The translations under genes and the position numbers were made by a program. Below the pieces are notes generated by a model, which saw only the letters and a list, made by a program, of their open reading frames with translations, was not told the origin of the DNA and did no database searches. This document shows, piece by piece, positions 1 through 64,000 of a stretch of DNA of 64,000 nucleotides. Origin of the DNA: a phage; sequence record PZ242158.1. The stretch is one strand, 5' to 3'. Within the stretch, counting starts at the first letter, position 1, and every line of letters starts with the position of its first letter.

Positions 1-27
1 ACCTATTACAAAGGCTCACTGGCTAAG

Positions 28-903
28 ATGGTCAAACTGGGTGCAGGAGAGGCTCCAGCAGCGACTCAGCAGCAAAAACAGCAACAAGGTGCACAATCAC
101 AAGGTCAGAAGCAGAAACCCCAGCAGAATGCCAATCAGGACGTTTTACGCATCTATGGGGATGTGACTCAGATTGTTGGCAACGTGGTTACTGTAAATGA
201 CCACAAGATTGGCGAAGGTGCTATGGTTGTAACTGATGAGCAGCTTAAAGACCTGGTGGTAGGTGGTCGTGTTGCAGCCATTGTTGACAAAGACACCGGA
301 AACATTATCAGTGGTTTCAAAGCCTATCCACCTAAGGCAGAGAACGGCACTCAAGGCTCTGGTGGCAAGCGTAAATCCTCTTACGACCCTATTGGTGTAG
401 AGACGGGGCATAGCATCAATGCTTTGCAGATCATCCTGGATCGCGGGTTTAAGGTGGATGACCCACTAAGCGTGGCTAAAACACTGCACGTAGTCACCAT
501 TGAGCTTAAGAAAGAGTATGCTCAAGCCACCAACCGAACTGAAGATGAAGTAGGTGCCAGTGTCGGTAATGCGGTGTTGAACGCTTGTCGCCGTATTGAC
601 AAGAAAACGAAAGTTGATGATTTTGCAGCGGCAATTACTGCAGAAGCAAAAGATGTCTTGACTAATCTGGCTGAGCCGTTGTACGATTGGATCAAGAACG
701 GTGCTGAGTCCACTGACCATCAAGAACCTCAAGCTGCCAAACAGGAAGCCGCTCCACAGCAAAACACTGTAGACGCTCCTCCTGTAAATGATGAGGAAGA
801 TGACCCGATGGGTCAGAATCCGGCGCAGTATGACTTCTGTGATGACATACCTTTCGCTCCGGTAGGTTTGCAATATGGCAAAAGTAGAATCCACGCATTG
901 TAA
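28..903 (+). CDS. hypothetical protein with Gln-rich segment and acidic SSB-like C-terminal tail (..DFCDDIPF then 16 more residues); no in-frame stop before position 28 so the true start may lie upstream of the window
   Basis: Long ORF; acidic tail with DDIPF motif resembling bacterial SSB C-terminus; 3' end overlaps next gene. Confidence 0.45.
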
Positions 904-1498
904 GAGGTGCATCAAGTGCGGAGAGGTGAAAGACCTCTCCGAGTTCTACAAACACCCAAAGATGTCTGACGGTCATCTTAATAAGTGCAAAGAGTGTTGC
1001 AAGAAGGCCAGCAGGGAGGCTGACCAATTTTCCCACGACTCTTCAGAAAAAGGTGTAATACGCGTGCTGTACAAGGCTCAAAAGTGCAACAGCAAGCAAA
1101 GAGGTCACCCGCCTCCGACTTACACCAAAAAAGAGTTTAAGGAGTGGCTATACCTAAACGGTTACAAAGAGTTGTATGATCAGTGGGTAGCCAGCGGATA
1201 CGACAAAAGGAAAAAGCCTTCTTGTGACAGGATAGATGATTTCAAAGGGTACTCTTTTGATAATATCCGTTTAACGACTTGGGGAGAAAATAAAGACAAG
1301 CAGACAGAGGATATTCTGTTGCATAGAAGCACCAGCGGTAGACGGTGTAAAAATGTAAGGAGGCTGGACATGAATGGCAACGTTCTTAAAGAATGGGTAT
1401 CCCACAATTCTTGTAGAAGAGAAACCGGAATATGTGTTGATTACTACATTCATGAAAAAATTCCAGCCCCAGATGGATACCTCTATGAATACTTTTAG
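875..1498 (+). CDS. homing-endonuclease-like protein (N-terminal CxxC..CxxC zinc-binding loop; C-terminal PSCDRID..GY..N motif, His-Me/HNH type)
   Basis: Cys-rich N-terminus [28 protein letters not shown] and DRID-GY-N motif typical of phage free-standing endonucleases; overlaps 3' end of upstream gene. Confidence 0.5.
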
Positions 1499-1560
1499 CA
1501 CCTAACTAACATAGCCCTGCCCGAAAGGGTGGGGCATTTTTGTATAAGGAGATCTGAAAA

Positions 1561-1977
1561 ATGACATTAGAAGATATCATTGTTAAACCTGAGAACTATG
1601 ACCAATACAACCTGTCAACTCAATCTGTAGACTTTGGATGCGCCACGGTCAGTGCGTGGCTGGTTAACGGAAAAGAGCTGGATAAATGCTTAGAAGCTCA
1701 CATGTCTATTAACAAGTTTCTGGATGAAAATACTCACTGGCTTGAGGGTGCAGGCGTATATGCTTCATGGTTGGAGAGTATGGGATTCGACTACCAATCT
1801 GAAGAGGGGTGGTGGAGCTATTTAGCTATCTGCCCAGAGACGCTGCAATGCTTCATGAAATATTCTGAAGATTTAGAGTATCGCGCTGTGGTTGACAGTG
1901 CTATTGCCCGTTATAGCCGTAAACCTTTTTCCCACGACATTAAAACTGTGGAAGAATTTGTTGAAGTTTTCTGTTGA
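1561..1977 (+). CDS. hypothetical protein
   Basis: ORF with AAGGAG RBS 8 nt upstream of ATG. Confidence 0.5.
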   Translation: MTLEDIIVKPENYDQYNLSTQSVDFGCATVSAWLVNGKELDKCLEAHMSINKFLDENTHWLEGAGVYASWLESMGFDYQSEEGWWSYLAICPETLQCFMKYSEDLEYRAVVDSAIARYSRKPFSHDIKTVEEFVEVFC

Positions 1978-2073
1978 CACAGGTTGAAAGGTGTGCAATT
2001 ATAACTTCATAGAACGGGAGGACGTGATGAACGAAGAAAACTGGGATGTATAACTAACAGGAGGCCACTGCCC

Positions 2074-2271
2074 ATGATTTATAGAATCCGTGTAAGAGAA
2101 GATGCACCAGGTTGTTACTTTGACTGGCGTGGGTGGTGGTTTCTCCACCCGATGGATGGACTCACAGATAGAATGCTGGATGCTGCCCTTTATACAGATA
2201 CCGATATAGAATATAATCTCTATCTGAAGGATGGTATAGATAACGGTCTATTTGAAGCAATTCCTGTGTAA
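2074..2271 (+). CDS. hypothetical small protein
   Basis: ORF with AGGAGG RBS upstream. Confidence 0.4.
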   Translation: MIYRIRVREDAPGCYFDWRGWWFLHPMDGLTDRMLDAALYTDTDIEYNLYLKDGIDNGLFEAIPV

Positions 2272-2339
2272 GAAACTGTGATAGCCATGTTTTATGATCT
2301 TCCTGTAGCACCACCACCTGTTGAACCCGGAGAACTAAG

Positions 2340-2765
2340 ATGATCTATGAAATGCCAAAACTGATTCGTGATGATGCCCAAAACGCTCACACCATTATTA
2401 TGGGCAAACGTATGGATATTATTTGTCATAAAGATTTCTGGGAAGGAAGTTACTTCACAGAGTATTTTGGTAAACTGGACAATGGTCTGCTGATCCAGTT
2501 CTACACCGATGCGGAAAACAACATTCACTGGGAGTTCGAAACTGAAGATATCCATAAACTTTTCACCTTCCTCGGTATTAAGGTTGAGGCCAAGTTTGAA
2601 GAAGGTGAGTGCGACGATTGTGGATTCTATGAGGTAACAGATTTCTACCTTCCAAGTGGTAAAAATCTCTACTACGAAAGCCACTTCGGCAACTCAAATA
2701 TGCCACAGGGTTGGGATGAGTTTTTGGAAATTGCAGAAGAGGAGCTGGAATACCGTGATTATTGA
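2340..2765 (+). CDS. hypothetical protein
   Basis: ORF 141 aa, co-directional. Confidence 0.5.
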   Translation: MIYEMPKLIRDDAQNAHTIIMGKRMDIICHKDFWEGSYFTEYFGKLDNGLLIQFYTDAENNIHWEFETEDIHKLFTFLGIKVEAKFEEGECDDCGFYEVTDFYLPSGKNLYYESHFGNSNMPQGWDEFLEIAEEELEYRDY

Positions 2766-3213
2766 TACTGTAAAGGGAGATCTAATCTCCATTTTCAAGA
2801 AAGGGTCAGGCCACATGATCCACGGTTGTAACTGCTTTCACACAATGGGTGCAGGTATAGCGAAAGATATTGCCCGTGAGTTCCCTCAAGCACTGGCAGC
2901 CGACAAAGAGACTGCTTATGGTAATCTAGACAAGCTGGGTATGTTTTCTTGTTGGGAGCATTTTGCCAAGGCCAGGGTCGTATATGGAATCAACCTGTAT
3001 ACCCAGTTCTACCCAGGGCCCAATGCTGAATACTTCTCAATCATGAAAGGTTTTGAGCGAGTCAACGAGGTATTCAAAGGTATGTCATTGCCGTTCTACA
3101 TTCCTAAAATCGGATGCGGTATTGGAGGTCTAAAGTGGAAACATGTAGAAGATGTAATTAATCTTGCAACCACAGATATTGATGTGGTTGTAGTAGAGTA
3201 CAAAAAGTGTTGA
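2755..3213 (+). CDS. macro-domain-like protein (ADP-ribose binding/processing); start placed at GTG overlapping upstream stop, ATG at 2656 is an alternative
   Basis: Motifs GDLISIF, HGCNCFHTMGAGIAKDI, PKIGCGIGGL resemble macro domain signature (GDIT / NAAN..GGGV / P.I..G..G). Confidence 0.5.
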   Translation: MIIDTVKGDLISIFKKGSGHMIHGCNCFHTMGAGIAKDIAREFPQALAADKETAYGNLDKLGMFSCWEHFAKARVVYGINLYTQFYPGPNAEYFSIMKGFERVNEVFKGMSLPFYIPKIGCGIGGLKWKHVEDVINLATTDIDVVVVEYKKC

Positions 3214-3464
3214 CGACCATCTTCTGAGGTGATATAGTTTCCACAACAACTAAGAGAGGAGAGCACTGTGGAGACTAAAATCTTAATTCTTGCTGTGGTA
3301 GATACAACCGAAGGAGCTATATTCGAATCTGCAGGAGGGTATTTCTACCTACCATACGGAAAAAGAACTTCCGAGCCAAGTAAAGATTCAATCCTCAAAG
3401 TGTTCCCGTGTGCTTTCTGGCTGGAGATTTTGGTATAAGATTGCAGATGATTTGGGAGAGAATT

Positions 3465-3659
3465 ATGAGAAACAAGAAAGAACTTTACTCTGGTGAGTGG
3501 ATCAACGATCAACAGGTGGGAGAGGTAACCTGCTTCCGATGTTTTACCAGGTACAATCTTAAAACTGCACCAAAAAGTGTTCCAAAGACTGATGGTTATT
3601 ATATAAAAGAACCTCATTGCCCAAAATGTAAATGCCGATTGTACTGGAGCAATCTGTAA
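3465..3659 (+). CDS. small Cys-rich (zinc-ribbon-like) protein
   Basis: CFRC ... CPKCKC pattern; GGGAGAG RBS upstream of ATG. Confidence 0.4.
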   Translation: MRNKKELYSGEWINDQQVGEVTCFRCFTRYNLKTAPKSVPKTDGYYIKEPHCPKCKCRLYWSNL

Positions 3660-3722
3660 GAGGTTGACATCTGAAAACTGCAGTGTATAATATACGCATA
3701 AACTAACAGAGAGCGATGTATT

Positions 3723-3914
3723 ATGGTAATTTTTAACCGAGATGGTATCATAGTTAGACAGCACCCGTTCCTTGAATACTATCAAATTGAGCAATGGTGC
3801 TACGGGGATTGCAGTCACTCCTATGGGCAAAGTTGGGGATACCGTACAGTTTTTGAATCCACAGACCTTGACAAAGTAAGACAGAAAGTTTTAGAACTTA
3901 TTAACAACAAGTGA
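3723..3914 (+). CDS. hypothetical small protein
   Basis: ORF 63 aa. Confidence 0.4.
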   Translation: MVIFNRDGIIVRQHPFLEYYQIEQWCYGDCSHSYGQSWGYRTVFESTDLDKVRQKVLELINNK

Positions 3915-3921
3915 GTATGAT

Positions 3922-4257
3922 ATGGTAACATTGGAAAGACGTAAAGCTATCGCCGCCACACTGGCAGACATCTTTTGGGATTGCAATTTAAAAGATACCC
4001 GATATTGTGGCGCATCTGTAGATGCATTATTCCCACGGCCCACTATTGTTGCAATGGGAAACCTGTCAAACGTGGTGTATGGAGCATGGGACAAAGAAGG
4101 TGGATTTTATATCTGGCAACCTGACTACGGGACCTGGAAAGAGGTAAGGGGTGCGGATGACTTTGGGCCTGCAGTTGCCAAAACGATGGATGGCTGGCAA
4201 ATTTATGTTGGAAATGACATGAAGCTGAAAGGCGAGATTGTTTACTGGTTACCTTAA
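3922..4257 (+). CDS. hypothetical protein
   Basis: ORF 111 aa. Confidence 0.45.
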   Translation: MVTLERRKAIAATLADIFWDCNLKDTRYCGASVDALFPRPTIVAMGNLSNVVYGAWDKEGGFYIWQPDYGTWKEVRGADDFGPAVAKTMDGWQIYVGNDMKLKGEIVYWLP

Positions 4258-4277
4258 GAAAGTGCAGGAGATAAAGT

Positions 4278-4523
4278 ATGAACAAAGGGTGGACATTTGT
4301 AGACGGCGTTGAAAACATGCCTCTAGGAAAGTATATTGTAGCCATGGCAGATGAGAATGGTAAGGTAGATTTCGGAGCTTGCGAGATTGTTCTTGCAGGA
4401 TCTGGTGACCATGTGCACAAAACTGGGATAATTAACGGTCATTTCTACTTTGATTACAACCCTGTTGTGGCGTATATGGCTATGCCAGAATTCGAGTTCC
4501 CAAAGGAGGGTGCGGATGTTTAA
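4278..4523 (+). CDS. hypothetical protein
   Basis: ORF 81 aa with GGAG RBS. Confidence 0.45.
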   Translation: MNKGWTFVDGVENMPLGKYIVAMADENGKVDFGACEIVLAGSGDHVHKTGIINGHFYFDYNPVVAYMAMPEFEFPKEGADV

Positions 4524-4713
4524 GCTTAAATCTGCATGGAACATCGCTGTGGGAGACGAGATCCGCATCCCAGGCGGAAAGACAATCATGAAGATATCTC
4601 GTATCGAGTACGAAGGTGATCGTGTATTCCACATCTTTGCAGAAGATGGTCGAGAAATTTATATACAGGCAGGTTCTCACATTTATATCCGTAAGAAAGG
4701 GGACGACAAATGA
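4516..4713 (+). CDS. hypothetical small protein
   Basis: ATG preceded by AGGAGGG; overlaps upstream stop. Confidence 0.4.
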   Translation: MFKLKSAWNIAVGDEIRIPGGKTIMKISRIEYEGDRVFHIFAEDGREIYIQAGSHIYIRKKGDDK

Positions 4714-5039
4714 CAGAGATCATCATTTCAACTGCAGGGTATGTGTTCCTGACAATCATTGCACTGACTATTTTGGTTACAGTGTATGGGTTTGTTATCC
4801 TTCCTATCCTTGAGACATTTAGTTTGTGTCGGTGTTGGAGAAAAGCTTACGGGCCACAACCGTGGAAGGACTGGCCTCACCTGGTGCGCTTAGCGTTCTC
4901 TTATGCTTACGATCACTCTAGCAGTGCATGCATAACCGGATACCACGCCCACAATTGGAGCTGGGAAGGGTTGAGGAAGTGGAATGTTACAAAGACTATA
5001 CCTCTCCGCATGTATAAACCTAAAAACAAAGATAGCTGA
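4710..5039 (+). CDS. hypothetical membrane protein
   Basis: Two hydrophobic segments near N-terminus; ATGA start/stop overlap with upstream gene. Confidence 0.45.
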   Translation: MTEIIISTAGYVFLTIIALTILVTVYGFVILPILETFSLCRCWRKAYGPQPWKDWPHLVRLAFSYAYDHSSSACITGYHAHNWSWEGLRKWNVTKTIPLRMYKPKNKDS

Positions 5040-5340
5040 TACTTGAAAATTTCTGGCATATCAAGTATAAGGGGGATTTCTAAAATGGATTTCCTCCTTT
5101 TTGATATTTCACCAGGCCAGATATTTTAAAATTCTTAGAAAATCAGAAAACGGATAGAAAACTAAAATGGATTTTTCAGGGTAGACACGATGAGCTGAGC
5201 CACTCATCCTATCGTTTGCGTCATATTCCGGGCTACCATTCCAGATTTTCCGCGTATGCTCACACCCTTCTACCAGAACTTTCCCACTCGCCCTTGGCCT
5301 TTTATGGCAATAATCCAGCCACTATCTTGAAGTTGCGGTA

Positions 5341-5540
5341 CAGCTCTCCAAGTACTCGATCTGTTTTTCGTTTCAAAGATTGAATTTTCTGAAAATTTTT
5401 CTCGATAAATTTCTCAGTACTCGATCTGTTTTTCGTTTTCTGAATCGGATTTTCTGGAAATCGTTCCAGCTCTCGACCTGAAATTTTTGGGGACGAAATC
5501 GATTTTTCGTTTTCAGAAATGGATTTTTAAAATTTCTATA
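5341..5540. repeat. imperfect tandem repeat array (three units of about 52-74 bp sharing CAG(C/T)(A/T)CTCGA(T/C)CTG..TTTTTCGTTT)
   Basis: AGTACTCGATCTGTTTTTCGTTT present at 5351 and 5416; related unit at 5467. Confidence 0.6.
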
Positions 5541-5643
5541 TGGGAATATTTTATGGGATACTGTTTTATAGGAAATTGTTACGGAGGGTAATTAGCATGC
5601 TAATTAAATTTATTAAATGCGAGGAGTTCTCATTTAGAATTTT

Positions 5644-5660
5644 GAATGATAATCATTCTC
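5644..5660. promoter_or_regulatory. Fur-box-like palindrome GAATGATAATCATTCTC
   Basis: Core AATGATAATCATT matches the E. coli Fur box core (GATAATGATAATCATTATC). Confidence 0.4.
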
Positions 5661-5773
5661 GTTTGCAGAATAACGGGCAGGCCCGGTGATTGTCTCCCGG
5701 CCCCTGTTGCCCCGGCTTGTTATTATAGTATCACACAGGACAAAGAAAGCAAGGATTTTTTGCATAAATTTTT

Positions 5774-5799
5774 AAATGATAATGATAACCGTTCTCATT
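5774..5799. promoter_or_regulatory. Fur-box-like palindrome AATGATAATGATAACCGTTCTCATT
   Basis: Imperfect palindrome AATGATAAC-C-GTTCTCATT; related copies inside the 434-bp repeats. Confidence 0.35.
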
Positions 5800-6234
5800 T
5801 TATGCAGCGCCCATCCCCGGTGGTTGTCTCCCCCGTCACCGGTGCCTGCCGTCCTTTCGATAGGCATATTGTGCCACCTGGCGGGGCCGCTGTCAACACT
5901 TCTTCAAAAATTTTTTCTAACATAATGCACCAACCGCTGCAACCTGGCGGGGCCAGCCTGGCAGGACCTGACTGACCAGGTAGGAGAGAGTGAAAACTTG
6001 CAAACCTGGTAGGCCTATGCTACAGGGCAGGTAACAATTGAAGAGGAGGTACAAAAATGAAAAGTAATATAATCCCCTGGAAAATGTAGCGATCAACGCC
6101 GCTGAAGTTATCACCCTGGTTGAAAAGGCTATGGCGGGAGCGTTGGAACATAAAGAAGAGTACGAAAAATGATGGTTAACCTGGCAGGGGCGGCGGCTGG
6201 AGAATTCTTCCCAAAAAATAATTCTAACTAATGG

Positions 6235-6262
6235 TTGACAGCTCGGAGAGTTCTGTTATTCT
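6235..6262 (+). promoter_or_regulatory. sigma70-like promoter (TTGACA-16-TATTCT)
   Basis: Consensus -35 with 16-bp spacer upstream of 6316 gene. Confidence 0.45.
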
Positions 6263-6315
6263 TATCCTCGCAAGGTGAACAACACCACACTAATTAACAG
6301 AGAGGATAAAAAATC

Positions 6316-6513
6316 ATGAACGCCTACGGAATTAAAGTACGTCGCAACACTCACCAGGCCGTCACCGATCAAATGGTTTGCCAGGTGGACGTAACCATCA
6401 ACAACGGGCAAGGCCTTTATAAATTCCGTCGCGGTCAGAGCTATACCCGGCAACAGCTTAATCGTTGCGCCCTGACAAAAGGCCAGATCAACCACTGGTT
6501 TAATAAAAAATAA
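6316..6513 (+). CDS. hypothetical small protein
   Basis: AGAGAGGATAAAAAATC-ATG start context. Confidence 0.45.
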   Translation: MNAYGIKVRRNTHQAVTDQMVCQVDVTINNGQGLYKFRRGQSYTRQQLNRCALTKGQINHWFNKK

Positions 6514-6516
6514 GTA

Positions 6517-6545
6517 TTGACATATAGTCTGACACCAAATACACT
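6517..6545 (+). promoter_or_regulatory. sigma70-like promoter (TTGACA-17-TACACT)
   Basis: Consensus -35, 17-bp spacer. Confidence 0.45.
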
Positions 6546-6577
6546 AAAAGCACAAAAGACACTAAGAGGATAAAATC

Positions 6578-6976
6578 ATGAAAACCACTACCTTTAATTT
6601 TGATAATGCGGACTTTTCTTTTTCTGATGTCAAGAACTGCCGCCGTGATCGTGGATTTTACAAGGCTTATAATCTGGTGGGCCTGGACGATGACAATAAT
6701 TTGCACGAAGTAGCTGAGATCCGGTATTATGCCGCCGCCAGTGGTAACACTCACTACTGCGTGTTTTGGATTCACGACAACAAGAACAATAAGTACGGTT
6801 ATACTGGCGGCAAGGCGAGCGGTCACGGTTACGATAAAGCTAACGCAGCACTTGAGAGCGCATTAAATGCTATGGGGATCACTGCCGACGGCTGGATCTA
6901 CGAAGAAGAGTTTTTGTCGGCACTTGCTGACCACCTGGGCTATAAAAAGCACATTGTGACATGCGCCCACGAATAA
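6578..6976 (+). CDS. hypothetical protein
   Basis: AAGAGGATAAAATC-ATG start context. Confidence 0.5.
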   Translation: MKTTTFNFDNADFSFSDVKNCRRDRGFYKAYNLVGLDDDNNLHEVAEIRYYAAASGNTHYCVFWIHDNKNNKYGYTGGKASGHGYDKANAALESALNAMGITADGWIYEEEFLSALADHLGYKKHIVTCAHE

Positions 6977-6982
6977 AAATCA

Positions 6983-7010
6983 TTGACACGCTGCAAAATT
7001 TAAGTAAACT
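6983..7010 (+). promoter_or_regulatory. sigma70-like promoter (TTGACA-16-TAAACT) followed by 5'UTR hairpin GGCGGGAATGTTTCCCGCC
   Basis: Promoter plus perfect stem-loop at about 7021-7039. Confidence 0.45.
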
Positions 7011-7058
7011 AGACACAAAAGGCGGGAATGTTTCCCGCCAACACAAAGGAAAAAGATC

Positions 7059-7463
7059 ATGAATAAGAACGTACGCCGCATCATGAATGAACTGGCAAAC
7101 GATGAAAAAATTATTGACATGCATTTGATCAACATTTGCCGCCGTTGTGTAACATATAACAACCGCGCCGCAAAAGCGCGTGAGATGAACGCAAAAGGCA
7201 CCTTAAAGCCATTCCAGGTGGTGGTAAAGGCCATTAAAGATGTAACTAATACGGCAAACCAGGTACAGGGGAGCACCAACGAGAGTACCAATATTGATCC
7301 GGCTTACATCATGAAACGGATCCGGACCTGCAAGAACAAAGAGCAAGTGTATAATGTCATAGACTGGTTGGATTCTATGGGCGATGTGGTGTACAATAGA
7401 TTCTCTGCAGCTATTGAGATCCAGCTTGACAGGTTAGACGGTAAAGTACTTAAAACTTACTAA
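7059..7463 (+). CDS. hypothetical protein
   Basis: ORF 134 aa with upstream promoter and hairpin. Confidence 0.5.
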   Translation: MNKNVRRIMNELANDEKIIDMHLINICRRCVTYNNRAAKAREMNAKGTLKPFQVVVKAIKDVTNTANQVQGSTNESTNIDPAYIMKRIRTCKNKEQVYNVIDWLDSMGDVVYNRFSAAIEIQLDRLDGKVLKTY

Positions 7464-7474
7464 ATTTATTTTTA

Positions 7475-7510
7475 GATGGCCTTGACTCCAGGGCCATCAA
7501 TAAAGTAAAT
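7475..7510 (+). promoter_or_regulatory. repeated terminator-hairpin/promoter module (GATGGCCTTGACTCCAGGGCCATC hairpin containing TTGACT -35, 17-bp spacer, GTAAAT -10)
   Basis: Near-identical 45-bp element recurs at 8096 and 11836. Confidence 0.45.
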
Positions 7511-7543
7511 TAATCTCAGCTAAGCGAAAAAGGGGGCTTTAAG

Positions 7544-7663
7544 ATGAGCACTACACGCCAATACACAAAGGTAACTATTATCGCCTGCGTTGTCGGTTAC
7601 ATCCTGGCGCAAATGTTAATGAGCAGCGCTAACAGTTTTGCAAAATTTTTCTTAAATTTTTAA
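7544..7663 (+). CDS. small hydrophobic peptide (39 aa)
   Basis: AAGGGGG RBS; hydrophobic core IIACVVGYILAQML; below ORF-track size cutoff. Confidence 0.3.
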   Translation: MSTTRQYTKVTIIACVVGYILAQMLMSSANSFAKFFLNF

Positions 7664-7691
7664 TTGACAAGCTAACTTAGATTGATATACT
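7664..7691 (+). promoter_or_regulatory. sigma70-like promoter (TTGACA-16-TATACT) with downstream hairpin GGGAAAACTTCCC
   Basis: Same architecture as promoter at 9527. Confidence 0.45.
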
Positions 7692-7742
7692 TAAACACGT
7701 AAACGGGAAAACTTCCCAGAGCACACAAAAGGAGAAAACACC

Positions 7743-8084
7743 ATGACTACTATGACCGCCGCAGAAAAAGCTATTCAGATCGCCGCACTGAAAAAACAGA
7801 TCGCAGACCTTGAGAACAAGATCGATAACTTTGAAATCGACGAGGACAAGTACGACGAAAACTATGATGAATGGTTAGACGAGATCTACGGCGAAATTAT
7901 GATCGGAAACATTTCTTTTCTTCCGTCGCGTATCCTCAAGGAGCTAGATCCTATCGCTTACCGCTGCGGATTTAGCGACTACATCGACAGCCTGGATATT
8001 GAGGACGATGAAGAATACCAGGAATTACAGACAGAGTTAGAAGAAGCAAAAGAAGAGCTTGCAGAACTGGAAGAAAACGAGTAA
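7743..8084 (+). CDS. hypothetical acidic coiled-coil protein
   Basis: ORF 113 aa, Glu/Asp-rich. Confidence 0.5.
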   Translation: MTTMTAAEKAIQIAALKKQIADLENKIDNFEIDEDKYDENYDEWLDEIYGEIMIGNISFLPSRILKELDPIAYRCGFSDYIDSLDIEDDEEYQELQTELEEAKEELAELEENE

Positions 8085-8095
8085 GATTATTTTTA

Positions 8096-8140
8096 GATGG
8101 CCTTGACTCCAGGGCCATCAATAAAGTAAACTTTATACTG
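8096..8140 (+). promoter_or_regulatory. second copy of terminator-hairpin/promoter module
   Basis: GATGGCCTTGACTCCAGGGCCATCAATAAAGTAAA repeated. Confidence 0.45.
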
Positions 8141-8173
8141 TTAACACTGAACTAATGCATAGGAGTTAAAACC

Positions 8174-8419
8174 ATGGCAGCACTAATCACCAAATATTAT
8201 GCCCCTACCAACACCAAAAGCGCCCGTATCATGGTAAAAGGCTTCGGACGTAAAAAGGTGTACACCTGGGATTATGCCTTAGACACGGAAGACAACTACA
8301 CCAACGCGATGACCGATTTTATTAATGATCTGAACACGCGGATCTTGACAAATTATAAAATTACCGATATTGCCTATATAGGGGAAGGCGGGATCTGTTT
8401 TGTCGGTATCGTCAAATAA
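8174..8419 (+). CDS. hypothetical protein
   Basis: ATAGGAGTTAAAACC-ATG start context (identical context at 12773). Confidence 0.5.
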   Translation: MAALITKYYAPTNTKSARIMVKGFGRKKVYTWDYALDTEDNYTNAMTDFINDLNTRILTNYKITDIAYIGEGGICFVGIVK

Positions 8420-8494
8420 GCTGTTTTTTCGGTGGTCCTGGTAGCAGGGCCATCTATAAAGATAGTTTATCAATACAATGAAAGGAGAAAGTAC

Positions 8495-8848
8495 ATGATC
8501 AGCGGGGCAAGTTTTATTATTGGCGCTATTGCTACGGCTTTAATTGTAAACAAGATCCAATCTAAAAACGAAAAAGATAGCAACGCCCTTACAGAATACC
8601 CGTTTTGGGTATTCAACGACAATGAAGACTATATTATCAAGTACAAGAATGAGAAGGGCGACCAGGTAACACCGCGACCGATCCCGGCTTACAAGATGCA
8701 AGAAACACTATACCGCCTAAAGGCTGGAGGCGCAAAAATCGTAGACTTTTGGGGATACGATCACACAGATCAGGAAGTTATAAAGCGCCGTATCCGGGCT
8801 ATTCAGGCCAATATTGAAGTTAGCAAGGGGGGAATATATGAAGATTAA
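8495..8848 (+). CDS. hypothetical protein with N-terminal transmembrane segment
   Basis: AAAGGAGAAAGTAC-ATG; hydrophobic N-terminus. Confidence 0.45.
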   Translation: MISGASFIIGAIATALIVNKIQSKNEKDSNALTEYPFWVFNDNEDYIIKYKNEKGDQVTPRPIPAYKMQETLYRLKAGGAKIVDFWGYDHTDQEVIKRRIRAIQANIEVSKGGIYED

Positions 8849-9035
8849 TTTTGAGAAGATTGTAAAGCGATCTCATGCTTCCGAAGAGCTGCCGGAACGC
8901 CGCCAGCGCAACAATAAACTGAATAAGCCAAAAAGATTTGGGAAGATCTGGCGAAATCATTATGATCGCAAATTACCGGGCCTGCTTTTGGAACGTGAAC
9001 GACAGGCGGAACGATACCGCCACAAAGGCAAATAA
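8838..9035 (+). CDS. hypothetical basic small protein
   Basis: Overlaps upstream stop; Arg/Lys-rich. Confidence 0.35.
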   Translation: MKINFEKIVKRSHASEELPERRQRNNKLNKPKRFGKIWRNHYDRKLPGLLLERERQAERYRHKGK

Positions 9036-9043
9036 CAACCAAC

Positions 9044-9070
9044 GCCCCGCCATTGTGCGGGGCTTTTTAT
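9044..9070 (+). terminator. rho-independent terminator (GCCCCGC-loop-GCGGGGC + T-tract)
   Basis: GC-rich hairpin followed by TTTTTATTT. Confidence 0.6.
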
Positions 9071-9276
9071 TTCTATCCTACGAATAGCGCCCCCGGTTGG
9101 CCCTGTAAGCGCCAAAAAGGCCCCACCTATGCAATCGCCCCCCTTTAACCTGAAAACATCGCTTAGGGCCGTTTTATGGCGTTAAAAATATCATTGACAG
9201 TGATTTTATTTAAAGCTTGACATCTTAAACAGGTTAGCTATACTAACCACATCAAAGAGAGAAAGGAGTAAACGCC

Positions 9277-9537
9277 ATGCGTAAATTAAAAAATTTTGAT
9301 AAAGTTGATGTTGTCCTGAATAATTTTTACTACTGCAACAACAAGGCCATTTGGTGGCGTGATAGTTCCACCGATAAAGTTAAAGCTCGCTTTCTCCAAG
9401 GGCACTGGCAAGGCCGTCCAGTGATTAAAATACTGGGGCAACTGGTAGCGTTTAAAAATTGCCGCCGTGTTGATGACGTTGAAGAGATCTTGAACATTTT
9501 ACGCCACAATAATTTAAAAAATAGTGTTGACAAGTAA
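9277..9537 (+). CDS. hypothetical protein
   Basis: ORF 86 aa. Confidence 0.5.
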   Translation: MRKLKNFDKVDVVLNNFYYCNNKAIWWRDSSTDKVKARFLQGHWQGRPVIKILGQLVAFKNCRRVDDVEEILNILRHNNLKNSVDK

Positions 9538-9554
9538 ATCTCGATAAGTATACT
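9527..9554 (+). promoter_or_regulatory. sigma70-like promoter (TTGACA-16-TATACT) plus 5'UTR hairpin GGCGGGAAAACTTCCCGCC
   Basis: Consensus elements; hairpin at about 9565-9583. Confidence 0.45.
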
Positions 9555-9611
9555 TAAACACACAGGCGGGAAAACTTCCCGCCACTAACAAAGAAAATAG
9601 GAGAAAATATC

Positions 9612-10235
9612 ATGACCACCGTTAACATTACCACAGGTTACAATTTATCTTTCGACGTGCTGACCGACGAACAAAAAGAAAAAGCTATTGAAATGGTCCG
9701 CGAAAGAGAAGAACACAGCGGGGATAATTTTTTTGCAGAAAGTGTAATTGAACACTATAAAGAATATGTCTTTCCAGAGTACGGCCTTGAAGATACCGAA
9801 GTACGTTGGTCCGGCTTTTGGTGTCAAGGCGATGGCGCGTCAATCAGTGCTGAAAACGTGGATTTAGAAAAATTCTTGCGTAAAGTAAAGGCCCTGACCA
9901 AGTTCCGATCAATTCGTCACTTGTTCGGCACAATGCACGATGGCGAGTTATCAGCCAGTGTTGAACGTATCCCGTTTAGCCATTATCATCACGAAAACAC
10001 AATAGGAGGGTGCATCGATACTAATTGGCTAGACCTGACCACCAAGCAAGAGGACAAAGTTGAAGAGCTGGAAGAGCTGATCACCGAGACGGTACGGGAG
10101 CTATCCCGCAAGGTTTACGTAGACCTGGAGGAGGCCTATCTTGAACAGTTTACTACCGAAAACCTGATCGGCCTTATTGAAGCCAATGATTGGCGGTTTG
10201 ATGTGGATGAATATGGGGAGATGAGTTTTTCATAA
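9612..10235 (+). CDS. hypothetical protein
   Basis: ORF 207 aa. Confidence 0.55.
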   Translation: MTTVNITTGYNLSFDVLTDEQKEKAIEMVREREEHSGDNFFAESVIEHYKEYVFPEYGLEDTEVRWSGFWCQGDGASISAENVDLEKFLRKVKALTKFRSIRHLFGTMHDGELSASVERIPFSHYHHENTIGGCIDTNWLDLTTKQEDKVEELEELITETVRELSRKVYVDLEEAYLEQFTTENLIGLIEANDWRFDVDEYGEMSFS

Positions 10236-10325
10236 ATAAAGTGTTGCAATAATCTAAAAACCTGCTATATTAAAAACTCAAGGGGCGAGATGACTTGCCC
10301 CCCACAAAACAAAGAGGAAAACATC

Positions 10326-10706
10326 ATGAAAAACACTACTAAAGCTATTGACACCGTTATGTTTAACCTGGTTACATTCCGTGAAGATATGAAAGATCTT
10401 CCACGTGAAACAGTGTGCGACCATATCGAAAACTATCGCAAACTAATCAAAGAGTTGCCTTTAAAACGTGACCAGTACGCGGCTAACGCTATGCTTAACG
10501 CCATGATCAAAAAGATGATCCAGTGTGATTTAACTCTGGCCTATGATTATGCAGGCGGTCGTTTTGCAGTATACAATCAGCCCGTGCCCGGTATGAGCAC
10601 CACCGAAGAATTGCACGCGTTAAATCTGAAACAAGATGTATGGGATAACATGCCCCGCGTGGTGGTGTGGGCAGAAAGCGGAAAGATTTACGGCGATAAT
10701 TTTTAA
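10326..10706 (+). CDS. hypothetical protein
   Basis: CAAAGAGGAAAACATC-ATG. Confidence 0.5.
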   Translation: MKNTTKAIDTVMFNLVTFREDMKDLPRETVCDHIENYRKLIKELPLKRDQYAANAMLNAMIKKMIQCDLTLAYDYAGGRFAVYNQPVPGMSTTEELHALNLKQDVWDNMPRVVVWAESGKIYGDNF

Positions 10707-10770
10707 TCAGGTAACAGGCGGCATATTTGCCGCCTTATTGTTAAACAGAACTGCAAAAGAGGTACATAGA

Positions 10771-11142
10771 ATGGAATTTATTATTTTGGCTGTAGTAGTT
10801 GCCTTGTTCAACGCCTGGATCGCTGGCAAGATGGGTAGATCCGCTTTTTTATGGTTTATTATATCTATTTTCCTGGGGGTGGTTGCAACTATTGTACTTG
10901 TTATCCTTGCAATTGTTGACAAGGGGAATAATAGAAAGGGTAAAGTATTTTCAGACCTGTACGACGCTCAAACATTTGTCAACGCCTACTACAGCGATCT
11001 TCCAGTCTCCCTACGTTGCAGCCTTGCACAACAGGTTTTCGATGAAGCTAAAACCAGAGATCACGCCCATGAGATTTGTTTAACTGAGGCGGATCGCCTA
11101 TTTGAGAGGAATAGAAAATATGTGGACCAGCCGTTTAAATAA
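10771..11142 (+). CDS. hypothetical membrane protein (two predicted TM helices)
   Basis: Hydrophobic N-terminal half. Confidence 0.45.
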   Translation: MEFIILAVVVALFNAWIAGKMGRSAFLWFIISIFLGVVATIVLVILAIVDKGNNRKGKVFSDLYDAQTFVNAYYSDLPVSLRCSLAQQVFDEAKTRDHAHEICLTEADRLFERNRKYVDQPFK

Positions 11143-11361
11143 TGCCACGTTAATTAACCCCTTTAGTGAAGATTTGAAGCCAGCCGCCTGGCGGGATGGA
11201 TTCAATAACGAAAGCTTTATTTTCAGGCCTGATCTTAAGGAATTTTATAACAATGGATCGAACAACGACAGAGATAATTTTTCTTGTAATGTGCGTGGTG
11301 ATAATACTCCTGGGAGCCATTGCAAACCACGTCACTGCTAACAGGAGGAAAGGGGGAGACG

Positions 11362-11481
11362 ATGACACCCAAGGATAAGCCCCGCACCGATAAGGCGCGC
11401 CGTGTTATGGTATGGCTTGAGATCATCGCCCTTGAAATATTGTTAGGCGTAGGGATGTATTTTATCGCTGTAAGTAATTGA
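11362..11481 (+). CDS. small hydrophobic peptide (39 aa)
   Basis: AGGAGGAAAGGGGGAG RBS; C-terminal TM-like segment; followed by terminator-like hairpin. Confidence 0.3.
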   Translation: MTPKDKPRTDKARRVMVWLEIIALEILLGVGMYFIAVSN

Positions 11482-11622
11482 TAACGGCCCCGATCCCTGG
11501 GGCCTAACTTTTCAAATTTTTTTTCTCCCTGAGTGTTGCAATCCGATCCAGAATATGGATAATAACAATCAACGGGGAGACACTCCCCACCGCATAGACA
11601 AAGTTCCAAAAGGAGAAACAAA

Positions 11623-11823
11623 ATGAGCAACAATATCCGCGTTATTAACTTCAAAAAAGAAGAAAAAATTGCCGTGCTGATTGACGGTCAAGAAATCTTT
11701 AAAGGTGATTATGAAGATCATCAAACGGCGATTAGTATCACTCGCGTGATTGGTTACCATAATTTTTACCCTCAAGGCGCTGAGGCAGCAGTAAAACTAA
11801 TTAAAGAGATTGTAGGCCTGTAA
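11623..11823 (+). CDS. hypothetical small protein
   Basis: AAAAGGAGAAACAAA-ATG. Confidence 0.5.
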   Translation: MSNNIRVINFKKEEKIAVLIDGQEIFKGDYEDHQTAISITRVIGYHNFYPQGAEAAVKLIKEIVGL

Positions 11824-11835
11824 AATTTATTTTTA

Positions 11836-11872
11836 GATGGCCTTGACTCCAGGGCCATCAATAAAGTAAATT
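11836..11872 (+). promoter_or_regulatory. third copy of terminator-hairpin/promoter module
   Basis: GATGGCCTTGACTCCAGGGCCATCAATAAAGTAAAT. Confidence 0.45.
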
Positions 11873-11914
11873 TAAACCCTGTTAAAATAATCAGTGCAAA
11901 AAGGAGTAATGATC

Positions 11915-12214
11915 ATGTTTATCCAGGCTAATAATCTTTATTTCTTTGATGGTCAGATCGTAGACGGCGTGGAGGTGGAAATCACCGGGTGCCCTGGCGG
12001 TCAGGTTATGACTTTTCGGAATAATGCCTTTGATGATTCTCATATCGTTATGAGAATGGAAGTTAGTAAGCTGGATGACAAGAAAACACTCATTGATTAT
12101 TCCGTGAAAGATCATCCAGACTACCACATGATCTATGGTGATTTGTGCATTGTTGACCGTGACAAGGTGGGCGGCATTGTGATCGCTATTGTGAACGATG
12201 TTTTCTCAAACTAA
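11915..12214 (+). CDS. hypothetical protein
   Basis: AAAAGGAGTAATGATC-ATG. Confidence 0.5.
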   Translation: MFIQANNLYFFDGQIVDGVEVEITGCPGGQVMTFRNNAFDDSHIVMRMEVSKLDDKKTLIDYSVKDHPDYHMIYGDLCIVDRDKVGGIVIAIVNDVFSN

Positions 12215-12231
12215 TTTCAGCAGGTGATTTT

Positions 12232-12582
12232 ATGAAAGTAAAACTATATTACCTTAATGAGCTTAACCCCCTTGCCCAGGTCCGCGCCCTGGCTAATACC
12301 TTGATTTGTGAGAAATCTGTATATTGTGTTGAGCTTAACTCCATGCGTGAACGTCTCAAAGGTGGTTACTTTGACATCCATGCTGCAATCAACGGCCTGA
12401 ATATGGAATTTATCCGCTTACGTAACAGCCGCCAGAATCTGGCAAGAATGGAACAAGATCCGGCCCACCTTCGTAAGCTGGTTATTGAAAATCATCTAAT
12501 GTTTAATGCCGATGGTGATTATTACCATTTTCACCGTAAACGCTGGTACCGTAGCGGCAATATAGGAAAGAATGCAAAATAA
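12232..12582 (+). CDS. hypothetical protein
   Basis: ORF 116 aa followed by two hairpins (12586-12651). Confidence 0.5.
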   Translation: MKVKLYYLNELNPLAQVRALANTLICEKSVYCVELNSMRERLKGGYFDIHAAINGLNMEFIRLRNSRQNLARMEQDPAHLRKLVIENHLMFNADGDYYHFHRKRWYRSGNIGKNAK

Positions 12583-12788
12583 GGCCCCTGGCAGGGCCTG
12601 CAGCGATATAATCACATAAAGGCTATGCGGTTGCATAGCCTTTATTATTTTGGCGTTACAGCGGCCCCCAAGGCGCTTAAAAAATTTTTAAAGAAGTACT
12701 TGCATCAAGTCCTACAATATGGATAATAAAGGGTGTCGGGGGGCGGTGAGGCCTCCAATCATTAACCGGATAGATAGGAGTTAAAACC

Positions 12789-13073
12789 ATGGCTATTGTT
12801 ACCGTTGGCGATGTAGTAGAAATGGAAGCCAAATACTTAAAAGCTGGTATGCATATCATACGGAATGATCAAGAATTGTTATTAACCATGGTTGAATATA
12901 ATCCCGGTCAGGATTATCCAAGCATTGACTACTTTTTCCAGTATGTTGATGAAGAATTAAAAGAGGATGAGGCTTATCAGGGTGAATTTTGTAATTTCTT
13001 TTGCCCTGATGAGGTTGTAAAAGTTATCTATCAACCTGGCGTACCTTTCCCGCTGCACGCTATCAACAAATAA
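12789..13073 (+). CDS. hypothetical acidic protein
   Basis: ATAGGAGTTAAAACC-ATG. Confidence 0.5.
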   Translation: MAIVTVGDVVEMEAKYLKAGMHIIRNDQELLLTMVEYNPGQDYPSIDYFFQYVDEELKEDEAYQGEFCNFFCPDEVVKVIYQPGVPFPLHAINK

Positions 13074-13128
13074 ACCTGGCGGGGCCGAAAAGGCCCCCAA
13101 TTATGAAAATAAAGAGAGGCAAATCATC

Positions 13129-13362
13129 ATGATGGAACAAATTAAACGCGCCGAGGCTATTAATGGCAACGTGATCTATTTTGTCAGCAAAAACGAAAAA
13201 GGCGTACCCTATGCGGCGGTAATAGTACAGCCTGACGGCGATTATTGGTGTACTGTGTACGGCGCTTATTCTTTTGGGCGTCCAGTGCATGATAAAATTT
13301 TGAAAGTAGCGAACCCTACCGGGAAAAATATCACAGCAGAAAAATTTTTTGAAAATAGTTGA
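13129..13362 (+). CDS. hypothetical small protein
   Basis: AAAGAGAGGCAAATCATC-ATG. Confidence 0.5.
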   Translation: MMEQIKRAEAINGNVIYFVSKNEKGVPYAAVIVQPDGDYWCTVYGAYSFGRPVHDKILKVANPTGKNITAEKFFENS

Positions 13363-13433
13363 CATGACCATATAAGACTGTAGTATATAAATCAAAGGGG
13401 CAAGCCCCACCAACCACAAAGAGGATAAAAATC

Positions 13434-13613
13434 ATGGCTATTATTGCAAAGACTGAGATCGTAGGCTTGGATTCTATTCTCCTCGCATATGAGGAAGCTA
13501 TAGAAATGTATGTGGTTTCCTATGGTGAGTATATCCGTGAATATAAATCTATTGATCTGGCTTTTGAATGTTATATTCGCCAGGTTAATAAAGCGTACGA
13601 TGATTATCGTTAA
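13434..13613 (+). CDS. hypothetical small protein (59 aa)
   Basis: TTGACA-16-TAGTAT promoter and CAAAGAGGATAAAAATC-ATG. Confidence 0.4.
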   Translation: MAIIAKTEIVGLDSILLAYEEAIEMYVVSYGEYIREYKSIDLAFECYIRQVNKAYDDYR

Positions 13614-13703
13614 AATAGTTTGAAAACAAACAACCATCTTACAAAGCATAATACATAAGGCGGTGGAATGGTCCGCCACCTGGAACAAGAAGAGGAAAAC
13701 AAA

Positions 13704-13808
13704 ATGAAACAGAAATTAATTGATGCGGTGATCCTGGTTATTGCCCTGGGTATTGGCCTGATTGCAACCATGGCTAATGTGATCTTGTCTTCCAACGGTA
13801 TCGGGTGA
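13704..13808 (+). CDS. small hydrophobic peptide (34 aa)
   Basis: AAGAGGAAAACAAA-ATG; single TM-like segment. Confidence 0.3.
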   Translation: MKQKLIDAVILVIALGIGLIATMANVILSSNGIG

Positions 13809-13817
13809 GGTTGGCAA

Positions 13818-14033
13818 ATGATCACTAACAAAACAGGCAAAACGGAATTTTTACGCAACTTACAGATCGGCAAGCCTGAGATCTGGTATTGCACTAAAAC
13901 ACCACGTGACGAAATGAAAGACTTCACCGCCACGCTGCAACGGGTAAAGATATCCATCACGCAGAAAAAGGCCTTGATAGTGGTGGAAGGTGAGATCCCT
14001 CAAACCGTTGTTATAGTTGAGCGTACAGCATAG
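13818..14033 (+). CDS. hypothetical small protein
   Basis: ORF 71 aa. Confidence 0.45.
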   Translation: MITNKTGKTEFLRNLQIGKPEIWYCTKTPRDEMKDFTATLQRVKISITQKKALIVVEGEIPQTVVIVERTA

Positions 14034-14124
14034 TTTAATTTATACCGATACCCGAAAATTAACCAACAAAGCATAAACAGGCGGTTACCGCCGCCTTAAA
14101 CGTAGCAGAAAGAGGATAGACACA

Positions 14125-14409
14125 ATGAAAAAGATGATCGCAGTGGTTGCCCTGGTTGTTGGACTTAATGCGCCTGTAATGGCTAAAGAGCTGGCAAAAG
14201 AGGTTGATCTAACGGATATCCATGCCGTCAATCAAATCGGGGTTACTTATCGCTTATGCCTTGCCGCTAAAACTTTTAATGACGGCACAACAGAGTACTA
14301 CGGATTCGAGGGTATCCGGTGCGGTGAGCTTGCTCGCGACCTTAAGGAAGATCCAGACCTGGAAGATCTGCCCATCACCGTAAACGGTAAAGCTTACGTA
14401 AACCGTTAA
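14125..14409 (+). CDS. hypothetical secreted protein (N-terminal signal peptide)
   Basis: MKKMIAVVALVVGLNAPVMA signal-like N-terminus. Confidence 0.5.
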   Translation: MKKMIAVVALVVGLNAPVMAKELAKEVDLTDIHAVNQIGVTYRLCLAAKTFNDGTTEYYGFEGIRCGELARDLKEDPDLEDLPITVNGKAYVNR

Positions 14410-14411
14410 CC

Positions 14412-14546
14412 ATGAGAAAGATAATCATCACCTTGGGGATTGTGGCGGGATCGCTGGCGCTCTTTCTCCTTATGGTTAGGTATGTGCTGATCGGTATTGT
14501 CCTGGTAGTCAGTGATCTATTGGAAACGGTTGGCACCTTGTTTTAA
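14412..14546 (+). CDS. small hydrophobic peptide (44 aa)
   Basis: Two hydrophobic stretches; immediately follows upstream stop. Confidence 0.3.
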   Translation: MRKIIITLGIVAGSLALFLLMVRYVLIGIVLVVSDLLETVGTLF

Positions 14547-14558
14547 AGAGCGGTAAAA

Positions 14559-14750
14559 ATGAATATCGAACAAGTTAGAAAGGTATTGGCGGTACTGCGT
14601 TATCATAATCATAGAAAGGTCATAGACGATCCTGATTATGTCGATTCAAGCCTGGAAGGGGATACACTACAAGCCATAAGTAATATGCAAGAATTGCTAA
14701 AGCGCATGACAGAGAAAAACCGACCGGACTACATAGGCGAAAAAATATAA
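14559..14750 (+). CDS. hypothetical small protein
   Basis: ORF 63 aa; terminator-like hairpin downstream. Confidence 0.45.
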   Translation: MNIEQVRKVLAVLRYHNHRKVIDDPDYVDSSLEGDTLQAISNMQELLKRMTEKNRPDYIGEKI

Positions 14751-14963
14751 TCCTTATAAACTACAAAACAGGGCTTGCAATGGTCCTGTTTTTTTGTTAT
14801 ACTTGTTTCACGGCAGGCACCTGGCGACGGGGGGAGACAATCACCGGGTGTGCCTGCTATATAAAAACTATAAAAACCGTTGACATCTGCCAGGTGCTGG
14901 GGTAGCATTTATCTCGAAGGGGGCAAAAGCGCCCACACAACAACCGGAAGAGAGGAAAACGCC

Positions 14964-15236
14964 ATGTTAAGCTGGATTAACCAAGAAGTTGAATCACGTT
15001 TTAATGCTATTTGGGATCTCATCGAAAAAGAAGACGGCACATCAAGCCCCTACCTCAACAATTTGGAATTCCATTTTGTGGAAGCGATGAACGCAGAACA
15101 TGATCACGAAGGTGGCGCGGATGAGTTCGCTAAAGGTTATGGCTTTAACAATGCCAACGAAATGATCGAGGCGGTAGTACTCCAGGCTGAGGAAGATTAT
15201 CAATTAAAAACGCTTGAATTCTGCCGCCGCAAGTAA
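14964..15236 (+). CDS. hypothetical acidic protein
   Basis: GAAGAGAGGAAAACGCC-ATG. Confidence 0.45.
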   Translation: MLSWINQEVESRFNAIWDLIEKEDGTSSPYLNNLEFHFVEAMNAEHDHEGGADEFAKGYGFNNANEMIEAVVLQAEEDYQLKTLEFCRRK

Positions 15237-15298
15237 TAAGATAATGACACGGGCCAAAAGGCCCACTAAACAAAAACCACATAAAGAGGAAAAACATC

Positions 15299-15562
15299 AT
15301 GAAACGCCTTGATCAGCTCAAATTAGTTCAATATATGGCTTATCGTGTTCTTGAAGTCCAGAAAGGTAGCAAAAAAGAGGTTTGCGAGAAAGCTTATAAG
15401 ATCTTCACTCGCAAAAAAGATGACTGGATGCTACGCCAGACCAAAAAGGCTGACATCTTGGGGTACCTGGAAGAAGAGATCCGACTTGAAGAGCAAGAAG
15501 AGATCCGCCGTAGTGAGGCAGATTATCAGGCAGCTTGGGAAAACTGGATGAGCAACAAATAA
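15299..15562 (+). CDS. hypothetical protein
   Basis: AAAGAGGAAAAACATC-ATG. Confidence 0.5.
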   Translation: MKRLDQLKLVQYMAYRVLEVQKGSKKEVCEKAYKIFTRKKDDWMLRQTKKADILGYLEEEIRLEEQEEIRRSEADYQAAWENWMSNK

Positions 15563-15705
15563 TACAACAAGGTGCACGGTCAGGGGCTTAAAGCCCCTTG
15601 ATCACATAAAAATTATGCTATCCCTGGTTGACAGGGATCGGCAGTTTTGCTATATTCTTTTTTGAAGGGAAGTTGTAAGAAAATTAACTAAGAGGTAAAA
15701 ACACC

Positions 15706-16125
15706 ATGAACATTAAATCTAATAATCCGGCATATAGCTTTGATAACGCTTTTTGTCACGGTCCGGCGGCGAAAGGATTCGAAATCGATGGTAAACTAAT
15801 TATTGTCAATGTTGACGGGGAAGAGGTTGCAGTATATCCGGTGGCAGACGTAAAAAGCCGTTTACAATGCCGCATGGATGTTACCGCCTATCAGCTTGAT
15901 CCGGTCCGCATAGTTGCCCTGGTCCTGGAAGAAGAAATTAAAGCCATGCACCATAGCAACAGGTTTATTGGTGACGCTCAGGATAATATGAAGGTGTGCC
16001 GCCATAAAGTTAATGAAGTGCTTAAAGAGTACGGCTATAAAGATCTTATGATCAAACGTGATGAAAAATTCCGGTACCGTAACGACCTGGCAAATCGGAT
16101 TTTTGAAATATACGAATCATTATAA
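15706..16125 (+). CDS. hypothetical protein
   Basis: CTAAGAGGTAAAAACACC-ATG; last plus-strand gene before gene-free zone. Confidence 0.5.
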   Translation: MNIKSNNPAYSFDNAFCHGPAAKGFEIDGKLIIVNVDGEEVAVYPVADVKSRLQCRMDVTAYQLDPVRIVALVLEEEIKAMHHSNRFIGDAQDNMKVCRHKVNEVLKEYGYKDLMIKRDEKFRYRNDLANRIFEIYESL

Positions 16126-16785
16126 TTTTTTAACTGAATTATCAAGGGGCTTAGGTCCCTTTCTTTTTGTCTGCTCTTCCTCCCTACCATAAACGGCCCT
16201 ACCTGGCAAGTGGAATAATTGACGAGCCATCAATCCCACACACTGTACAAATATACATGTAAAATAACTATTGCATAACCTTTCATTGTGTGGTAGCGGT
16301 GCTATTTTTACCCGTTTTCCTTCCAAAATTGCACGTAATGCAGCTATTGCACAAAATTTAACCTGATGCGCATCTTCAATATCTTGTCAACAACTAAAAA
16401 TCTTTATAAGTCATACACTTACACAAACCAAAAAGCGTGTTCTACGTGAAAAATCGAGTATAACTATAGCCGACAGATCTCAGAATTTACGTACGCTCAC
16501 CATTCTATAGCCTGCTAAGTATTTATTCCGACCATAGAATAACAGAATAGTCAATACCTGCATAAAATAATTATTCGTTTAAATTGCATAACATAAATCA
16601 GCTCAGGTGTCAACATTTTTCGTAAACAGTCTGAAATTGTCACGGCAAGTTATCATAATCAGAGAAATCTTTAGTCGTCTAATGTTTACTGTACGTTACT
16701 ATACTAACTGGAATCATTAGATGACTAATAGAAAGATAAGAAATAATTAACAATACAATTATTTTATCTGTAACAATAAGGCAAC

Positions 16786-16950
16786 TATGCAAACGAATGG
16801 CATGGCGCGACGGAGTCGCGACATAATATAAAAGCAGTAACCATCACCCCCGTGATAGTTTGTCTGCAATCTATTAATCAGATCATAGTTGCCTTGTATT
16901 TAGTTAATCATGACATAACAAGCAAGGCAACTATAGATCTTCTAATAGTT
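16786..16950. repeat. iteron-like inverted repeats (AAGGCAACTAT / ATAGTTGCCTTG) with palindrome GCGACGGAGTCGC
   Basis: GGCAACTAT occurs twice direct and twice inverted within about 160 bp; ATGCAAACGAATGGCATGGC also repeated at 16797 and 17059. Confidence 0.5.
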
Positions 16951-17191
16951 GCCCTGCTTTTATATTATGTCATATATTATTAACTTGTTAATTGTTAGTC
17001 AGTCAAATCAACAGCGTTATCATTTCAGTCTTTATTGTTGTTGATCGTTATTGTTATCATGCAAACGAATGGCATGGCTTATCATCTCTGTATAAACAGT
17101 TTATGCGTGAACAGTGAGGCATGCAATAGTAACAATTGTTATTGTGTCATCATGTCAAGGGTAAAGTGTCATAGTATGTCAGACATGTTTT

Positions 17192-17625
17192 TCCCCTCTT
17201 TGTCAAGTGCTGCATGAAAAAATTTACAAGCTGGTATGGTAGCATTTTTGCGGCCTTGTTTACATTCAGGAGTGTATGTATAATCCTTGTTGTGTGGGCG
17301 TTTATACGTCTGGACGGTCAGAAGTCTGCAGGTTAATATCTAATCTATTGGCTGCTAACTATATCCCACACAAATGATAAGAAATATAATTGTTATATGC
17401 GTAAACTGTAACTCATGTTATCAATCCCTGTATGTATCGCCAGTGGTGCGCATAATGGGTATTATGTTAAATTGCCCGTAATGATAACAGTTCTCACAAT
17501 GATAGGTATTCTCATTCATCCACACAAAATAGGTTGCAAATGTTGTGCCACTGTGTGAACGGCCTGGCCTATTAATTTCTCTCACTGCCTCGATATTTGA
17601 GAATTGTTATAAGAATGAGAAGTAT
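17192..17625. repeat. 434-bp direct repeat, copy 1
   Basis: Identical to 17752-18185 by visual comparison. Confidence 0.85.
17256..17284 (+). promoter_or_regulatory. sigma70-like promoter inside repeat copy 1 (TTGTTT-17-TATAAT)
   Basis: Perfect -10 hexamer with 17-bp spacer; no ORF downstream. Confidence 0.4.
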
Positions 17626-17751
17626 CCATGTTTATATTACATCTACTTGGTTCAGAACCAAAATGCGCGAAAGCGTTTCACGATAACTAGCGACCACGGT
17701 CTGTTCCCTGGCGGCCATACGGCTTCTACTGAACGCAGCAGAGGGCGATAA

Positions 17752-18185
17752 TCCCCTCTTTGTCAAGTGCTGCATGAAAAAATTTACAAGCTGGTATGGT
17801 AGCATTTTTGCGGCCTTGTTTACATTCAGGAGTGTATGTATAATCCTTGTTGTGTGGGCGTTTATACGTCTGGACGGTCAGAAGTCTGCAGGTTAATATC
17901 TAATCTATTGGCTGCTAACTATATCCCACACAAATGATAAGAAATATAATTGTTATATGCGTAAACTGTAACTCATGTTATCAATCCCTGTATGTATCGC
18001 CAGTGGTGCGCATAATGGGTATTATGTTAAATTGCCCGTAATGATAACAGTTCTCACAATGATAGGTATTCTCATTCATCCACACAAAATAGGTTGCAAA
18101 TGTTGTGCCACTGTGTGAACGGCCTGGCCTATTAATTTCTCTCACTGCCTCGATATTTGAGAATTGTTATAAGAATGAGAAGTAT
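17752..18185. repeat. 434-bp direct repeat, copy 2
   Basis: Identical to copy 1; 126-bp unique spacer between copies. Confidence 0.85.
17816..17844 (+). promoter_or_regulatory. sigma70-like promoter inside repeat copy 2 (TTGTTT-17-TATAAT)
   Basis: Same as copy 1. Confidence 0.4.
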
Positions 18186-19213
18186 TCCCATTCCGTCCGC
18201 CTGGCAGCGCTCCTGTAGGTCCTGCAAGGACTCTAGCTTTCAGCTAGACCCTTCGGGCCTCCCTACAGGTCAGGTCAAAATCGTGGTAGAATTGGGCCTA
18301 TTCAGATATTTCTGGCTGACTCTTCAGGTCTGTGTGGGAAAAGCCAACCTCTCCGGCGGGGCAGGGGGAGGTCAATTAAAAAATTTACGTGGTGTATGAA
18401 GCGCTCTTCAGGTAAGGCAGGTATTATGGGATGAAACCCTCTTCAGGCAATGATATTTGTGGGTGTGATATTTGCTGGAAAGCCAGATATGACGGGACTC
18501 CCGGCGGGGCAGGGGTAGTACAGACAGGGAAAATATGAGAATGTAGTTGGGGAAATTGATCAGACAGGTAGAGTATGGAATATGTTACAAGTATGTTAAA
18601 TATGGAGGTTGAATATCTGTAGGATTTGTGTGTAAAATCAAAGACTTAAGGGGTGTTGTGATATTTTCTATAAATAATTCAAGTTTAATAGGTGATATTT
18701 GTCTCTATCCGCTTTGTGTGGTAAACAGATTCAGATGAGATTGGTTTACAAGTGTATACATAATATACAAATTAAAGATACAAGAAACCCCCCATCCCCC
18801 TTCGGCTACCATTCACCTTTTCCTCTGACTGGTACTTAAACACTTATTCAGACTCTTCAGGTTATCACCCATATATCATATGGCAGTGACTGGTGTCCTC
18901 CGGCCCCTCTTTCGTCACCCGTCCGCTTCGCCATGCTAATGCCATAGCCAATGGTTCGGTTGTTCACCCTGTTCACTCAGGTGTATCTCCATACCCCTTC
19001 AAACCGAAGAGAACAGAAAACCCGAATTACTCGGTAAAAGAAAAGAGAAGAACTTAATTTTATCAGGATAGGCAAGAATGTCAAGGCATGACTGCTCACT
19101 AAACAAGCAAACAGTCATGTGTGGGAGGTAAGTGATTGTGGTGGTGGGAAATTTAGTTGAAAGATGTGTTATAGGTGCGCTTCCAGCACTTTAGCCGGGC
19201 AGCTAATTGTGTG

Positions 19214-19429
19214 TCAGTCCAGTGGTTCATCACCTACTTCACTGAAATCAATGTTCATGGTCTCCTCCCAACCATCAATCTCAGCACCAGAGTAGAGATC
19301 TTTAGGACTTACTCCCAAAGCATCAGCAACAGAGTCCATATTTAACACCTCTGGCAGGTATGATTCATCGAATTCAAGGTAAATCAGGCCACGAGTGTTG
19401 TCAGCTCCACCAAATATTTCTATCTTCAT
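19214..19429 (-). CDS. hypothetical small acidic protein
   Basis: ORF 71 aa, acidic C-terminus; last gene of minus-strand block. Confidence 0.45.
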   Translation of the reverse strand: MKIEIFGGADNTRGLIYLEFDESYLPEVLNMDSVADALGVSPKDLYSGAEIDGWEETMNIDFSEVGDEPLD

Positions 19430-19550
19430 GAAATCTCCTCTGGAAATGAGAGTGTGAACAGGGTTTTATACGTTCCGATGCACAGGAATTATGCACGTTT
19501 GCCTCTTCAGGCCATGCTTTAGCATGAGGAACCTGTGTGGGCTCGGTGCT

Positions 19551-19763
19551 TCATAGTCTACCACCCCTGAACTCTTCGTGCTCAGGCATAATAGAGAACC
19601 AGATATCTACGATGTCTTCCCACGTTAGGTCATCAGCCTCAGGATCTACCTGGAGCGAAGATGGAGAATCTTCAGAATCTAAGTTTTCCTCTTTCACTGG
19701 CTCAGCCAAGGGACATATAGTCACTCCTTTGGATGTCTCTTCAGATGCATGTGTGTTTATCAT
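19551..19763 (-). CDS. hypothetical small acidic protein
   Basis: ORF 70 aa; overlapping plus-strand ORF judged less likely. Confidence 0.3.
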   Translation of the reverse strand: MINTHASEETSKGVTICPLAEPVKEENLDSEDSPSSLQVDPEADDLTWEDIVDIWFSIMPEHEEFRGGRL

Positions 19764-20123
19764 GTTCCACCCGTGAGTATTCCGGCAACAGCCGCTATGG
19801 ACGTAATGATCATCAGGATCACCACTAAAACTTCGGACAATGTTCTCATTGTGTACTCCATATTCTACAAACTATGTGTGGATACTATCACTGGATCGGT
19901 AATGTGTCAACAGAAACGCCGCGAGGGTTTGGTTAAAATCCGAGCGTATGGTGATTTGGGTCAAAACGGACGTGCGTTCTCGCTACGCTCGAAATATGGA
20001 GTTGTTTGTAGGGAGCTCTTAAACGCTCTGTAATGAGATTAACTGCCCAAGGTATGCAATCGTGCACCAGATAAAGAAAAGGACGCCACAGAGCGTCCTA
20101 GGTGTCTTAAATTTGATATTTTG

Positions 20124-20435
20124 CTATACCCACGAGGGCTTATCAAGGTTGGAGTAGCTGAAAGGTGTCAAAAGGTGACTGTCAAAATCTCTCAAACTAT
20201 CCAAATCTTTTTCCTCGTCCTGACACCATCTGTGCCTACATTTGTTGTTGTAGTGCATGGAATGCATAGCGTTCTGCAACTTAACAGGCACAAGTGATTC
20301 AGGAGTAGATAGTATTGTTGGGTATGCCAGAACCACCTCAAACAGTGGAAACACATCGAAACTAAAGTCTACCTCTGCAGAGGTTGATGGCATGTAGGAG
20401 TATTTAGCCGCCTTTGTAGACATAATCCACCTCAC
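20124..20435 (-). CDS. hypothetical protein
   Basis: ORF 103 aa. Confidence 0.45.
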   Translation of the reverse strand: MRWIMSTKAAKYSYMPSTSAEVDFSFDVFPLFEVVLAYPTILSTPESLVPVKLQNAMHSMHYNNKCRHRWCQDEEKDLDSLRDFDSHLLTPFSYSNLDKPSWV

Positions 20436-20764
20436 ACAGGTTTGATAATACCTTCACCGAATAGCTCTTCGTATCTAATCTTGTCCGGATCCCACTCCTG
20501 GAGAATTTCGAAGACAATATCCAACCCAGGAACAATCACTTCTCCAGTGTCAAGCTTAGCAAGAACAAAACCGGAAGGTTGAATGGTTTCCCAGTTACGG
20601 CGATCAGAATAAAATACTTCGAAAATATCACCAACCTCAATCCGTTTCTGTTGCTCAAGATGCTCAAGGTTCTCTTTCATACGGATGCAGCGTATTTTTC
20701 GTGCAGGCCATAGACCACCTGCATCACGTTCATTCAATTCTTTTACAGTGATCGGTATACCCAT
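20432..20764 (-). CDS. hypothetical protein
   Basis: ORF 110 aa; stop/start overlap with next gene. Confidence 0.5.
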   Translation of the reverse strand: MGIPITVKELNERDAGGLWPARKIRCIRMKENLEHLEQQKRIEVGDIFEVFYSDRRNWETIQPSGFVLAKLDTGEVIVPGLDIVFEILQEWDPDKIRYEELFGEGIIKPV

Positions 20765-20790
20765 CTCAAATCTCCTTCATAGATAGTAAA

Positions 20791-20810
20791 AGAGGGGCCC
20801 AAGCCCCTCT
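20791..20810 (-). terminator. hairpin terminator (AGAGGGGC-loop-GCCCCTCT, T-rich flank)
   Basis: GC-rich stem-loop in intergenic gap. Confidence 0.45.
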
Positions 20811-20818
20811 CTTTGTCA

Positions 20819-21124
20819 TTATTCTACAGAGCGTTTGAACAGAATGTCTGCCTCGGACATGTGCTCAACCTCTTCTTCGATTTTAGCTCGACGTTTTTCA
20901 GCCTCATAGCGAATATCGAACTCGGTAGCCACCAGAGATTTGATGAATTTAGGAGAATACAGGTGATCCTGCTTCTCAACGAGAATGATATCCTTAATGG
21001 CATCTTTCAGATCTTTAATCTGAAGTTGGAGTTCCACCAGTTCTTCGATTGTCTTGCGAAGGCGATCACGCTCTGCAGTGTCAGAAGGAAGAGAGGTGAA
21101 CAGTTCAACTTTAGATTTAGCCAT
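20819..21124 (-). CDS. hypothetical coiled-coil protein
   Basis: ORF 101 aa. Confidence 0.5.
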   Translation of the reverse strand: MAKSKVELFTSLPSDTAERDRLRKTIEELVELQLQIKDLKDAIKDIILVEKQDHLYSPKFIKSLVATEFDIRYEAEKRRAKIEEEVEHMSEADILFKRSVE

Positions 21125-21152
21125 AGTAAGAGTCTCCTTATGTTGTTTTAAA

Positions 21153-21470
21153 TTAACGTTCTACAAAAATATCGTTCAGTTCAATAACCAGGAATTTCTG
21201 GTCTTCACTGTCGTCTCGTGCCAGCACCTCACAGACGTATCGGTCATCTCCATCATCATCGCAGTCAAATACAAGACTGAGGACTTTATCATGGTAAACC
21301 TTCGCCACTACCGCCTCGTAAGTATTGCCGATTGTGAATCCAAGATAATCTCCGATGCATTTGACAACAACATGGTCTCCAGCATTTAAGTCAATCTTCG
21401 TCATTACTGCGCTCCTTGGGTAATAATACTGTATGTAAAACTTTAACCAGAGATGTGAATAACGCCCCAA
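21153..21470 (-). CDS. hypothetical protein
   Basis: ORF 105 aa. Confidence 0.5.
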   Translation of the reverse strand: MGRYSHLWLKFYIQYYYPRSAVMTKIDLNAGDHVVVKCIGDYLGFTIGNTYEAVVAKVYHDKVLSLVFDCDDDGDDRYVCEVLARDDSEDQKFLVIELNDIFVER

Positions 21471-21559
21471 AACACACCGATAGCGCTAAAACAGACAAGG
21501 CCATCATTAAAGCTTCAGTAAAATCAGTCACCCCTCACCTCTTGTTAGTCACTATACTG

Positions 21560-21823
21560 TCATTTATCCTTGCCGTCAAGAACTTTTTTAAATCTTTCAG
21601 GGATATCGCCTGTTCTTAGATAGCTCATGACCTCACAAGGTTCCCACTTAAATTTCTTACAAAGCAGGGCGGCTGAGATTGTTTCATTGCGAAAAGAAAG
21701 GATATTAATATCCCATTCTGAGAACCCCAACTTCCGAAGGGTAGCTACAGAAATCCTCACCGCAACCCAGCAGCAAAAACATGCAACAAACGCCACTGCT
21801 ATAACCCACATCAGGATGTTCAT
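21560..21823 (-). CDS. hypothetical membrane protein
   Basis: Hydrophobic N-terminus. Confidence 0.45.
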   Translation of the reverse strand: MNILMWVIAVAFVACFCCWVAVRISVATLRKLGFSEWDINILSFRNETISAALLCKKFKWEPCEVMSYLRTGDIPERFKKVLDGKDK

Positions 21824-21912
21824 ACAAGCACCTCACTGAAATACAAGACACAGTGTTAAGGTTACTGACCAGCAAATAATTAACAGTGCCGTTGCAACCT
21901 TGGCAAGATTTA

Positions 21913-22200
21913 TCATAGTGCCTCTAAGATTTCATATCCTTCGGGTCGGAATACAAGCCACTCCGTGGCTCCGTTTGGTCGATACGCTTTATACAGAACA
22001 ACCTGATCTCGGCACATGCACATAGCTACATAGTTTTCATCCACACCTGCAGCCTGCATTGCAGCTTCTTCTCCGGCAACTGCTTTGCTTACAACCTCCT
22101 TGGTAGGCAGGTGTGCGATCAGCTCGTCACCATCATTAATTCCAAAATGGCTGAGTTCTCCATTGGTATCTTTAATCTTAATCTTAACCAGATCTTTCAT
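21913..22200 (-). CDS. small acidic protein, paralog family C (C-terminal ..EGYEILEAL)
   Basis: Shares C-terminal Y-E-[IV]-[VL]-[DE]-E signature with neighbours. Confidence 0.5.
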   Translation of the reverse strand: MKDLVKIKIKDTNGELSHFGINDGDELIAHLPTKEVVSKAVAGEEAAMQAAGVDENYVAMCMCRDQVVLYKAYRPNGATEWLVFRPEGYEILEAL

Positions 22201-22529
22201 TAGTCTTCCTCCAGGTTCAAAGGCCCTAAGATTTCATATGCCAGATTAGAAGTTACCAGAGGGTCTTCTGCATCTTTAGTATTGTACCACCCGTGAATAA
22301 CCAGAGTCCCACTTTGTTTCATGTCCAACTGGAGCTCTTCTGCCGTTTCCTCATCCAGCTCCAAGATTTCCATGAGGTATTTGATGTTAGGAAGGTATGC
22401 AGCTGTTACAGTTCCCTCCACCAAACCTTCGGGCCAACCTACATCCGGATGACAAGTAGGAACCAAGTTGGTCAACTTAATGGTGTACGCTTTTTCTGCA
22501 CGAGCCTTCAGTAACGGGTCAATCTTCAT
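22200..22529 (-). CDS. small acidic protein
   Basis: ORF 109 aa, coupled to neighbours. Confidence 0.5.
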   Translation of the reverse strand: MKIDPLLKARAEKAYTIKLTNLVPTCHPDVGWPEGLVEGTVTAAYLPNIKYLMEILELDEETAEELQLDMKQSGTLVIHGWYNTKDAEDPLVTSNLAYEILGPLNLEED

Positions 22530-22879
22530 TATTCGTCCTCCTCTTCGGTGCCTGCTTCCAGTAATAAGTTAAGAATATCTTCTGCACAAGGCTCATAGAA
22601 CTCTTGGCCTTCATTATCGATGATTTTGTAGTCATCTCCACGAATAATTAGTGGATCACTCTCAAAATTATCGAGACCTTTAACAACGACAACACGATCG
22701 ATTGCCATCATTGTAAGAACTTTATCGACATCTTCCTCTGCTACACCATACTGCAGCAGAATGTCTTTAGTAGGAGGAACAGCATCCACCACAACACCGT
22801 TACCAAAACCTTCCGGAAGTTTAGCTAAAATATCTTCCGGAACCACATTAACATCAAAACCAGTAATTTCTACTTTCAT
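22529..22879 (-). CDS. small acidic protein, paralog family C
   Basis: Starts MKVEITGFD; acidic C-terminus. Confidence 0.5.
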   Translation of the reverse strand: MKVEITGFDVNVVPEDILAKLPEGFGNGVVVDAVPPTKDILLQYGVAEEDVDKVLTMMAIDRVVVVKGLDNFESDPLIIRGDDYKIIDNEGQEFYEPCAEDILNLLLEAGTEEEDE

Positions 22880-23140
22880 TTACAGCACCTCTTCGTCAAC
22901 TACTTCATAAAAATGGCCTGGGATTGCAATAGCGTTCTCACCTTCACCTACAAACACAGTTCCGTCAAGAATCAACATCATAAGAATTTCTGTAATATCC
23001 TCTTCCGGAACGTTGCCAAAACCTTTAATCAGCTCGTAGGTTGGAATATTTACCTCTAAGATGTCACCATCTTTAGAACGGAAATCAACACCGTCCTGAA
23101 TCTCTGCCGTTTCAAGGTTTTTCAATTTAATCTTCATCAA
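22880..23140 (-). CDS. small acidic protein, paralog family C
   Basis: MMKIKLKNLE.. and ..FYEVVDEEVL C-terminus. Confidence 0.5.
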   Translation of the reverse strand: MMKIKLKNLETAEIQDGVDFRSKDGDILEVNIPTYELIKGFGNVPEEDITEILMMLILDGTVFVGEGENAIAIPGHFYEVVDEEVL

Positions 23141-23216
23141 TCGGTCTCCTGTCTTGTTAAGATGAAGGTATTATTTCACACAGGGTTGGCGTTGTCAACA
23201 CCTGTGTGCAAGAAAA

Positions 23217-23612
23217 TTACTGAAACAGTGCGGATAAATTACCTTCTGGTGGGAACTTATCTGCCAAAAACGGTGTTAGCACAGTAGCCTTCTGAAGATC
23301 TGGGGTCCACTCGTTGTTCAGAACATCCCAGTAGTACGCAATGTTGCTGTGTGGGTGCCGCATTACGAACTTTTTCCCTTCGTAGTCATCTGAAACCTCT
23401 ACAGAAGAAATAACAACAGAATCTTCAAGGGTTTCTTCATAGAAAGATCCGCCTTCAAATTTCCAACGAGATGCAAGAGCCCCTGCCTTGAACGCTGCAG
23501 ATAACGGACTGTCGGCAAGAACATACATTTCTTGCACTCTGTCGCTGCGATCTTTGCTTCTTACGTTGTATACAGTATCTGAGCTATACTCAACACGGTA
23601 TAGGCTTACCAT
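23217..23612 (-). CDS. paralog family B protein (HP.S..YW....W.TP motif)
   Basis: Similar to 25419-25817 product. Confidence 0.5.
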   Translation of the reverse strand: MVSLYRVEYSSDTVYNVRSKDRSDRVQEMYVLADSPLSAAFKAGALASRWKFEGGSFYEETLEDSVVISSVEVSDDYEGKKFVMRHPHSNIAYYWDVLNNEWTPDLQKATVLTPFLADKFPPEGNLSALFQ

Positions 23613-23971
23613 TACCGCACCTCCTCAATAACTTCCACATCTGAACCTACCACAAATGCAAAAGGACAGGTTTCATGAAAGACATCCGGATCGCCGCCAA
23701 GCTTGCTAACAATCTCTCCACCACTAATAAACACAAGCTCACCGATATTCATCAGATTGCTGAAATAGTACCCATAATGATTAAAGAATGCAGCAGGGTC
23801 AGGTAGACTAGTAGCCTCAAGCACTACATCAGTTGAGGTTACTTTCTTATCATAACCTCTCGCCTTTTGAGATGCAAGATCTGCAGAATCCTCAGGCGAC
23901 CGGAGATGCACAGGAATTGTTTCACCAATAAAGCGTACTTTCATATTATCACCCAACAACCATAGCTTCAA
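23612..23971 (-). CDS. small protein, paralog family A (alternative start MKVRFIGET at 23944)
   Basis: Contains MKV(K/R)..G...G(E/K)..V.(K/S)GG.. pattern. Confidence 0.45.
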   Translation of the reverse strand: MKLWLLGDNMKVRFIGETIPVHLRSPEDSADLASQKARGYDKKVTSTDVVLEATSLPDPAAFFNHYGYYFSNLMNIGELVFISGGEIVSKLGGDPDVFHETCPFAFVVGSDVEVIEEVR

Positions 23972-24212
23972 AAGGGGTCATGAACGAATAAACGGCATCA
24001 TCATCTGCTTCAGGGAATGCTCCCAAAGACTTCATGTCTGAGCCCTTGACAAATACAAGGTTTTGATCAAAAGCTTCTTGAGGATCAATCCGATACATAT
24101 TTCGTAGAATATCGCCTACCTCCTCATCAAGAGGTGAGTATGCTGTGCACGTTTTTCCGATCAAGCTTTGAGAATCAGGGTATCCACCTGAAGTTTTAAA
24201 ATAAACAATCAT
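23949..24212 (-). CDS. small protein, paralog family A
   Basis: VFVKGSDMKSLGA resembles VLVKGKDLLAAGA. Confidence 0.45.
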   Translation of the reverse strand: MIVYFKTSGGYPDSQSLIGKTCTAYSPLDEEVGDILRNMYRIDPQEAFDQNLVFVKGSDMKSLGAFPEADDDAVYSFMTPFEAMVVG

Positions 24213-24303
24213 ATAGTATCACCTCTGGTAAGAGATTGGGATTCCTTTCCCACAAATAATTACAAACCTTCCTTATCGAGGAAGTATGCTAATCCAAGCA
24301 GGA

Positions 24304-24573
24304 TTATTCCTCTACAATCTCATACACATCCGGAGTTACAATCAACTCTTCTCCGTTACCCGGTGCAACAAACACCACCATGCCTTCAGGTGTGTGCTTT
24401 TTAGCCATCTCGATAACATCTTCTCGCAGAGCTGGCTCCATCAGATCAAAACCTTCACCCAGGGCATCACGAACCACCTTCATATAGTCAACTGGTTGTG
24501 CTTCGACAATCATACCTTCAACCAGTCCACAGTTTTTGTCTGCCAGCTCAGTTTTGAATAATTTAATTTTCAT
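24304..24573 (-). CDS. small acidic protein, paralog family C
   Basis: MKIKLFKTELA.. and ..VYEIVEE. Confidence 0.5.
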   Translation of the reverse strand: MKIKLFKTELADKNCGLVEGMIVEAQPVDYMKVVRDALGEGFDLMEPALREDVIEMAKKHTPEGMVVFVAPGNGEELIVTPDVYEIVEE

Positions 24574-24710
24574 TTAGAGGTCTCCTCAATTATTTGATAT
24601 TAATAGCCGTAACCTAACACATTAACTACAACTGCGATTGCAAACATAATTTCAAAGCATGCAATCTCTACATTTGGGACTAATTTCTTGATCACACCCA
24701 TTGTAGCACC

Positions 24711-25028
24711 TCATTCTCTAAAGTCAATCTTTACTTTGCCTTTCCCCTTACCTTTCTTTCCACCGCATTTAGCCAGTTGACGTGCTGCAACATCTACCAT
24801 ACGGTCAGTTGCCTCGTAAGCATCACTGCCTTTAGCTTTGGCAATAACTTCTTTTCCAGAATTGTCAAAAATGAACGCCATAACTTCCTGGTGATCATTT
24901 TCAACTTTTACACTCACACGTGCATAGTTGGCAGAGGGATGCAAACGCTCCAGCTTAGACATTTTGTGGGAAATGAAAGACACCATACCTTCAGTGATTT
25001 CTACGTTGCCAGTGATTTCAATTTGCAT
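24711..25028 (-). CDS. hpf: ribosome hibernation promoting factor / YfiA (RaiA) family homolog
   Basis: MQIEITGNVEITEGM...KLE...VKVE...G.E..A.A.G.D.Y.A.D...D..ARQL.K closely parallels E. coli HPF (MQLNITGNNVEITEALR..). Confidence 0.75.
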   Translation of the reverse strand: MQIEITGNVEITEGMVSFISHKMSKLERLHPSANYARVSVKVENDHQEVMAFIFDNSGKEVIAKAKGSDAYEATDRMVDVAARQLAKCGGKKGKGKGKVKIDFRE

Positions 25029-25045
25029 AACGTGTTCCTTTTAAA

Positions 25046-25067
25046 GAAGAGGGAACCAAACCCTCTT
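25046..25067 (-). terminator. hairpin terminator-like element (AGAGGG-AACCAAA-CCCTCT)
   Basis: Stem-loop in gap upstream of hpf. Confidence 0.4.
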
Positions 25068-25110
25068 TGAAAACAATGATACTAAATCTGAAGCGTTGTG
25101 TCAACAGTTT

Positions 25111-25401
25111 TTACAGATTGTTGTCGATAGTTTTTAAAATATCCACAGCAAGATCTGCCATTTTTCGAACATACTCTGCAAACTCAACAGGATCCTTGAT
25201 CAAAGAATTCACAGGGTCGTACCCTAGAGCGTTCAAAATGGCTGCAGCATCTACAACCTTCTCATCATTTGCGAAGATCTCTCCGTCAAACTTGTAGGTC
25301 CATTTTGAGTCAACCTTAGCAGAGCAGGGTTTGTCCATGCTTGTTACACCATCGTCTTTAAACTCTCCTGCGTTATCAATATTTAGAATTAAATCCATCA
25401 T
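25111..25401 (-). CDS. hypothetical protein
   Basis: ORF 96 aa. Confidence 0.45.
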   Translation of the reverse strand: MMDLILNIDNAGEFKDDGVTSMDKPCSAKVDSKWTYKFDGEIFANDEKVVDAAAILNALGYDPVNSLIKDPVEFAEYVRKMADLAVDILKTIDNNL

Positions 25402-25418
25402 GGTGACACCTCACTGTT

Positions 25419-25817
25419 TCAGTTTAGCTTTTCTTCAACAACCCCATAACTTGGGGCAGAGTCAAGAGCTTTCTGGTTTAAAAGTGGCGTAGCAGAATCT
25501 GCAAACGGTGTCCAAGTTTTTGTTCTGGCATTCCAGTAATGCTTCACTCTGGAATCTGGATGCACTATAACAAAAACTTTTTCACTTGTCAACACATTAA
25601 TTTCTTCTACACCCTTGCTGATAATTTCTCCGTCATAGCCCCCAGTCTGGTATCCTTCGTACCAGGTTCTTGCATAGGCATAGCCAGCCTGCCAGCATGC
25701 AGCCTCCTCCGAGGTGGAGACTACGTAGAAGTCTTTCTCAAATTCTGGAATACGCCCTTGCTTTACGCTCCAAGCCCCGCGAATTTTCATTGTAACTTTA
25801 AACAGTTTATTTTTCAC
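25419..25817 (-). CDS. paralog family B protein
   Basis: ..HPDSRVKHYWNARTKTWTP.. similar to 23217-23612 (..HPHSNIAYYWDVLNNEWTP..). Confidence 0.5.
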   Translation of the reverse strand: MKNKLFKVTMKIRGAWSVKQGRIPEFEKDFYVVSTSEEAACWQAGYAYARTWYEGYQTGGYDGEIISKGVEEINVLTSEKVFVIVHPDSRVKHYWNARTKTWTPFADSATPLLNQKALDSAPSYGVVEEKLN

Positions 25818-25829
25818 AACGGTTACCCA

Positions 25830-26084
25830 TCACAGCTCTACAATATCTGCATCTGACCCTACCCCAAAGGCATAGTAGGACTCTTCCCCGAAATAATATT
25901 CAGGTGCACCAGCGGTGATCAGGTCTGATCCCAAGATAAACACCACGTTGTGGCCTACATAACTGTGATGTTGCCGCACAGGATCATCCCACGGCAACCC
26001 TTCAAAGTATACCGCAGGAACGACCTTTCCATTCAGGAAGGATTGTCCCAAGTAGACGTTAGAATCAAGAATTTTAACCTTCAT
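25830..26084 (-). CDS. small protein, paralog family A
   Basis: MKVKILDSNVYLGQ..GSDLITAGAPEYYF. Confidence 0.5.
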   Translation of the reverse strand: MKVKILDSNVYLGQSFLNGKVVPAVYFEGLPWDDPVRQHHSYVGHNVVFILGSDLITAGAPEYYFGEESYYAFGVGSDADIVEL

Positions 26085-26301
26085 GATCGTCCTCCACTAC
26101 CTCTACATCCTCACCTAGGGCAAAGTTATAGGTCCACTGACTGTCAAAGCATTCCTGAGATGCACCAGCGGCAATAAGATCTGCTCCTTTTATTTTTAAA
26201 AGGTCAGGGTAATCTTCGTTAGGGACAGCAGTAAACACTTTTCCTACTAAAGGCTCCTGACCAATATAGAAGCTTGAATCTAAAACTTTAACTTTCATCA
26301 A
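26074..26301 (-). CDS. small protein, paralog family A
   Basis: MMKVKVLDSSFYIGQ..GADLIAAGASQECF. Confidence 0.5.
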   Translation of the reverse strand: MMKVKVLDSSFYIGQEPLVGKVFTAVPNEDYPDLLKIKGADLIAAGASQECFDSQWTYNFALGEDVEVVEDDHEG

Positions 26302-26585
26302 CGGTCTCCATCAGGTGGTTGTGGGACGTAAACACTGTTACGAATATCGTCAGCAGTGTAGTAATAAGTGGTTCCAACCCTGTCTCGGGCTGCAATGTAC
26401 TCTGCTATACCAATAAGTGCCATTGATTTGGTGGCGTATCTTCCCAACTCGTTAGCTCCCCAGTAGAATTTAGACCAGTAGGGAATAAGACCGAACAAAT
26501 ATACCTTTTGACGAACTTCCCAGTAAGTGCCTTTTCCGACAAGTTTAAACTCTACTTCACTACTGTTAATCTTTTTCATTATCAA
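26298..26585 (-). CDS. hypothetical protein
   Basis: ATGA overlap with neighbours. Confidence 0.5.
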   Translation of the reverse strand: MIMKKINSSEVEFKLVGKGTYWEVRQKVYLFGLIPYWSKFYWGANELGRYATKSMALIGIAEYIAARDRVGTTYYYTADDIRNSVYVPQPPDGDR

Positions 26586-26878
26586 TCTCCCTCTACCGTG
26601 GTCGGATTGTCAGTAAGAAATTGAGCATTGGCTGGAGGCACGCCTGACATTTTCCACACAACCATAAGTTTGTAACCAGGCACTCTATTAAGTGCAGATC
26701 GAGTAGAGTTTGTGCACGTATACTTTCGCTTTCCAAACCCGTTCTCCATCATAATCCAGTACCCAGTATCTTTGTCACCAGGTATCGGTAGACCACCTTC
26801 ATCAACCCACTGAATGGACCACGGCACGATGGCTACAGCTTTATATTTAAACTTTTTAAACCACTCAAAAAGTTTCAT
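26582..26878 (-). CDS. hypothetical protein
   Basis: ORF 98 aa. Confidence 0.5.
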   Translation of the reverse strand: MKLFEWFKKFKYKAVAIVPWSIQWVDEGGLPIPGDKDTGYWIMMENGFGKRKYTCTNSTRSALNRVPGYKLMVVWKMSGVPPANAQFLTDNPTTVEGD

Positions 26879-27063
26879 AATTCAGCCTCGCTTGGCAACT
26901 CTTCTACCTTAACATGCCGAAAAGTGTTACCGTAATGGTTGATCCATGACATCAGCTCGCTTTCTTGCTCTTCCTCTGGGATGAACTCTCGAATGCTGAC
27001 AAGTTTTAAGAAAACCCAATCACAATCTGCACCCATTCTACCAGACAGGCAATAGTGCTTCAT
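26875..27063 (-). CDS. hypothetical small protein
   Basis: ORF 62 aa. Confidence 0.4.
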   Translation of the reverse strand: MKHYCLSGRMGADCDWVFLKLVSIREFIPEEEQESELMSWINHYGNTFRHVKVEELPSEAEL

Positions 27064-27081
27064 AAAACCCTCCTGCCTGGT

Positions 27082-27276
27082 TTAGAATATTGCTTCTTCC
27101 ATTGCGCCTGAGAGCAACAAAGAGGTGATCTGGCTAACATTCATCTCAGACTCTACTTCCTCCCCTTTGAAAGGTTCGCGGCAGAATAGGACTGTTTCAG
27201 GACTTTTACTTCGAACAATATAATACAAATCATTCAATGTGTTGTAGTAATAAGTGTTAAAACGTAAGTTTTTCAT
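27082..27276 (-). CDS. hypothetical small protein
   Basis: ORF 64 aa. Confidence 0.4.
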   Translation of the reverse strand: MKNLRFNTYYYNTLNDLYYIVRSKSPETVLFCREPFKGEEVESEMNVSQITSLLLSGAMEEAIF

Positions 27277-27560
27277 TTTCTAGTCCCCTTCTTAGATTTT
27301 TGTGTAGAAACGCTTTCTGCAATACGAGACAGACGTTCTTCTGAAGCCTTACCTACTCCAGGTTTTTTGAGTGGATTATCTTTATGACCACAATCCAACT
27401 GGATATTGGATACCTCTCCAACTTTGTAAGTCAATTCTAGCAAAAGGTTGTCGTCCTTGTCAAATGTTTTTACGATAAATTTTTTATCGTTCTCCTGAAC
27501 TTCATATCTGGTACCTGCAGTATACAGCATGGTGCCATCAGCATAGGATATCCAGATCAT
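27273..27560 (-). CDS. hypothetical protein
   Basis: ORF 95 aa. Confidence 0.45.
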   Translation of the reverse strand: MIWISYADGTMLYTAGTRYEVQENDKKFIVKTFDKDDNLLLELTYKVGEVSNIQLDCGHKDNPLKKPGVGKASEERLSRIAESVSTQKSKKGTRK

Positions 27561-27904
27561 TGAGCCTCCTTTTGCTGCAACAGCATTAACTCTTTGTTAG
27601 AGATCTTTACTGCTGTTTTTATTGTTCCATCTTCACGAAACCACGACCAGAACTCTACAGTGTCACCACTATCAAGTAAAGCATGCCCATGGTAAAAATC
27701 TTTGTCCTTAGACAGTTTCTCATCTATATCTGCATCAACACATTCGTGATCCATAGCATTTTGCCTGAACGCATCGGTTATGCCAATGCACGCCTTGCTC
27801 TCAAGACTGGTATATCCGATATCTTTTAATTCAGTTTCCCAAGTCCAGTACCCTATAAAAGCTAAAACAGCTACCCACAGTAATAACGTTTTAATCTTTG
27901 GCAT
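27557..27904 (-). CDS. hypothetical protein with N-terminal signal/TM segment
   Basis: MPKIKTLLLWVAVLAFIGYWTW hydrophobic N-terminus. Confidence 0.45.
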   Translation of the reverse strand: MPKIKTLLLWVAVLAFIGYWTWETELKDIGYTSLESKACIGITDAFRQNAMDHECVDADIDEKLSKDKDFYHGHALLDSGDTVEFWSWFREDGTIKTAVKISNKELMLLQQKEAQ

Positions 27905-27966
27905 TCTCTCTACCTCTTTCTTAGTTTATTTCACTATGGCACATCCTTTGTGCCATATCTCAACTA

Positions 27967-28437
27967 CTACTTAAATAGTAGTTCAAAATAGTGCAAAATT
28001 AACAGAAGTTGAACTACACCTAGTGCAACGGCGAGTATGTTAATCTTAGAATCGAAAAACTTCTTAACTTTTACTCTAAAAGGTTCCTTAATGTCCTTTA
28101 CGATCCTATCTATAGATGACCTCATATCTCTGATTACCATCCTGAACATTAAAGACGGATGCTCCCCCATCTCTGTAACGGAATCGAAAACATACTCTCT
28201 TCGGTCATAAGGGCCGCCAGCTCTGCGTATTAACCTCTCCACAGAGACCTCGAACGTCACACCTGTAACGTAATCATCTATAACAAGTCGTGACGGGTCT
28301 TTACCTTTACTATCAAGAGGTATCAAAGTTATCTTTCCAGATTTTGTTAAAATTTCCCCTTTTTCAAGCAAGGTGTACCAATGCTCTCTGCCAAGACTGT
28401 TGAGGCACGTTTTTACATATTTAACAAACATCGTCAC
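27967..28437 (-). CDS. hypothetical protein with C-terminal TM segment
   Basis: ORF 156 aa. Confidence 0.45.
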   Translation of the reverse strand: MTMFVKYVKTCLNSLGREHWYTLLEKGEILTKSGKITLIPLDSKGKDPSRLVIDDYVTGVTFEVSVERLIRRAGGPYDRREYVFDSVTEMGEHPSLMFRMVIRDMRSSIDRIVKDIKEPFRVKVKKFFDSKINILAVALGVVQLLLILHYFELLFK

Positions 28438-28637
28438 CCCTCACCGCACGTCTGATATAACCACTCTATAAAATCTTGATACCATTCGCCCTCTGAGCGC
28501 TCCGTAGGCCAATAATCTTCACCCTCTCGTGCATTAAAATCTGAGTATTCAACTTTCCACTCCTTTACCAGCTCGTGGAGAAGGTTTTCAGCCTGCTCTA
28601 AAGATTTATTTTTTACCATTGCTGTCTCCTTTTTCAA
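28434..28637 (-). CDS. hypothetical small protein
   Basis: ORF 67 aa. Confidence 0.4.
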   Translation of the reverse strand: MKKETAMVKNKSLEQAENLLHELVKEWKVEYSDFNAREGEDYWPTERSEGEWYQDFIEWLYQTCGEG

Positions 28638-28838
28638 GATAGTTATACATCAGAACTGCACCACCTAAGATGGCTACCAGTAACAATATCCCAGATAGCA
28701 TCTCAATAAACATGGCTTGAAACACTGGAAGGTCTCCCTAAATTAACGCACCATTTTAAATACATGCTCTTTTCCCATAAAGGTGCCTGGCTAAGATCTG
28801 CGTAGAACGCAATCTCTTTAAGAACAGTATAGATAGTT

Positions 28839-29066
28839 TTAGGTGCGGTCTCCATCCCTACTCTCCTTCCTGATATTCTTGTAGTAATCAACTAGGCACA
28901 TTATTACGATGAAGATAACAACAGGCCAAAAAGGTGCAGCAGTGATGATGGTGATAAAATCATCAAACTTCACCCTTCGTCTGGACACGATGCATACACC
29001 TGTCAAGAATACCGCTGTTATAACGGACATTACCAGGTAACCTATTAGCACAACATTTATACTCAT
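28839..29066 (-). CDS. hypothetical small membrane protein
   Basis: Two hydrophobic helices. Confidence 0.4.
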   Translation of the reverse strand: MSINVVLIGYLVMSVITAVFLTGVCIVSRRRVKFDDFITIITAAPFWPVVIFIVIMCLVDYYKNIRKESRDGDRT

Positions 29067-29096
29067 TGGTCCTCCCTTTGTAGGTTAAATTGTATA

Positions 29097-29630
29097 CTAC
29101 AAATGGTCGCTGAGGGTGTCAAGAAAATTATCCCGTTCTTTCTCAGAGTTTTCATGTGTGTAGCTGAAAAACATATCGAGAATAACCTTATTGATATATT
29201 CCAGCTCCTCTGTGTTCAGATGCTTAGCAGGATCTACAATGACATCCCAAATATCATACAGACCACACTCATGATACCCATAACGCCACTCAATTGTCAA
29301 GCTGAGCGGCAAATCTTTACCTTCACAAACAACCTTCCATCTACATATGTTGGTATCTGGTCGTACCTGTGCACGGTACACCTGCACAAAATCCAATTTG
29401 AATTTGAGGTACTCGTCATACAATTTAAGCACAAAGCTCTCGATTTGTGGAGACACTTTTGCAGCAAACTGTGCGTATTTGTACTTGCACTGAATGATCT
29501 TTCTGCGTTTTGCAGTTAAATTTTTTGCCGCCAGTTGTTCTTCAGTGTATCTCCACCTACGATCAACAAACGCAACAGGGTCTTTGTCCCCATAGAGGTC
29601 TTCCCAGTTAATCAGAAGCATACCTGTCAC
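29097..29630 (-). CDS. hypothetical protein
   Basis: ORF 177 aa. Confidence 0.5.
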   Translation of the reverse strand: MTGMLLINWEDLYGDKDPVAFVDRRWRYTEEQLAAKNLTAKRRKIIQCKYKYAQFAAKVSPQIESFVLKLYDEYLKFKLDFVQVYRAQVRPDTNICRWKVVCEGKDLPLSLTIEWRYGYHECGLYDIWDVIVDPAKHLNTEELEYINKVILDMFFSYTHENSEKERDNFLDTLSDHL

Positions 29631-29860
29631 TCCTCCACAACTTCAAGGCCTTTACCGCCTCGCTCTGGCAGATTACTTAAAGATAGGTAATACATATAAT
29701 CAGGAGAGATCCTGCCAGACTCTGCACCTGCAGCTAGTAAATCCTTCCCTTTAACCAGGACAACATTCTCGTTTGCAGATAGCCGTTTTGCTTCCACAAT
29801 TTTACCAACACAGTCAACCAAGGAAGGGTACCCTAAATCTGTAAGAAATTTAACTTTCAT
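29627..29860 (-). CDS. small protein, paralog family A
   Basis: MKVKFLTDLGYP..VLVKGKDLLAAGAESG. Confidence 0.5.
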   Translation of the reverse strand: MKVKFLTDLGYPSLVDCVGKIVEAKRLSANENVVLVKGKDLLAAGAESGRISPDYMYYLSLSNLPERGGKGLEVVEE

Positions 29861-29897
29861 GCTACCTCCTACCTACCGTCCCTGGTAAGATAAATTA

Positions 29898-30296
29898 TTA
29901 CTGAACAGAGCGCGGTGCTGGGAAGGATAACTCTTCTAAAGAGAAGATTTCATTTCCTACCACCCAAGTTGCTGGGTCATCTGGATCAACAGGTTGGATA
30001 ATCATTACCTCATCCGCCTCGCACACACGTTTCCCACCCATAGTAGCGTCAGCCACTAACATACGCGGCTCTTCAGAAATGCACAGGTAGCCACCTCGGC
30101 CCACTGTTCCTTCCACGGGATCCTGCCCTTTGACCACAATGAATACCTTCTCTCCTGTGGAGATATTACTTTTCACACTAACAGTTTGACCAACTTTAGA
30201 TGTACCGATCTTGGTGGCTTCAAACATTAAATCCCGAATTACTGTTGCATAGTTGCCGGACACTTTCTTACCTTCTTTAGTAATCTCAATCTTCAT
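29898..30296 (-). CDS. hypothetical protein
   Basis: ORF 132 aa. Confidence 0.5.
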   Translation of the reverse strand: MKIEITKEGKKVSGNYATVIRDLMFEATKIGTSKVGQTVSVKSNISTGEKVFIVVKGQDPVEGTVGRGGYLCISEEPRMLVADATMGGKRVCEADEVMIIQPVDPDDPATWVVGNEIFSLEELSFPAPRSVQ

Positions 30297-30568
30297 AATC
30301 TAGGCTCCTTAAATGAATCTATGTAATCAATTAAATCCCAAGCATCGCGATGGGCTGTCAGAGGGTATACTTCTCCGAGAGGGATCATAGCAATAAGTCT
30401 ATCAAAAACCCAGTCTGGACGCAACATTTTATGGTGATATTCCCACTCACCTTCCACAGATTTTTTCTGAGTGATCAGGATCTCTGTGTAGTGTTTCGCC
30501 TGTCTTGAGTAGATTGAAAATGACTTGTACATAAATGACCCCCTCTTGTTGAAAACAACAATACACAA
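30293..30568 (-). CDS. hypothetical protein
   Basis: ORF 91 aa. Confidence 0.45.
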   Translation of the reverse strand: MCIVVFNKRGSFMYKSFSIYSRQAKHYTEILITQKKSVEGEWEYHHKMLRPDWVFDRLIAMIPLGEVYPLTAHRDAWDLIDYIDSFKEPRL

Positions 30569-30883
30569 CTACCAGGTTACTGTCAAGTAGGCAACCGTAT
30601 TATTTTTCTCTGGGGAGATGCCAACAACATCTACCTGCAGACCTCCTGCCCTTAAATCTCCAACAATGTGCGGGAAGTAATCTGAGAGATGCGAGGGCAG
30701 ATTTATCGAAAATCCGCACCCCAGAAAGCCTGCTAACGCTTTATTTTGTATCTCCCCTACAATCGCATCATAAATGGAGTTAAGCTCGTCAGGGAGCGTT
30801 ACAGGGCGTTTTAGCGCTAGCTGGTGTAATTTGTCCTTAGCACTCATTTTCATTTCAGGTCTACCTCTGGGGGTGCCAACCAC
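30569..30883 (-). CDS. hypothetical protein
   Basis: ORF 104 aa. Confidence 0.45.
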   Translation of the reverse strand: MVGTPRGRPEMKMSAKDKLHQLALKRPVTLPDELNSIYDAIVGEIQNKALAGFLGCGFSINLPSHLSDYFPHIVGDLRAGGLQVDVVGISPEKNNTVAYLTVTW

Positions 30884-31383
30884 ATAAACGGCGGCAAGTC
30901 TAAACGGTTTTTCTTATCCCACACAAAATATGCATATGCTTGCCCGTCAGTTCTGCCGTTTGATTGAAATGATGGACGCTTAGATATTGTGATCACAGTA
31001 GTAGGTGCATTATCAAGCCACCATTCAAATCTGGCTTTGCTTTCCAGAAAATTAAGACGCAAAAGCATAATAACTACGTCAGCATCTTTCAACGCCTTGT
31101 CTACAAACTCACGAGCCAGGCTGTATGGTGGGTTGGTGATAATACAGTCAACATGGTTGTATTCTGTATTCAGATAGTCAACACCTTCTTGTATTTCTCC
31201 CCATGCAGATCCTAACGGCATACGGGAGTAGAACACACCTGAGGCACTATTCCTGCAAGGCTCTAAGTAGGTCCAGTCTTCTGGGAACGGAATAAGGTCA
31301 TACAGCCCTTCTGCACACCACTCCGGTGTCACATACTCATCGTAGGCGTTACGTTGTTCATCAGGTTTTCTAGCACAAGTCAT
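30850..31383 (-). CDS. small phage-type DNA N6-adenine methyltransferase (Dam-like)
   Basis: CIITNPPY catalytic motif IV in a 177-aa protein. Confidence 0.55.
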   Translation of the reverse strand: MTCARKPDEQRNAYDEYVTPEWCAEGLYDLIPFPEDWTYLEPCRNSASGVFYSRMPLGSAWGEIQEGVDYLNTEYNHVDCIITNPPYSLAREFVDKALKDADVVIMLLRLNFLESKARFEWWLDNAPTTVITISKRPSFQSNGRTDGQAYAYFVWDKKNRLDLPPFMWLAPPEVDLK

Positions 31384-31402
31384 GCAAATCTCCAGATCAT
31401 AA

Positions 31403-31422
31403 AAGCCCTCCGAAGAGGGCTT
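31403..31422 (-). terminator. hairpin terminator (AAGCCCTC-CGAA-GAGGGCTT)
   Basis: Perfect stem with T-rich flank on minus strand. Confidence 0.5.
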
Positions 31423-31434
31423 TAGAATTAATGT

Positions 31435-32484
31435 TTAAGCTTCTTCGACAATTCCTGCACCCAGGATTTTTTCATTGAGCTCTTTTGCTGTTTTAATAAT
31501 ATTGTCCACAAGACGCTTGCGAGTCTTATCTTTCACCTTAACCTCTTCACCGCCGTTCAGAGTAGTCTTCAATTGAGACAGAATATCCTGAAGTTCAACG
31601 ACAGAGAATCTCTGCAGATCTTCTGAAGTAATCTCACCCAGGGCAATTCGGACGGTCTCGCCACTTTCCATCTGCAGATTCAGGAACACAGTGTGAACAT
31701 CACCTTTCGAACCACCCGCTTTTGCAGATTCAACAGCATGAACTAACTCATCTAAAGATGTGCACTGATGAATCTCCGGAAGACCTGCTTCACCTAACAC
31801 GCCTTCTTCATCACCTTTTGCCAGAAGCTTTTTCGGTTTTTGTCCGTTCTGGATGCGTTGTATGTTGCCTTCATCCAGAATAATAGCTCCAGTGCGTGCT
31901 GCCAACTCTTCTCCGTCCAACCACACTTCGCCACCAGCTGTGATGGATGCGATCTCATCTTCTGTCAGCACCCCACCGTAGTATTTTTCGATCAGGTGTT
32001 CAAAACGTTTTTTCCAGTAGCTGACCTGAGTATTCATGTTAACACCGTTACCATAAGTGCCACCTTGATAGTAGTGGAACATAAATTCTGTGTCCGGAGC
32101 CACAGTGCGTTCTTTGCAACCAAGCCATAAGATTGTTCCAGCAGAGCAGCACATCCCTTCAGCATGTGCAACAACGCTTGCCTGAGACTCGCGGAATGCC
32201 TGCAGATAGGCCATTGCAATGTGCACGCAACCACCAGGGCTATTGATGATCACACGTATGCTTTCTTCCGGCTGAGCCATACGGATCGTCTGCAGACGAG
32301 ACATATGATCCTGCAGGTCCTCCAAATCGTCGATATAAAGAACGTGGTCAACAACAGGTGTTGGGTAGCTGTATGTTTCCATGATACCGCCCGGCATACC
32401 AAACATTTTATTACTCATAGGTTCGAAACCGTTCTGTTTTTCTTTCATGCCGTGTACCATGGTGCTGCGAGGTGTTAAATTCAT
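31435..32484 (-). CDS. ClpP-family serine peptidase with C-terminal extension
   Basis: INSPGG and GMCCSAGT motifs characteristic of ClpP/S14 fold. Confidence 0.6.
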   Translation of the reverse strand: MNLTPRSTMVHGMKEKQNGFEPMSNKMFGMPGGIMETYSYPTPVVDHVLYIDDLEDLQDHMSRLQTIRMAQPEESIRVIINSPGGCVHIAMAYLQAFRESQASVVAHAEGMCCSAGTILWLGCKERTVAPDTEFMFHYYQGGTYGNGVNMNTQVSYWKKRFEHLIEKYYGGVLTEDEIASITAGGEVWLDGEELAARTGAIILDEGNIQRIQNGQKPKKLLAKGDEEGVLGEAGLPEIHQCTSLDELVHAVESAKAGGSKGDVHTVFLNLQMESGETVRIALGEITSEDLQRFSVVELQDILSQLKTTLNGGEEVKVKDKTRKRLVDNIIKTAKELNEKILGAGIVEEA

Positions 32485-32544
32485 GAGAAATCCTTAATAT
32501 TGGAAGTTGAAAGCTATTTATTTAAACCTGATTCACATTTACCT

Positions 32545-32979
32545 TTATTTAGCAATCACTATGGAGTACTTACGATTGTCAGAAGCATCACAACTCAGTG
32601 ATTGCCAATCTACCACATACCACGTATCATTGTCAACAATTACTTTATCGCCTGTTCTGTAGCAAGTGCTGCTTTCAATAATTCGAGACTCGATAAAGAA
32701 TCTGTGTCGGCGCTCACGTAGCAACGCTAAGTTGATTATATTACCACCGCTGTCCTTGGTCCACACATTCTTGGATCCTTTATTTGCCAAAATTGTCTCA
32801 CCGTTATAGACAAATAGGCAGTATATTTTATTCAGTTTCTCTTGTATTGTAGCCATACTGTCCTTCTCTTTGTTTTGTCCGATAATAATATCTAAAGCTT
32901 GCCTATTTGTCAACAACTGTTTTAGATATTTAAGGGTGGAATAACCACCCTTCTGTATTACTCGGAAACAGGGGTCCAA
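32545..32979 (-). CDS. hypothetical protein
   Basis: ORF 144 aa. Confidence 0.45.
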   Translation of the reverse strand: MDPCFRVIQKGGYSTLKYLKQLLTNRQALDIIIGQNKEKDSMATIQEKLNKIYCLFVYNGETILANKGSKNVWTKDSGGNIINLALLRERRHRFFIESRIIESSTCYRTGDKVIVDNDTWYVVDWQSLSCDASDNRKYSIVIAK

Positions 32980-33746
32980 ATATGATTTGCACGATCCTCA
33001 ATAAGATTGAGTGCGATTTGACGACCCAACCCGGAACGAACGACATCGTCTGGACTATCAAAGCTGATCATTCCAACCTCAGGATCTGGATGACGAGTAA
33101 AGAAATCTGTCACCCATGCAAGGCCAGATTTACCAGGGATGTCACGTTGGCTATTATCACCCATAATTACAAGGGTGGCTTGATCAGAGATCCTTGTGAT
33201 AATTGACAACATTTCTTCAGGGTTAGTTTGCTGTGCCTCGTCAATCAGGACAAAGCATCGCTCATCGAAACTACGACCACGAATGCTTTCAACTTCACAA
33301 ATCTCGATACGACTGTTCTGACCGTCTCCCAGCATTGCGGCAAAAGCACCTTTGCCAACACGACGACAAATCGTGTCCATCATGCTTCGAAGATAGGGCC
33401 ACAGTTTCTGCATTGCATTTCCGGGTTTAAATCCTGAAGTCTTTCCTGTCTGGACGTAAGGACGTGCAACAATGATCTTATCAATCTCGTTCTTACGCAG
33501 AAGATCACCTGCATATGCAGATGCCATAAATGTCTTACCGGATCCAAACACGCCGTTTACAATAATAATCTTACGTGACCCTAGATAATCAAGATACTTT
33601 TGCTGCTTCTTATTCATTGGTCGGAGAGCTGGAGCGGTGTGCTCTCTTTCGTCAGCAAATTTCTCAGCAGCCTTACGCAGGCGATCAGATTTGCGAGCCT
33701 CTCTAGCTTCATCACGCATGCGTTTTGTTTCTTTAGCTCGACCCAT
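32958..33746 (-). CDS. phoH: PhoH-like ATPase
   Basis: Walker A GVFGSGKT, Walker B VLIDEAQ, PhoH-like spacing. Confidence 0.75.
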   Translation of the reverse strand: MGRAKETKRMRDEAREARKSDRLRKAAEKFADEREHTAPALRPMNKKQQKYLDYLGSRKIIIVNGVFGSGKTFMASAYAGDLLRKNEIDKIIVARPYVQTGKTSGFKPGNAMQKLWPYLRSMMDTICRRVGKGAFAAMLGDGQNSRIEICEVESIRGRSFDERCFVLIDEAQQTNPEEMLSIITRISDQATLVIMGDNSQRDIPGKSGLAWVTDFFTRHPDPEVGMISFDSPDDVVRSGLGRQIALNLIEDRANHIWTPVSE

Positions 33747-33784
33747 GTTGGGACTCCTTTCAGATTGAGATGTGCCAAGTACTT

Positions 33785-34135
33785 TTACTGCAACAGTTTT
33801 TCAATAGCCGCTTCCATGCTGCTTGCAACAGCCTGAACTCGGATATTCATCTCTTCTTGGTGGATCAGCTCCTTAAGCTCTTTAATGGTAAATTCTTTAG
33901 AGAAACCTTCCACCATAATCTTGTGCAAGGCTTCTTGCGTGTCTACTTGCAAGAACTTTTCCAGTTTGTTGGCAGAGGCTTCTAAATCAGCCCGAATACG
34001 AGGGTCATCTGTGCGATTCAGCATTAGGCGTAAGCCATCAAGATTAGTAGAAATAGCATCTGCATGTTGAGTAACTAACCGTGGCAAAATGAGGTCTACA
34101 AACTTATTAGCCAAATCGATACGTTCTTGTGTCAC
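33785..34135 (-). CDS. hypothetical protein
   Basis: ORF 116 aa. Confidence 0.45.
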   Translation of the reverse strand: MTQERIDLANKFVDLILPRLVTQHADAISTNLDGLRLMLNRTDDPRIRADLEASANKLEKFLQVDTQEALHKIMVEGFSKEFTIKELKELIHQEEMNIRVQAVASSMEAAIEKLLQ

Positions 34136-34309
34136 TGTTGCACCCCCTCTTCATCTTCATGATGTTTCTTTTCACGCTTGTGTTTTTTCTTAAGCTCAAG
34201 CGCAATCTCTTTCTTGTACGCCTTCTTCAAGGCTTTTTTAGCCATTTGGCACCTCCTCTGCTTTCATTTTACGATAATTATACCTATCTAAACAAAGCTT
34301 TGTCAACAA

Positions 34310-34783
34310 CTAGTCTACCTGAACCCAACCGCCTGATACTTTTTTAAACATTCTTTGGTTATCACTGCCTCGGAACGGTTTCTTGGTTGGTAAATCTTTT
34401 ACATACTTACCGTCAATGATGATATCAGCCAGTTTAAGAACATCACTAGAGATATGGTCAAATGTGAACCCAGTATATACAAGAATAGTTTTCTTGTCAC
34501 CAAATTTTTCCTTAATTTTCTCCATCAGGCTAATAATACCTGGCTCATTATAGTATGCTAAGGGTTCTCCACCCAGCAGAGAGATACCGCACACAGACGG
34601 GTTATCCAGATCTGACAAGATTTTTTGCAAATCTTCTTCAGTGAACTCCCTCCCCTTATCTTTTGACCAAAATGCCTGATTAAAGCAACCAGGGCAAGCG
34701 TGTGGGCACCCAGATACCCACAAGGCAGTTCTAATACCTGGCCCTTCTGTGTAAGATACTTCTGTGTATCCGACAATGTTCAT
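34310..34783 (-). CDS. nrdG: anaerobic ribonucleotide reductase activating protein (radical SAM)
   Basis: GCPHACPGC cysteine cluster; size and position next to nrdD. Confidence 0.8.
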   Translation of the reverse strand: MNIVGYTEVSYTEGPGIRTALWVSGCPHACPGCFNQAFWSKDKGREFTEEDLQKILSDLDNPSVCGISLLGGEPLAYYNEPGIISLMEKIKEKFGDKKTILVYTGFTFDHISSDVLKLADIIIDGKYVKDLPTKKPFRGSDNQRMFKKVSGGWVQVD

Positions 34784-34896
34784 AGATACTCCGTATCACA
34801 TTCAGGGCAATGCCAAATAAAATCGTCCAGTGCCTTGCACCAACGAAGATTGCAACGACAACCACACTTGCAAATTTTATAAATGCCTGATGACAT
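34780..34896 (-). CDS. small Cys-rich zinc-ribbon protein (38 aa)
   Basis: AAGGAGGTG RBS; CKCGCRC..WC..HCPEC; stop overlaps nrdG start (ATGA); below ORF-track size cutoff. Confidence 0.45.
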   Translation of the reverse strand: MSSGIYKICKCGCRCNLRWCKALDDFIWHCPECDTEYL

Positions 34897-34944
34897 GCTG
34901 CACCTCCTTTAGTTTATAACATGTTTAAAGGTTGATATATGGCT

Positions 34945-35937
34945 CTACAGGTTATTACCTGTCCTATGTTTACAACAAATCTCTCTATGCGCTGATTCTA
35001 CCATACTGAACACTTCAGGTCTGTAGTTAAAGAATTCGGTACTACCATCAAATTTTACAGGGAAGTTTATTTTATATTTACTGAAGGCTTTGTGCATAGA
35101 TTTTTCTACAGCCAGCATGTTTTCAGTTGATCCTTCCAACGTTTTCACTATGTGAAGATCGCGGATACCAGCTCCAGATCTTTGTGCACTTTTAAGTATC
35201 TGGTCTCTTCGCTTACTTTCATTATGACTGACCCCTATTTTCATAAATGTAGGTACTTCTGGATCATCAACCATAATGTAGAGTTTTCCGTTATCGTGTG
35301 ATAAAAATCCTGTTTTAGCGCATCTAGGGCAAGCATGTCCCTGCTTAAGACTGCTTGGTACGGTTAACCATGTGTGGCTACAACCTTTACAGCAGCACAG
35401 GACTTTCTTATCCCACCCAATAATTTCTTCCAATATCTCAACATAAGGATTTCTACTTCTTATGGACTCAACCCACTTTTCGTGTGGTGATGTTTTACTT
35501 TGTGAGATTCTTGACCCCTTGCAAACTGGACAACCTCTTTTCAAATTTATATGGTTATCAGGTGTCTGTGTAAAGTGATTTCCACAAGTGTTGCAGATTA
35601 TTTCTACCCTGTCTTTGCAAGTCTTGTAGTATACGAGAGAGTAGTCATATTTATCTCCATGGATTTCTTTGGCCCTTTCTACAAATTTAAGACCTTTATT
35701 ACACTTTGCAGCACGAGAAAGTTTTGCACAAAAAGGACAACCACGACCTTGCAAGTGTTTACAAGGTGCTTGCATAAAATCCCCATGGATTTGGCAGGTA
35801 ATGCAAACCTTCGCATAGCAATCCACGTACACTGTTTTCGTGTAATCGTATTTATAACCGTGAATGATTTTCGCCTTCTCTATAAACTCTTCTGTTGATA
35901 ATTTAGCCATTTCTTGTTTCCTAACTTCCCTAAACAT
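34945..35937 (-). CDS. free-standing homing-endonuclease-like protein (three zinc-ribbon repeats plus C-terminal T5orf172/GIY-YIG-like domain)
   Basis: Repeated HG.KYDYS...C..HG.F...P..H..G.GCP.C units; C-terminal YIMVDD..KIGVSHN. Confidence 0.5.
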   Translation of the reverse strand: MFREVRKQEMAKLSTEEFIEKAKIIHGYKYDYTKTVYVDCYAKVCITCQIHGDFMQAPCKHLQGRGCPFCAKLSRAAKCNKGLKFVERAKEIHGDKYDYSLVYYKTCKDRVEIICNTCGNHFTQTPDNHINLKRGCPVCKGSRISQSKTSPHEKWVESIRSRNPYVEILEEIIGWDKKVLCCCKGCSHTWLTVPSSLKQGHACPRCAKTGFLSHDNGKLYIMVDDPEVPTFMKIGVSHNESKRRDQILKSAQRSGAGIRDLHIVKTLEGSTENMLAVEKSMHKAFSKYKINFPVKFDGSTEFFNYRPEVFSMVESAHREICCKHRTGNNL

Positions 35938-35974
35938 CTGTATAGTGCCACATCCTTGTGGCTTTTGTCAAGTA

Positions 35975-37207
35975 TCAGCAACCACAACTTCCGTAGTGCT
36001 TAACTCGCTCGATAACTTCCGCTTGCTTACCTTTATTGTAAGGACGGGAGTTAGGACTGGAAAGATATCCAGACACTCTTCGGATCACTGAGATATATTG
36101 TTCATCGTGGCATCCGCACGCAGGGCAGCAGAACCCTTTAGCTGTTGCACTGAACTCACCAGAGAAACCACACTTGAGACATTTATCCACAGGTTGGTTA
36201 ATACCAAAATACATAATATGTTTATACCCGAAGTCAACAAGAGCCTCTAAAGCATCCAGGTTGTTTTTCAGGTTAGGTGTCTCTACGTATCCAATGTTGC
36301 CACCAGAGGAGATCATAGCAAAACCTTCCTCATACTCCCACTTATCAAAAGGAGAGCTATTTATCCACACTGGCTGATGGAAACTGTTGGTGAGATATTC
36401 ATGCTCGTGCTTCAACACTTCCGGGTATTCACGATCCAGACAGGTTGCAGCTTTATAGCATAGACTCTCAGAAGGAGTGCCGTACAAGCTAAATGCTAGT
36501 CTACTTTCCTTCTTGTATCGCTCACAAGCATCTCTCATGTGCTGAAGGATTCCAAGAGCTAAAGCCTTGTCACCCTCTCTGCCCAAAATCTGACAGGTTT
36601 CATACACACCAATATACCCAATACTGATGGAAGCGTACCCGTCATAGAAGAGTTTATCAATACTCTCTTCAGGATCCAGGCGAGCAAGAGCGCCTTCACA
36701 CCACATGATGGGGTTCTGCCCTGCCTTTGTTCCTTTTAGACGGTTAACCCTTACAAGGTGAGCCTCATATGCAAGATCCAAGTATTCGTCAAGAACTGCA
36801 AAGAAATCAACACCTTCCGTCTTAGCTTTTGCCGCAATCATTGGCAGGTTAAGGCTAACAACGCCTAAGTTAAATCTGCCAAGGTATTTCTCCTCGCCTG
36901 TTTCCAAGTCATTGTATTTGCTAAGAAAACTCCTGCAACCCATGCTAGTTACTTTGCCATCTGTCGAGCCTGTCACTTTTCTATTTAGTGGTACAGATAC
37001 GAAGTCAGGATAGATACGTTCTGCACAGCATTCCAGAGCTAATCGTTTCAAATCATAGTTAGGATCCCCAGGGTTCATGTTGACACCCTCTTCCAGGAAG
37101 AACAGCACTTTAGGGAACACAGGTGTGATACGTTCTTCACCAAGACCCATTTTGTGGACTTTCAAGTAATTTTTGGTAATCATTCTACCAAAGACCGAAG
37201 TGTCCAA
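35975..37207 (-). CDS. nrdD: anaerobic ribonucleoside-triphosphate reductase, C-terminal exon (glycyl-radical domain); true 5' boundary is the intron 3' splice site
   Basis: Zn site CPACGC and glycyl radical motif RRVSGYL near C-terminus. Confidence 0.8.
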   Translation of the reverse strand: MDTSVFGRMITKNYLKVHKMGLGEERITPVFPKVLFFLEEGVNMNPGDPNYDLKRLALECCAERIYPDFVSVPLNRKVTGSTDGKVTSMGCRSFLSKYNDLETGEEKYLGRFNLGVVSLNLPMIAAKAKTEGVDFFAVLDEYLDLAYEAHLVRVNRLKGTKAGQNPIMWCEGALARLDPEESIDKLFYDGYASISIGYIGVYETCQILGREGDKALALGILQHMRDACERYKKESRLAFSLYGTPSESLCYKAATCLDREYPEVLKHEHEYLTNSFHQPVWINSSPFDKWEYEEGFAMISSGGNIGYVETPNLKNNLDALEALVDFGYKHIMYFGINQPVDKCLKCGFSGEFSATAKGFCCPACGCHDEQYISVIRRVSGYLSSPNSRPYNKGKQAEVIERVKHYGSCGC

Positions 37208-37491
37208 ACCTAAACTTAATGTGATAAAAGGGGTTTGCGGTCCCCACCCTTATGTTTCCACAAGGCCAGACTATCTCTTGCCTGAAATCACACCGTGTGA
37301 TTCTTAATCAGACCCCTGCGTTTCGGAATCTTCCATAATCCCTACACCAAAAGGTTAGTCGTTACAACCGCCTCACTCCTTGTGAAGCTAGTCACGGGAT
37401 TGGCATAGCTTTCGCCTTAGCGTTCCCCGTTAGCCAGCGATCAGCTGACCCCTCATACTGAGGTTAGCAGAGTTTTAAAACGGCCAGTTTG
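37208..37491 (-). ncRNA. putative ORF-less group I intron interrupting nrdD
   Basis: About 280 nt separate two nrdD halves; contains R-like element ACGACTAA (P7 5' strand, plus coords about 37352-37368) and S-like element AAGAGATAGTCTGG (P7 3' strand, about 37265-37278); exon 2 frame reads ..GPQTPFITLSLG.. only after the intervening segment. Confidence 0.55.
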
Positions 37492-38355
37492 TTAACCGTT
37501 TACCGAGGTTAGTGTGTTGATCTGATAAAGCAACGTCTGCATGCTGTCAAACACGTCTTTATCTGTCATTTGCATTGCAACAGTTTCAGCATCCGGCAAC
37601 CAATGTTCCTGGCAAAATTTAAGGTTCTTCTCATAGGTTGCTTCAGCATACTGTGCCAGATAATGATCAATATGGCTCATAGTCTGACCACCATATTGAG
37701 CACTAGCTACCGCGCTAGAGATTTGACTAAGGATTGTTGTTGCAACCCCTATTGACTTCGGCTTACTGACATGGGCGTTGCCAATGTTGAATCCGTTTTC
37801 CAACATATCTGGATAATTTACCAAACAACAGTTTGTTAACGGACTGATCAAGTAGTCAAGATCATGCACATGGATGAAGCCTTTATTGTGCTCTTCTGAA
37901 ACACGGTCTGGCAGGATCTGTGTTGATGCAAGGTGTTTGCTAAGGATGCCTGCAAGCAGGTCACGATGAGTGTGTACATGATTAGTGGGCTTATTTGCGT
38001 TTTCTTTTGTAAATTCATCACAAGTTCGATCCAAGAAGCCACTAATATCTGCAAGCAGTTTTCCACCTGCCTCTCTGTTATTATCTCTTGTCTGTCTATA
38101 CTGGATGTATTCTCTGGCTGCACATTTTAAACCCATATCCATAAGAGCATCTTCAACAAGGATATGGATATTTTTTACAGAGATCGTGCACTGGTCGGTT
38201 GGTAGATTGTTAGCAACAACTTCATTAACCGCGCAGGCGATCCGGTAAGCTTCTTCTTCAGTATGTCCAGACTCAAGTAAGGCGGACTCTGCCGCCTTGA
38301 TCACCTTAATTCCGTTATAGAACTCTTCTCTACCGTCCCGTTTTACAACTTTCAC
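37492..38355 (-). CDS. nrdD: anaerobic ribonucleoside-triphosphate reductase, N-terminal exon (ATP-cone)
   Basis: MKVVKRDGREEFY.. ATP-cone start; annotated stop lies inside putative intron. Confidence 0.8.
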   Translation of the reverse strand: MKVVKRDGREEFYNGIKVIKAAESALLESGHTEEEAYRIACAVNEVVANNLPTDQCTISVKNIHILVEDALMDMGLKCAAREYIQYRQTRDNNREAGGKLLADISGFLDRTCDEFTKENANKPTNHVHTHRDLLAGILSKHLASTQILPDRVSEEHNKGFIHVHDLDYLISPLTNCCLVNYPDMLENGFNIGNAHVSKPKSIGVATTILSQISSAVASAQYGGQTMSHIDHYLAQYAEATYEKNLKFCQEHWLPDAETVAMQMTDKDVFDSMQTLLYQINTLTSVNG

Positions 38356-38630
38356 TTTTTCTCTCCAAAACCATTCTTAACAAAAGAGATGAAATCGTCG
38401 GCACCGCCTATATGGACACTTTCAAGATTGCTTTCTAAGAAGATCTGCGGCAACGTTCTGGGGACAATTGGACTGCACTTCTCAATAAGCTCTTCTTTTG
38501 TGTAGCCCTCGCCAAGTGTCTTATATACAAAAGGCAGACCTTTGCTGATTGCAAATTCTTTTGCTCTGACACAATGTGGGCAGTTATCCTTACCGTAAAT
38601 GATGATGAAAAAAGATTTTTCGCAGCTCAT
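38352..38630 (-). CDS. glutaredoxin/thioredoxin-like protein (NrdC/NrdH-like)
   Basis: CPHC active-site motif in 92-aa protein adjacent to nrd genes. Confidence 0.7.
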   Translation of the reverse strand: MSCEKSFFIIIYGKDNCPHCVRAKEFAISKGLPFVYKTLGEGYTKEELIEKCSPIVPRTLPQIFLESNLESVHIGGADDFISFVKNGFGEKK

Positions 38631-38633
38631 ATA

Positions 38634-39722
38634 TTAAAACTCCCAAATTTCTTCTTCAGCGTCGTTAACAGTTGTGTTGACGCGGTAGTCAGTGTTCGAC
38701 ATTTCTTGGTTCGCCGTCTGTTGTAATGAAGGTTTCATCCACACCTGCATAAACGGTAGCGGGTCCTTTGTTGGCGGCACAAAGTCTTTGTCGATGTCGT
38801 AGTAATCATAAATCGGTGAGCAGTTATAGTCAACCCACTCTTTAAGCAACGGTGAGTTAAGACCTATAATCGCTCTTCCTTCGCTGAAAATATAGTCACT
38901 CCAACCGTACTCTTTGGTTCGTACTTCATCAAGAATCTCTTTTAACTCCCCCTTTATCTCAAGGAAGCTTTTCTCCCATGCGGGATCATTAAGCAAGATA
39001 TCAATGATGGCAAAATCACCTTTCGAATGTAGCATTTCGTCAAGCATGATTTTTTGAACAAGCTGCGCCACCTGAACAAAGATACCCTGTTCAGCTACTG
39101 CGAAAGTGCATGCAAAACTTGCAATAAACTCAATACTTTCCAGAGCTAAAAGCGCAAAAAGCGCTCTAAGAATGCATTTCCGCACAATATCTTCTTCAAC
39201 ACTAGAAGGATCCAGGCGGTATTTTGCACCAATAACCTCAAGCTCTTGCATGTATTTGACAATAACGCCGGATCTGCTCAGAACGTTTTGGTTTTCCTGA
39301 ATCTCTTCTATAATCTCACGGGCATTGGGGAGGCATTGTCTAACAATCTCTGAGTAAGTTAGTGCGTGAAGAACTTCAATCTCTGACTGTTTCATCAATA
39401 GAGTGAAAAGCTCACTATTAGTGATGAATGGTGAAAAGAGGCAGATGATAGATCTTGCCGCAACGCTATCAGCCTCCCATTGCCACATCAAGGTCTGCAC
39501 CATCACGTCATAAGTTGACTTTGAGCATGTTACAAAATCTGAAATAGATTGCGACAAATCCACTTCATCCTCTGCCCAATCTTGCTCTTTTTGTTTTTTG
39601 TATAGTTCAAACAGTTGTGGATATTTTTTGTTGATAGAGTCGTACATACCCATTTGCTGTCCCAGAAACAGCGGATAGTCACCAGTTTTATGAGCGGTGT
39701 TCTCAGCATTAAATACAGCCAT
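38634..39722 (-). CDS. nrdB: ribonucleotide reductase class Ia beta subunit (start taken at internal ATG 39722 with GAGGT RBS)
   Basis: Ferritin-like di-iron fold motifs; upstream extension in ORF track spans a terminator hairpin. Confidence 0.85.
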   Translation of the reverse strand: MAVFNAENTAHKTGDYPLFLGQQMGMYDSINKKYPQLFELYKKQKEQDWAEDEVDLSQSISDFVTCSKSTYDVMVQTLMWQWEADSVAARSIICLFSPFITNSELFTLLMKQSEIEVLHALTYSEIVRQCLPNAREIIEEIQENQNVLSRSGVIVKYMQELEVIGAKYRLDPSSVEEDIVRKCILRALFALLALESIEFIASFACTFAVAEQGIFVQVAQLVQKIMLDEMLHSKGDFAIIDILLNDPAWEKSFLEIKGELKEILDEVRTKEYGWSDYIFSEGRAIIGLNSPLLKEWVDYNCSPIYDYYDIDKDFVPPTKDPLPFMQVWMKPSLQQTANQEMSNTDYRVNTTVNDAEEEIWEF

Positions 39723-39737
39723 TATTCTACCTCTAAA

Positions 39738-39755
39738 ATGGGGCCGAAGCCCCTT
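39738..39755 (-). terminator. hairpin between nrdA and nrdB (GGGGC-CGAA-GCCCC, T-rich flank)
   Basis: Perfect GC stem in 38-bp gap. Confidence 0.45.
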
Positions 39756-39760
39756 TAAAA

Positions 39761-42076
39761 TTATAGTGCACAGCTTTCGCAATACGGATCTTCAACTGAA
39801 CTATCTGCAATCAAAGGATAGTTCTTTCTGGTTTCATCTTCAGCCTGTTTCTTGGCATGAAGTTCCTCTGCCAAGGAGTCACCAGCACCAACCCTAGAGT
39901 TTAAATAATACCATGTCTTCATCCCGAATTTAGTGGCACGGATAAGGTACCCTAACTGCTCCTTCATTGAAATTTTACCATCTTTCAACTTGGTGTAGTC
40001 TATGTATAAATCCGCGCTGATTGCCTGACCTGTGAATTTTTGAATCACGGCATACATATCGATCATGTCGTTAGTATCAACGTCCCAAGCCGAGGTGTAA
40101 TACTCTTTCAACTCATCATAGTCAGGAACGATAAACAGCACCTGCCCTTGTGGCGACTTTTTAAAGATAATGTGCTCACGGACAGGATAAACCCCGTTAG
40201 TGGTGTTTGTTGCCAGCGAAGAGCTTTCATTAGGCATATATGCTTCAAGAACGCTATTACGTAGCCCACCATTCTCAATGATTTCTTTACGTAACCCTTC
40301 CCAATCCTGTTTAAGAGAAGGATCTTTCACCACGCTATCGACCTCTTTGTTATAGGTGTCGATTGGTAACCAACCTTCTGGATATTTTGTTTTATGCATC
40401 CACTCGCAGACACCACGCTCTTTTGCCAACCGTAAACTTGCCTTATGCAAGCTGTAGCTGTGAAGTTCTGCAAGATCGTGAACGAGCTGTTTACTTTCAG
40501 GAGACCCGTAAGTAACCTTGTGGCTGGCAATAAAATGTGCAACATTGGTAAGGCCAACCCCGATGGATCTGCGTTTTTTAACTGTGCTTTCCATATTTTC
40601 ATACGGATATGTCATGATTTCCATAACATTGTCAATCATAAGCACCGTATAGTATGCAACATCCTCATACTCCTCTGGAGTAACCCTCCCAGCTACAAGA
40701 GATGACAGGAAGCACAATGCAACCTCTCCATCATCAGCATCGTACTTGAAGATATTACGCATATCTGAATAGCCTTTTGTCGGGAGGGCTATTTCTGCAC
40801 ACAGGTTGCTTGAATAGATCACATCTTTAAAAGGTGTATGTCTATTCATCTCATCTGTCCAGTATACGTACAGCCTTCCCACCTCAGTGCGCTGCGTGAT
40901 CAGTTCAACAGCAAGATCTCTAGCTCGGATCCATGTTTTAGGAATACTGTCATCTTTAGCAATACGATCAACCTCTGCATCAAACTCCTCCATAGACATG
41001 GTGAAGATACCCTCATGCAGTTGAGGCGCGTGCTTATAAGAAACAAGCATCCAATCTAAATTCTTAGCCACACGGTTGATAAACGACCTATTAATACCGA
41101 TAGAGTAGTCCATGGTGTTGATTCTTTTTGAAGCAACAGTCATAGGGTTTCTCAAACGGATTAGCTCATCAATCTGCGGGTCCAGTGCAAGGAATGATAC
41201 TGTTGCAGAACCACCACGTGATTGTTGTCTGTTCTCCTTAACCCCAGCATCAATACCTCGATAATATGGAATCTTACCCATATGTTTAATAGTGTTACCA
41301 CGAACACCATCGCCTGCAGATCTTGAGGATAAGTAGTAGCCGATACCTGCTTGATTAACCGTCATTGTGTACGCAACTTCACGTGCCACACCAATAGATT
41401 TTGCTGTATCGTCAGCTTTTATTACACAACAAGATGCATACCCTGTCTTACCTGTGCGCAGCCCGTTTAAGTACGGTGTCGGGGCATTGATCTTTAAGTC
41501 GGACAGATAAGTGTATAATTTTACAACATCGTTGATACGACGTTCTTTCGGCATATTCTTCATGACAGCCATTGCTATCCCCATAAACATCATCTGGGGA
41601 GATTCAAACAAGGTGTCTTTAAGAGTATCCTTGATCCCATATTTGTCGCGAAACTGTTTAAGGACTGCATAGCCATAACCGAGATCTTTACTGTGGTCAA
41701 TAACAGCGTCTAAAGTGTTTAGCTCGGTAAAGCTATAGCCCATATCCTCCCAATACCCTTTCTCAACCATGGTATTGTAAAATGATGGTAAGGAAGGGAT
41801 CTTTGTAAACCCTCCAAAAGCCTCTTTATAAATCTGACCAATAAGAACACGACCCGCCATACGGGAATGTGCTTCGTCTTTACGGCTAACACAGGAGTCT
41901 ATGATAGCTTGGTTAACTTCTTTGGTTGTACATCCATCATACAGTCGTTTGTATGCATCCAGTGCAATGTGTGACCAATTGCCGTTACCGTCGTCACCGA
42001 AAATAGCTGCCTTATTTAAACGTTCTGGATCGAATGCCACTTCACATCCGTTGCTTTTAATTACCTTGGTGATCAA
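39761..42076 (-). CDS. nrdA: ribonucleotide reductase class Ia alpha subunit
   Basis: 771 aa; ATP-cone N-terminus, catalytic NLCAEI-type region, C-terminal CxxC redox pair (..YCESCAL). Confidence 0.9.
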   Translation of the reverse strand: MITKVIKSNGCEVAFDPERLNKAAIFGDDGNGNWSHIALDAYKRLYDGCTTKEVNQAIIDSCVSRKDEAHSRMAGRVLIGQIYKEAFGGFTKIPSLPSFYNTMVEKGYWEDMGYSFTELNTLDAVIDHSKDLGYGYAVLKQFRDKYGIKDTLKDTLFESPQMMFMGIAMAVMKNMPKERRINDVVKLYTYLSDLKINAPTPYLNGLRTGKTGYASCCVIKADDTAKSIGVAREVAYTMTVNQAGIGYYLSSRSAGDGVRGNTIKHMGKIPYYRGIDAGVKENRQQSRGGSATVSFLALDPQIDELIRLRNPMTVASKRINTMDYSIGINRSFINRVAKNLDWMLVSYKHAPQLHEGIFTMSMEEFDAEVDRIAKDDSIPKTWIRARDLAVELITQRTEVGRLYVYWTDEMNRHTPFKDVIYSSNLCAEIALPTKGYSDMRNIFKYDADDGEVALCFLSSLVAGRVTPEEYEDVAYYTVLMIDNVMEIMTYPYENMESTVKKRRSIGVGLTNVAHFIASHKVTYGSPESKQLVHDLAELHSYSLHKASLRLAKERGVCEWMHKTKYPEGWLPIDTYNKEVDSVVKDPSLKQDWEGLRKEIIENGGLRNSVLEAYMPNESSSLATNTTNGVYPVREHIIFKKSPQGQVLFIVPDYDELKEYYTSAWDVDTNDMIDMYAVIQKFTGQAISADLYIDYTKLKDGKISMKEQLGYLIRATKFGMKTWYYLNSRVGAGDSLAEELHAKKQAEDETRKNYPLIADSSVEDPYCESCAL

Positions 42077-42381
42077 TTTGCTTCCTCCACTTCATTAACG
42101 TATTTATCAAGGCAGGTATCAGTATCTTGCTGGATAAAGGTATCCTCTTCTACAGAGATATTTATAATTTTACCTGTATACTCGTCATAATAAACATCAT
42201 CATACATTTTAATATCGTTTGTCAGGCCGTTGAACCAAAGCCAACCAACATACTCTGCCCGACTTGCAAAACCAAGATCCTTCCACTTGGAGTTATGACT
42301 CATCTTCACCACCTTAGCTTTCAATACCGAATAATTTTTCCAGGCGATGCAGATCTTCAAAATTGAAAGGTTCATCAACAA
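42073..42381 (-). CDS. hypothetical protein
   Basis: ORF 102 aa. Confidence 0.5.
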   Translation of the reverse strand: MLMNLSILKICIAWKNYSVLKAKVVKMSHNSKWKDLGFASRAEYVGWLWFNGLTNDIKMYDDVYYDEYTGKIINISVEEDTFIQQDTDTCLDKYVNEVEEAN

Positions 42382-42814
42382 TATGAATATCTTCAGCCTT
42401 TTCAGATTGTTTTGTATACTTTCTTACATTAACACGATCCTCTACAGGGATATCATACGGAAGATCTTGAACAAGCATTGCCTCACCGGGTGCTTTATCT
42501 ACATCTAAAATATCTACACCGTTATACATTTGCGGGTATCTAAAGTCTGCACGCATGACACCAGCAAATACATCTGCCTTTCGATAATGTGTTGGCTTAT
42601 TTTTGCATCGAACGTTTTTTCCACGAAGAACATCAATACTTTTTAAATCAAACCCTACGGCAAAGAGTGCAGCTCGGAGACCGTTTCGTGTGCGAACGTT
42701 AAACCCGGGAACGGTAGATAGGAAATCCAAAGTAACTGAAATAAATGTCTTTTTAGGAATCATAACATTACTCATATCTGTCTCCATTTCTGGCTCACCA
42801 ACAAAGTGAGCCAT
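42314..42814 (-). CDS. hypothetical protein
   Basis: ORF 166 aa. Confidence 0.5.
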   Translation of the reverse strand: MAHFVGEPEMETDMSNVMIPKKTFISVTLDFLSTVPGFNVRTRNGLRAALFAVGFDLKSIDVLRGKNVRCKNKPTHYRKADVFAGVMRADFRYPQMYNGVDILDVDKAPGEAMLVQDLPYDIPVEDRVNVRKYTKQSEKAEDIHIVDEPFNFEDLHRLEKLFGIES

Positions 42815-42873
42815 TATTATAGATTATCTAATACTATTAGTCAACACAAAAGTTACCTATCGCTGTGATAGGA

Positions 42874-43857
42874 TTAACCTTTCACGAAGTGGTTATTAAG
42901 CAGTTGTCTGTGCTGAACCCACCCACAAAAGTTGGCAGACCAGAATTTACCATCACGGTCTTGATGGGTTACACCTTCCTGCCAAGTACTGATGTCTTGT
43001 GTGATTTCACATGAAGACAGGTAGTAGTTTAAACGTTCCATTGCGTTATCGTGATCCATAGGTGTTGCCTGGTGCTCGTAAGGGCTTGCATGAATACGAT
43101 CCCCACCAATCAATTTTTTAGCCACACTATCTGCCTTTTCAAACGTGCTGTCAATATTTCGATAAGATACTTGTGCACAGCAACTAGCACTGATAGACAG
43201 AGCTTCTTTAGTATCGAGAATGCAGAGCTTTCCTTCTGTGTCACGTACAGCGTAGTTAAACTCTCCGTCCAAATAAACGTGCTCTACATATGGGGTGTGC
43301 CATTGACCCGGTTTAAGGATTTCAGGAGTGCTATTCTCAAGAGCCTCCCACATACAATTAGCTAACATCTGAATCGTAGGATCCGCATCGTGCCAGCAAC
43401 GGAGGTGGAAAAAATTATTCCACTCGGTGCTTGTTACAACTGTTTTCATGCGCTGGAACGGCTCCACTAAGCGGTTACATACTTGCTTATGGTAACCAGC
43501 AAGGGCGAACTTCTCTGCATGCCAAGCGGCGTTTTTTGCAGCTTCTTTCCAAAACTCTTCAGGAGTTAGCTCCATGTCAGTGTACTCTACACGGATCTTT
43601 TGATCGTGTTCCCCACCATCTTCCATTCCTCGCTTATTTACACCGAAGCGAACTGGCATTGCCGGATTCTCCACAATCTGTTGCAGCATCTTGCCGACAG
43701 GTACTGCACGGGAAGACATGGCGTTTCGGCTGAACACTCGGTGCGTCATAAGCTCTGAGTGAATAATTCGAGGATACTCTAGTTCAAAAGTGGTGATACG
43801 CTTACCTTTCTCGGAAATGCTGTCAGCAATAATCTTTGCAGTGCACAGTTTTAGCAT
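42874..43857 (-). CDS. thyX: flavin-dependent thymidylate synthase
   Basis: ThyX signature THRVFSRNAMSSR (RHRxxSxxxxSxR). Confidence 0.8.
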   Translation of the reverse strand: MLKLCTAKIIADSISEKGKRITTFELEYPRIIHSELMTHRVFSRNAMSSRAVPVGKMLQQIVENPAMPVRFGVNKRGMEDGGEHDQKIRVEYTDMELTPEEFWKEAAKNAAWHAEKFALAGYHKQVCNRLVEPFQRMKTVVTSTEWNNFFHLRCWHDADPTIQMLANCMWEALENSTPEILKPGQWHTPYVEHVYLDGEFNYAVRDTEGKLCILDTKEALSISASCCAQVSYRNIDSTFEKADSVAKKLIGGDRIHASPYEHQATPMDHDNAMERLNYYLSSCEITQDISTWQEGVTHQDRDGKFWSANFCGWVQHRQLLNNHFVKG

Positions 43858-44057
43858 TATTTAGCTCTCCTTGTTTTAATTTTGGAAATTTCGTCTGGGT
43901 TTATGTTGGCCTTAAATGCAAGGTATCTGTTGAACATGTCAGAGCACATATCTTGGGTGATCCTAGAGGCATACACTAGCTTACCTCCTAGATCATACAC
44001 CTCTAGCCAGTCACCGTATCTGACTACAGGATCGCCACCTTTAGAACATCTGCCCAT
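43857..44057 (-). CDS. hypothetical small protein
   Basis: ORF 66 aa. Confidence 0.45.
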   Translation of the reverse strand: MGRCSKGGDPVVRYGDWLEVYDLGGKLVYASRITQDMCSDMFNRYLAFKANINPDEISKIKTRRAK

Positions 44058-44058
44058 T

Positions 44059-44652
44059 TCAAATACCTTCTAAAAATTTTCCTATTTTATACCAGCTATT
44101 AGCGGTATAGTCAACACTGACCTTTAACTCCTCGAATTGCTCATAAGGCGTATCTTTTAGGATTTTAATAACTTCAGGTCGTGAAGCGAATTGGTTCAGG
44201 TATTCATGCCTGTCGTCAATTATAACATCTACAGCCACATTCCCTTTGAAATGTGTGGCGTAGAAGCCGTGGCCCTGGGTGTGATCGTCCAGATCCATAA
44301 AATCACCGGTCCAACGCTTTAAGAACCTTGATTTAGATGCAAGGTGACCTTTCTTGCATACCGAGATAAATGCAAGCTTGTGACCACGAGCCACCAAATC
44401 TTTCATAACCTCAATAGCCCCCTCTTCAGGCTTAAGGAAGTCGTAGAGGAACGGATCACTCCAGAAATCAAAAGGTCCTATGATGTTTTCTTTGGGGCGA
44501 TCAGGCCAATACTTTGACAGATCGTAATACATCAGCCCATTAGAAGGTTTAACGACTGTCTTACTGGCTGGACCATACAAACGCTCCAACCACTCCCACC
44601 ATGCTGTTCCTGAATCTACCAGTGTCAAATCTACATCAATTCCGATTAACAT
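44059..44652 (-). CDS. HAD-family 5'(3')-deoxyribonucleotidase-like protein
   Basis: N-terminal IDVDLTLVDS (DxDxT) and VIIDDR motif. Confidence 0.55.
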   Translation of the reverse strand: MLIGIDVDLTLVDSGTAWWEWLERLYGPASKTVVKPSNGLMYYDLSKYWPDRPKENIIGPFDFWSDPFLYDFLKPEEGAIEVMKDLVARGHKLAFISVCKKGHLASKSRFLKRWTGDFMDLDDHTQGHGFYATHFKGNVAVDVIIDDRHEYLNQFASRPEVIKILKDTPYEQFEELKVSVDYTANSWYKIGKFLEGI

Positions 44653-45263
44653 TCTTCTTGGGCCTCTTTAGCATCAATATACTTGCACACAATCTCCGAT
44701 GCACATTCCCAAGGTGCACCTTCAGGATTTACAACATCGAACTCAATCCCTTTTATTCCGTTCTTTTCCAGACTTAGATAGGTTCTGGAATCATTTCCCC
44801 AGTCATATCCGACACGGTGAATACGGAACAACAACAGATCTCCACCTGTGCTGTATGCGTACTCACTAAGGCATGCCAGCTCCTCTTTGAATCCACCATC
44901 GGAGTAAACAACAACCCCTTTACCTTTAGGGAAATCTTTCTTCAAGGATGTGACTGCGGCCTTACCGAAAGCATCTTCACCAAAGATAGGTTTAATCAGA
45001 TTTTCACTACAATGGATCATCCACTCTCGCGGAGAAACATGCTTACCGTCTATCATTAAGAAAGGGCAAGGCTCTTCTTTGTAGTGGCGGTCATAAAGTG
45101 CATTCCAGAGTTGAGGAGTTACACCAGCTGCCTTAATTGCCACGCTGAAGAGCATCTCCTTAACCTCACGATGGTGTGAGTTAGGAATAGCTTCCAACAA
45201 GAGATCTGCAATGTGATCCTTACCACTACTAGGTGGGGCGTTAAGAACAATAATATCCATCAA
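44646..45263 (-). CDS. deoxynucleoside monophosphate kinase-like P-loop protein
   Basis: P-loop NAPPSSGKD at N-terminus, similar layout to T4 gp1. Confidence 0.55.
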   Translation of the reverse strand: MMDIIVLNAPPSSGKDHIADLLLEAIPNSHHREVKEMLFSVAIKAAGVTPQLWNALYDRHYKEEPCPFLMIDGKHVSPREWMIHCSENLIKPIFGEDAFGKAAVTSLKKDFPKGKGVVVYSDGGFKEELACLSEYAYSTGGDLLLFRIHRVGYDWGNDSRTYLSLEKNGIKGIEFDVVNPEGAPWECASEIVCKYIDAKEAQEEC

Positions 45264-45463
45264 AAACCTCCGTGGTATTCTTCAACTGCATCAATAATAC
45301 TTTTACACTTATCTACCAGCTCGTTAGCCACTACAGCATCGTCTTCCCAAACAGCCTCTTCAATCTGATCAAGCAATGATCGCATCTTATCCATCATTTC
45401 TGGGATAAAGTTTTCTGAAAAGCTGTCTGGAACTGTTAACTTTAGTGTCATTGCGGTCTCCAA
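45260..45463 (-). CDS. hypothetical small acidic protein
   Basis: ORF 67 aa. Confidence 0.45.
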   Translation of the reverse strand: METAMTLKLTVPDSFSENFIPEMMDKMRSLLDQIEEAVWEDDAVVANELVDKCKSIIDAVEEYHGGF

Positions 45464-45478
45464 TCATACTATGCGTTA

Positions 45479-45937
45479 TTAGAAGTTTGTTTTTACACGT
45501 CCCTTTTCATCTACCTCATTGTTAGCTAAAAGCGTTACAAAGTCTGTGAAACGGACATGAAGAACTCTTTTCTTGTCAAGGTATCCTAAAGCCACCCCTG
45601 AAAAATTTAGCATCAAGGGGGCTAAAGAAGCTCTGGCACTGAAATGCTGTTGTTCTACTCTTCCTACACCCTTAGTGTAGGATGGGTTAAGATTGTAAGT
45701 TCTGAATCCCAGTTTTGTTGGAGCTTTAGAATTAAAAACAACTTTATAGCGTTTCTTACTCAACTTATGCTCCAGGATAAGAATTCCCTTATCACCCTTG
45801 ATAAGTTGAAAATCTGTAAAGTGCTCTTTTAAGACGAAAGGTAGTGCCAGTCCCATAGCCTGGCCTCTTTGTACCGCTGTCTCACCAAAAGCTTTTGCAT
45901 CAGTAAGTTCTTTGGTCAAGTCTATGCTTTTGATCAT
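45479..45937 (-). CDS. hypothetical protein
   Basis: ORF 152 aa. Confidence 0.5.
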   Translation of the reverse strand: MIKSIDLTKELTDAKAFGETAVQRGQAMGLALPFVLKEHFTDFQLIKGDKGILILEHKLSKKRYKVVFNSKAPTKLGFRTYNLNPSYTKGVGRVEQQHFSARASLAPLMLNFSGVALGYLDKKRVLHVRFTDFVTLLANNEVDEKGRVKTNF

Positions 45938-46718
45938 ACCGGGTCTCCAAAATGTATTGTAGTTCTTTCTTGCCTATACTCTTCATTCCAGCAGTCTTAC
46001 CTGCTTCTTCTTGAAAAGAAGAATAGCATTCAGCAAACACTCTGTCAACACCGTCAACTAAAGATTTTATGAAATATGTAGATTCTTCAGATTTTGGATC
46101 ATCATCACCCAATACTTTTCCAGCGTTATACCCAACACGTCTTACACAGAAGTCGTAGTCATCCGGTGTGCTAAAAGAAAATAACTTATTCTCTCCAATA
46201 TCTACAGGATCCCTATTGCACGCCTTTTTCTCCCAAATTTGGAAAACACATGGCACGTCATAAGGTTTGCCATTAAGTAAAAACGAGTTCTTAGGGCACC
46301 TTTCGCTGTAGACAAGGTGCATAGACATGTCCAGTTTGTTTGAAAAAAATATTTTTTCAAATGTCCGTGGCAAGATGAAGGCTATAGCCCCGCCAAGCTC
46401 TAGCAATGATGCACAATGGTTAAAGAATTTGCAAGCTAAAGATGAATTCTTACCAAACGGTGGGTTACCTATGAAGACATCTGCCTTGGGGTGCACCTCC
46501 AAGAAGTTTGCCTGAATGCACGGTGTTGGTCCTTCAAATTCAGGATCTGGTACTAAATCGTACGACAGTATCTCTGAAAATAGTTTTGAAAAAGAACCTC
46601 TTCCAGCAGAAGGCTCAACGTATGCACAATTCCCATACTTATCTTTTACTTTACCAACAAGATATTCTGCATACTCAGGGTTTGTGTAATATTTGTCGTT
46701 GGACTCTTTCTTACTCAA
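45900..46718 (-). CDS. DNA N6-adenine methyltransferase
   Basis: SAM motif VEPSAGRGSF and catalytic NPPF. Confidence 0.65.
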   Translation of the reverse strand: MSKKESNDKYYTNPEYAEYLVGKVKDKYGNCAYVEPSAGRGSFSKLFSEILSYDLVPDPEFEGPTPCIQANFLEVHPKADVFIGNPPFGKNSSLACKFFNHCASLLELGGAIAFILPRTFEKIFFSNKLDMSMHLVYSERCPKNSFLLNGKPYDVPCVFQIWEKKACNRDPVDIGENKLFSFSTPDDYDFCVRRVGYNAGKVLGDDDPKSEESTYFIKSLVDGVDRVFAECYSSFQEEAGKTAGMKSIGKKELQYILETRYDQKHRLDQRTY

Positions 46719-46736
46719 AGTGCCTCCAAAAGGAAA

Positions 46737-46757
46737 AGGGAGGCTTGCGCCTCCCTA
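46737..46757 (-). terminator. hairpin terminator (AGGGAGGC-GCAA-GCCTCCCT + T-tract)
   Basis: GC stem followed by TTTTCCTTTT on minus strand. Confidence 0.55.
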
Positions 46758-46763
46758 TACTTG

Positions 46764-47747
46764 TTAGATTATCTGAATCAGGGTGTTTTTCATCTCTTCT
46801 CTGGTACGGATGTTGTTACGATCACGAACAACAGATCCACAACCTTCACAGCGGTATGTTTTAAATGCACTCAGCTGAGTATATGCCAAAGCTTCTTCCT
46901 CGTGAAGGTGTTCTCCACCACAGCGTGGGCAACGAACCTTTGGCTCCTCGTCCTGGTAGTACAATGACATGTTTGGGTGCTGCTTAGCAAACGGGCGAGC
47001 CAGCAAATACAGTCCTTCCAGAGACAGGATATCACCAACATTATACTCCCGCATCTGTTTAAATGCCTCAAGATCACCATGGACACACTTGATCCACATT
47101 TCAAATGTGTGATCAATCAGTTTCTGTCGGGCCAGTTGGAAGTATTTGCATGCATACTCCAAAGTGTTTGCATTCAAACGAAATGCCTTTTTGATCATTT
47201 TAAGGGTGTCAACATCTTTGTAGGGGCTTGTTGGAGGCAACCCGTGAAATGCAAATCGTTGGTTGGCCCACCCGCAGTCAAAACCTGAATTGTGGGCTAC
47301 TGCGACATCGCATTTATCCAGATAATACCACAAATCCTGAATCAATTCGAGATCATTGTGAATATCCTCATCCCACATTTTGTAATCTGGAAGAGCGCAA
47401 TCAACCACACTAGGGCTGTCTAACCACTTACCTGCGAAAGTTAGCATATAGGGCATAACTTCAATACCACAGGTTTGAATGTTGGTCTTATAGTGCCCAA
47501 AGAACCAGCCGTTTGTTGGGGATGTCTCTGTATCATACACCCAAACTTTAGCACCTTTGTGCTCTTCAAGGAAGCGCTCCGTTGCCTCTCCTACAATCTC
47601 TGACATATTCTCTTGTGCACGTCTAAGCTGTAGTCGGATCCAGCTCTCACGTGACTCACGGCCTAAAAATTCACGAGCAATTTGTCTATTAGTGTATCCC
47701 TGTTGCTTTAGTGTTAAAATTTGCTCAAGAGTTAACTTTGTCATCAT
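46764..47747 (-). CDS. DnaQ-like (DEDD) 3'-5' exonuclease domain protein with N-terminal HTH and C-terminal zinc ribbon
   Basis: YDTETS (Exo I), VAHNSGFDCGW (Exo II), CPRCGG..CEGCG. Confidence 0.55.
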   Translation of the reverse strand: MMTKLTLEQILTLKQQGYTNRQIAREFLGRESRESWIRLQLRRAQENMSEIVGEATERFLEEHKGAKVWVYDTETSPTNGWFFGHYKTNIQTCGIEVMPYMLTFAGKWLDSPSVVDCALPDYKMWDEDIHNDLELIQDLWYYLDKCDVAVAHNSGFDCGWANQRFAFHGLPPTSPYKDVDTLKMIKKAFRLNANTLEYACKYFQLARQKLIDHTFEMWIKCVHGDLEAFKQMREYNVGDILSLEGLYLLARPFAKQHPNMSLYYQDEEPKVRCPRCGGEHLHEEEALAYTQLSAFKTYRCEGCGSVVRDRNNIRTREEMKNTLIQII

Positions 47748-47759
47748 CGTTAAGATTCC

Positions 47760-47981
47760 TTAGTAAAACTGAAGAATGTCTTTTAAAGCGAAGTCACGAT
47801 ATTCGCCCTTGTCTACATCGAAGGCACGCATCAACCACTGCTCTTCTTTATGATACTCTGTAGAGCCAAACCATAAATTAGGCTCAGTAACGCAGCGATC
47901 TGCAACAACACCTTTCCAGTTACGGTATTTCATCCTGATCAGGACTGAGTCGCAAGGATTGAATACCTTTTTCATCCCCAT
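47760..47981 (-). CDS. hypothetical small protein
   Basis: ORF 73 aa. Confidence 0.45.
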   Translation of the reverse strand: MGMKKVFNPCDSVLIRMKYRNWKGVVADRCVTEPNLWFGSTEYHKEEQWLMRAFDVDKGEYRDFALKDILQFY

Positions 47982-48525
47982 AGAAATCTCTCTCCTCAGT
48001 TTTCTTTATAAACTCTTGCATGTAGAACTCAATAGCCTCATGCTTGGTGCACTCCGGATCAATGACAAGATTGAGATCTGATTCTGCTCGTGCAATAATC
48101 GTAGCTTTAGAGCATCTCCTCAAGAACTTTGTCATATCATCTCTGTAGTTTTTGTGGAGCGGGAAGTCGCTGTAGTCTTTCTCCAAATAGTCAGCCATCC
48201 GGCGCAACGCCTCTGATAAACTGCAATCTGTATACTCGTTACAGTATTTCATCCAGTATTTAAGCACATACCCCTCAAAGGTATTAGTGCATTGAGACAA
48301 AACACCCCTGCAACGACCAGTCAGATGATCATGATCTAAACAAGGCTTACGAAGTGGCTCGCACAAGATCGGATCAAGACCATCCTGCTCCTCTGACAAT
48401 TCTTTTCGAAAGTTGGCTATGTCCTTAGAATCTTTTAACCACCCGTTATGAACTGGGGCTTTGACAGCTTTCTTTCTTATTTTACGCTTTGCGATAATCC
48501 CTCCAGATGAGCCCTGCCTATCCAA
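47920..48525 (-). CDS. endonuclease VII-like Holliday junction resolvase
   Basis: CLDHDHLTGRCRGVLSQCTNTFEG parallels T4 gp49 HLDHDH..RGLLCNLCN..EG. Confidence 0.7.
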   Translation of the reverse strand: MDRQGSSGGIIAKRKIRKKAVKAPVHNGWLKDSKDIANFRKELSEEQDGLDPILCEPLRKPCLDHDHLTGRCRGVLSQCTNTFEGYVLKYWMKYCNEYTDCSLSEALRRMADYLEKDYSDFPLHKNYRDDMTKFLRRCSKATIIARAESDLNLVIDPECTKHEAIEFYMQEFIKKTEERDFYGDEKGIQSLRLSPDQDEIP

Positions 48526-49106
48526 TAAGCATCTGCGAGATCGGCCTTACCTTGTACCAAATTGATCCCGTCTAGGAACCCAGGTTCAGATACTTCGCAG
48601 GCCTTAACCATCAACTTTTTATCCATTGTAACAGGTTTCTTCACAGTATGCTCTTTACCTGTCTTTTTGTCAAGCTTTTTCTTCTCCTCAAAAGCAAGTT
48701 CTTCAGGAAGATGACTACGAGCAAACTTTTTGGCAGTTGTTGGTGTCACTGTGTGGACCTTAAACAGGCCGTCATTTTCACAATCAGCTAAGGCATCCCA
48801 AAGCATAATTTCAAGACCGTAAAACAACCCAGCCAGTTCACGTGTGGCATCCCCGCGTGATCCAAAGGAAAGCCCTTCCATAACCACGGTGTCAACGTGA
48901 TGCGTGTGGATATAATATCTGACCTGTTTGCAGATCCAGTCAATACGCTCAGCAGCTGTTGCAAAAGAAACCGTCCCTGGTTTCTTCTCTTTTGCAGATG
49001 AGCTTTGAGTTCGTAACACAACCTTATGAACAGGCTTTCCATCGTCCCATACAACGCAAGCTGTGTGTGTCAACGACTGGTCTATGGATAATAGACGCTC
49101 TCTCAT
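48477..49106 (-). CDS. putative RNase H-fold (RuvC/YqgF-like) nuclease
   Basis: N-terminal SIDQSLTHTA and MEGLSFGS acidic motifs; weak. Confidence 0.3.
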   Translation of the reverse strand: MRERLLSIDQSLTHTACVVWDDGKPVHKVVLRTQSSSAKEKKPGTVSFATAAERIDWICKQVRYYIHTHHVDTVVMEGLSFGSRGDATRELAGLFYGLEIMLWDALADCENDGLFKVHTVTPTTAKKFARSHLPEELAFEEKKKLDKKTGKEHTVKKPVTMDKKLMVKACEVSEPGFLDGINLVQGKADLADAYWIGRAHLEGLSQSVK

Positions 49107-49438
49107 GCTTCCTCATCCTCCTCTCCTTCATCAGGAGCATAAGCCTTATCTTTGAACAAGACGAGAGAGCAAAGCTTAACATCTGTTTCCACACTGGTGA
49201 ACATGCATAACCGCTCGCCCTCAATCAGCTCACAATCCTCTTTTAAAACAGCAGACCATACACGGTCATCTGCGTAATCATCCGTGTACAGGATGTATGA
49301 AATGGTGTCATCTTCATACAACCGCCACATACCTGTGGCAACAATAAATGTATTTTTTGTTTTAATGGCCCCTGTTGTATGATCATCCTCAAAAACAGCT
49401 TCCATGATTGCATTATCTACAGAATTTTTAGTCATCAA
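49103..49438 (-). CDS. hypothetical protein
   Basis: ORF 111 aa. Confidence 0.45.
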   Translation of the reverse strand: MMTKNSVDNAIMEAVFEDDHTTGAIKTKNTFIVATGMWRLYEDDTISYILYTDDYADDRVWSAVLKEDCELIEGERLCMFTSVETDVKLCSLVLFKDKAYAPDEGEEDEEA

Positions 49439-50574
49439 ATTGCTCCAACATTTCTAAGAACGTTAACAAGTTTTGTTTGATCATTGAATGTTCGCTTCAT
49501 ATACAAACAGTCAAAAATTATACTCATCCATTGACCTACGGAAATTCTACGATCAACACCATTGAAGTCAGTATACTTAACAACACCTTTCGGGAACCAC
49601 TTCTTGTACTGATCAATAATAGCCACCCACATCTCCTTTGGAGTGCTGCACTGAGACAGTAGGTAGAATGCTGAGGCATCCCCGAACTTACCCTTACCGA
49701 TAAGTCCTTGATACGGCTTGATATTGTCAGCAGAGTCACCACACAGCATTTGGTATCCGAAGAACAGCATTCCGTAACCACCAACCTCTCCATTAGGCTT
49801 CATGAAGATGTTCCCCATACCGTTATCGATCAGCATAGGGGTTTCCCTTACAAAATCTCCCTTATCGTTTCGCATGGGATCGAACACAAGCCCCGGTAGT
49901 GTTCTTTGGTCCTTATCAATAGAGATAATAAACTTGTTGAACTTACCTGTTTTTTGGTAGTGGTTCCAACCTTCAAATTGCTGAATAGCTAACCAGTCGT
50001 CAGCCTCGATACCGTTGATCACTTGAGCATTATACTGCTTTTGGAGATACTGTCTTGCATCTCCAAGCAGCAGTGGTCGAAGAGTATTGTTACGGTTGGC
50101 CTTGTATCTTTCCGGCATTGGAAGATCTAGTCTGAAGTTACCTGTGCCTCCCAACACCCCGACACATCGCTCTTCCGGAATACCCAGATAGTTAAGAACT
50201 GCATTAGCTTTACACTTAATTGTGTGTAAGCAGTTCTCTACAGGATCAGGGGTTTGGATATCCAAGACATCGAAATCTTCGCGTGTCCACGGAATAAACT
50301 CCTTTCCAGCCTTTTTACATGCGGCTTCACGGTTGGTATTCTCAGCTTTTAACCAACCACCAACGGTGTTCTTCTGCCTCCCCCAGAACTCTGTTCGTGT
50401 TTTAAACATCTTCTTGCGTCCGGAGGCTTTGTGTGTTACCTCAATTGTCCTTTTTTCACAACTTGCCGCAGCTTGATATGCAACCTGGTCGAAGTCATAA
50501 TAAACTATAGCGTCAGGTTCGAGAAGATCAGCAAGACAATCTACAGATTCAATAAGTGGATATTCTCTACTCAA
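49435..50574 (-). CDS. 5'-3' exonuclease / flap endonuclease (T4 RNase H-like)
   Basis: YYDFDQVAYQA, GIEADDWLAI, IISIDKDQ, GDSADNIKPY resemble FEN-family motifs. Confidence 0.6.
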   Translation of the reverse strand: MSREYPLIESVDCLADLLEPDAIVYYDFDQVAYQAAASCEKRTIEVTHKASGRKKMFKTRTEFWGRQKNTVGGWLKAENTNREAACKKAGKEFIPWTREDFDVLDIQTPDPVENCLHTIKCKANAVLNYLGIPEERCVGVLGGTGNFRLDLPMPERYKANRNNTLRPLLLGDARQYLQKQYNAQVINGIEADDWLAIQQFEGWNHYQKTGKFNKFIISIDKDQRTLPGLVFDPMRNDKGDFVRETPMLIDNGMGNIFMKPNGEVGGYGMLFFGYQMLCGDSADNIKPYQGLIGKGKFGDASAFYLLSQCSTPKEMWVAIIDQYKKWFPKGVVKYTDFNGVDRRISVGQWMSIIFDCLYMKRTFNDQTKLVNVLRNVGAI

Positions 50575-50875
50575 AGTCCCTCCTGTTAGTTACTCTGCAA
50601 GATGGTTGGATGCTGTAATGAAATGCATCATCACTTTCTGCAATAAGTGACTCAACATCCCAATACTTTTCAAAAAGGAACGGATTAGACCCCCAGTGGT
50701 GGGTTATTTTCATCAAGGAGTCTGGTATCAGATAGCCACAGATCTTAATTACATCGCCAGGTTGAATTGTGTTTTCATGAAGGTTGCTTGCCTTCTTCAG
50801 AATCATACCTTTGTGATTCTCATTTGCATACAACTGGACGATATCTTTATCTTCAACAATAAAAATTTTAAGCAT
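50567..50875 (-). CDS. hypothetical protein
   Basis: ORF 102 aa. Confidence 0.45.
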   Translation of the reverse strand: MLKIFIVEDKDIVQLYANENHKGMILKKASNLHENTIQPGDVIKICGYLIPDSLMKITHHWGSNPFLFEKYWDVESLIAESDDAFHYSIQPSCRVTNRRDFE

Positions 50876-50934
50876 ACCTAGTTCTCCTAGTTAATAAATA
50901 GTTAACTGATAATATCAGATCAGAGACTCATTTG

Positions 50935-51228
50935 TCAAGACTTTTTAGTCTTTCTTGGAGAGCTTTTTGTTGATCTTTTTCTTTTGTGGTAAATTCCAAG
51001 TGCAGCATTTTCTTGGGCACACGTTTTAACGGTTTTTAGATCAGAGCTTTCAGCTTTAGGTAGATTAAGCTCCCACCAACCCAACCAGTAAAGCTCTGAT
51101 TCCGACAGCTGCTCAGATTCAGACTTCCGATACAAGGCTTGCATACCTCTGATGATATCGTCCAGAGGTGTATCGAATACAAAAGCTGTCTTATCAAATT
51201 TCTCTTTTGCAGGTTTCTTAGCCATCAA
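50935..51228 (-). CDS. hypothetical basic protein
   Basis: ORF 97 aa. Confidence 0.45.
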   Translation of the reverse strand: MMAKKPAKEKFDKTAFVFDTPLDDIIRGMQALYRKSESEQLSESELYWLGWWELNLPKAESSDLKTVKTCAQENAALGIYHKRKRSTKSSPRKTKKS

Positions 51229-51682
51229 GGTAACCCTCTATCCACGAAAAGTCAGTCTTCCATTCTGGAACTTTACTAAGCTCACGCCACTCTGCAAAGC
51301 AGTCTCGGTAATAGGCCTCTGCCATACCCTTGGTGATCTTATTCACCTTAGCCAACTGATTAACTGCCTGAGCATACTTTCCACGGATATTTGCTAACCC
51401 AGGATGCACAGATGTGTGACAATCTGGGCACAACGCTATCAGTCCGACAAGCCGGATCACTCCCTCTTCGAAAGTGTAAAGTTCATGACACTCCACTGGA
51501 TGTTTGCTGCCTTTACCTCCGCACACCTCACAAGTGTAGTTGGCTTCTCTGTAACACTTCTTACGGATCTTATCCCACTCACTCTTCTTCACAGCGTTTC
51601 GGAGGTTATTATACCAAGCTGTTTCTGGGATCAGTTGCACAATAAGCCTGCGTTCAGACTTCATTAAACGTCCGTCTTCCAC
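51218..51682 (-). CDS. zinc-finger/HNH-like protein
   Basis: CEVCGG..H..ECHEL..CPDCHTSVH. Confidence 0.4.
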   Translation of the reverse strand: MEDGRLMKSERRLIVQLIPETAWYNNLRNAVKKSEWDKIRKKCYREANYTCEVCGGKGSKHPVECHELYTFEEGVIRLVGLIALCPDCHTSVHPGLANIRGKYAQAVNQLAKVNKITKGMAEAYYRDCFAEWRELSKVPEWKTDFSWIEGYLDG

Positions 51683-51691
51683 GTATCCTCC

Positions 51692-51898
51692 TCATTCAAA
51701 GAAATGGGTGCGAGGGCAGGAACCTGCCTCACCTTGTTTCACAAGCTCGTAGAGCTCACCTTGGCTTGTCTCATAAAGGCAAATACGTTTACCATTGTCC
51801 CGATATACATCGACAAGATACGCTGTTTCACCTGCAAACACGACACCACAGGACAGACATGCTGCCATGAACAAAATTGCCAACAGAAAATCTTTCAT
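51692..51898 (-). CDS. small secreted Cys-containing protein
   Basis: Signal peptide-like MKDFLLAILFMAACLSCGVVFA. Confidence 0.45.
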   Translation of the reverse strand: MKDFLLAILFMAACLSCGVVFAGETAYLVDVYRDNGKRICLYETSQGELYELVKQGEAGSCPRTHFFE

Positions 51899-51961
51899 GG
51901 TTAAACCCTCCTAAACATTTTATGAGGTAACAATACCACGTCCGTGTGGTTATGTCAATGA

Positions 51962-52723
51962 TCAATCCTCAACACAAGGTCTTGGATAGCCTCTGGATAA
52001 CTTCCACTCAGTTAGTGACATCCCTCCGTAGAGACAGTTTACTTCCCAAGACTTTCTTGCACAAACTGCCTCCCACCACGGATTTAGCCACTTCCTGTCG
52101 TTGAAGCATCTTAAGTTTCTTCCTTTGTTATCTCGTGCCCTCCAACAGGTATCTTTCTTAGACCAATCAATACCTGGCAGGATATTATTCTTGTGCGGGT
52201 TTGGAACTATCTTTAAAGCCTCTTCCGGGTTGGCTATTGACCATTCAACCCTAGACTTAGCCTCTTCGAAAGTGTCAAAATCTCCCAACCTAACATTTAC
52301 CCTATTTATCCTTCTACTTGCCCTCCACTTACCCTCTCTTTTCAGCCATACCACACCAGTCACTGTAGAGGTGTTATTGCTTTGCACATTTTCCAAGGCT
52401 CTCTTACAGTAGTTATCCCAAGGCTTCAACATTTGAAGGTTTTCTATCTTGTCTACAGGCACTCCGTTAGTAGAATTTTTCTTAGAGACGATATGATCGA
52501 TATGCCAAGTATCTGTGACACATCCGTAAAACATGTCAAAAATTTCCCTATGTCTGCCACGTTTAACATTTGTCAGCTTATTGTACACTTGGAAATATCC
52601 AGTCTTTTTGTTGTAGTGTCCAGCCCTATTTCCATTCCTACTGTAGCCAGGTTTCCAAAAGATTAGATCACCATCCTTGTACCAATAAGGATAGTGATCA
52701 TTAAAAAAGAAATGTATCTTCAT
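51962..52723 (-). CDS. HNH homing endonuclease with AP2 DNA-binding domain
   Basis: HIDH..N..N HNH core and AP2-like GVVWLKREGKWRASRRI...LGDFDTFEEA. Confidence 0.7.
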   Translation of the reverse strand: MKIHFFFNDHYPYWYKDGDLIFWKPGYSRNGNRAGHYNKKTGYFQVYNKLTNVKRGRHREIFDMFYGCVTDTWHIDHIVSKKNSTNGVPVDKIENLQMLKPWDNYCKRALENVQSNNTSTVTGVVWLKREGKWRASRRINRVNVRLGDFDTFEEAKSRVEWSIANPEEALKIVPNPHKNNILPGIDWSKKDTCWRARDNKGRNLRCFNDRKWLNPWWEAVCARKSWEVNCLYGGMSLTEWKLSRGYPRPCVED

Positions 52724-52748
52724 ATCTCAACACACCTCTGGTGTAGAA

Positions 52749-52770
52749 AGGTAGGCGAGTGGCCTACCTT
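52749..52770 (-). terminator. hairpin terminator (GGTAGGC-GAGT-GGCCTACC + T-tract)
   Basis: Stem-loop with flanking T/A tracts, potentially bidirectional. Confidence 0.5.
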
Positions 52771-52777
52771 TTGATCA

Positions 52778-53275
52778 TTAATCCAGAACAACACCTCCAA
52801 ACTCTACAAATTTCTTAAGCAACTTGTCAATGGTTTTTGGATTTTGGTCGTACTGGTTGTATGGGAACGAAGCCCAAATATTTGAGGTCTTACGTATAGC
52901 AGATTTAATATGACCGTTATCTATGTCTTCAAGTGCTTTACGTTCCCTGATCAACTGGATTGCCCACTTATCCTGGCTATCTGGTCCAAAATCCGGCAAC
53001 TTAAGCTGTTTTTTGTAGTGTTCCCAGTATTTGACAAGAAATTGATATTTACCGCAGGCTGTAGTTCTTTGCCCTTTTGAGTTAAACACTTTACCAGGGC
53101 GACCGTTTGCAAAAGGGTGCGTAGAAAAATCTGTAAAGATTTCAGGTTTTCCGTCCATCCCGTATGCTACAACATCGTATCCTCCACATTTGGTGGCAGG
53201 GTGGGTTGTTGTTCCCTCTGCCCAGCCAATAAGATCCAAGAAAGCTTTTCGTTGAACATTTTTATCAAGTTTCAT
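52778..53275 (-). CDS. endolysin, lambda R-type lytic transglycosylase
   Basis: NVQRKAFLDLIGWAEGT...CGKYQFL...WASFP closely parallels lambda R. Confidence 0.8.
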   Translation of the reverse strand: MKLDKNVQRKAFLDLIGWAEGTTTHPATKCGGYDVVAYGMDGKPEIFTDFSTHPFANGRPGKVFNSKGQRTTACGKYQFLVKYWEHYKKQLKLPDFGPDSQDKWAIQLIRERKALEDIDNGHIKSAIRKTSNIWASFPYNQYDQNPKTIDKLLKKFVEFGGVVLD

Positions 53276-53402
53276 TTTTCATACTCTCCAGTTTACTCAT
53301 AACTAACCAGATCAACAACACTACACAGTGTGGTTGTTATGTAGGTACCAATTGAAAAACCATCATTCGATTGGCTACCGTTACCTACTAAACCTTCCTA
53401 CA

Positions 53403-54686
53403 TCATTCCAGAACCTCCCAAGTGTCTGGGTCAACATTTCGGACGCAGATACCGACAGGGAATTGGTAGTTGTTGTCTTCTGTCCTTGATTGATATTTGA
53501 AGGTGACAAACTTGCCGATCATTTCCTGCATCCTGTCATAGCTACGCTCCTCGTGCGTGCCTTTCATCTTCATTTTAACAATAACACCTTCCTTGTCAAC
53601 ACAGATAAGAACACCTTCATCATTCTTATCTTTCTCAACGTCAATAACTTTCACCTCTGCGTCGTTGAACTTTTTCCATTTCAATGCTTCAGATGTTCGC
53701 TGACCGTACTCGTATTTACCGCAGAAATTACGCATGATAGTACCTTCATATCCTTCGGACATGAATATACCAACAGATTCTTCGCAATGATCAACTGTGT
53801 ACGCAAGCTCTGCGTCAACAACCTTGATATGGTCAAGCATCAGAGTGGTAACGGTATCCTCTGCATCCATAAGATCCTTGCAGCGTCCAGACTCTGTTTC
53901 TGGATCCCACCACACCTTGTCGCTAGGAATATCAAAAATGTGATACTCCAGATCGTAGCTACAGTACCCACCGTAACGCAAATCATCACGAACAGGCTCA
54001 ACATCGACAGGAATATCTACCTTGTTGAAGTTTTTGTATGTTGATAAGCCTGCCTTAATTGCTGCATGACGGCGTTTTTTATCTGCCTCATAGTCTTTAT
54101 CGATCTCGGCCTGAATCTCTTCCTGTGTGCGCCACCGTTTAGCAAGAGACACTATTTTCTGCAAAGGAAGACCATGAATGTATAGTTCCCCATCAAGTTG
54201 TTTAATCCCAGTGGTAGAATGGAAAGAACGAAGTTGCTCTAAAAGCTTTCCTTGAATAGGGTAGGACTTATTACCACGGGAAATAAATTTAGGCTCACCA
54301 TTTTGGAAAACAACAAGCAGACGAAGGCCATCTAACTTACGCAAGATCCAGCAAGGTAATTTAAGTGCCTTGCCACGCTTCAGGTAGTCATGCACCAGCA
54401 TGGGTAAAAGATCAACACCCTGCTCGCAATCTTCCATGTTTTCAACATACCCCAGACGGACTTGTTTTTCCCACTTGCTGATAGCCTCAAGCTCGGCCTG
54501 TTGCTCAGCTGTAGTCTCGTTGGCACGACCTACGTTCTTAGGTGTGCATACCGTCTCTTTGTACTGCAGTTTACCATCAAGCTTGCCAAACTCTACGATA
54601 ACCTTATCACCATCCGTGAATACTTTCCACTGTTGGTAGCTGCCATCTTTATTCAGTGCGTACAGTGTTGTTTTGATCTGATGCAT
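53403..54686 (-). CDS. ATP-dependent DNA ligase
   Basis: Motif I RKLDGLR (KxDGxR), motif III DGELYIHG, downstream EG and K-x-K motifs. Confidence 0.7.
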   Translation of the reverse strand: MHQIKTTLYALNKDGSYQQWKVFTDGDKVIVEFGKLDGKLQYKETVCTPKNVGRANETTAEQQAELEAISKWEKQVRLGYVENMEDCEQGVDLLPMLVHDYLKRGKALKLPCWILRKLDGLRLLVVFQNGEPKFISRGNKSYPIQGKLLEQLRSFHSTTGIKQLDGELYIHGLPLQKIVSLAKRWRTQEEIQAEIDKDYEADKKRRHAAIKAGLSTYKNFNKVDIPVDVEPVRDDLRYGGYCSYDLEYHIFDIPSDKVWWDPETESGRCKDLMDAEDTVTTLMLDHIKVVDAELAYTVDHCEESVGIFMSEGYEGTIMRNFCGKYEYGQRTSEALKWKKFNDAEVKVIDVEKDKNDEGVLICVDKEGVIVKMKMKGTHEERSYDRMQEMIGKFVTFKYQSRTEDNNYQFPVGICVRNVDPDTWEVLE

Positions 54687-54955
54687 TACTCGGCCTCTTC
54701 CTTAAAAATTTTAAACATCTCTTCTTTACTCATTACCAACCAGTCTCCCATAAAGTCAACTAGCCAATCTCCCTGGTACAAGACAAGGTTACCAAAAGGC
54801 TCGACAAGCTCACACATGCGACGAAGATCTCTGGTCCGAACAGGTGACGATGTAAACACACCTGTATCAATCCACCGTTGCAGATCAGATACTGATGAAG
54901 AGCTTCCGTCAAACTGATGTGCTTCTACAGGTTTAGCAAGATTAAATAACGGCAT
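54686..54955 (-). CDS. hypothetical protein
   Basis: ORF 89 aa. Confidence 0.45.
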   Translation of the reverse strand: MPLFNLAKPVEAHQFDGSSSSVSDLQRWIDTGVFTSSPVRTRDLRRMCELVEPFGNLVLYQGDWLVDFMGDWLVMSKEEMFKIFKEEAE

Positions 54956-55250
54956 TGCAGTCCTCCTTCTGTAGTAGGTCTTTTATAGGATAAACAAGTA
55001 AGTGTGGGTCGTAATAACGTATAGTCCTATTCTGCCACACTATGAACTTTATTACAACCAAATTTACAATATCTTTATCACCATGTAGCCCAACACACAC
55101 ATTTGTCCATATTTTGTGGTTGAAGACCTTGCTATCGATGTAGATTTTAGTGTCAAACTTATCTTCCATTCTACCAATAAGTTTGATCAGCTCCTTCATC
55201 TGGTCGCCAAACACAGCATCTTTTTCAAGATCTCTGGAATGCTTGTACAT
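54942..55250 (-). CDS. hypothetical protein
   Basis: ORF 102 aa. Confidence 0.45.
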   Translation of the reverse strand: MYKHSRDLEKDAVFGDQMKELIKLIGRMEDKFDTKIYIDSKVFNHKIWTNVCVGLHGDKDIVNLVVIKFIVWQNRTIRYYDPHLLVYPIKDLLQKEDCNAVI

Positions 55251-55288
55251 AACTGACTACCTCACTGCATACTTTCCATAATAAGTAA

Positions 55289-55306
55289 AGCCGGGTAATC
55301 CCGGCT
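55289..55306 (-). terminator. hairpin terminator (AGCCGGG-TAAT-CCCGGCT)
   Basis: GC stem in intergenic gap. Confidence 0.45.
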
Positions 55307-55312
55307 ATGTTG

Positions 55313-56026
55313 TTAAATATACTCTGTTACATCCTTGAAGCTCGAAGGCTTCATAATCTTACCTTTACTGTCAAGGAATATAATAACTTTATTGCCGTTG
55401 TAGAACTCCTCTTTAGCAACGAAACCTTCGTAGCGACCACCAAAACGACGCTCAAGATCTTTAATCTCCAACTCGATGAGTTGTTCAGCAGGCATATCTG
55501 CACTGGCACCGTGTGAATGCCGTAGATGGTTGATCCGTGCAAACTTACTGTCATTAGATTTTAGAACCTTCCGCATCATCCCACACACATCCCCGCTAAG
55601 CTGGAACAGCAAAGCTGTTGATAACTCCGCTAGTCGGTAAGCTGACGCTCTTTGCTTGGATGTGTTTTTCGCAGCGATCAGTGTATCATAGAACTCACCG
55701 ATCTTGAACTTAAGACCTCGCGGATTATCAAACAGGTTTGACCACTTTTCGTGGTTATCATTAACAAGATAAGCTGCATAACTTGTGACAACGTGAAGAT
55801 CGCAGGCCTCTTTTAGCAGGTGATCTCCACCATCACCTTTCTCCAGCTCTTCCAAAACTTCATTGAACTCTTCCTCAATGAAGCTAAGCTGTAATTCGAA
55901 TGGTGTGTATGATTTTTTCACTTTAGCTGCCACACGGTTCCAGTTTTCCACCCAGTTGGCAGACCAAAGGTAGTTTTCAGGCTGGGACAGTTTTTCCAGG
56001 TTGTCGATCAGTTTAGTATTCAGCAT
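55313..56026 (-). CDS. hypothetical protein, possibly MazG-like nucleotide pyrophosphohydrolase fold
   Basis: EEEFNEVLEEL...LLKEACDL pattern reminiscent of MazG E..E...E..D motif; weak. Confidence 0.3.
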   Translation of the reverse strand: MLNTKLIDNLEKLSQPENYLWSANWVENWNRVAAKVKKSYTPFELQLSFIEEEFNEVLEELEKGDGGDHLLKEACDLHVVTSYAAYLVNDNHEKWSNLFDNPRGLKFKIGEFYDTLIAAKNTSKQRASAYRLAELSTALLFQLSGDVCGMMRKVLKSNDSKFARINHLRHSHGASADMPAEQLIELEIKDLERRFGGRYEGFVAKEEFYNGNKVIIFLDSKGKIMKPSSFKDVTEYI

Positions 56027-56039
56027 TAAAGGTCTCCTT

Positions 56040-64000: not shown

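Follow-up and report, generated by a model that had tools for sequence, protein, structure and literature searches.

The closest described counterparts of the locus analyzed here are the direct terminal repeats (DTRs) of rV5-like myoviruses of the genus Vequintavirus. For the phages EdH4 and HdK5, terminal redundancies of "458 bp" have been reported (PMC6563267). In the deposited EdH4 record both ends are identical over 459 bp, and the Gotham record carries an annotated repeat_region at positions 1 to 459 and again at 136567 to 137025, the two copies being identical to each other. For the related phage KPP-1 of the genus Mydovirus, a DTR of 514 bp was determined by coverage and PhageTerm, the latter classing the phage as T7-type (PMC9862379). 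In the concatemers of DTR phages each junction contains a single repeat, the second copy being synthesized at packaging (PMC10438801). The features of T7-type packaging that we take as common to T7 and the phage studied here are fixed termini, a short exact repeat, a single copy per concatemer junction, and the production of the second copy at packaging; unlike T7, the phage studied here is a myovirus of approximately 137 kb, and its repeat is unrelated in sequence. A technical precedent comes from untrimmed long-read phage assemblies, in which adapter and barcode DNA was found to flank the DTRs (PMC10438801; PMC9965538); in the case of phage YF01, residual Y-adapter sequence was trimmed from the termini (PMC9965538).

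The DNA under study is a stretch of 64,000 nucleotides of a phage genome (sequence record PZ242158.1), referred to below as the window, and it contains two identical repeats next to one another. As detailed in the following sections, these are very probably the DTRs of an rV5-like phage that were placed side by side when a long-read assembly was circularized or rotated, with Nanopore residue left between them.

The repeat pair and its counterparts in related phages

Self-comparison of the window confirmed the repeat pair given in the preliminary description: the copies at 17192 to 17625 and 17752 to 18185 are identical at 434 of 434 positions, the match breaks off sharply at both edges, and the 126-bp spacer between them gives a repeat period of 560 bp. 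A third copy is absent from the window. Tandem Repeats Finder reported nothing, the maximum period of the tool being 500 bp versus 560 bp here. The repeats had been described as devoid of open reading frames (ORFs), and this holds in the sense that only ORFs of 40 to 54 amino acids are present, which match no PHROG family; five small ORFs located within the repeat or close to it gave no matches in PHROGs. The pair lies within a gene-free stretch of about 2.5 kb (approximately 16330 to 18890 of the window), on which gene blocks converge from both sides. The left part of this region is AT-rich (32 to 35% GC) and full of short repeats, among them an exact 20-nt repeat, ATGCAAACGAATGGCATGGC, at 16787 and 17059 and a perfect 18-nt inverted repeat (16820 to 16837 and 16954 to 16971). 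To the right of the pair, CCGGCGGGGCAGGGG is found at 18353 and 18501 and repeats of the type CCTCTTCAGG at 18403 to 18452.

The source of the window is an rV5-like myovirus of the genus Vequintavirus. About 120 phage records match the region at 90 to 98% identity, and the best match over 25 kb in the phage collection has approximately 95% identity to the window. At least 80% of the repeat is covered in a single place by 118 of the 120 matching phage records; the eight extra places found among these records include the terminal second copies of EdH4, Gotham, HdK5, and ECP2309 and an adjacent duplicate in the Shigella phage CM1. Comparison with related genomes had been proposed at the outset, and the relatives aligned across the region turned out to be single-copy and to lack any counterpart of the spacer. 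Specifically, navn and rV5_ev147 possess one contiguous arrangement X-A-Y, with A denoting the repeated segment and X and Y its flanks, and in pairwise BLAST both the X-A part of the window (up to 17625) and its A-Y part (from 17755) map onto this arrangement.

In four records, those of EdH4, Gotham, HdK5, and ECP2309, the segment occupies positions 17 to 449 and is present in a second copy. The repeat of the window shares 95 to 97% identity with the DTRs of Gotham and EdH4. Aligned with the window, the 459-bp DTR is made up of 10 nt, the 434-bp repeat, and 16 nt. The first 10 nt read GACAAGTTTT in Gotham and GACATGTTTT in the window (17182 to 17191), and the last 16 nt correspond to TCCCATTCCGTCCGCC (18186 to 18201 of the window). 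The layout of the window is thus X-[10 nt + repeat]-spacer-[repeat + 16 nt]-Y: relative to the termini of the related phages, the repeat edges are set inward by 10 and 16 nt, and each copy retains on its outer side the nucleotides that the other lacks. Apart from the trimmed tips, the agreement with the Vequintavirus DTRs (459 bp in Gotham, 458/459 bp in EdH4 and HdK5) extends to sequence (approximately 95%), flanks, and, once the 10 and 16 nt are counted, boundaries, and it also includes the location in a noncoding gap of about 2.5 kb between two convergent gene blocks. What differs is the arrangement, since in Gotham, EdH4, and HdK5 one copy is situated at each end of a linear record, whereas those of the window are adjacent, trimmed, and separated by 126 nt of non-phage DNA.

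An alignment of 11 sequences, i.e., the window and 10 relatives, showed that the DTR is conserved to approximately 95% and that the flanks become variable and rich in insertions and deletions exactly at the DTR boundaries. Repeat numbers in the flanks adjacent to the DTR differ among the relatives. In the right flank, the perfect hairpin CTAGCTTTCAGCTAG at 18233 to 18247 reads CTAGCTGAAAGCTAG in the relatives possessing it, with an identical stem but an inverted 3-nt loop, a pattern that template switching at a palindrome would produce. Within the repeat, a run of six A residues, CATGAAAAAATTT, is present at 17216 to 17221 and 17776 to 17781; in each of the 10 aligned relatives this site is shorter by one base (five A residues, or GAAAA in two of them), and the extra A may be either a consensus error in homopolymer length or a real difference.

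Judged by its homology and the coincidence of its boundaries with defined DTRs, the 434-bp segment is the direct terminal repeat of a Vequintavirus and hence a packaging-related element, which was one of the functions originally considered for it. On this basis, the right end of the genome is followed in the window by the left end, with the tips trimmed by 16 and 10 nt, respectively, and the predicted ends of this phage are 5'-GACATGTTTT... and ...CCGTCCGCC-3'. The repeat as such is already known, as it is the reported 459-bp terminal repeat of rV5-like phages, and the pair adds nothing new on its biology. The coordinates of all features discussed are compiled in Table 1.

Table 1. Features of the repeat locus, with positions in the window, strand, and supporting evidence
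Feature	Position	Strand	Evidence and remarks
Four TGTCA motifs, the last directly abutting the left DTR boundary (TATGTCA^GACA)	17145–17181	+	4 in 37 nt versus 3.2 per kb in the window
DTR copy of the right genome end (...X-DTR)	17182–17625		First 10 nt (GACATGTTTT) plus 434 bp, without the last 16 nt; aligns to the Gotham/EdH4 DTR; X flank contiguous as in single-copy relatives
Promoter-like TTGTTT-17-TATAAT (predicted)	17256–17284; 17816–17844	+	−10 hexamer, 6/6; −35 hexamer, 3/6 versus TTGACA
18-bp tandem repeat, two units (AATGATAACAGTTCTCAC / AATGATAGGTATTCTCAT)	17480–17515; 18040–18075	+	Sequence and alignment; repeat_region in the navn, pangalan, and Alma records
Spacer, non-phage, read as Oxford Nanopore rapid-barcoding adapter residue	17626–17751		No extended database match; absent from aligned relatives; adapter-model score
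Nanopore Y-adapter top strand, noisy match	17631–17655	+	TTTATATTACATCTACTTGGTTCAG versus TTTTTTTTA-ATGTACTTCGTTCAG; 21/25 positions, score 14
Phage Mu right end (MuA transposase binding)	17657–17693	-	Exact 21-nt core TTATCGTGAAACGCTTTCGCG at 17666–17686; 37 nt with gaps; aligns to the last 50 nt of Mu (NC_000929)
Barcode 08-like stretch	17695–17710	-	CAGGGAACAGAC..CGTG versus TTCAGGGAACAAACCAAGTTACGT; partial, score 11 versus ≤8 for 11 other barcodes
Adapter top strand, weak match	17728–17738	-	CTGCGTTCAGT versus CTTCGTTCAGT; p ~0.03
DTR copy of the left genome end (DTR-Y...)	17752–18201		434 bp plus last 16 nt (TCCCATTCCGTCCGCC), without the first 10 nt
TGCCA directly abutting the right DTR boundary (CTGCCA^GGCGG)	18202–18206	-	Alignment and boundary comparison

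Composition of the spacer and origin of the tandem arrangement

The spacer had been described as unique, and its composition is not that of phage DNA. Its GC content is 49%, versus 38% for the repeat. A search against 50,697 phage records and 5,426 E. coli genomes gave no extended match at an E value of ≤0.01, and exact-pattern scans of IMG/VR for the spacer returned nothing. At that database size a 21-nt match misses the E-value threshold, which is why phage Mu was not reported by the search; the Mu end was therefore compared directly. The right end of Mu was recognized in the spacer with a score of 25, versus a maximum of 15 in 1,000 shuffles. This right-end sequence serves as a MuA transposon end in vitro (PMC5517011), and MuA is used in Nanopore rapid barcoding (bioRxiv 10.64898/2026.04.18.719403). 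A match to the Y-adapter, for which the query sequence was taken from PMC9965538, reached a score that was attained by none of 1,000 shuffles, and next to the Mu end a stretch resembling barcode 08 was found, the sequence of this barcode being confirmed in PMC5534310. On the minus strand, the weak adapter match (17738 to 17728) is followed by the barcode 08-like stretch (17710 to 17695) and then by the Mu end (17693 to 17657), the same succession of elements with which a rapid-kit read begins. When the spacer was aligned with a model combining adapter, barcode, and Mu end, the local alignment score was 27, compared to a maximum of 15 for shuffled sequences and of 17 for the 503 other tiles of the window.

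With the exception of the 21-nt Mu core, the matches to adapter components are noisy. The flanking sequence of the barcode, GCTTGGGTGTTTAACC, cannot be recognized in the spacer, where the expected region is garbled, and its addition to the adapter model gave no higher score. Because of this and because the barcode match is partial, the composition of the spacer identifies a rapid-barcoding kit as its source only with probability and not with certainty. The spacer is read as residue of Nanopore adapter, barcode, and Mu end.

The exact 21-nt match to the Mu right end could also point to a remnant of deliberate engineering or of a natural Mu-type transposition into the phage. We consider this extremely improbable, given that the spacer holds one partial Mu end only, with no inverted second end, cargo, or 5-bp target duplication, that non-Mu Nanopore adapter and barcode-like sequence lies alongside it in kit order, and that the spacer is located exactly between two genome termini.

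A physical origin of the whole arrangement would be a genuine tandem duplication, in which a 560-bp unit, composed of the repeat and a captured foreign segment of 126 bp, is present inside the packaged DNA. The arrangement is, after all, present in the sequence as given, and an exact adjacent pair at the same locus is found in Shigella phage CM1 (MK962749.1, approximately 105534 to 106579). There, a 523-bp unit, consisting of 64 nt of left flank and the 459-bp DTR, occurs twice in tandem and ends at the canonical right terminus. Unlike the pair of the window, with its different unit length, the CM1 pair contains neither a spacer nor adapter sequence. Either a longer terminal repeat was retained in both copies when the record was rotated, or the pair is an artifact of assembly; its presence indicates that duplications or duplicate representations do occur at the locus. 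Nevertheless, a tandem duplication in the packaged DNA is very unlikely for the window: the edges of its repeats lie 10 and 16 nt inside known physical termini, which is not what a random duplication would produce, the spacer contains a Mu end and Nanopore adapter sequence, and the relatives aligned across the region are single-copy. A natural concatemer junction was rejected as an explanation because concatemers of DTR phages hold a single repeat copy per junction (PMC10438801).

The explanation that we favor, an artifact of long-read assembly across the genome ends, would operate as follows. In the virion, one DTR copy would be located at each end of the linear DNA of approximately 137 kb, whereas the concatemer would contain one copy per genome unit; terminase would cut at fixed sites on either side of the DTR, and fill-in synthesis would make the second copy. 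DTR copies would then always be identical, since the second is made by fill-in from one template, and the perfect identity of the two repeats, previously attributed to recent duplication or active homogenization, would follow from DTR synthesis. A circularized or rotated assembly would join the ends head to tail in the form X-[DTR minus the last 16 nt]-126 nt-[DTR minus the first 10 nt]-Y. Nanopore reads running off the physical DNA ends would have lost the 16 and 10 nt in question, in agreement with the loss of 10 to 20 bp reported for reads that run off a DNA end (bioRxiv 10.64898/2026.04.18.719403). The 126 nt would represent garbled rapid-barcoding adapter, barcode, and Mu transposon end, with one adapter facing outward per terminus; run-off reads would have continued into the adapter of the molecule sequenced next, and the two ends were presumably bridged during assembly. 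Compared to the published long-read assemblies, in which adapter and barcode residue flanks the DTRs, the residue of the window would have become internal through circularization or rotation across the ends.

Two observations bear on the limits of this explanation. Rapid-kit adapters are inserted by transposition, and an adapter abutting a terminus needs chimeric or back-to-back reads, a step that we infer; this counts against the artifact reading. Moreover, single-base insertions and deletions relative to relatives numbered 16 and 24 in comparisons with the window and 13 in a control pair, with no clear homopolymer excess of the Nanopore type. With all the evidence considered, the origin of the pair in an assembly artifact remains very probable, and the need to exclude such an artifact was well placed in the preliminary description. 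For quality control, this means that about 126 nt of adapter residue and a duplicated DTR in the middle of an apparently contiguous genome inflate its length by 560 bp. If uncorrected, the artifact can seed false annotations of a "repeat" or a "non-coding RNA," and it hides the true genome ends. To correct it, the spacer has to be deleted, the 10 and 16 nt missing from the tips put back, and the genome linearized at its termini.

Promoter-like sites and 18-bp motifs inside the repeat

Each copy had been credited with a near-consensus promoter reading into DNA without a plausible ORF. The element TTGTTT-17-TATAAT is indeed present in both copies, and its −10 hexamer is perfect; the qualification "near-consensus" does not extend to the −35 hexamer, which matches the consensus at only half of its positions and is poorly conserved. 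In the 11-sequence alignment, the −10 hexamer reads TATAAT in nine sequences, and the −35 hexamer reads CTGTTT in nine. In a sigma-70 scan the site remained below the threshold of the scanner and was not listed.

Likewise, two palindromes resembling Fur boxes had been noted per copy. Either one matches the 19-bp Fur consensus GATAATGATAATCATTATC at 13 of 19 positions, a score of at least 13 being reached at 30 positions in the 64-kb window; the two sites are the units of an 18-bp tandem repeat. An exact-pattern scan of IMG/VR for the pair of 18-bp units returned nothing. Near the right end of the DTR, at 17598 to 17610, the 18-bp motif occurs a third time, in inverted orientation, as TGAGAATTGTTAT, which is complementary to ATAACAATTCTCA.

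These elements had led to the proposals that the repeat is a duplicated noncoding RNA gene, transcribed from TTGTTT-17-TATAAT, or a regulatory decoy titrating Fur. In favor of these proposals are the perfect −10 hexamer, with its conservation in nine of the 11 aligned sequences, the occurrence of two 13/19 matches to the Fur consensus within 460 bp, for which approximately 0.2 would be expected from the window-wide rate, and the absence of a coding signal from the repeat. The covariance-model search suggested for the repeat was performed with Rfam and matched no RNA family in it: searches of the whole window at the gathering score and of the region from 16200 to 19200 at an E value of ≤10 yielded nothing but tRNAs and chance-level matches. 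The tRNA genes of the window include a cluster of seven at 62085 to 62897, one of which is a 99-nt tRNA-like gene (62554 to 62652) that was assigned a four-base anticodon (atcc) by ARAGORN and reached no more than 35.5 bits with the tRNA model of Rfam. The putative transcript from 17291 to 17625 is predicted to fold no better than shuffled sequences (z = −0.47), the same is true of the spacer (z = −0.24), and no compensatory changes were seen in the 11-sequence alignment. The RNA gene is therefore not borne out by the Rfam and folding results, and no support was found for the decoy. As the duplication itself is accounted for by the DTR, the −35 hexamer is a weak one, with CTGTTT in its place in most relatives, the site fails the scanner threshold, and the presumed Fur boxes are units of the 18-bp tandem repeat, a function as duplicated RNA gene or Fur-titrating decoy is highly improbable. 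It is possible that the promoter-like element and the 18-bp motifs play a role in terminase recognition or in early events.

Motifs at the DTR boundaries

Both boundaries of the DTR are marked by a motif of the form TGYCA on the strand reading into the repeat (Table 1), and both motifs are invariant in the 11 aligned sequences. Related motifs occur at the DTR boundaries in Mydovirus, which belongs to the same subfamily. The boundaries of KPP-1, at 116316 and 116829 of its record, read TGCTA^A and TGCTA^G, and these two boundaries coincide exactly with the first positions of the DP and KP12 records. The DP record has an annotated 514-bp repeat at both ends, and its boundaries read TGTTA^A and TGCTA^G. 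In Vequintavirus (TGTCA^G and TGCCA^G) as well as in Mydovirus, both DTR boundaries are thus located directly 3' of TGYYA on the inward-reading strand. Inside the DTR, an AATGATA...TTCTCA motif occurs three times, alongside the conserved −10 element.

Taken from the sequence comparison, these features suggest a possible course of events in which staggered nicks at the two TGYYA sites would create 5' overhangs with the length of one repeat, and fill-in of these overhangs would yield the DTR. Nick sites of the type TGYYA^R on inward-reading strands are proposed here from sequence and are not a demonstrated feature of T7. The repeat together with its flanks might, as a tentative suggestion, constitute the complete terminase recognition module of the Vequintavirinae. 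The symmetric occurrence of TGYYA^R at both boundaries in two genera is the only point about the locus that is possibly new, and it provides a candidate nick site for the terminase.

Follow-up and report, generated by a model that had tools for sequence, protein, structure and literature searches.

The gene at 24711..25028 on the minus strand (ATG start, 105 codons, TGA stop within these coordinates) encodes a genuine phage member of the HPF/RaiA (S30AE) family. It lies in a 64,000-nucleotide stretch of phage DNA (PZ242158.1), which is called the window below. Our preferred reading, to which we give a probability of about 0.6, is that the product is an early-expressed, functional short-HPF-type factor that would bind idle host ribosomes at the canonical site on the 30S subunit, in a salt-labile manner. 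This estimate covers ribosome binding at the canonical site, and our confidence in the physiological role is lower. The HPF homology of the gene and a functional hypothesis were both published in 2019, and the sequence observation itself is already known. The present analysis adds the evidence for selection, a conserved putative promoter, an ortholog in a sister lineage, the pattern of contact residues and the indels in the tail.

The product resembles short HPF proteins in sequence and predicted fold

The 105-residue product begins with MQIEITGNVEITEGMV and ends with ARQLAKCGGKKGKGKGKVKIDFRE. BLASTP aligned its residues 1-87 with E. coli K-12 HPF (b3203) with 38 identities out of 88 (43%; E 5e-18), and the sequence blocks quoted in the original prediction (MQ[IL].ITGN.VEITE, KLE, VKVE and ARQL.K) all align with the E. 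coli protein. Identity to E. coli RaiA was only 25%. The search against the S30AE family that had been called for gave a match to Pfam PF02482 (Ribosomal_S30AE) over profile positions 1-83 of 88, with 48.3 bits against a gathering cutoff of 23.7 (E 1.8e-12). The HPF/YfiA family model TIGR00741 scored 45.9 against a cutoff of 40.9, and PHROG 8990 likewise supports the family assignment. Among all models the NCBIfam equivalog of gammaproteobacterial short HPFs, NF007780, scored best at 55.8 bits, far under its cutoff of 125, and the RaiA/YfiA equivalog NF007654 gave 17.6 bits and did not reach its cutoff of 158. As both equivalog scores fall under their cutoffs, the sequence points to an HPF-like family member of the short-HPF type that is an equivalog of neither E. 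coli HPF nor RaiA.

The top PDB sequence matches were structures of E. coli HPF (2rql, 4v8h and 6h4n; E 5e-12 to 2e-11). We built an AlphaFold2 model, a predicted rather than a solved structure, on an alignment of 25 sequences. Its mean pLDDT was 83.5, with values of about 90 over residues 1-90 and below 50 for residues 91-105. The predicted strands span residues 2-7, 33-43, 46-55 and 60-67, and the predicted helices residues 13-29 and 70-92. When the model was compared with the PDB using Foldseek, HPF, RaiA and pY proteins took all of the top 37 places; the best matches were V. cholerae HPF (4hei_A; rmsd 1.1 Å over 92 columns) and ribosome-bound E. coli HPF (6h4n_x; 1.2 Å). The profile score, the 43% identity and the predicted fold thus agree on the HPF/YfiA homology that had been proposed. 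A Pfam search found no second domain in the protein, and after helix alpha-2 the model has a disordered tail only. Unlike the long HPFs of the Gram-positive and plastid type (about 180 to 190 residues), which carry a C-terminal dimerisation domain past a linker, the 105-residue phage protein has no such domain.

The gene is widespread in the genus Vequintavirus

The window belongs to an rV5-like Vequintavirus. The 4 kb surrounding the gene are 99.9% identical to Escherichia phage EdH4, which agrees with the phage origin assumed at the outset. Nearly all of the records that match this region are from Vequintavirus, and 96 of the 121 are at least 95% identical to it. By tblastn the HPF gene was found in 118 records, against about 121 matching records overall, with an identity of at least 95% in all but one. 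Six phages encode a protein 100% identical to that of the window, namely, the BASEL phages AlexBoehm, RudolfGeigy and WalterGehring, together with PMBT16, bov10K2 and bov22_2. The rV5 protein (ABI79209, 105 aa) is 99% identical, the single difference being G104R. This rV5 "HPF" and its Vequintavirus orthologs represent the same gene, at the same position and with the same neighbors as in the window, and they differ from the window copy by strain-level polymorphism only, mostly in the tail. Mathieu et al. (2020, Nat Commun 11:378) regarded hpf as an auxiliary gene of rV5 phages.

Many records already name the protein, as "sigma 54 modulation factor," "ribosome hibernation promoting factor," "ribosome hibernation factor" or "ribosome-associated translation inhibitor RaiA." The RaiA label in RefSeq (NCBI PGAP) is generic family naming and constitutes no evidence for a RaiA function. 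Three records (MT884008.2, MT884010.2 and OR062528.1) label their HPF ortholog "ATP-dependent protease La type I," an evident error for an S30AE protein of 105 residues. Eighteen "Campylobacter phage" records of the MG0656xx series, with C. jejuni or Campylobacter given as the host, are 96 to 99% identical to E. coli Vequintavirus across the region; one of them that we fetched, C14 (MG065653.1, our locus L013), is flagged UNVERIFIED. Their host labels are probably wrong or the result of contamination.

Purifying selection and ancestry

In five pairwise comparisons of canonical rV5-like copies, dN/dS ranged from 0.04 to 0.11 at dS values of 0.15 to 0.63, and the gene is under purifying selection. 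These values are confined to the canonical rV5-like copies, dS being saturated between the window and the sister lineage described below. IMG/VR contributed two loci, too few to improve the selection analysis.

A word-indexed protein search, which gave five near-identical clusters, also yielded a 64%-identical ortholog of 103 residues, P0004. The contigs that carry it, of 125 to 137 kb, run collinear with at least 8 kb of the window; P0004 occupies the syntenic position, and the neighboring proteins are 29 to 89% identical to those of the window. From this ortholog, placed syntenically in a collinear sister lineage, it follows that the ancestor shared by both phage lineages already had the gene and that its place has not changed since. 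Among rV5-like Vequintavirus the gene has been passed on vertically, and its position within the small-gene region is fixed. An exhaustive phmmer search of 1.84 billion cluster representatives returned 22 matches, among which no cellular relative was more than 45% identical. By sequence, the phage HPF is a long, divergent branch of the gammaproteobacterial short HPFs. One candidate, P0006 (1,160 aa), was rejected as an HPF, its E value of 2.9e-9 being the sum of eight weak repeat matches to residues 35-81; it is a highly repetitive protein of the secreted type, with eight near-identical repeats of about 110 residues.

S30AE proteins occur in other phages, also large myoviruses, among them the members of PHROG 8990, AFC21633 of Cronobacter phage GAP32 and HPFs of metagenomic viruses (PMC6375957). 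These proteins belong to the same family, but they diverge too far from the phage HPF for a tblastn match at E values of up to 1e-5, and the two are placed in separate PHROGs (12469 for the phage HPF, 8990 for the others). According to the published phylogeny, they are probably independent acquisitions (PMC6375957).

A putative promoter and the gene neighborhood

In E. coli, hpf lies in the rpoN operon, whereas the phage gene has its own putative promoter of the sigma-70 type. A consensus scan identified TTGACA-17 nt-TATCAT at 25076..25104 on the minus strand. It matches the consensus at 11 of 12 positions and occupies the gap that separates the stop codon of the upstream gene from the HPF start. 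The block AAACTGTTGACACA, which includes the -35 hexamer, is invariant in nine aligned loci, that of the sister lineage among them. Promoter-like sites are not enriched region-wide (10 found by the same scan versus 7.5 expected), and the case for promoter function, which we infer from the sequence, therefore rests on the quality, position and conservation of the site. A Shine-Dalgarno-like AAGGA is read at 25036..25040 (minus strand), 7 nt before the ATG, and a ribosome_binding_site is annotated at the equivalent place in phage Murica.

Between the putative -10 element and the Shine-Dalgarno-like sequence, the minus strand can form a hairpin, AAGAGGG-TTTGGTT-CCCTCTT (25047..25067). Its stem is weakened without compensation in Murica, C14 and A6-1, and it is absent from the sister lineage. 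The hairpin is probably incidental or a weak terminator of the upstream gene. A regulatory RNA structure in the 5' leader was considered and rejected, as the 5' region folds no better than shuffled sequences (z = -0.26).

Downstream, a hydrophobic open reading frame (ORF) of 33 codons (MGVIKKLVPNVEIACFEIMFAIAVVVNVLGYGY; 24600..24701, minus strand) starts 9 nt past the stop codon of HPF and is equipped with a Shine-Dalgarno sequence of its own (GAGGTG). Among the rV5-like records that annotate this ORF, one calls it a "putative membrane protein." The sister lineage lacks a counterpart, with only 83 nt separating HPF from the next gene. Two genes downstream of HPF lies an ORF of 89 codons (24304..24573, minus strand), beyond which a terminator-like hairpin is found at 24284..24268. 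A single transcript of the three genes is possible. Several GenBank records, among them APCEc02, nom, inoa and A6-1, call the 89-codon ORF a "sigma 54 modulation factor." The ORF was rejected as a second HPF paralog, having no Pfam match and an hhalign probability of 0.2% against the HPF alignment, and the label is an annotation error propagated from APCEc02. PADLOC defence models gave no match for the HPF gene or its two neighbors, and on these grounds we rejected an association with defence or anti-defence.

The HPF gene is situated within arrays of paralogous, unannotated small genes, none of which has a Pfam match. The ORFs of 131 and 132 residues (23217..23612 and 25419..25817, both on the minus strand) are 28% identical (E 2e-11) and have in common the motif HP.S...YW....WTP. 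Two adjacent ORFs of 84 and 75 residues are 47% identical and share with further neighbors a start of the form MKVK..DS..Y.GQ..GK and an end of the form G.D.E.VE. The small ORFs of these arrays other than the 131- and 132-residue pair lie at 25830..26084, 26074..26301, 23949..24212 and 23612..23971, all on the minus strand. Elsewhere in the window, a tRNA cluster on the plus strand (62085..62897) comprises seven calls, including Arg-tct, Tyr-gta, Ser-tga, Thr-tgt, Met-cat and Pro-tgg. One of the seven, at 62554..62652, is unusual in its length of 99 nt and its four-base anticodon (atcc), and it may represent a pseudo-tRNA or a tRNA with an intron.

Ribosome-contact residues are partly kept

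We compared the phage proteins with the contact residues reported in a 2025 cryo-EM preprint on Gram-negative HPF and YfiA (10.1101/2025.10.07.680626) and with the basic patches defined by mutagenesis of S. aureus HPF (Basu and Yap 2016; PMC4889938). The alpha-1 patch is intact in the window protein (K22, K25 and R28) and the same in the sister lineage. In the alpha-2 stripe, R83 and K87 are kept in both phage lineages, and K80 and K89 are replaced. K22, K25, R28, R83 and K87 are the positions best conserved between the two phage lineages and cellular HPFs. E60 and, in the alpha-2 stripe, K91 are kept in the window protein only, P0004 having V60 and S91.

Relative to E. coli short HPF (YhbH, b3203; 2rql, 4v8h and 6h4n), four reported contacts are thus substituted in the window protein: K80V, K89G, T53F and H55F. 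The sister lineage has T, S and R at the first three of these positions and likewise F at the fourth. Among 20 cellular relatives, K is found at the K80 position in 16 and at the K89 position in 15, T at the T53 position in 9 and H at the H55 position in 7. According to the preprint, K80 and K89 of Gram-negative HPFs contact rRNA and are strictly conserved, and T53 and H55 touch m2G966 and uS9 (10.1101/2025.10.07.680626). In S. aureus HPF, the K84A/R87A substitutions, equivalent to K80/R83, caused a loss of dimerisation while ribosome binding was kept, and binding was abolished only in a quadruple mutant of the patches of both helices (PMC4889938). Since a quadruple mutant was needed there, the loss of K80 alone should not abolish binding. 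Taken together, the kept and lost contacts and the S. aureus mutants suggest that the phage protein probably still binds the ribosome, with an altered interface.

A variable polybasic tail

The Lys/Gly-rich tail noted in the original prediction corresponds to residues 89-105 (GGKKGKGKGKVKIDFRE; 24714..24764, minus strand). It contains 7 K/R residues for a net charge of +4.8 and is predicted to be disordered (pLDDT below 50 for residues 91-105). The tail charge lifts the pI of the whole protein to 9.0, versus 6.5 for E. coli HPF. Cellular HPFs, including that of E. coli, end in KHKxKLKxH; the phage protein has its 17-residue Gly/Lys tail instead. E. coli RaiA (YfiA or protein Y, b2597; 4v8i and 1n3g) shares the fold and the family, and like RaiA the phage protein extends past the HPF core. 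However, the RaiA tail, which occludes the RMF site, is acidic at its end, whereas the disordered phage tail is unrelated in sequence and basic.

The purine-rich stretch that codes for the tail is an indel hot spot among isolates. The Murica protein stops at residue 99, the tail is frameshifted in APCEc02 and P0003, and that of an IMG/VR contig (L010) is one residue shorter. In the sister lineage P0004, the tail is different yet basic and its last residues are similar, K-W-D-Y versus K-I-D-F in the window protein. At the other end of the gene, six N-terminal residues (GNVEIT) are missing from the protein of phage inoa owing to a 6-codon deletion. Direct repeats of GAAATCACTG, 18 nt apart, are present there (25000..25028, minus strand), and the loss is consistent with a deletion between the two. 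The HPF gene therefore contains two mutation hot spots, 24714..24764 and 25000..25028 (both minus strand), as seen in the variant loci L011, L012 and L015. Since isolates with truncated, frameshifted or different tails are viable, the exact tail is dispensable for laboratory growth. Intact protein is likewise dispensable in laboratory propagation, because viable isolates carry either a truncated or frameshifted tail or the six-residue N-terminal deletion.

Published observations on the rV5 protein

Mizuno et al. (2019, Nat Commun 10:752; PMC6375957) listed rV5 ABI79209 among virus-encoded ribosomal proteins, grouped it with gammaproteobacterial HPFs and suggested that it might compete with the host HPF, preventing ribosome dimerisation. 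When the rV5 protein was expressed in E. coli from pBAD24, its peptides were detected in the crude extract, purified 70S and 100S ribosomes contained none, and the amount of 100S was unchanged (PMC6375957). A 70S versus 100S profile after expression of the gene is the experiment that the original prediction had suggested. Conversion of RMF-induced 90S dimers to 100S particles is a trait of gammaproteobacterial short HPFs; no promotion of 100S was seen with the phage protein (PMC6375957). In those experiments the cells were harvested at an OD600 of 1, when exponential growth was ending, and the ribosomes were pelleted through a sucrose cushion with 500 mM NH4Cl before the gradient (PMC6375957). 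To explain the missing ribosome binding, the authors themselves raised salt stripping, the growth phase or a genuine loss of binding (PMC6375957).

High-salt washing is a standard way to remove ribosome-associated factors, as stated explicitly for 1 M KOAc (PMC4889938). In work from the Wada laboratory, RMF, HPF and RaiA were detected in crude ribosomes, and 1 M ammonium acetate gave factor-free ribosomes. Given the 500 mM NH4Cl wash and the harvest at the end of exponential phase, both of them causes that the authors brought up, the published negative result is not decisive. We found no functional follow-up of rV5 HPF after 2019 in the searchable literature.

Discussion

We propose that unmodified host RNA polymerase would transcribe the gene from its own sigma-70-type promoter, for which reason expression would probably come early in infection. 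In host ribosomes that are not translating, the two helices would dock in the tRNA/mRNA channel of the 30S subunit, as those of cellular HPF and RaiA do. With K80 and K89 gone and a flexible polylysine tail present in addition, binding would probably be more electrostatic and salt labile than that of E. coli HPF, and this would account for the failure to recover the protein on ribosomes washed with 500 mM NH4Cl. The most likely benefit would be that idle ribosomes are kept in reserve as particles whose decoding centre and 16S 3' end are protected against RNases, for example RNase R and YbeY. E. coli hibernation factors are reported to protect against these two enzymes (PMC7913689). Such protection would matter after the shut-off of host gene expression or in starved gut hosts, by preserving translation capacity for the phage. 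We counted against this explanation the divergent sequence, the failed equivalog cutoffs, the four lost contacts, the viability of isolates with altered tails or the N-terminal deletion, and the published lack of binding. The original prediction holds as to HPF homology and phage context; its proposal that the protein modulates ribosome dimerisation or hibernation during infection we keep as a hypothesis.

The reading favored by Mizuno et al. (PMC6375957) is that the protein counteracts hibernation. By holding the HPF/RaiA site, or with a tail that reaches the RMF site as that of RaiA does, it would block the formation of 100S particles driven by RMF and HPF and then leave easily, so that the ribosomes of a stationary-phase host stay quickly reusable 70S for phage mRNAs. 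RaiA does inhibit 100S formation, and its longer tail runs toward the RMF site, which is not clearly the case for that of short HPF (10.1101/2025.10.07.680626). The phage tail is disordered and 10 residues longer than that of E. coli HPF, but it has no significant similarity to the RaiA tail and its end has the opposite charge; moreover, it is truncated or frameshifted in viable isolates, and its sequence is not conserved in the sister lineage. The loss of K80 and K89 and the absence from salt-washed ribosomes would fit weak, reversible binding, and S. aureus HPF K84A/R87A offers an example of a protein that bound ribosomes without dimerising them (PMC4889938). Nevertheless, a protein that sits in the decoding channel is itself a block to translation, and expression of the rV5 protein brought no decrease in 100S, though these particles were already scarce at that growth phase (PMC6375957). 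We thus regard such a competitor as unlikely, if credible. A related and equally tentative idea is that of a diverged weak binder that gave up K80 and K89 and gained a flexible polylysine tail in exchange, acting as an anti-hibernation or ribosome-guarding factor.

Alternatively, ribosome binding may have been lost altogether, the HPF fold and basic tail now serving another RNA, a host protein, or as a decoy or inhibitor in defence or stress. The protein was indeed not recovered on ribosomes (PMC6375957), both phage lineages have substitutions at the four reported contact positions, the branch is long and divergent without cellular relatives above 45% identity, and PHROG 12469 is labelled "unknown function." A second protein partner of an HPF also has a precedent in the S. 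aureus HPF-YwlG pair (PMC9522360). However, the conservation of K22, K25, R28, R83 and K87 is what ribosome binding predicts, PADLOC gave no defence match, and the neighbors, all unannotated small proteins, suggest no other partner. We consider this repurposing distinctly improbable. That the gene is a functionless passenger, captured from a host by chance and drifting, is very hard to maintain. The indel variants of some isolates and the weak phenotypes of E. coli hpf or yfiA single deletions (PMC4889938) could be cited for it, but it is contradicted by the dN/dS of 0.04 to 0.11. A gene nearly universal in the genus, one that has kept 64% identity in a sister lineage whose neighboring proteins are 29 to 89% identical and that has a dedicated, conserved putative promoter, also argues against drift.

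To our knowledge, phage genes whose products touch the ribosome are rare. How lytic phages deal with dormant hosts, whose ribosomes are hibernating, is a practical question for phage therapy. The residue picture, with its kept alpha-1 patch, lost K80 and K89 and variable polybasic tail, may guide the design of a decisive experiment, as may the observation that the sole negative binding test included a 500 mM NH4Cl wash. On our preferred reading, that of a short-HPF-type factor at the canonical site, the gain for the phage would lie in the ribosomes preserved for its own translation. If the idea of a diverged weak binder were true instead, the protein would displace host HPF, RaiA or RMF, keeping 70S ribosomes reusable, or it may shield the 16S 3' end from host RNases or from defences that target translation, and in this way it would let the phage replicate in starved or stationary gut E. 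coli.

What the first reader, a model, noticed from the sequence alone, without database searches (positions are those of the whole stretch)
30850..46718. Two separate N6-adenine methyltransferases with no cognate restriction enzyme
A small Dam-like methyltransferase (NPPY, 30850-31383) and a larger one (NPPF with EPSAGRGSF, 45900-46718) are both present, and no restriction endonuclease partner is evident. Dual orphan methyltransferases suggest layered protection of phage DNA against host restriction.
Basis: partly seen in the sequence, partly recalled or inferred. Interest (0 to 1): 0.4.

Follow-up and report, generated by a model that had tools for sequence, protein, structure and literature searches.

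The report
Two orphan phage adenine methyltransferases
The window comes from an rV5-like E. coli phage and does encode two partnerless DNA adenine methyltransferases, but both are already annotated, and the small one is known from experiments to methylate GATC and to trigger retron defence, so the finding is correct but ordinary.

Summary
Both ORFs are real. ORF A is 30850-31383(-), 177 aa, with NPPY. ORF B is 45900-46718(-), 272 aa, with EPSAGRGSF and NPPF. The window is a Vequintavirus, 98.6% identical to phage nom and about 97% to BASEL phage Bas51/WalterGehring. Both genes are already annotated there as putative N6-adenine methyltransferases.

ORF A is 176/177 identical to a Bas51 protein. 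Published escape mutations (D69G, D79G, T83P) fit only that protein. In Bas51 it methylates essentially every GATC (1405 of 1406 adenines; 35 in the T83P mutant), is toxic in E. coli and triggers two retrons.

GTAC is also fully methylated in Bas51 (509 of 516) and does not depend on ORF A. ORF B is the best candidate for this, by inference (about 0.65). It has a TaqI/BseCI-like fold including a compact target-recognition domain. About a fifth of its bacterial homologues sit in operons with a conserved nuclease-like partner. That partner is absent from the phage.

"Layered anti-restriction" is only partly supported. Vequintaviruses are exceptionally sensitive to the restriction systems tested so far. 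The whole phage carries two further methyltransferases outside the window.

Verdict: already known, low interest.

The parts
30850..31383 (-). ORF A: 177-aa minimal gamma-class N6-adenine DNA methyltransferase, catalytic domain only with no target-recognition domain. Orthologue of Bas51 bas51_0176, the GATC methyltransferase and retron trigger.
31123..31134 (-). ORF A motif IV, N84-P-P-Y87 (catalytic).
   Evidence: T83, N84, P85 and P86 are invariant in 55 homologues.
31135..31179 (-). ORF A codons D69 (31177-31179), D79 (31147-31149) and T83 (31135-31137). These are the positions of the published retron-escape, loss-of-function mutations D69G, D79G and T83P.
   Evidence: of the four Bas51 methyltransferases only bas51_0176 has D/D/T at 69/79/83. 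PMC12548924.
31318..31335 (-). ORF A N-terminal YVTPEW (motif X-like; T19 invariant, P20 nearly invariant).
   Evidence: This stretch aligns to the M.TaqI N-terminus in the profile search.
45900..46718 (-). ORF B: 272-aa gamma-class N6-adenine methyltransferase with a compact C-terminal domain. Orthologue of bas51_0200 and candidate GTAC (GTm6AC) methyltransferase.
46590..46616 (-). ORF B motif I, E35-P-S-A-G-R-G-S-F43 (AdoMet binding).
   Evidence: E35, P36, G39, G41 and F43 are invariant in 50 homologues.
46455..46466 (-). ORF B motif IV, N85-P-P-F88 (catalytic).
   Evidence: G84-N-P-P-F-G89 is invariant.
45903..46226 (-). ORF B C-terminal domain (about aa 165-272), putative target-recognition domain with invariant R194, G196, G200, Y215, S247 and E252.
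   Evidence: Only DNA methyltransferases that carry recognition domains align over 229-251 of the 272 residues: BseCI, MmeI, CamA and TaqI.

Best explanation
The window is part of an rV5-like (Vequintavirus) lytic E. coli phage. It carries two solitary, distantly related gamma-class N6-adenine DNA methyltransferases. Both are transcribed leftward among nucleotide-metabolism and replication genes.

ORF A is a 177-aa catalytic-domain-only enzyme. During infection it methylates essentially every GATC in the phage genome. This is shown experimentally for a 99%-identical orthologue. Host Dam cannot do this alone.

ORF B has the same catalytic core plus a roughly 100-aa C-terminal recognition domain. 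It belongs to an uncharacterised family that forms type II restriction-modification operons in bacteria. It most probably writes the second complete mark seen on this phage type, GTm6AC. This step is inferred, at about 0.65.

The marks would block enzymes that cut unmethylated GATC or GTAC. RsaI/HpyAXII-type cleavage is known to be blocked by GTm6AC. That the marks help the phage in this way is inferred, not shown. They give no protection against other specificities. The GATC enzyme also exposes the phage to retrons that sense methylation of their RT-DNA.
For: Identity of the phage and genes:
- 98.6% identical to phage nom and about 97% to WalterGehring/Bas51.
- Both genes are annotated there as putative N6-adenine methyltransferases.

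ORF A:
- 176/177 identical to bas51_0176.
- Published escape mutations D69G, D79G and T83P fit only this protein among the four Bas51 methyltransferases.
- Nanopore 6mA calls at GATC were 1405 in wild type and 35 in T83P. The Bas51 genome has 703 GATC sites, which is 1406 adenines.
- The enzyme is toxic in E. coli and triggers retrons Asa1 and Squ1.

ORF B:
- 6mA at GTAC was 509 in wild type and 511 in T83P. The genome has 258 sites, which is 516 adenines. From my own knowledge, E. coli K-12 has no GTAC methyltransferase, so the mark is phage-encoded.
- Complete, invariant motifs X, I, II, III, IV and VIII.
- In 18 of 80 bacterial loci its homologue is followed by an overlapping or abutting, co-oriented ORF of about 215 aa from one conserved family (D42...S56-x-K58, H11, E16). 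These loci often lie next to IS1595 transposases or other RM genes.
- That partner family is absent from the window and from Bas51.
- The other adenine methyltransferase of Bas51 is type III Mod-like (EcoP15I Mod at 2e-24). From my own knowledge, that class normally reads asymmetric sites.
- The known GTAC enzyme M.HpyAXII is also a gamma-class, TaqI-like adenine methyltransferase with its catalytic Asn at position 87, and its mark blocks RsaI (PMC2588503).
- GTAC is specifically depleted in the phage: observed/expected 0.59, against 0.90 in 50 kb of E. coli K-12.
Against: - Nothing links ORF B directly to GTAC. The retron paper does not assign that motif.
- Bas51 has a third adenine methyltransferase (bas51_0070) outside the window that could write GTAC.
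- The bacterial partner family has no detectable similarity to any known nuclease in Pfam, NCBIfam or PDB. Its nuclease role is inferred from context and a motif.
- Neither ORF reaches any curated methyltransferase model threshold.
- Anti-restriction benefit is untested, and Vequintavirinae are reported as exceptionally RM-sensitive.
Confidence: 0.75

Rival explanations
1. ORF B is a DNA adenine methyltransferase with a specificity other than GTAC. It would account for some of the 349 'other' 6mA sites that remain in the T83P mutant. GTAC would then be written by the type III Mod-like enzyme bas51_0070, encoded outside the window.
For: Bas51 has three adenine-type methyltransferases and at least three classes of methylated sites: GATC, GTAC and 'other'. 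bas51_0070 is a solid N6_N4_Mtase member at 4e-42. No homologue of known specificity was found for ORF B.
Against: From my own knowledge, type III Mod enzymes typically read asymmetric 4-6 bp sites and methylate one strand. GTAC is a palindrome methylated on both strands at about 99%. ORF B's family pairs with small type II-like partner genes, which usually goes with short palindromic sites. About 275 sites would be expected for a 5-bp asymmetric motif in 140 kb, close to the residual 'other' class. That fits the Mod-like enzyme rather than ORF B.
Confidence: 0.2
2. ORF B is not a DNA methyltransferase. It would be an RNA N6-adenine (or N2-guanine) methyltransferase of the METTL5/Erm/KsgA kind that modifies host or phage rRNA or tRNA during infection.
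Against: The RNA enzymes align only over the roughly 150-aa Rossmann core. DNA methyltransferases with recognition domains align over 229-251 of the 272 residues. There are RM-like operons in 18 of 80 bacterial loci. GTAC methylation needs an enzyme, and ORF B is the most suitable candidate.
Confidence: 0.1
3. The methyltransferases are active on phage DNA, but evading restriction is not their main role. Full GATC methylation (and possibly GTAC) would instead serve phage DNA metabolism. Possible roles are avoiding MutH nicking or SeqA binding on under-methylated replicating DNA, timing of gene expression or packaging, or reprogramming of host DNA.
For: Vequintavirinae are exceptionally RM-sensitive. 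Without the phage enzyme only 35 of 1406 GATC adenines are called methylated, so host Dam does not keep pace. The enzyme is toxic to E. coli. GATC is not depleted in the phage, observed/expected 0.99. Methyltransferase mutants still plate normally on a host without retrons. From my own knowledge, phage P1 Dam has a role in packaging.
Against: No data exist for any of these roles in this phage group. GTAC is depleted as if under restriction pressure (0.59). GTm6AC is known to block RsaI/HpyAXII-type cleavage. This rival is not exclusive of the main explanation.
Confidence: 0.3

Closest known systems
Bas51 (Escherichia phage WalterGehring) 'N6 adenine methyltransferase' bas51_0176, the trigger of retrons Asa1 and Squ1 (PMC12548924)
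   Same: 176/177 residues identical to ORF A, with the same genome position next to the ClpP-like protease gene. GATC specificity and the loss-of-function positions D69, D79 and T83 are all present.
   Different: One conservative difference near the C-terminus (V174 against A). The activity of the window's own protein has not been tested.
Small phage Dam family (Pfam PF05869 'Dam'; NCBIfam TIGR01712 'phage N-6-adenine-methyltransferase', about 165-170 aa)
   Same: Similar size, phage origin, no separate recognition domain and an (N/D)PPY catalytic motif. ORF A and 40 of 55 of its homologues give weak hits to PF05869.
   Different: Scores are below the curated cut-offs: 19.2 against 28.1 bits, and 16.1 against 97 bits. 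ORF A's family is therefore a separate, uncurated sister group (phrog_799).
M.TaqI and M.BseCI (gamma-class type II N6-adenine DNA methyltransferases)
   Different: 14-21% identity. ORF A lacks the recognition domain entirely. ORF B's is about 100 aa, against about 180 aa or more. Neither has a cognate endonuclease in the phage.
M.HpyAXII of Helicobacter pylori (GTm6AC; PMC2588503)
   Same: A gamma-class, TaqI-like adenine methyltransferase acting on GTAC. Its catalytic Asn is at position 87, against N85 in ORF B. Its mark blocks RsaI and R.HpyAXII.
   Different: Its partner R.HpyAXII (252 aa) did not appear among relatives of the bacterial partner family.
E. coli Dam / T4 Dam (alpha-class, Pfam MethyltransfD12)
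   Same: Same product, Gm6ATC, on both strands.
   Different: Different class and family. There is no hit to that Pfam model. These enzymes are much larger and have a dedicated DNA-binding domain.
METTL5 / Ta1320 / PH1948 (COG2263 RNA m6A methyltransferases)
   Different: Only about 150 residues align. ORF B has an extra conserved C-terminal domain, and its family occurs in RM-like operons.

Membership tests
Gamma-class N6-adenine amino-methyltransferase (TaqI-like) | Linear order of motifs: X, then I (FxGxG-like), II, III, IV (N/D)PP(Y/F), V-VIII, on a Rossmann fold. | tested here: met
Gamma-class N6-adenine amino-methyltransferase (TaqI-like) | C-terminal target-recognition domain. | tested here: inconclusive
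   ORF B has a conserved C-terminal domain of about 100 aa that co-aligns with BseCI, MmeI, CamA and TaqI over 229-251 aa. DNA contact is not shown. ORF A has no such domain: 177 aa in total, of which 143 align to the TaqI catalytic domain.
Phage Dam family (Pfam PF05869 / NCBIfam TIGR01712) | Score at or above the curated cut-off of the family model. | tested here: not met
   ORF A scores 19.2 bits against a 28.1 cut-off, and 16.1 against 97. Forty of 55 homologues hit PF05869 only weakly, best E 1.6e-5.
Dam-type specificity (Gm6ATC) | Methylates the adenine of GATC on both strands. | not testable with these tools
   Shown in the literature for the 99%-identical Bas51 orthologue: 1405 of 1406 GATC adenines methylated, 35 in T83P. 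Not measured for this sequence.
Alpha-class Dam (E. coli / T4; Pfam MethyltransfD12) | Match to the family model. | tested here: not met
   No hit for either ORF, or for family members, at E up to 1.
Pfam Eco57I (PF07669), N6_Mtase (PF02384), EcoRI_methylase (PF13651) | Score at or above the gathering threshold. | tested here: not met
   All hits are below threshold at 13-20 bits. The same holds across family members.
Orphan (solitary) DNA methyltransferase | No cognate restriction endonuclease in the same genome. | tested here: met
   No REase is annotated in the near-identical genomes. The partner family of ORF B's bacterial homologues (alignment A3) is absent from the six-frame translations of the window and of Bas51 at E up to 10. 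An unrecognisable nuclease among the many hypothetical ORFs cannot be excluded.
Type II restriction-modification methyltransferase (ORF B family) | Family members adjacent to and co-transcribed with a restriction endonuclease. | tested here: inconclusive
   Eighteen of 80 bacterial loci have a conserved ORF of about 215 aa immediately downstream, overlapping or within 10 nt. The family has 261 members, all named 'hypothetical'. It has a D...SxK motif but no similarity to any known nuclease.
GTAC-specific m6A methyltransferase (like M.HpyAXII, M.CviQI, M.PabI) | Methylates GTAC, and is homologous to an enzyme of that specificity. | not testable with these tools
   GTAC is about 99% methylated in Bas51 independently of ORF A. 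The enzyme responsible was not identified.
METTL5 / COG2263 RNA m6A methyltransferase (ORF B) | Family-level sequence match and single-domain architecture of about 200 aa. | tested here: not met
   The profile gives E 0.012 to METTL5 and 4e-5 to Ta1320, over the N-terminal 110-130 residues only. ORF B has an additional conserved C-terminal domain.

The most novel reading that the evidence does not exclude
ORF B is a phage-encoded RNA methyltransferase of the METTL5/Erm type that modifies host rRNA or tRNA, and the GTAC mark comes from the Mod-like enzyme outside the window.

A milder novel reading is that ORF B and its bacterial partner ORF define a previously unrecognised type II restriction-modification family, possibly GTAC-specific. 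In the same reading ORF A would be a 177-aa enzyme that achieves 4-bp GATC specificity with no recognition domain, by an unknown mechanism such as dimerisation.
Probability: 0.1. Interest if true: 0.55.

Novelty: already known. Interest (0 to 1): 0.2.

Why it matters
On its own the finding matters little. Solitary methyltransferases are common in large lytic phages, and these two are already in GenBank. The small one has been characterised experimentally.

Three smaller points are useful.
- The published methylome of a near-identical phage contains an unassigned, complete GTm6AC mark. This analysis gives a testable candidate for it, ORF B.
- ORF B's family is uncurated: no Pfam or NCBIfam model, and its PHROG is 'unknown function'. 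In bacteria it is paired with an uncharacterised nuclease-like family, so a new type II system may be waiting to be assayed.
- The case warns against reading phage methyltransferases as pure anti-restriction devices. This phage group is highly restriction-sensitive, and its GATC enzyme is what retrons detect.

Tried and rejected
- Single-sequence PDB searches found nothing for either ORF. Profiles were needed.
- I looked for a homologue of ORF B with known specificity or a REBASE-style name. The top 120 of 793 homologues, the cluster member names, the phage collection and the BFVD fold search gave only generic names.
- The afdb50 fold library was unavailable.
- I tested whether the 152-aa ORF overlapping ORF B's 3' end (annotated as a methyltransferase in some records) is a split-off part of ORF B or a decayed endonuclease. 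It is neither. ORF B homologues are 250-290 aa, so ORF B is complete. The 152-aa protein has no methyltransferase hit and no similarity to the partner family.
- I tried to infer the partner family's target from palindrome avoidance in the 16 loci carrying it against the 62 without. GTAC was 0.76 against 0.85, which is too weak to use.
- I searched the partner family for named relatives such as R.HpyAXII. All 261 hits are 'hypothetical' and none is from Helicobacter.
- Literature searches for restriction-digest data on rV5-like DNA (RsaI) and for the Pfam accession PF26055, which is tagged on some homologues, returned nothing.
- I considered that GTAC depletion merely copies host composition. 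A 50-kb E. coli K-12 sample shows 0.90 against 0.59 in the phage. That is a small sample, so this is only suggestive.


Full report
WHAT IS THERE. The region lies in a long leftward-transcribed block; GC skew is negative from about 20 to 58 kb. ORF A is at 30850-31383(-): ATG start, 177 aa. ORF B is at 45900-46718(-): TTG start, 272 aa. Their motifs were verified at nucleotide level. ORF A has YVTPEW, LEPC and NPPY. ORF B has DKYYT, EPSAGRGSF and NPPF. Each start is preceded by a GGAG ribosome-binding sequence. They are the only two ORFs of 100 aa or more in the 64-kb window with a (D/N/S)PP(Y/F/W/H) motif.

WHERE THE WINDOW COMES FROM. Megablast of 30000-47800 finds 157 phage records. The best is Escherichia phage nom at 98.6% over 100% of the query, and the BASEL phage WalterGehring (Bas51) is at about 97%. 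All are Vequintavirus, that is, rV5-like myoviruses. ORF B's exact sequence is the JES2013 protein AGM12483. In these records both ORFs are already annotated as putative N6-adenine methyltransferases. They sit among ClpP-like protease, PhoH, NrdA/B/D/G, ThyX, DnaQ-like exonuclease and endonuclease VII genes. The rest of the window, read through the nom annotation, contains homing endonucleases, exonucleases, ligases, tRNAs and many hypothetical genes. It contains no restriction enzyme.

FAMILY ASSIGNMENT. Neither protein reaches the curated threshold of any Pfam or NCBIfam model. ORF A gives sub-threshold hits to EcoRI_methylase (20.1 bits), Dam PF05869 (19.2 against 28.1) and Eco57I. ORF B gives hits only to Eco57I (15.7) and MTS (13.8). 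The same holds across 55 and 50 homologues respectively. PHROGs place ORF A in phrog_799 ('DNA methyltransferase', 8e-67) and ORF B in phrog_5172 ('unknown function', 9e-129). The two are remote relatives of each other; profile cross-hits are 2e-7 and 5e-4.

Alignments show complete and invariant amino-methyltransferase motifs in the gamma-class order. Profile searches of the PDB link ORF A's family to M.TaqI (2e-5), ErmAM/ErmC', BseCI and type I HsdM. They link ORF B's family to Ta1320 (4e-5), METTL5 (0.012) and TaqI (0.14).

WHAT IS ALREADY KNOWN EXPERIMENTALLY. A 2025 PLoS Biology paper (PMC12548924) selected Bas51 mutants that escape retrons Asa1 and Squ1. Every escaper carried a mutation in 'the Bas51 N6 adenine methyltransferase'. 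Rebuilt D69G, D79G and T83P mutations abolished defence. Bas51 has four annotated methyltransferases. Only bas51_0176 has D, D and T at positions 69, 79 and 83, and it is 176/177 identical to ORF A.

Nanopore 6mA calling gave, for wild type, 1405 GATC, 509 GTAC and 576 other sites. For T83P it gave 35, 511 and 349 (S4 table). I counted 703 GATC and 258 GTAC sites in the Bas51 genome, which is 1406 and 516 adenines. Both motifs are therefore methylated to about 99-100%. GATC depends on the ORF A orthologue and GTAC does not. The enzyme was also toxic when expressed in E. coli. ORF A's function is therefore known. The drop of about 227 'other' sites in the mutant suggests some relaxed specificity; this is my inference.

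WHO WRITES GTAC? From my own knowledge, E. coli K-12 has no GTAC methyltransferase, so the mark is phage-encoded. The candidates are ORF B's orthologue (269/272 identical) and bas51_0070. The latter is a 441-aa enzyme outside the window (the window corresponds to Bas51 77.8-140.7 kb plus 1-0.7 kb). It is a clear N6_N4_Mtase at 4e-42 of the type III Mod kind; its best PDB matches are a Mod at 1e-28 and EcoP15I Mod at 2e-24.

I favour ORF B at about 0.65, for four reasons.
- Mod-type enzymes normally read asymmetric sites on one strand (my own knowledge). GTAC is a palindrome methylated on both strands. The residual 349 'other' sites are close to the roughly 275 expected for an asymmetric 5-mer.
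- ORF B has the TaqI/BseCI architecture typical of short-palindrome type II enzymes.
- In 18 of 80 bacterial genomes carrying an ORF B homologue, the next gene belongs to one conserved family of about 215 aa. It overlaps or lies within 10 nt of the methyltransferase gene and is on the same strand. The family has invariant H11, E16, D42 and K58 in a D...SxK arrangement. These loci often lie beside IS1595 transposases or other RM genes. This looks like a type II R-M operon.
- The characterised GTAC enzyme M.HpyAXII is likewise a gamma-class, TaqI-like adenine methyltransferase with its catalytic Asn at residue 87, and its mark blocks RsaI (PMC2588503).

The partner family is unrecognisable to Pfam, NCBIfam and PDB, and all 261 members are 'hypothetical'. 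Its nuclease role is therefore inferred. It has no homologue in the window or anywhere in Bas51, which supports calling ORF B solitary in the phage.

DOES IT PROTECT AGAINST RESTRICTION? [quoted passage not shown] From my own knowledge, the systems used there (EcoKI, EcoRI, EcoRV, EcoP1-type and similar) do not target GATC or GTAC. The result limits any protection to those two motifs but does not exclude it.

GTAC is strongly depleted in the phage. Observed/expected is 0.59 in Bas51 and 0.62 in the window, against 0.90 in a 50-kb E. coli K-12 sample. GATC is not depleted, at 0.99. That is compatible with long-term GTAC-directed restriction pressure but proves nothing. The only demonstrated consequence of ORF A is a liability, namely triggering retrons. 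Roles in phage DNA metabolism remain open rivals, for example avoiding MutH or SeqA on DNA that host Dam leaves unmethylated. Only 35 of 1406 sites are methylated without the phage enzyme.

RIVALS FOR ORF B. An RNA-methyltransferase role is not excluded. It is suggested by the METTL5/Erm/KsgA similarities and by 'predicted RNA methylase' labels. It is disfavoured by the full-length DNA-methyltransferase alignments, by the operon context, and by the need for a GTAC enzyme.

VERDICT. Both enzymes are very probably active, since two motifs are methylated, and both are solitary. Anti-restriction is untested and at best narrow. 'Dam-like' holds for specificity only. The phage as a whole has four methyltransferases rather than two. 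Both genes and the function of one are already in the public record, so the finding is already known and of low interest. The residual open points are modest but testable: which enzyme writes GTm6AC, how a 177-aa enzyme with no recognition domain reads GATC, and whether ORF B's bacterial relatives define a new type II R-M family.

Noticed in passing
window 29100-29621 (-): A 174-aa ORF 100% identical to Bas51 'putative glycosidase' bas51_0171. This is the second locus mutated (R87*) in retron-Asa1 escapers in PMC12548924. It has no Pfam or NCBIfam hit, its PHROG is 'unknown function', and it lies five genes from ORF A. How it contributes to retron triggering is unknown.
   Followed up: partly
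window 37248-37504 (-), between the nrdD halves 35975-37207 and 37492-38355: The anaerobic ribonucleotide reductase gene is split. The gap gives a full-length but sub-threshold Rfam group I intron match (29.3 bits against a gathering score of 50, E 1.3e-4). In Bas51 the same intron carries a homing-endonuclease ORF (bas51_0188) that is missing here, so this looks like an ORF-less intron variant.
   Followed up: partly
window 34945-35937 (-): A 330-aa ORF with repeated CxxC modules between nrdG and nrdD. It is annotated as a putative homing endonuclease in Bas51 (bas51_0186) and as hypothetical in phage nom.
   Followed up: no
window 45479-45937 (-): A 152-aa ORF overlaps the 3' end of ORF B by 38 nt. 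Several GenBank records (nom_93, rV5_ev147, I29) label it 'putative DNA N6-adenine methyltransferase'. It has no methyltransferase motif or family hit (phrog_9938, unknown function), so this is probably an annotation error. It is conserved next to the ORF B homologue in Vequintavirus and weakly (about 30% identity) in Phapecoctavirus.
   Followed up: partly
window 17168-17621 and 17752-18219: Both stretches map to the same Bas51 segment (94944-95434). The window therefore has a tandem duplication of about 0.58 kb. It lies in the AT-rich region (GC 0.37) where transcription direction and GC skew switch.
   Followed up: no
L015, L020, L044, L046-L048, L055-L057, L065, L067, L070, L072, L075, L076, L078 (ORF immediately downstream of the methyltransferase; e.g. 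L020:4805-5404): A conserved, uncharacterised protein family of about 215 aa (261 members, all 'hypothetical'; matches phrog_6892). It is translationally coupled to bacterial homologues of ORF B and is a candidate new type II restriction endonuclease family.
   Followed up: partly
Bas51 MZ501111 64456-65781 and 67042-67806 (L006:14456-15781, L006:17042-17806); outside the window: Near-identical phages carry two further methyltransferases: a type III Mod-like adenine enzyme (441 aa) and a C5-cytosine-like one (254 aa, phrog_757, no Pfam hit). The phage therefore encodes four methyltransferases in all. Whether the window's own phage has them cannot be seen from the window.
   Followed up: partly
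phage collection records MG0656xx (e.g. MG065662, MG065672): More than 20 GenBank records named 'Campylobacter phage', with host given as C. jejuni, are about 97% identical to E. coli rV5-like phages across this region. The host is probably mislabelled or the samples contaminated.
   Followed up: no
whole window and Bas51 genome: GTAC is the 4-bp palindrome most specifically depleted relative to the host: observed/expected 0.59-0.62, against 0.90 in a 50-kb E. coli sample. Yet it is fully methylated in Bas51. CTAG is also low (0.52-0.57), but it is far lower in E. coli (0.19).
   Followed up: partly

Follow-up and report, generated by a model that had tools for sequence, protein, structure and literature searches.

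The question raised by this locus is what a ClpP-fold serine protease with a long C-terminal extension does in a phage when its gene lies among early and nucleotide-metabolism genes and not next to the capsid genes. The original prediction left two possibilities, either a prohead protease that had been moved out of the structural module or a regulatory protease. The window, the whole 64-kb stretch of DNA that was analysed, is from a Vequintavirus (rV5-like) genome.

Identity of the gene

31435..32484, minus strand: gene for a ClpP-like serine protease of 349 aa, homologous to rV5 gp122 and JohannBauhin bas53_0174

The open reading frame is preceded by an AAGGA Shine-Dalgarno sequence located 7 nt 5' of its ATG. 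Its product is identical (100% amino acid identity) to a GenBank protein of phage ime, and the gene showed 99.8% nucleotide identity with annotated phage genes including that of the closely related BASEL phage JohannBauhin, where it is labelled a ClpP-like protease. PHROG 5410 covers the whole protein (E = 2.2e-154; residues 24-345 correspond to profile positions 4-322 of 323), and the CR9 ortholog likewise matched this profile over its full length. The gene is not new to annotation: it is gp122 of the coliphage rV5, listed as a ClpP-like protease in Table S3 of the rV5 genome paper. The likeness to rV5 gp122 and its Vequintavirinae orthologs (PHROG 5410) extends to sequence (98-100% identity), length (349 aa), neighbours (PhoH, gp121 and methyltransferase genes), promoter and terminator, with no difference of substance. 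Its finding here adds little; rV5 and upwards of 100 related phages have had the ClpP-like annotation for more than ten years. In the literature, however, no non-structural ClpP-like protein of a phage was found to have been studied functionally; there were only mentions at the level of annotation and the suggestion by Iyer et al. (2021) that patchily distributed phage ClpP genes are deployed against host proteins. A search for similarity to defence systems with PADLOC gave no match for the protease.

Catalytic core and fold

31849..32355, minus strand: ClpP-fold catalytic core, residues 44-212 (AF2 pLDDT 80-90, Foldseek, mapping onto E. coli ClpP)
32143-32145, minus strand: Ser114 (mapping onto E. 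coli ClpP; invariant in the family)
32074-32076, minus strand: His137 (mapping onto E. coli ClpP; invariant in the family)
31927-31929, minus strand: Glu186, at the position of the triad Asp (mapping onto E. coli ClpP)

A ClpP/S14-type peptidase had been predicted from the motifs INSPGG and GMCCSAG; both are present, as IINSPGG and EGMCCSAG, and the fold was confirmed at a level well above chance. An HMM search matched Pfam CLP_protease (E = 3.5e-12; 47 bits against a cutoff of 20.2), phmmer matched solved ClpP structures with E values down to 9e-8, and the AF2 model matched many ClpP structures in Foldseek (E of about 3e-10; target-normalised TM of about 0.65-0.73). The core retains the INSPGG oxyanion-hole motif and a long handle helix (residues 147-169), whose normal length makes the stacking of heptameric rings into a tetradecamer, as in ClpP, plausible. 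The triad of cellular ClpP (S97, H122 and D171) corresponds to Ser114, His137 and Glu186. The C-terminal extension, estimated earlier at about 150 residues, was measured at ca. 137-140 aa beyond the core.

Regions outside the core

32356..32484, minus strand: N-terminal region, residues 1-43 (predicted disordered, pLDDT <50)
31699..31848, minus strand: variable linker, residues 213-262 (low confidence, pLDDT 44-65)
31438..31698, minus strand: lineage-specific C-terminal domain, residues 263-349 (AF2 models, conservation, profile search)

In the core alignment to E. coli ClpP, residues 1-43 occupy the place of the axial-loop/helix A segment. Helix A and the axial-loop region were not predicted in the AF2 model, and the segment carries a conserved motif despite its predicted disorder (consensus NxFG...NIYSYPVP), in which N25, Y40 and P41 are invariant in the alignment. 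The linker ranges from 23 to 50 aa across the family, and the Vequintavirus genus has an extra linker helix (residues 244-257) that Seunavirus-like relatives lack.

The C-terminal domain, predicted to form a beta-hairpin and two long helices, has conserved positions at F293, E297, L298 and R322, is acidic in most members (pI 4.1-4.8) and is conserved across three Vequintavirinae genera. Its profile gave six matches among 1.84 billion representative proteins, five of which were family members or fragments; the sole match outside the family, a 1099-aa repeat protein, was marginal (E = 4.8e-4). A Foldseek search against BFVD returned one significant match, a protein of 303 aa and probably a member of the family, and no convincing fold match. 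By these sequence searches, the domain is an orphan confined to Vequintavirinae. Nucleic-acid binding of the HeH/SAP type was considered and rejected, as Pfam HeH and SAP matched one member each at E of about 0.1, hhalign against the Rho N-terminus gave a probability of 0.3%, and the domain is mostly acidic. Homology with the extension of ICP1 gp211 was also rejected, no similarity being detectable.

Comparison with cellular ClpP

The protein resembles cellular ClpP (MEROPS S14; TIGR00493; E. coli) in its fold (TM of about 0.7 at about 20% identity), Ser and His, oxyanion GG, handle helix, and an acidic residue at the position of E. coli Asp171. It differs in having a non-conserved docking pocket, another gating region at the N-terminus and an added C-terminal region of about 140 aa. 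One explanation of its role is that it serves as the proteolytic subunit of an ATP-dependent Clp protease, docking host ClpX or ClpA or joining host ClpP rings and thereby redirecting host proteolysis. The conserved fold, catalytic residues and handle helix, the passing of the Pfam CLP_protease cutoff, the sequence conservation of the N-terminal segment, the many records annotated in this way and the anti-host role proposed by Iyer et al. (2021) are consistent with this explanation.

However, among the ClpP models only the cutoff of this broad Pfam domain was passed. All the curated ClpP models failed widely (21-39 bits against cutoffs of 228-361); the clpP equivalog TIGR00493 gave 33.2 bits against a cutoff of 308.6, while E. 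coli ClpP scores 370. The pocket of E. coli ClpP in which the IGF/LGF loops of ClpX and ClpA dock is one that we take to consist of Y60, Y62, F82, I90, M92, F112, L114 and L189. In an alignment of 20-23% identity, for which the INSPGG, Ser and His motifs serve as anchors, seven of these eight residues are changed (Y60 to R77, Y62 to I79, F82 to E99, I90 to H107, M92 to E109, F112 to T127 and L114 to A129), and only the leucine is kept (L189, here L203). Five of the replacements are charged or polar (R77, E99, H107, E109 and T127), A129 is smaller, and I79 is conservative. R77, H107 and E109 hardly vary across the family, two of these pocket positions lying in a nearly invariant HAEG motif. The replacement of a hydrophobic pocket by conserved polar and charged residues suggests that the protein is not a canonical ClpXP/ClpAP subunit. 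Neither helix A nor the axial loop was predicted, as described above, and no AAA+ unfoldase is annotated in the ca. 91 kb viewed of the JohannBauhin reference genome. Since the docking pocket appears to be lost and the curated ClpP models fail, this lineage is probably mislabelled as an ATP-dependent protease subunit, and we regard a role as a subunit of the host Clp system as unlikely.

Gene neighbourhood and transcription signals

30850..31383, minus strand: next gene downstream, for a putative N6-adenine DNA methyltransferase (weak matches to Pfam Dam and EcoRI_methylase)
31399..31420, minus strand: rho-independent terminator GCCCTCTTCGGAGGGCTTTTAT, 14 nt past the stop codon, identical to rV5 t122
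32545..32856, minus strand: upstream gene (103 aa), rV5 gp121 homolog, PHROG 5456 (JohannBauhin annotation, PHROG matches), co-transcribed with the ClpP-like gene
32885..32913, minus strand: sigma70-type promoter TTGACA-17-TATTAT (11/12; promoter scan), equivalent to published rV5 P121
32958..33746, minus strand: PhoH-like P-loop ATPase, rV5 gp120 homolog (Pfam PhoH E = 3.6e-47; synteny)
34277..34306, minus strand: perfect-consensus sigma70 promoter TTGACA-18-TATAAT (promoter scan), the same as rV5 P118 (Table S4)

The placement of the gene among early and nucleotide-metabolism genes, as originally described, was borne out: upstream on the same strand are PhoH, nrdG, nrdD, glutaredoxin, nrdB, nrdA and thyA genes, and downstream is the adenine methyltransferase gene. 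The promoter at 32885..32913 is predicted to drive gp121 and the ClpP-like gene, and the terminator that follows corresponds to t122, for which a published prediction gives -14.9 kcal/mol in rV5. The P118-equivalent promoter is situated upstream of gp118-gp119-PhoH, and the stretch from there to the ClpP-like gene showed no terminator. The late-promoter motifs published for rV5 are all absent from the ClpP-like locus.

The order PhoH, PHROG 5456 gene and ClpP-like gene, followed by the adenine methyltransferase gene, is shared by the window, JohannBauhin, Seunavirus-like SEW_6S and Certrevirus CR9. In Seunavirus-like and Certrevirus phages, the PHROG 5456 gene likewise stays close to the long ClpP-like gene, and the methyltransferase gene follows the ClpP-like gene in Seunavirus-like, Certrevirus and Barbavirus phages.

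Distinction from head maturation proteases

The window contains no portal, prohead protease, scaffold, decoration, capsid or sheath genes; the late module begins with the i-spanin gene at 63319-63714, ca. 35 kb off on the opposite strand. Immediate adjacency of the major capsid and scaffold genes would have spoken against the earlier description of the locus, and these genes lie elsewhere: in the 135.6-kb JohannBauhin record, the head module occupies 2.6-7.1 kb and the ClpP-like gene is at 105.8 kb, so that the head genes are ca. 35 kb from it and on the other strand. The module has the order portal, protease (139 aa), scaffold, decoration and major capsid protein (MCP), and the 139-aa protein is a Peptidase_S78_2 (XkdF-type) member (E = 9.6e-18; 64.8 bits against a cutoff of 24).

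The protein might nevertheless be a second or ancestral prohead protease that still takes part in capsid assembly, its C-terminal domain targeting procapsids or being scaffold-like, as in lambda gpC/Nu3 fusions. Many prohead proteases bear C-terminal capsid-targeting or scaffold domains, and the architecture of a core with an extension of about 140 aa resembles that of many head proteases, e.g. Gordonia phage Blino gp4 (428 aa), a true head protease used as a control, which is encoded between portal and scaffold. The best curated match was NCBIfam NF045542 (Clp_rel_HeadMat, ClpP-related head maturation protease) with 60.6 bits, and a prohead protease/MCP fusion model gave 52 bits, both above any cellular ClpP model; head-maturation PHROGs matched at 1e-22 to 1e-8. 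Both scores are, however, far below the respective cutoffs (120 and 475 bits), and NF045542 gives even E. coli ClpP a higher score (83.9 bits), so that the match of the protein to this model is not discriminating. Prohead proteases usually digest themselves and leave. For this reason, the absence of gp122 tryptic peptides (n = 5) from the published rV5 virion mass-spectrometry table is weak evidence against such a role. Besides, virions of rV5 were found to contain gp133 and gp137, whose genes follow a few kb downstream within the block; location alone thus does not exclude a virion role for gp122.

Compared with ClpP-related head maturation proteases (NF045542; Blino gp4), which are its nearest curated model, are likewise phage-encoded and frequently have C-terminal extensions, the protein scores below the cutoff, its gene is outside the interval of portal, scaffold and capsid genes, and a separate S78_2 protease and a scaffold belong to the head module. 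Its promoters are of the sigma70 type and not late, it has its own terminator, and all the homologs of the clade that were sampled are in nucleotide-metabolism clusters. As a statement on function, the idea of a displaced prohead protease was not supported, as the JohannBauhin head module has its own S78_2 protease, and we consider work in capsid assembly distinctly unlikely; as a statement on origin, it holds a grain of truth in that Clp_rel_HeadMat, though below its cutoff, is the best curated match.

Related phage genes and linkage with PhoH

ClpP-like loci of 11 phages (about nine lineages), sampled by hand, were compared. In all 11, the ClpP-like gene lies amid nrd, thyA/DHFR, dNMP kinase, dCMP deaminase, ligase or polymerase genes; a position beside capsid genes was seen in no case. 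Pakpunavirus, Barbavirus and phage P26059A have a separate head-module protease, annotated or position-equivalent, in addition to the ClpP-like gene. The short ClpP-like proteins of PHROG 1827 (Pakpunavirus, Otagovirus, Barbavirus, N4-like Alteromonas and T5-like Klebsiella phages) and ICP1 gp211 share with the present protein a core of 24-35% identity, the same Ser and His, a setting in replication/nucleotide-metabolism clusters (in many cases directly behind PhoH) and coexistence with another, dedicated head protease. They differ in that most PHROG 1827 proteins have 180-245 aa and no extension, while ICP1 gp211 has an extension of its own (about 160 aa) that is unlike the C-terminal domain described here. 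These proteins (PHROG 1827/5410) form a widespread, deeply diverged phage ClpP-like clade that coexists with a dedicated prohead protease.

The recurrence of PhoH raises another explanation, in which the ClpP-like protein and the neighbouring PhoH-like ATPase, possibly with gp121, constitute a phage-specific module for ATP-dependent degradation or RNA/protein turnover. PhoH is located at most three genes upstream of the ClpP-like gene in 7 of the 11 phages, spread over some five independent lineages: Vequintavirinae (three genera), ICP1, Otagovirus (where the genes overlap), Acinetobacter phiAB441 and Barbavirus. With only 21-42% identity between the genes of different lineages, the arrangement is either old or recurrent and not a recent cassette, and no terminator separates the two genes here. 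On the other hand, tblastn and profile searches found no PhoH anywhere in the Pakpunavirus genome despite its ClpP-like gene, and no adjacent PhoH is present in the N4-like, T5-like and schizoT4-like carriers. The divergence of the two proteins gave no signal of co-divergence either (Spearman -0.34, p = 0.13). PhoH as an obligate partner is weakened by the Pakpunavirus case and by this lack of signal. In addition, PhoH proteins are described in the literature as RNA helicase-like and not as protein unfoldases, and the linkage could merely reflect a shared nucleotide-metabolism module. A joint ClpP-PhoH module thus seems quite improbable.

Conservation of the active site

Ser114, His137 and the GG of the oxyanion hole are invariant in relatives of about 40% identity and out to ICP1 and other phages. 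The acid position is Glu186 here, Gln in Seunavirus-like and most non-Vequintavirus members, and Asp in ICP1, with Glu or Asp found in the rV5-like phages, ICP1 and Pakpunavirus. Judging from the alignment, Glu186 at the Asp position would be compatible with catalysis, if not canonical. The frequent Gln and the high divergence from active ClpPs might suggest a catalytically weak or inactive ClpP-fold protein acting as a scaffold or inhibitor, e.g. by poisoning host Clp, but this is very improbable given the invariance of Ser114, His137 and the GG, a pattern expected of selection for catalysis, and the acidic residues just listed.

Proposed role and its implications

On balance, the protein is probably a non-virion, cytoplasmic accessory serine protease with a ClpP fold, encoded in a replication/nucleotide-metabolism block and distinct from the canonical ClpXP/ClpAP subunits. 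The regulatory protease offered as the second possibility at the outset agrees with all of the context evidence. In such a scheme, the gp121-gp122 unit would be transcribed by host sigma70 RNA polymerase from its own promoter to its own terminator, and would probably also be reached by read-through from the PhoH promoter. Catalysis would depend on the predicted residues Ser114-His137-Glu186. In Vequintavirinae, the core appears to be extended by a flexible linker and the orphan, mostly acidic domain of about 85 aa, which may serve as a module for partner or substrate recognition or for regulation around a ClpP-like ring. The protease would presumably assemble into rings and work alone or with phage partners, independently of an ATPase, with host or phage proteins as its substrates in the early or middle phase of infection.

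A bolder version of this role, conceivable but doubtful, is that the protein forms the core of a phage-specific proteolytic machine independent of ClpX and ClpA. A polar HAEG/R77 surface would replace the docking pocket, and the acidic C-terminal domain, possibly together with gp121 and/or PhoH, would select host proteins for early destruction; the targets could be regulators of defence, replication or nucleotide metabolism. If this is true, large lytic phages would widely carry a viral accessory protease of a new class.

The ClpP-like protein described here belongs to a diverged ClpP-fold clade that is kept in the replication/nucleotide-metabolism modules of many large lytic phages (rV5-like, ICP1, Pakpunavirus, N4-like and T5-like), and to whose core Vequintavirinae have added an orphan domain. 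The clade is easy to test in tractable phages, e.g. those of the BASEL collection and ICP1. If such proteins degrade host factors, they would represent a widespread tool of host takeover or counter-defence.

Identity and predicted fold of the ClpP-like protein

31435..32484, minus strand: ORF of the ClpP-like protease gene (349 aa), with IINSPGG and EGMCCSAG in its translation

A ribosome-binding site (AAGGA) is located 7 nt upstream of the ATG. The counterpart in JohannBauhin, a closely related Escherichia phage (Vequintavirus), showed 99.8% DNA identity and is annotated as "ClpP-like protease"; 119 phage records matched the gene at ≥80% identity, and a phage ime protein was 100% identical to the 349-aa protein. 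Its rV5 counterpart, gp122, was listed in 2013 as "ClpP (ATP-dependent) protease subunit, 349 aa", and PHROG 5410 ("ATP-dependent protease") matched end to end (E = 2e-154). The gene is, therefore, already in databases and known by annotation, and our literature search found no functional study of the protein. Eighteen GenBank records named 'Campylobacter phage' (e.g. MG065654, MG065666, MG065674, and MG065684), whose genomes are rV5-like in size, were ca. 98% identical to 31435-32484; these probably represent coliphage genomes that were mislabelled or entered as contaminants.

The original prediction had deduced a ClpP-type fold from INSPGG and GMCCSAG motifs, and this was borne out by the presence of both motifs and by the agreement of Pfam, ClpP structures, and AlphaFold2/Foldseek. 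The HMM search proposed along with it gave a match to Pfam CLP_protease at residues 59-168 (E = 3.5e-12; 47 bits, cutoff 20.2), and sequence matches to solved ClpP structures reached E = 9e-8 and aligned the active-site Ser and His. In an AlphaFold2 model built from a 14-sequence family alignment, the core (residues ca. 44-222) was confident (pLDDT 80-90), residues 1-43 were disordered, the linker had low confidence, and the C-terminal domain (residues ca. 263-346) was separate from the core. Foldseek aligned the core with many ClpP structures (E ~ 3e-10; target-normalised TM 0.65-0.73; ca. 20% identity). The C-terminal excess, predicted at about 150 residues, was ca. 140.

Active site and docking pocket

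When the protein was mapped onto authentic E. coli ClpP, S97 and H122 corresponded to S114 and H137, both invariant, and D171 corresponded to Glu186, a position occupied by Gln in Seunavirus-like members and by Asp in ICP1. Both the oxyanion GG motif and the long handle helix were kept. The residues which we take to form the E. coli ClpP pocket for the IGF/LGF loops of ClpX/ClpA mapped as Y60 to R77, Y62 to I79, F82 to E99, I90 to H107, M92 to E109, F112 to T127, L114 to A129, and L189 to L203; by this mapping, the hydrophobic pocket is not conserved. Within the family, R77 and the H107-A-E109-G motif hardly vary. Among NCBIfam models, the protein failed TIGR00493 clpP (33 bits against a cutoff of 308.6; E. 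coli ClpP, 370), the other cellular ClpP models (21-39 bits against 228-361), and its best match, ClpP-related head maturation protease (60.6 bits against 120). Thus, it is a ClpP-fold superfamily member belonging to neither curated family. Docking to ClpX/ClpA would probably be absent, and the label "ATP-dependent protease subunit" is not supported for the rV5-like lineage; that the protein is a true ClpX/ClpA-dependent subunit, as annotated, is unlikely. The pocket loss and the failure against the curated ClpP and head-protease models are additions of this analysis.

Relation to the head module

63319-63714: i-spanin gene, matching JohannBauhin and directly preceding terminase; start of the lysis/terminase/head module
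27967..28437, minus strand: ORF (156 aa), rV5 gp133 by position, a few kb downstream of the ClpP-like gene

The head module of JohannBauhin runs terminase, portal, prohead protease (139 aa), scaffold, decoration protein, and major capsid protein. The 139-aa protein (4276-4695) matched Pfam Peptidase_S78_2 (XkdF-type; E = 9.6e-18, above cutoff) and PHROG head-protease entries. No head genes were present in the 64-kb window; since only i-spanin of these head-side genes lies in it, the capsid genes start just past its end, opposite in strand to the ClpP-like gene and ca. 35 kb away from it. The ClpP-like gene is not the prohead protease. Of the original claims, the ClpP fold and the location away from capsid genes held, but the suggested displaced prohead protease was contradicted by the separate S78_2 protease in the JohannBauhin head module.

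Five gp122 tryptic peptides were sought among the published mass-spectrometry data for rV5 virions, and the table lists none of them; because head proteases usually exit the capsid, this is weak evidence. In rV5, gp133 (a one-TM protein reported among the predominant virion proteins by mass spectrometry) and gp137 were detected in virions and are encoded a few kb downstream in gp122's own block; position in this 'early/middle' block is, therefore, no safe guide to a non-virion role. A residual role in capsid assembly is improbable.

The S78_2/XkdF-type prohead protease has phrog_1530 as its top PHROG, which is labelled 'DNA methyltransferase', as is the position-equivalent Pakpunavirus ORF54 (2632-3102) between portal and scaffold; this looks like a spread mis-annotation of a head protease.

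Transcription signals

34306-34277, minus strand: perfect-consensus promoter (rV5 P118), upstream of gp118-gp119-PhoH
32913-32885, minus strand: sigma70-type promoter TTGACA-17-TATTAT, equal to the published rV5 promoter P121
31420-31399, minus strand: hairpin GCCCTCTTCGGAGGGCTTTTAT, 14 nt past the stop codon, identical to the published rV5 terminator t122

The P121-type promoter precedes the 103-aa gene (gp121, PHROG 5456), which is followed by the ClpP-like gene. No terminator lies between the P118-type promoter and the ClpP-like gene, and the late-promoter motifs published for rV5 were all absent around it. These promoters, the terminator, and the lack of late motifs indicate a predicted early or middle expression by host RNA polymerase, together with PhoH and nucleotide-metabolism genes.

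Other features of the window

37492..38355 and 35975..37207, minus strand: split nrdD, insertion at 37208-37504
34908-35942: ca. 1.03-kb insertion relative to JohannBauhin, between nrdG and nrdD
34945..35937, minus strand: ORF in the latter insertion (330 aa), treble-clef zinc finger (DUF4379) and T5orf172 domain
62085-62894, plus strand: cluster of six tRNA genes, just 5' of the i-spanin gene
51968-53234: indel near the endolysin/ligase region, ca. 1.27 kb against ca. 0.42 kb in JohannBauhin (ORFs 51962..52723 and 52778..53275)

The nrdD gene (anaerobic ribonucleotide reductase) is interrupted by ca. 260-280 nt absent from JohannBauhin; one half carries the ATP-cone and NRDD positions 1-154, and the other NRDD positions 172-562 and the glycyl-radical domain. 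On the correct strand, the insertion aligned with the full length of the Rfam Group I intron model in a local search (29.3 bits, E = 1.3e-5); as the gathering score is 50, a group I intron is probable but unconfirmed. T4 nrdD contains such an intron. The domains of the 330-aa protein suggest a likely mobile gene of homing-endonuclease type.

Gene neighbourhoods in the wider clade

The core (residues ca. 40-200) was found in 942 phage records by tblastn, and neighbourhoods were inspected in 11 phages.

Gene order around the ClpP-like gene
rV5-like (window): nrd genes, PhoH, gp121, ClpP-like, methyltransferase
Seunavirus-like SEW_6S: PhoH, DprA-like, PHROG 5456, PHROG 7224, ClpP-like, methyltransferase
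Certrevirus CR9: as in SEW_6S
ICP1: nrdAB, PhoH, two genes, gp211
Otagovirus phiPsa267: ClpP-like gene overlapped by PhoH
Acinetobacter phiAB441: PhoH, two small genes, ClpP-like
Barbavirus: PhoH, ClpP-like, Dam methylase
Pakpunavirus: ClpP-like ... dCMP deaminase, ligase
N4-like Alteromonas phage: RNR alpha/beta 5' of ClpP-like
T5-like Klebsiella phage: dNMP kinase 5' of ClpP-like
Vibrio K567: DHFR 5', nrdD 3' of ClpP-like

The gene was beside capsid genes in none of the 11, and Gordonia Blino gp4, a ClpP-related head protease taken as control, lay between portal and scaffold/capsid as expected. Barbavirus and P26059A have a separate, annotated head-module protease; in Pakpunavirus, the gene at the equivalent position is a candidate. 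Identity between lineages was 21-42% for the linked PhoH genes and 23-35% for the PhoH-linked ClpP-like genes; the arrangement is, therefore, either old or recurrent. Since Pakpunavirus has the ClpP-like gene and its genome lacks PhoH, PhoH is not obligatory; a machine coupled to PhoH seems a doubtful explanation.

C-terminal extension and proposed role

The extension is made up of a linker of variable length (23-50 aa) and a conserved ca. 85-aa domain (a beta-hairpin and two long helices; F293, E297, L298, and R322 conserved). It occurs in Vequintavirus, Seunavirus-like, and Erwinia-phage members and, with weak similarity, in Certrevirus. The domain profile gave six matches among 1.84 billion representative proteins: five were family members or fragments, and the sixth was a marginal 1099-aa repeat protein (E = 4.8e-4). 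A HeH/SAP-like nucleic-acid-binding domain was rejected, as Pfam matches were sub-threshold and in single members only, hhalign gave no support, and most members have an acidic domain (pI 4.1-4.8). ICP1 gp211 has an extension of similar length that is unrelated; the extensions were, therefore, added independently to the core. The orphan status of this domain and the recurrent PhoH linkage are also added by this analysis.

Given the invariant Ser and His, a non-catalytic role is very improbable. We consider it somewhat probable that the protein is an accessory serine protease of ClpP fold that is cytoplasmic, is expressed along with the replication and nucleotide-metabolism genes, and differs from the S78_2 prohead protease. 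For patchy phage ClpP genes, Iyer et al. (2021) suggested that the substrates are host proteins. The lineage-specific acidic C-terminal domain would most likely serve in partner or substrate recognition, or in regulation.

Follow-up and report, generated by a model that had tools for sequence, protein, structure and literature searches.

The window, a 64,000-nt stretch of phage DNA (sequence record PZ242158.1), carries on its minus strand the genes nrdA, nrdB, glutaredoxin and nrdD, a 330-aa open reading frame (ORF) and nrdG, in this order. About 2.5 kb around the split in nrdD is 99.7% identical to Escherichia phage nom and 90–99% identical to 121 records of rV5-like phages of the genus Vequintavirus and, judged by these sequence matches, the source of the window is a Vequintavirus, an rV5-like coliphage. 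The division of nrdD into an N-terminal half (37492–38355) and a C-terminal half (35975–37207), described in an earlier note on this DNA, is borne out, as both ORFs are present and the Pfam domains of the protein are divided between them. The GTG start of nrdD at 38355 overlaps the stop codon of the glutaredoxin gene, and a TTG at 37207 opens the C-terminal ORF of 410 aa. The free-standing endonuclease gene that the same note had placed immediately downstream was also recovered, with endonuclease-like matches in Pfam and PHROG. The features of the locus are the following:

37492 to 38355, minus strand: N-terminal nrdD ORF, with the Pfam ATP-cone and positions 1–154 of the NRDD profile
37207 to 35975, minus strand: C-terminal nrdD ORF, ending at 35975, with NRDD positions 172–562 and Gly_radical (Pfam)
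34945 to 35937, minus strand: putative homing endonuclease gene, free-standing, 330 aa, 37 nt downstream of nrdD

Intron boundaries and the conceptually spliced protein

The interval 37208–37491, which the earlier note had taken as the intron, is merely the gap between the two ORFs, and the intron itself runs from 37494 to 37238 (257 nt). Its position is provided by a metagenomic vequintavirus contig (L008) with an uninterrupted nrdD, whose 707-aa NrdD is 99% identical to the spliced product of the window. BLAST comparison of the two yields two colinear blocks, matching the window at 38400–37496 and from 37238 onward, which adjoin each other in the contig and lie 257 nt apart in the window. 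Taken with this alignment, U37495 at the exon end and the terminal G37238 allow the intron to be placed to the base, giving these features:

37495 to 38355, minus strand: nrdD exon 1, GTG start at 38355, last codon GGU (Gly287), colinear with the uninterrupted allele up to 37496/37495
37238 to 37494, minus strand: group I intron, 257 nt, ORF-less, defined by the exact insertion relative to the uninterrupted allele, the RF00028 match and the helix model
35975 to 37237, minus strand: nrdD exon 2, first codon CAA (Gln288), stop codon 35977–35975, Pfam NRDD 172–562 and Gly_radical

Exon 1 harbors a complete ATP-cone at residues 1–91, followed by NRDD positions 1–154 at residues 118–287. The intron begins with UAAC, so that the in-frame UAA at 37494–37492 is the stop codon of the upstream ORF, and it ends in GACCG, position 37238 being the terminal G. 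The first base of exon 2 is 37237, which puts the exon start 30 nt upstream of the TTG (37207) listed for the ORF.

The proposal that the frame reads through only when an intervening segment is removed is confirmed with the corrected boundaries, since excision of the 257 nt gives a 707-aa NrdD that reads ...INTLTSVNG/QTPFITLSLG... (the slash marks the splice junction). The junction proposed in the note contained GPQTPF; GGA and CCG, there read as Gly and Pro codons, belong to the intron, and the correct junction is NG/QTPF. Alignment to intact NrdD sequences, suggested there as a check, places the splice sites: the spliced protein runs without a gap across the junction against T4 NrdD (PDB 1h78, ...VNTLFSSNGQTPFVTITFG..., stretch ...NTLFSSNGQTPFVTITFG...), and also against 9d3x. 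An identical 707-aa sequence (protein P0121) is called as a single gene on another contig, which derives either from DNA or from spliced RNA. A search for ORFs of at least 20 aa on the gene strand within 37238–37494 found none, in agreement with the earlier statement that the intron holds no homing-endonuclease ORF.

Two other placements of the splice sites were considered and rejected. A 3′ splice site after G37244 (NG/GPQTPF) would insert two residues found neither in T4 NrdD nor in the intron-less allele, and a 5′ splice site after U37494 leaves, as reasoned from the sequence, no in-frame acceptor preceded by G.

Secondary structure of the intron

The helices were modelled by hand and every pair was checked as canonical; all 15 helices of the model contain canonical pairs only. 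The unconstrained minimum-energy fold computed with ViennaRNA (z = −3.1) yields P1, P3, P3.1, P3.2, P4, P5, P6a, P7.1, P7.2, P8 and P9. From the 5′ to the 3′ end of the intron, the elements are:

37479 to 37500, minus strand: P1, in which exon AACGGU (37500–37495) pairs with the internal guide GCCGUU (37484–37479)
37467 to 37472, minus strand: P3 5′ strand CUCUGC, pairing with GCAGGG (37319–37314) and forming a pseudoknot with P7
37433 to 37463, minus strand: P3.1-like (37463–37451) and P3.2-like (37449–37433) hairpins, between P3 and P4
37366 to 37430, minus strand: P4–P5–P6 domain, with P4 at 37430–37425 and 37399–37394, P5 at 37421–37403 and P6/P6a at 37393–37366
37356 to 37360, minus strand: P7 5′ strand GACUA, pairing with UAGUC (37273–37269)
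37325 to 37355, minus strand: P7.1 (37355–37346) and P7.2 (37342–37325), between P7 and the P3 3′ strand
37314 to 37319, minus strand: P3 3′ strand GCAGGG
37280 to 37313, minus strand: P8, GUCUGA/UCAGGC, plus an inner stem
37266 to 37279, minus strand: J8/7 and P7 3′ strand, AAGAGAUAGUCUGG, the S-type element, matching the Rfam consensus AAGAUAUAGUCU and T4
37238 to 37265, minus strand: P9 (37265–37248, GAAA loop) and the 10-nt tail GUGGGGACCG, ending in G37238

The defining features of a group I intron are found in this arrangement. P1 places a U37495·G37484 wobble at the 5′ splice site, and the helix does not vary among the 11 intron copies compared (see below); position −1 is U in each of the 11 intron-bearing alleles, versus G in the empty allele. 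P2 is absent, so that P1 leads straight to P3, and the CUCUGC/GCAGGG pairing of P3 is predicted independently by ViennaRNA and by RNAalifold. The core from P3 to P9 contains the P3/P7 pseudoknot and the stacked P4–P6 domain, in which P5 is closed by a GAAA loop and the sequence AACGGGGAAC...CAAUCCCGU matches both the T4 nrdD intron and the Rfam consensus. The top pair of P4 (37425/37399) is G·U in the window and in some relatives and A·C in five introns of the sister type described below, both sides having changed.

The guanosine-binding helix P7 is built from an R-type element, ACGACUAA at 37362–37355, and the S-type element that follows J8/7 at 37279–37266. The earlier note had pointed to R- and S-like sequences able to form P7, and these are indeed present and pair as GACUA/UAGUC. 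The two strands read ACGACUA and AAGAGAUAGUCUG here, AGACUA and AAGAUAUAGUCU in the Rfam consensus, and ACGACUA and AAGAUAUAGUCUG in T4. P7.1 and P7.2, described as a mark of IA introns in the classification literature (PMC3984707), lie between P7 and the 3′ strand of P3, with the layout of the T4 nrdD intron, and the intron is therefore grouped with the phage IA2 introns, even though P7.1 comprises just 3 bp in the window copy.

At the 3′ end, G37238 directly precedes the CAA codon of exon 2, and all copies at this site end in G. The search for P10 found at most 2 bp (CA/UG), unconserved among the copies. The GGGG of the tail (37245–37242) can pair with the CCCC of exon 2 (37233–37230), and the resulting hairpin would have the 3′ splice site in its 8-nt loop. 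This tail-exon pairing covaries, being GGAG/CUCC in the introns of the FV3 type and GGGGG/UCCCC in a metagenomic locus (L035), and the exon side of the hairpin differs at positions read as synonymous.

Covariance-model match

The Infernal search with the Rfam group I model, put forward as a check in the earlier note, gave a divided answer. With an E-value threshold, RF00028 matches over its full length (model positions 1–253) at 37248–37504, with 29.3 bits and an E-value of 1.3e-5 on a 501-nt region or 0.0017 on the whole 64-kb window, in which it is the sole group I match. This score lies under the curated gathering threshold of 50 bits, so that the intron falls short of family membership by that measure, and Rfam run on the window at the gathering threshold reports only tRNAs and no group I match. 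The bona fide T4 nrdD intron, used as a positive control, scores 105 bits with the same model. Part of the low score is explained by the two hairpins between P3 and P4, which the model cannot place, so that it mis-assigns P3. The P3 that it draws (CGCUGGC with CG-CAGGG, using the 3′ strand of P3.2) was rejected, as by eye it is lost in the sister introns, whereas CUCUGC/GCAGGG covaries. The sub-threshold score is thus a failure of the detection threshold and not the absence of a defining structural feature.

The tRNAs of the window include a cluster of seven on the plus strand (62085–62897), with Arg-tct, Tyr-gta, Ser-tga, Thr-tgt, Met-cat, Pro-tgg and one more, at 62554–62652 (99 nt), which ARAGORN leaves without assignment, with a four-base anticodon 'atcc', and which scores 35.5 bits with the Rfam tRNA model.

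Covariation among copies at the same site

Eleven intron copies were compared, drawn from the window, GenBank records, one IMG/VR contig and metagenomic phages, the last with NrdD exon-2 fragments 79–85% identical to that of the window. A script comparison of these copies reveals compensatory changes in five helices, P3, P3.1, P3.2, P8 and P9. In P3, a G-C pair of the window is replaced by C-G at the same position in a sister intron; P3.1 is CCUC/GAGG or CCCU/AGGG; P3.2 occurs as GUCAGC/GCUGGC, GUCGGC/GCUGGC and GUCGG/CCGGC; P8 is represented among the relatives by five stems that are unrelated and yet complementary; and P9 has three covarying versions. P6a apparently covaries too, as far as the segments can be read by eye. 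P4, P5 and P7 are conserved, in agreement with the consensus, and P1, P5 and P7 are invariant among the relatives, so that no covariation evidence comes from these three helices.

MAFFT misaligned the block from P7.1 to P8 of the window's variant when applied to all 11 copies, and the formal pair count was for this reason made on six sister introns, the window's ORF-less variant being compared outside it through a table made with a dedicated script. Among the six, 98.5% of the cells of the pseudoknotted model are paired, against 31–48% when the partners are slid, and eight pairs have changed on both sides. The observed covariation score was reached by none of 500 shuffles. RNAalifold applied to the same six introns returns the same helices, with nine compensatory pairs. 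The earlier claim of a group I structure is therefore sustained by a full-length Rfam match, a manual model of canonical pairs only and covariation in relatives.

Comparison with the T4 nrdD (sunY) intron

The parallel with T4 that the earlier note had drawn is apt in kind, but the insertion site differs. The T4 nrdD (sunY) intron, an IA2 intron that carries I-TevII, interrupts the same host gene in the same conserved region of the protein. It splits a Tyr codon (U/AU) in YEY/EVNTLFSSNGQ, whereas the intron of the window lies between the G and the Q of NGQ, 32 nt downstream. Both introns begin U/UAAC, with an in-frame stop as the first intron codon; both are devoid of P2 and pass from P1 straight to P3; and in both, P7.1 and P7.2 separate P7 from the P3 3′ strand. 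P7 (GACUA/UAGUC) is identical in the two, while J8/7, P4 and the segment GUAGGG...CCGAAACG that precedes the P3 3′ strand are near-identical. In total, identity extends to 128 of 187 aligned positions, most of them in the core, and outside the core motifs the two introns cannot be aligned.

They differ in that the T4 intron measures 1033 nt, with the ORF of a GIY-YIG endonuclease downstream of P9, whereas that of the window measures 257 nt and has no ORF; in the latter, in turn, P8 is longer and two additional hairpins separate P3 from P4. The gap between nrdD and nrdG holds a free-standing endonuclease gene in both phages, mobC (HNH) in T4 and the T5orf172-type ORF in the window.

Alleles at the nrdD site in related phages

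Three alleles exist at this one site in the genus. Among the approximately 121 GenBank relatives, the junction is uninterrupted (empty site) in 76, the ORF-less intron is present at 99% identity or more in 14, and a sister intron, whose P8 loop contains an HNH gene, is found in 29. The sister intron, found in FV3, WalterGehring, slur16, rV5_ev146 and others, has the identical insertion site, P1 and terminal G, and is 87% identical to the window intron over the first 147 nt, from P1 to P7. The hairpins P3.1 and P3.2, the helices P4–P7, J8/7 and P9 are common to both. The sister form is about 800 nt long, compared with the 257 nt of the ORF-less copy, and its HNH ORF of 177–182 aa is inserted in the P8 loop, with the AUG directly after the P8 5′ strand and the stop codon in J8/7. 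Its P7.1 and P7.2 are longer and, by eye, of different sequences (P7.1 of about 10 bp, against 3 bp in the window), and the two types cannot be aligned with each other from P7.1 to P8.

The exons next to the intron differ as well. Over the 35 nt next to the sister intron, identity to the empty allele is as high as 100%, whereas the ORF-less allele has recoded flanks, with 16 differences within about 40 nt on each side of the site compared with 3.1% over the whole of exon 1; all 16 were read, codon by codon, as synonymous. The pattern of differences resembles a co-conversion tract from a diverged donor, or the outcome of selection against cleavage. A separate ORF-less derivative of the sister type occurs in a metagenomic locus (L033).

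The exact spliced junction with recoded flanks was sought in IMG/VR, where it has no match, and in GenBank, where the only match is phage V18 (KY683736; L117 2525–2540). This phage has the recoded flanks and a 259-nt deletion that takes out the intron together with two bases at the start of exon 2, giving the junction ...AACGGU/AACCCC...; its nrdD is frame-shifted and unannotated. The quality of the V18 sequence is uncertain, since the alignment has five further gap positions.

In some relatives, nrdD is interrupted a second time by an insert with an HNH gene about 85 codons into exon 2 (phage 241Ecol014PP, L003 3972–4723), at a position equivalent to approximately 36938–36928 of the window, which is uninterrupted there. 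The insert has a 3′ end that reaches 35 bits with RF00028 and is closely similar to that of the T4 nrdD intron core. Yet another interruption site is suggested by other metagenomic NrdD fragments, about 550 aa long. Outside this group, unrelated viral contigs from IMG/VR (L012, L018 and L020/L028) contain IA2-like introns with the same P4 and P7 motifs and, by eye, apparently two small hairpins between the P3 5′ strand and P4, so that the two-hairpin layout seems not to be confined to vequintaviruses.

The downstream endonuclease-like gene

The 330-aa ORF matches, in Pfam, the DUF4379 zinc ribbon (as repeats), T5orf172 and MUG113 (GIY-YIG-like) and, in PHROG, endonuclease families. It lies within a stretch of about 1037 nt (approximately 35945–34909) that is unalignable to phage HeinrichReichert, where the cassette is absent and a 117-nt ORF is annotated in the gap between nrdD and nrdG. 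Five GenBank phage records match the gene and only three of them, nom, WalterGehring and Mangalyan, cover most of it, one record annotating it as 'putative homing endonuclease'. A homologue occupies the same gap in the metagenomic locus L035. IMG/VR contains 80 loci with relatives of the gene, all at 52% identity or less and none beside nrdD, and these are of no use in a test of co-occurrence with the intron.

Proposed splicing pathway and alternative readings

With a probability of roughly 90%, the segment 37494–37238 of the minus strand is a 257-nt phage group I intron of the IA2 type, devoid of an endonuclease, that interrupts nrdD between Gly287 (GGU) and Gln288 (CAA). Catalysis by this RNA and its splicing in infected cells are predicted from the anatomy, the exact insertion and the covariation described above, and would follow the standard group I pathway. 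In the proposed model, P1 forms between the internal guide GCCGUU and the exon end AACGGU, with the U·G wobble at the cleavage site, and an external guanosine bound in P7 (GACUA/UAGUC) would attack after U37495. The terminal G37238 would then occupy the guanosine site, so that the freed exon 1 could attack after G37238, joining ...AAC GGU to CAA ACC... in an mRNA that encodes the 707-aa NrdD. On unspliced transcripts, the UAA at intron positions 1–3 would stop the ribosomes. The intron-encoded homing endonuclease gene of mobile introns is absent, so that the intron has no means of homing by itself and would persist by descent and by recombination between co-infecting phages.

It could be argued that the ORF-less intron is instead mobilised in trans, as in 'collaborative homing', or serves as an immunity allele, with an endonuclease encoded elsewhere cutting the empty nrdD site. 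The candidate cutters would be the HNH enzyme of the sister intron of a co-infecting phage or the free-standing T5orf172-type enzyme, and cleavage would spare the intron with its recoded flanks, which repair would then copy into the cut site. Precedents, phage group I introns that lack an ORF and lie beside free-standing homing endonucleases, with collaborative or trans homing, have been reviewed (PMC3984707), and T4 mobC sits in the same gap between nrdD and nrdG. The distribution in the genus is compatible with such an event, as 76 empty, 29 HNH-intron and 14 ORF-less alleles coexist at one site, and the intron site is occupied in all four carriers of the free-standing gene (nom, WalterGehring, Mangalyan and L035). 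The 16 flank differences, all read as synonymous and standing out against the 3.1% of exon 1, point in the same direction, as does the identity of up to 100% over 35 nt between the flanks of the HNH intron and the empty allele. However, at least 10 genomes, such as that of HeinrichReichert, have the ORF-less intron without the free-standing gene, the co-occurrence of gene and intron is weak, its four cases are phylogenetically non-independent, the 80 IMG/VR relatives of the gene are not beside nrdD, and the recoded flanks could be a mere co-conversion tract from a diverged donor. The locus also differs from the published collaborative systems (PMC3984707) in that the targeting of the intron site by the endonuclease is hypothetical and most of the genomes with the intron are without the gene. 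Trans homing of the ORF-less intron is therefore possible but unsupported, and on present evidence it is unlikely.

A more elaborate proposal, and a more doubtful one, is of an 'immunised' nrdD allele, made up of the ORF-less intron and the approximately 80 nt of exon recoded synonymously around it and resistant to the sister HNH enzyme, to the T5orf172-type endonuclease or to both, which would spread through the genus by trans homing during co-infection; the hairpin between tail and exon would tie the recoding to the choice of splice site.

The intron might also be a dead relic, with NrdD produced as two polypeptides that assemble, or with nrdD as a pseudogene. The TTG at 37207 does open an ORF of 410 aa, the frame-shifting 259-nt deletion of V18, with its unannotated nrdD, indicates that the gene can be lost, and split ribonucleotide reductase genes that do not splice exist, the nrdA of Aeromonas phage Aeh1 having been reported to encode two separate assembling polypeptides (PMC3653736). 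Against this, the ribozyme core is kept with compensatory changes among copies whose NrdD exon-2 fragments are 79–99% identical to that of the window, and the U at −1 and the terminal G are retained in 11 of 11 copies. The exons are under constraint at the protein level, with flank differences that all read as synonymous, and the interruption lies within the conserved NGQTPF motif and not at a domain boundary, all of which makes a relic very improbable. Finally, a frameshift, an assembly error or an intein, for which nothing speaks but the existence of two ORFs, is virtually out of the question, as the insert folds as a group I RNA, the same 257 nt recur in 14 phages sequenced independently, with identities of at least 99%, and the in-frame stop at the first codon of the insert makes an intein impossible.

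Annotation and significance

That phage ribonucleotide reductase genes can contain group I introns is textbook knowledge, and the existence of one in this nrdD is unsurprising. The nrdD intron is a new, structurally characterised example of a well-known type of phage element. What is unusual about it is the pair of hairpins separating P3 from P4, the minimal P7.1 and the covarying hairpin, formed by the tail and exon 2, that encloses the 3′ splice site. In the literature on P3.1 and P3.2 that was searched, P3.1 is merely listed as an optional element.

A literature search found no description of the Vequintavirus nrdD intron. The rV5 paper mentions introns only in the terminase gene, the LL12 paper mentions them in the terminase and polymerase genes, and the BASEL paper states that intron boundaries were annotated by comparison. 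The BASEL GenBank records give nrdD as a two-piece join, with a start 71 codons late that cuts off the ATP-cone domain, and phage nom and many other GenBank records have the two exons annotated as separate genes. The finding is of value for annotation, in that the default Rfam threshold misses this intron and nrdD is listed as two genes in most GenBank records of these phages.

Beyond annotation, the locus offers a well-sampled natural system in which a single site in one coliphage genus is found as an empty allele, as an endonuclease-bearing allele and as an ORF-less allele with recoded flanks. The same genus adds a second intron site and, next door, a sporadic free-standing endonuclease cassette, so that the gain and loss of introns, invasion by endonucleases and homing in trans are testable with phages from collections such as BASEL.
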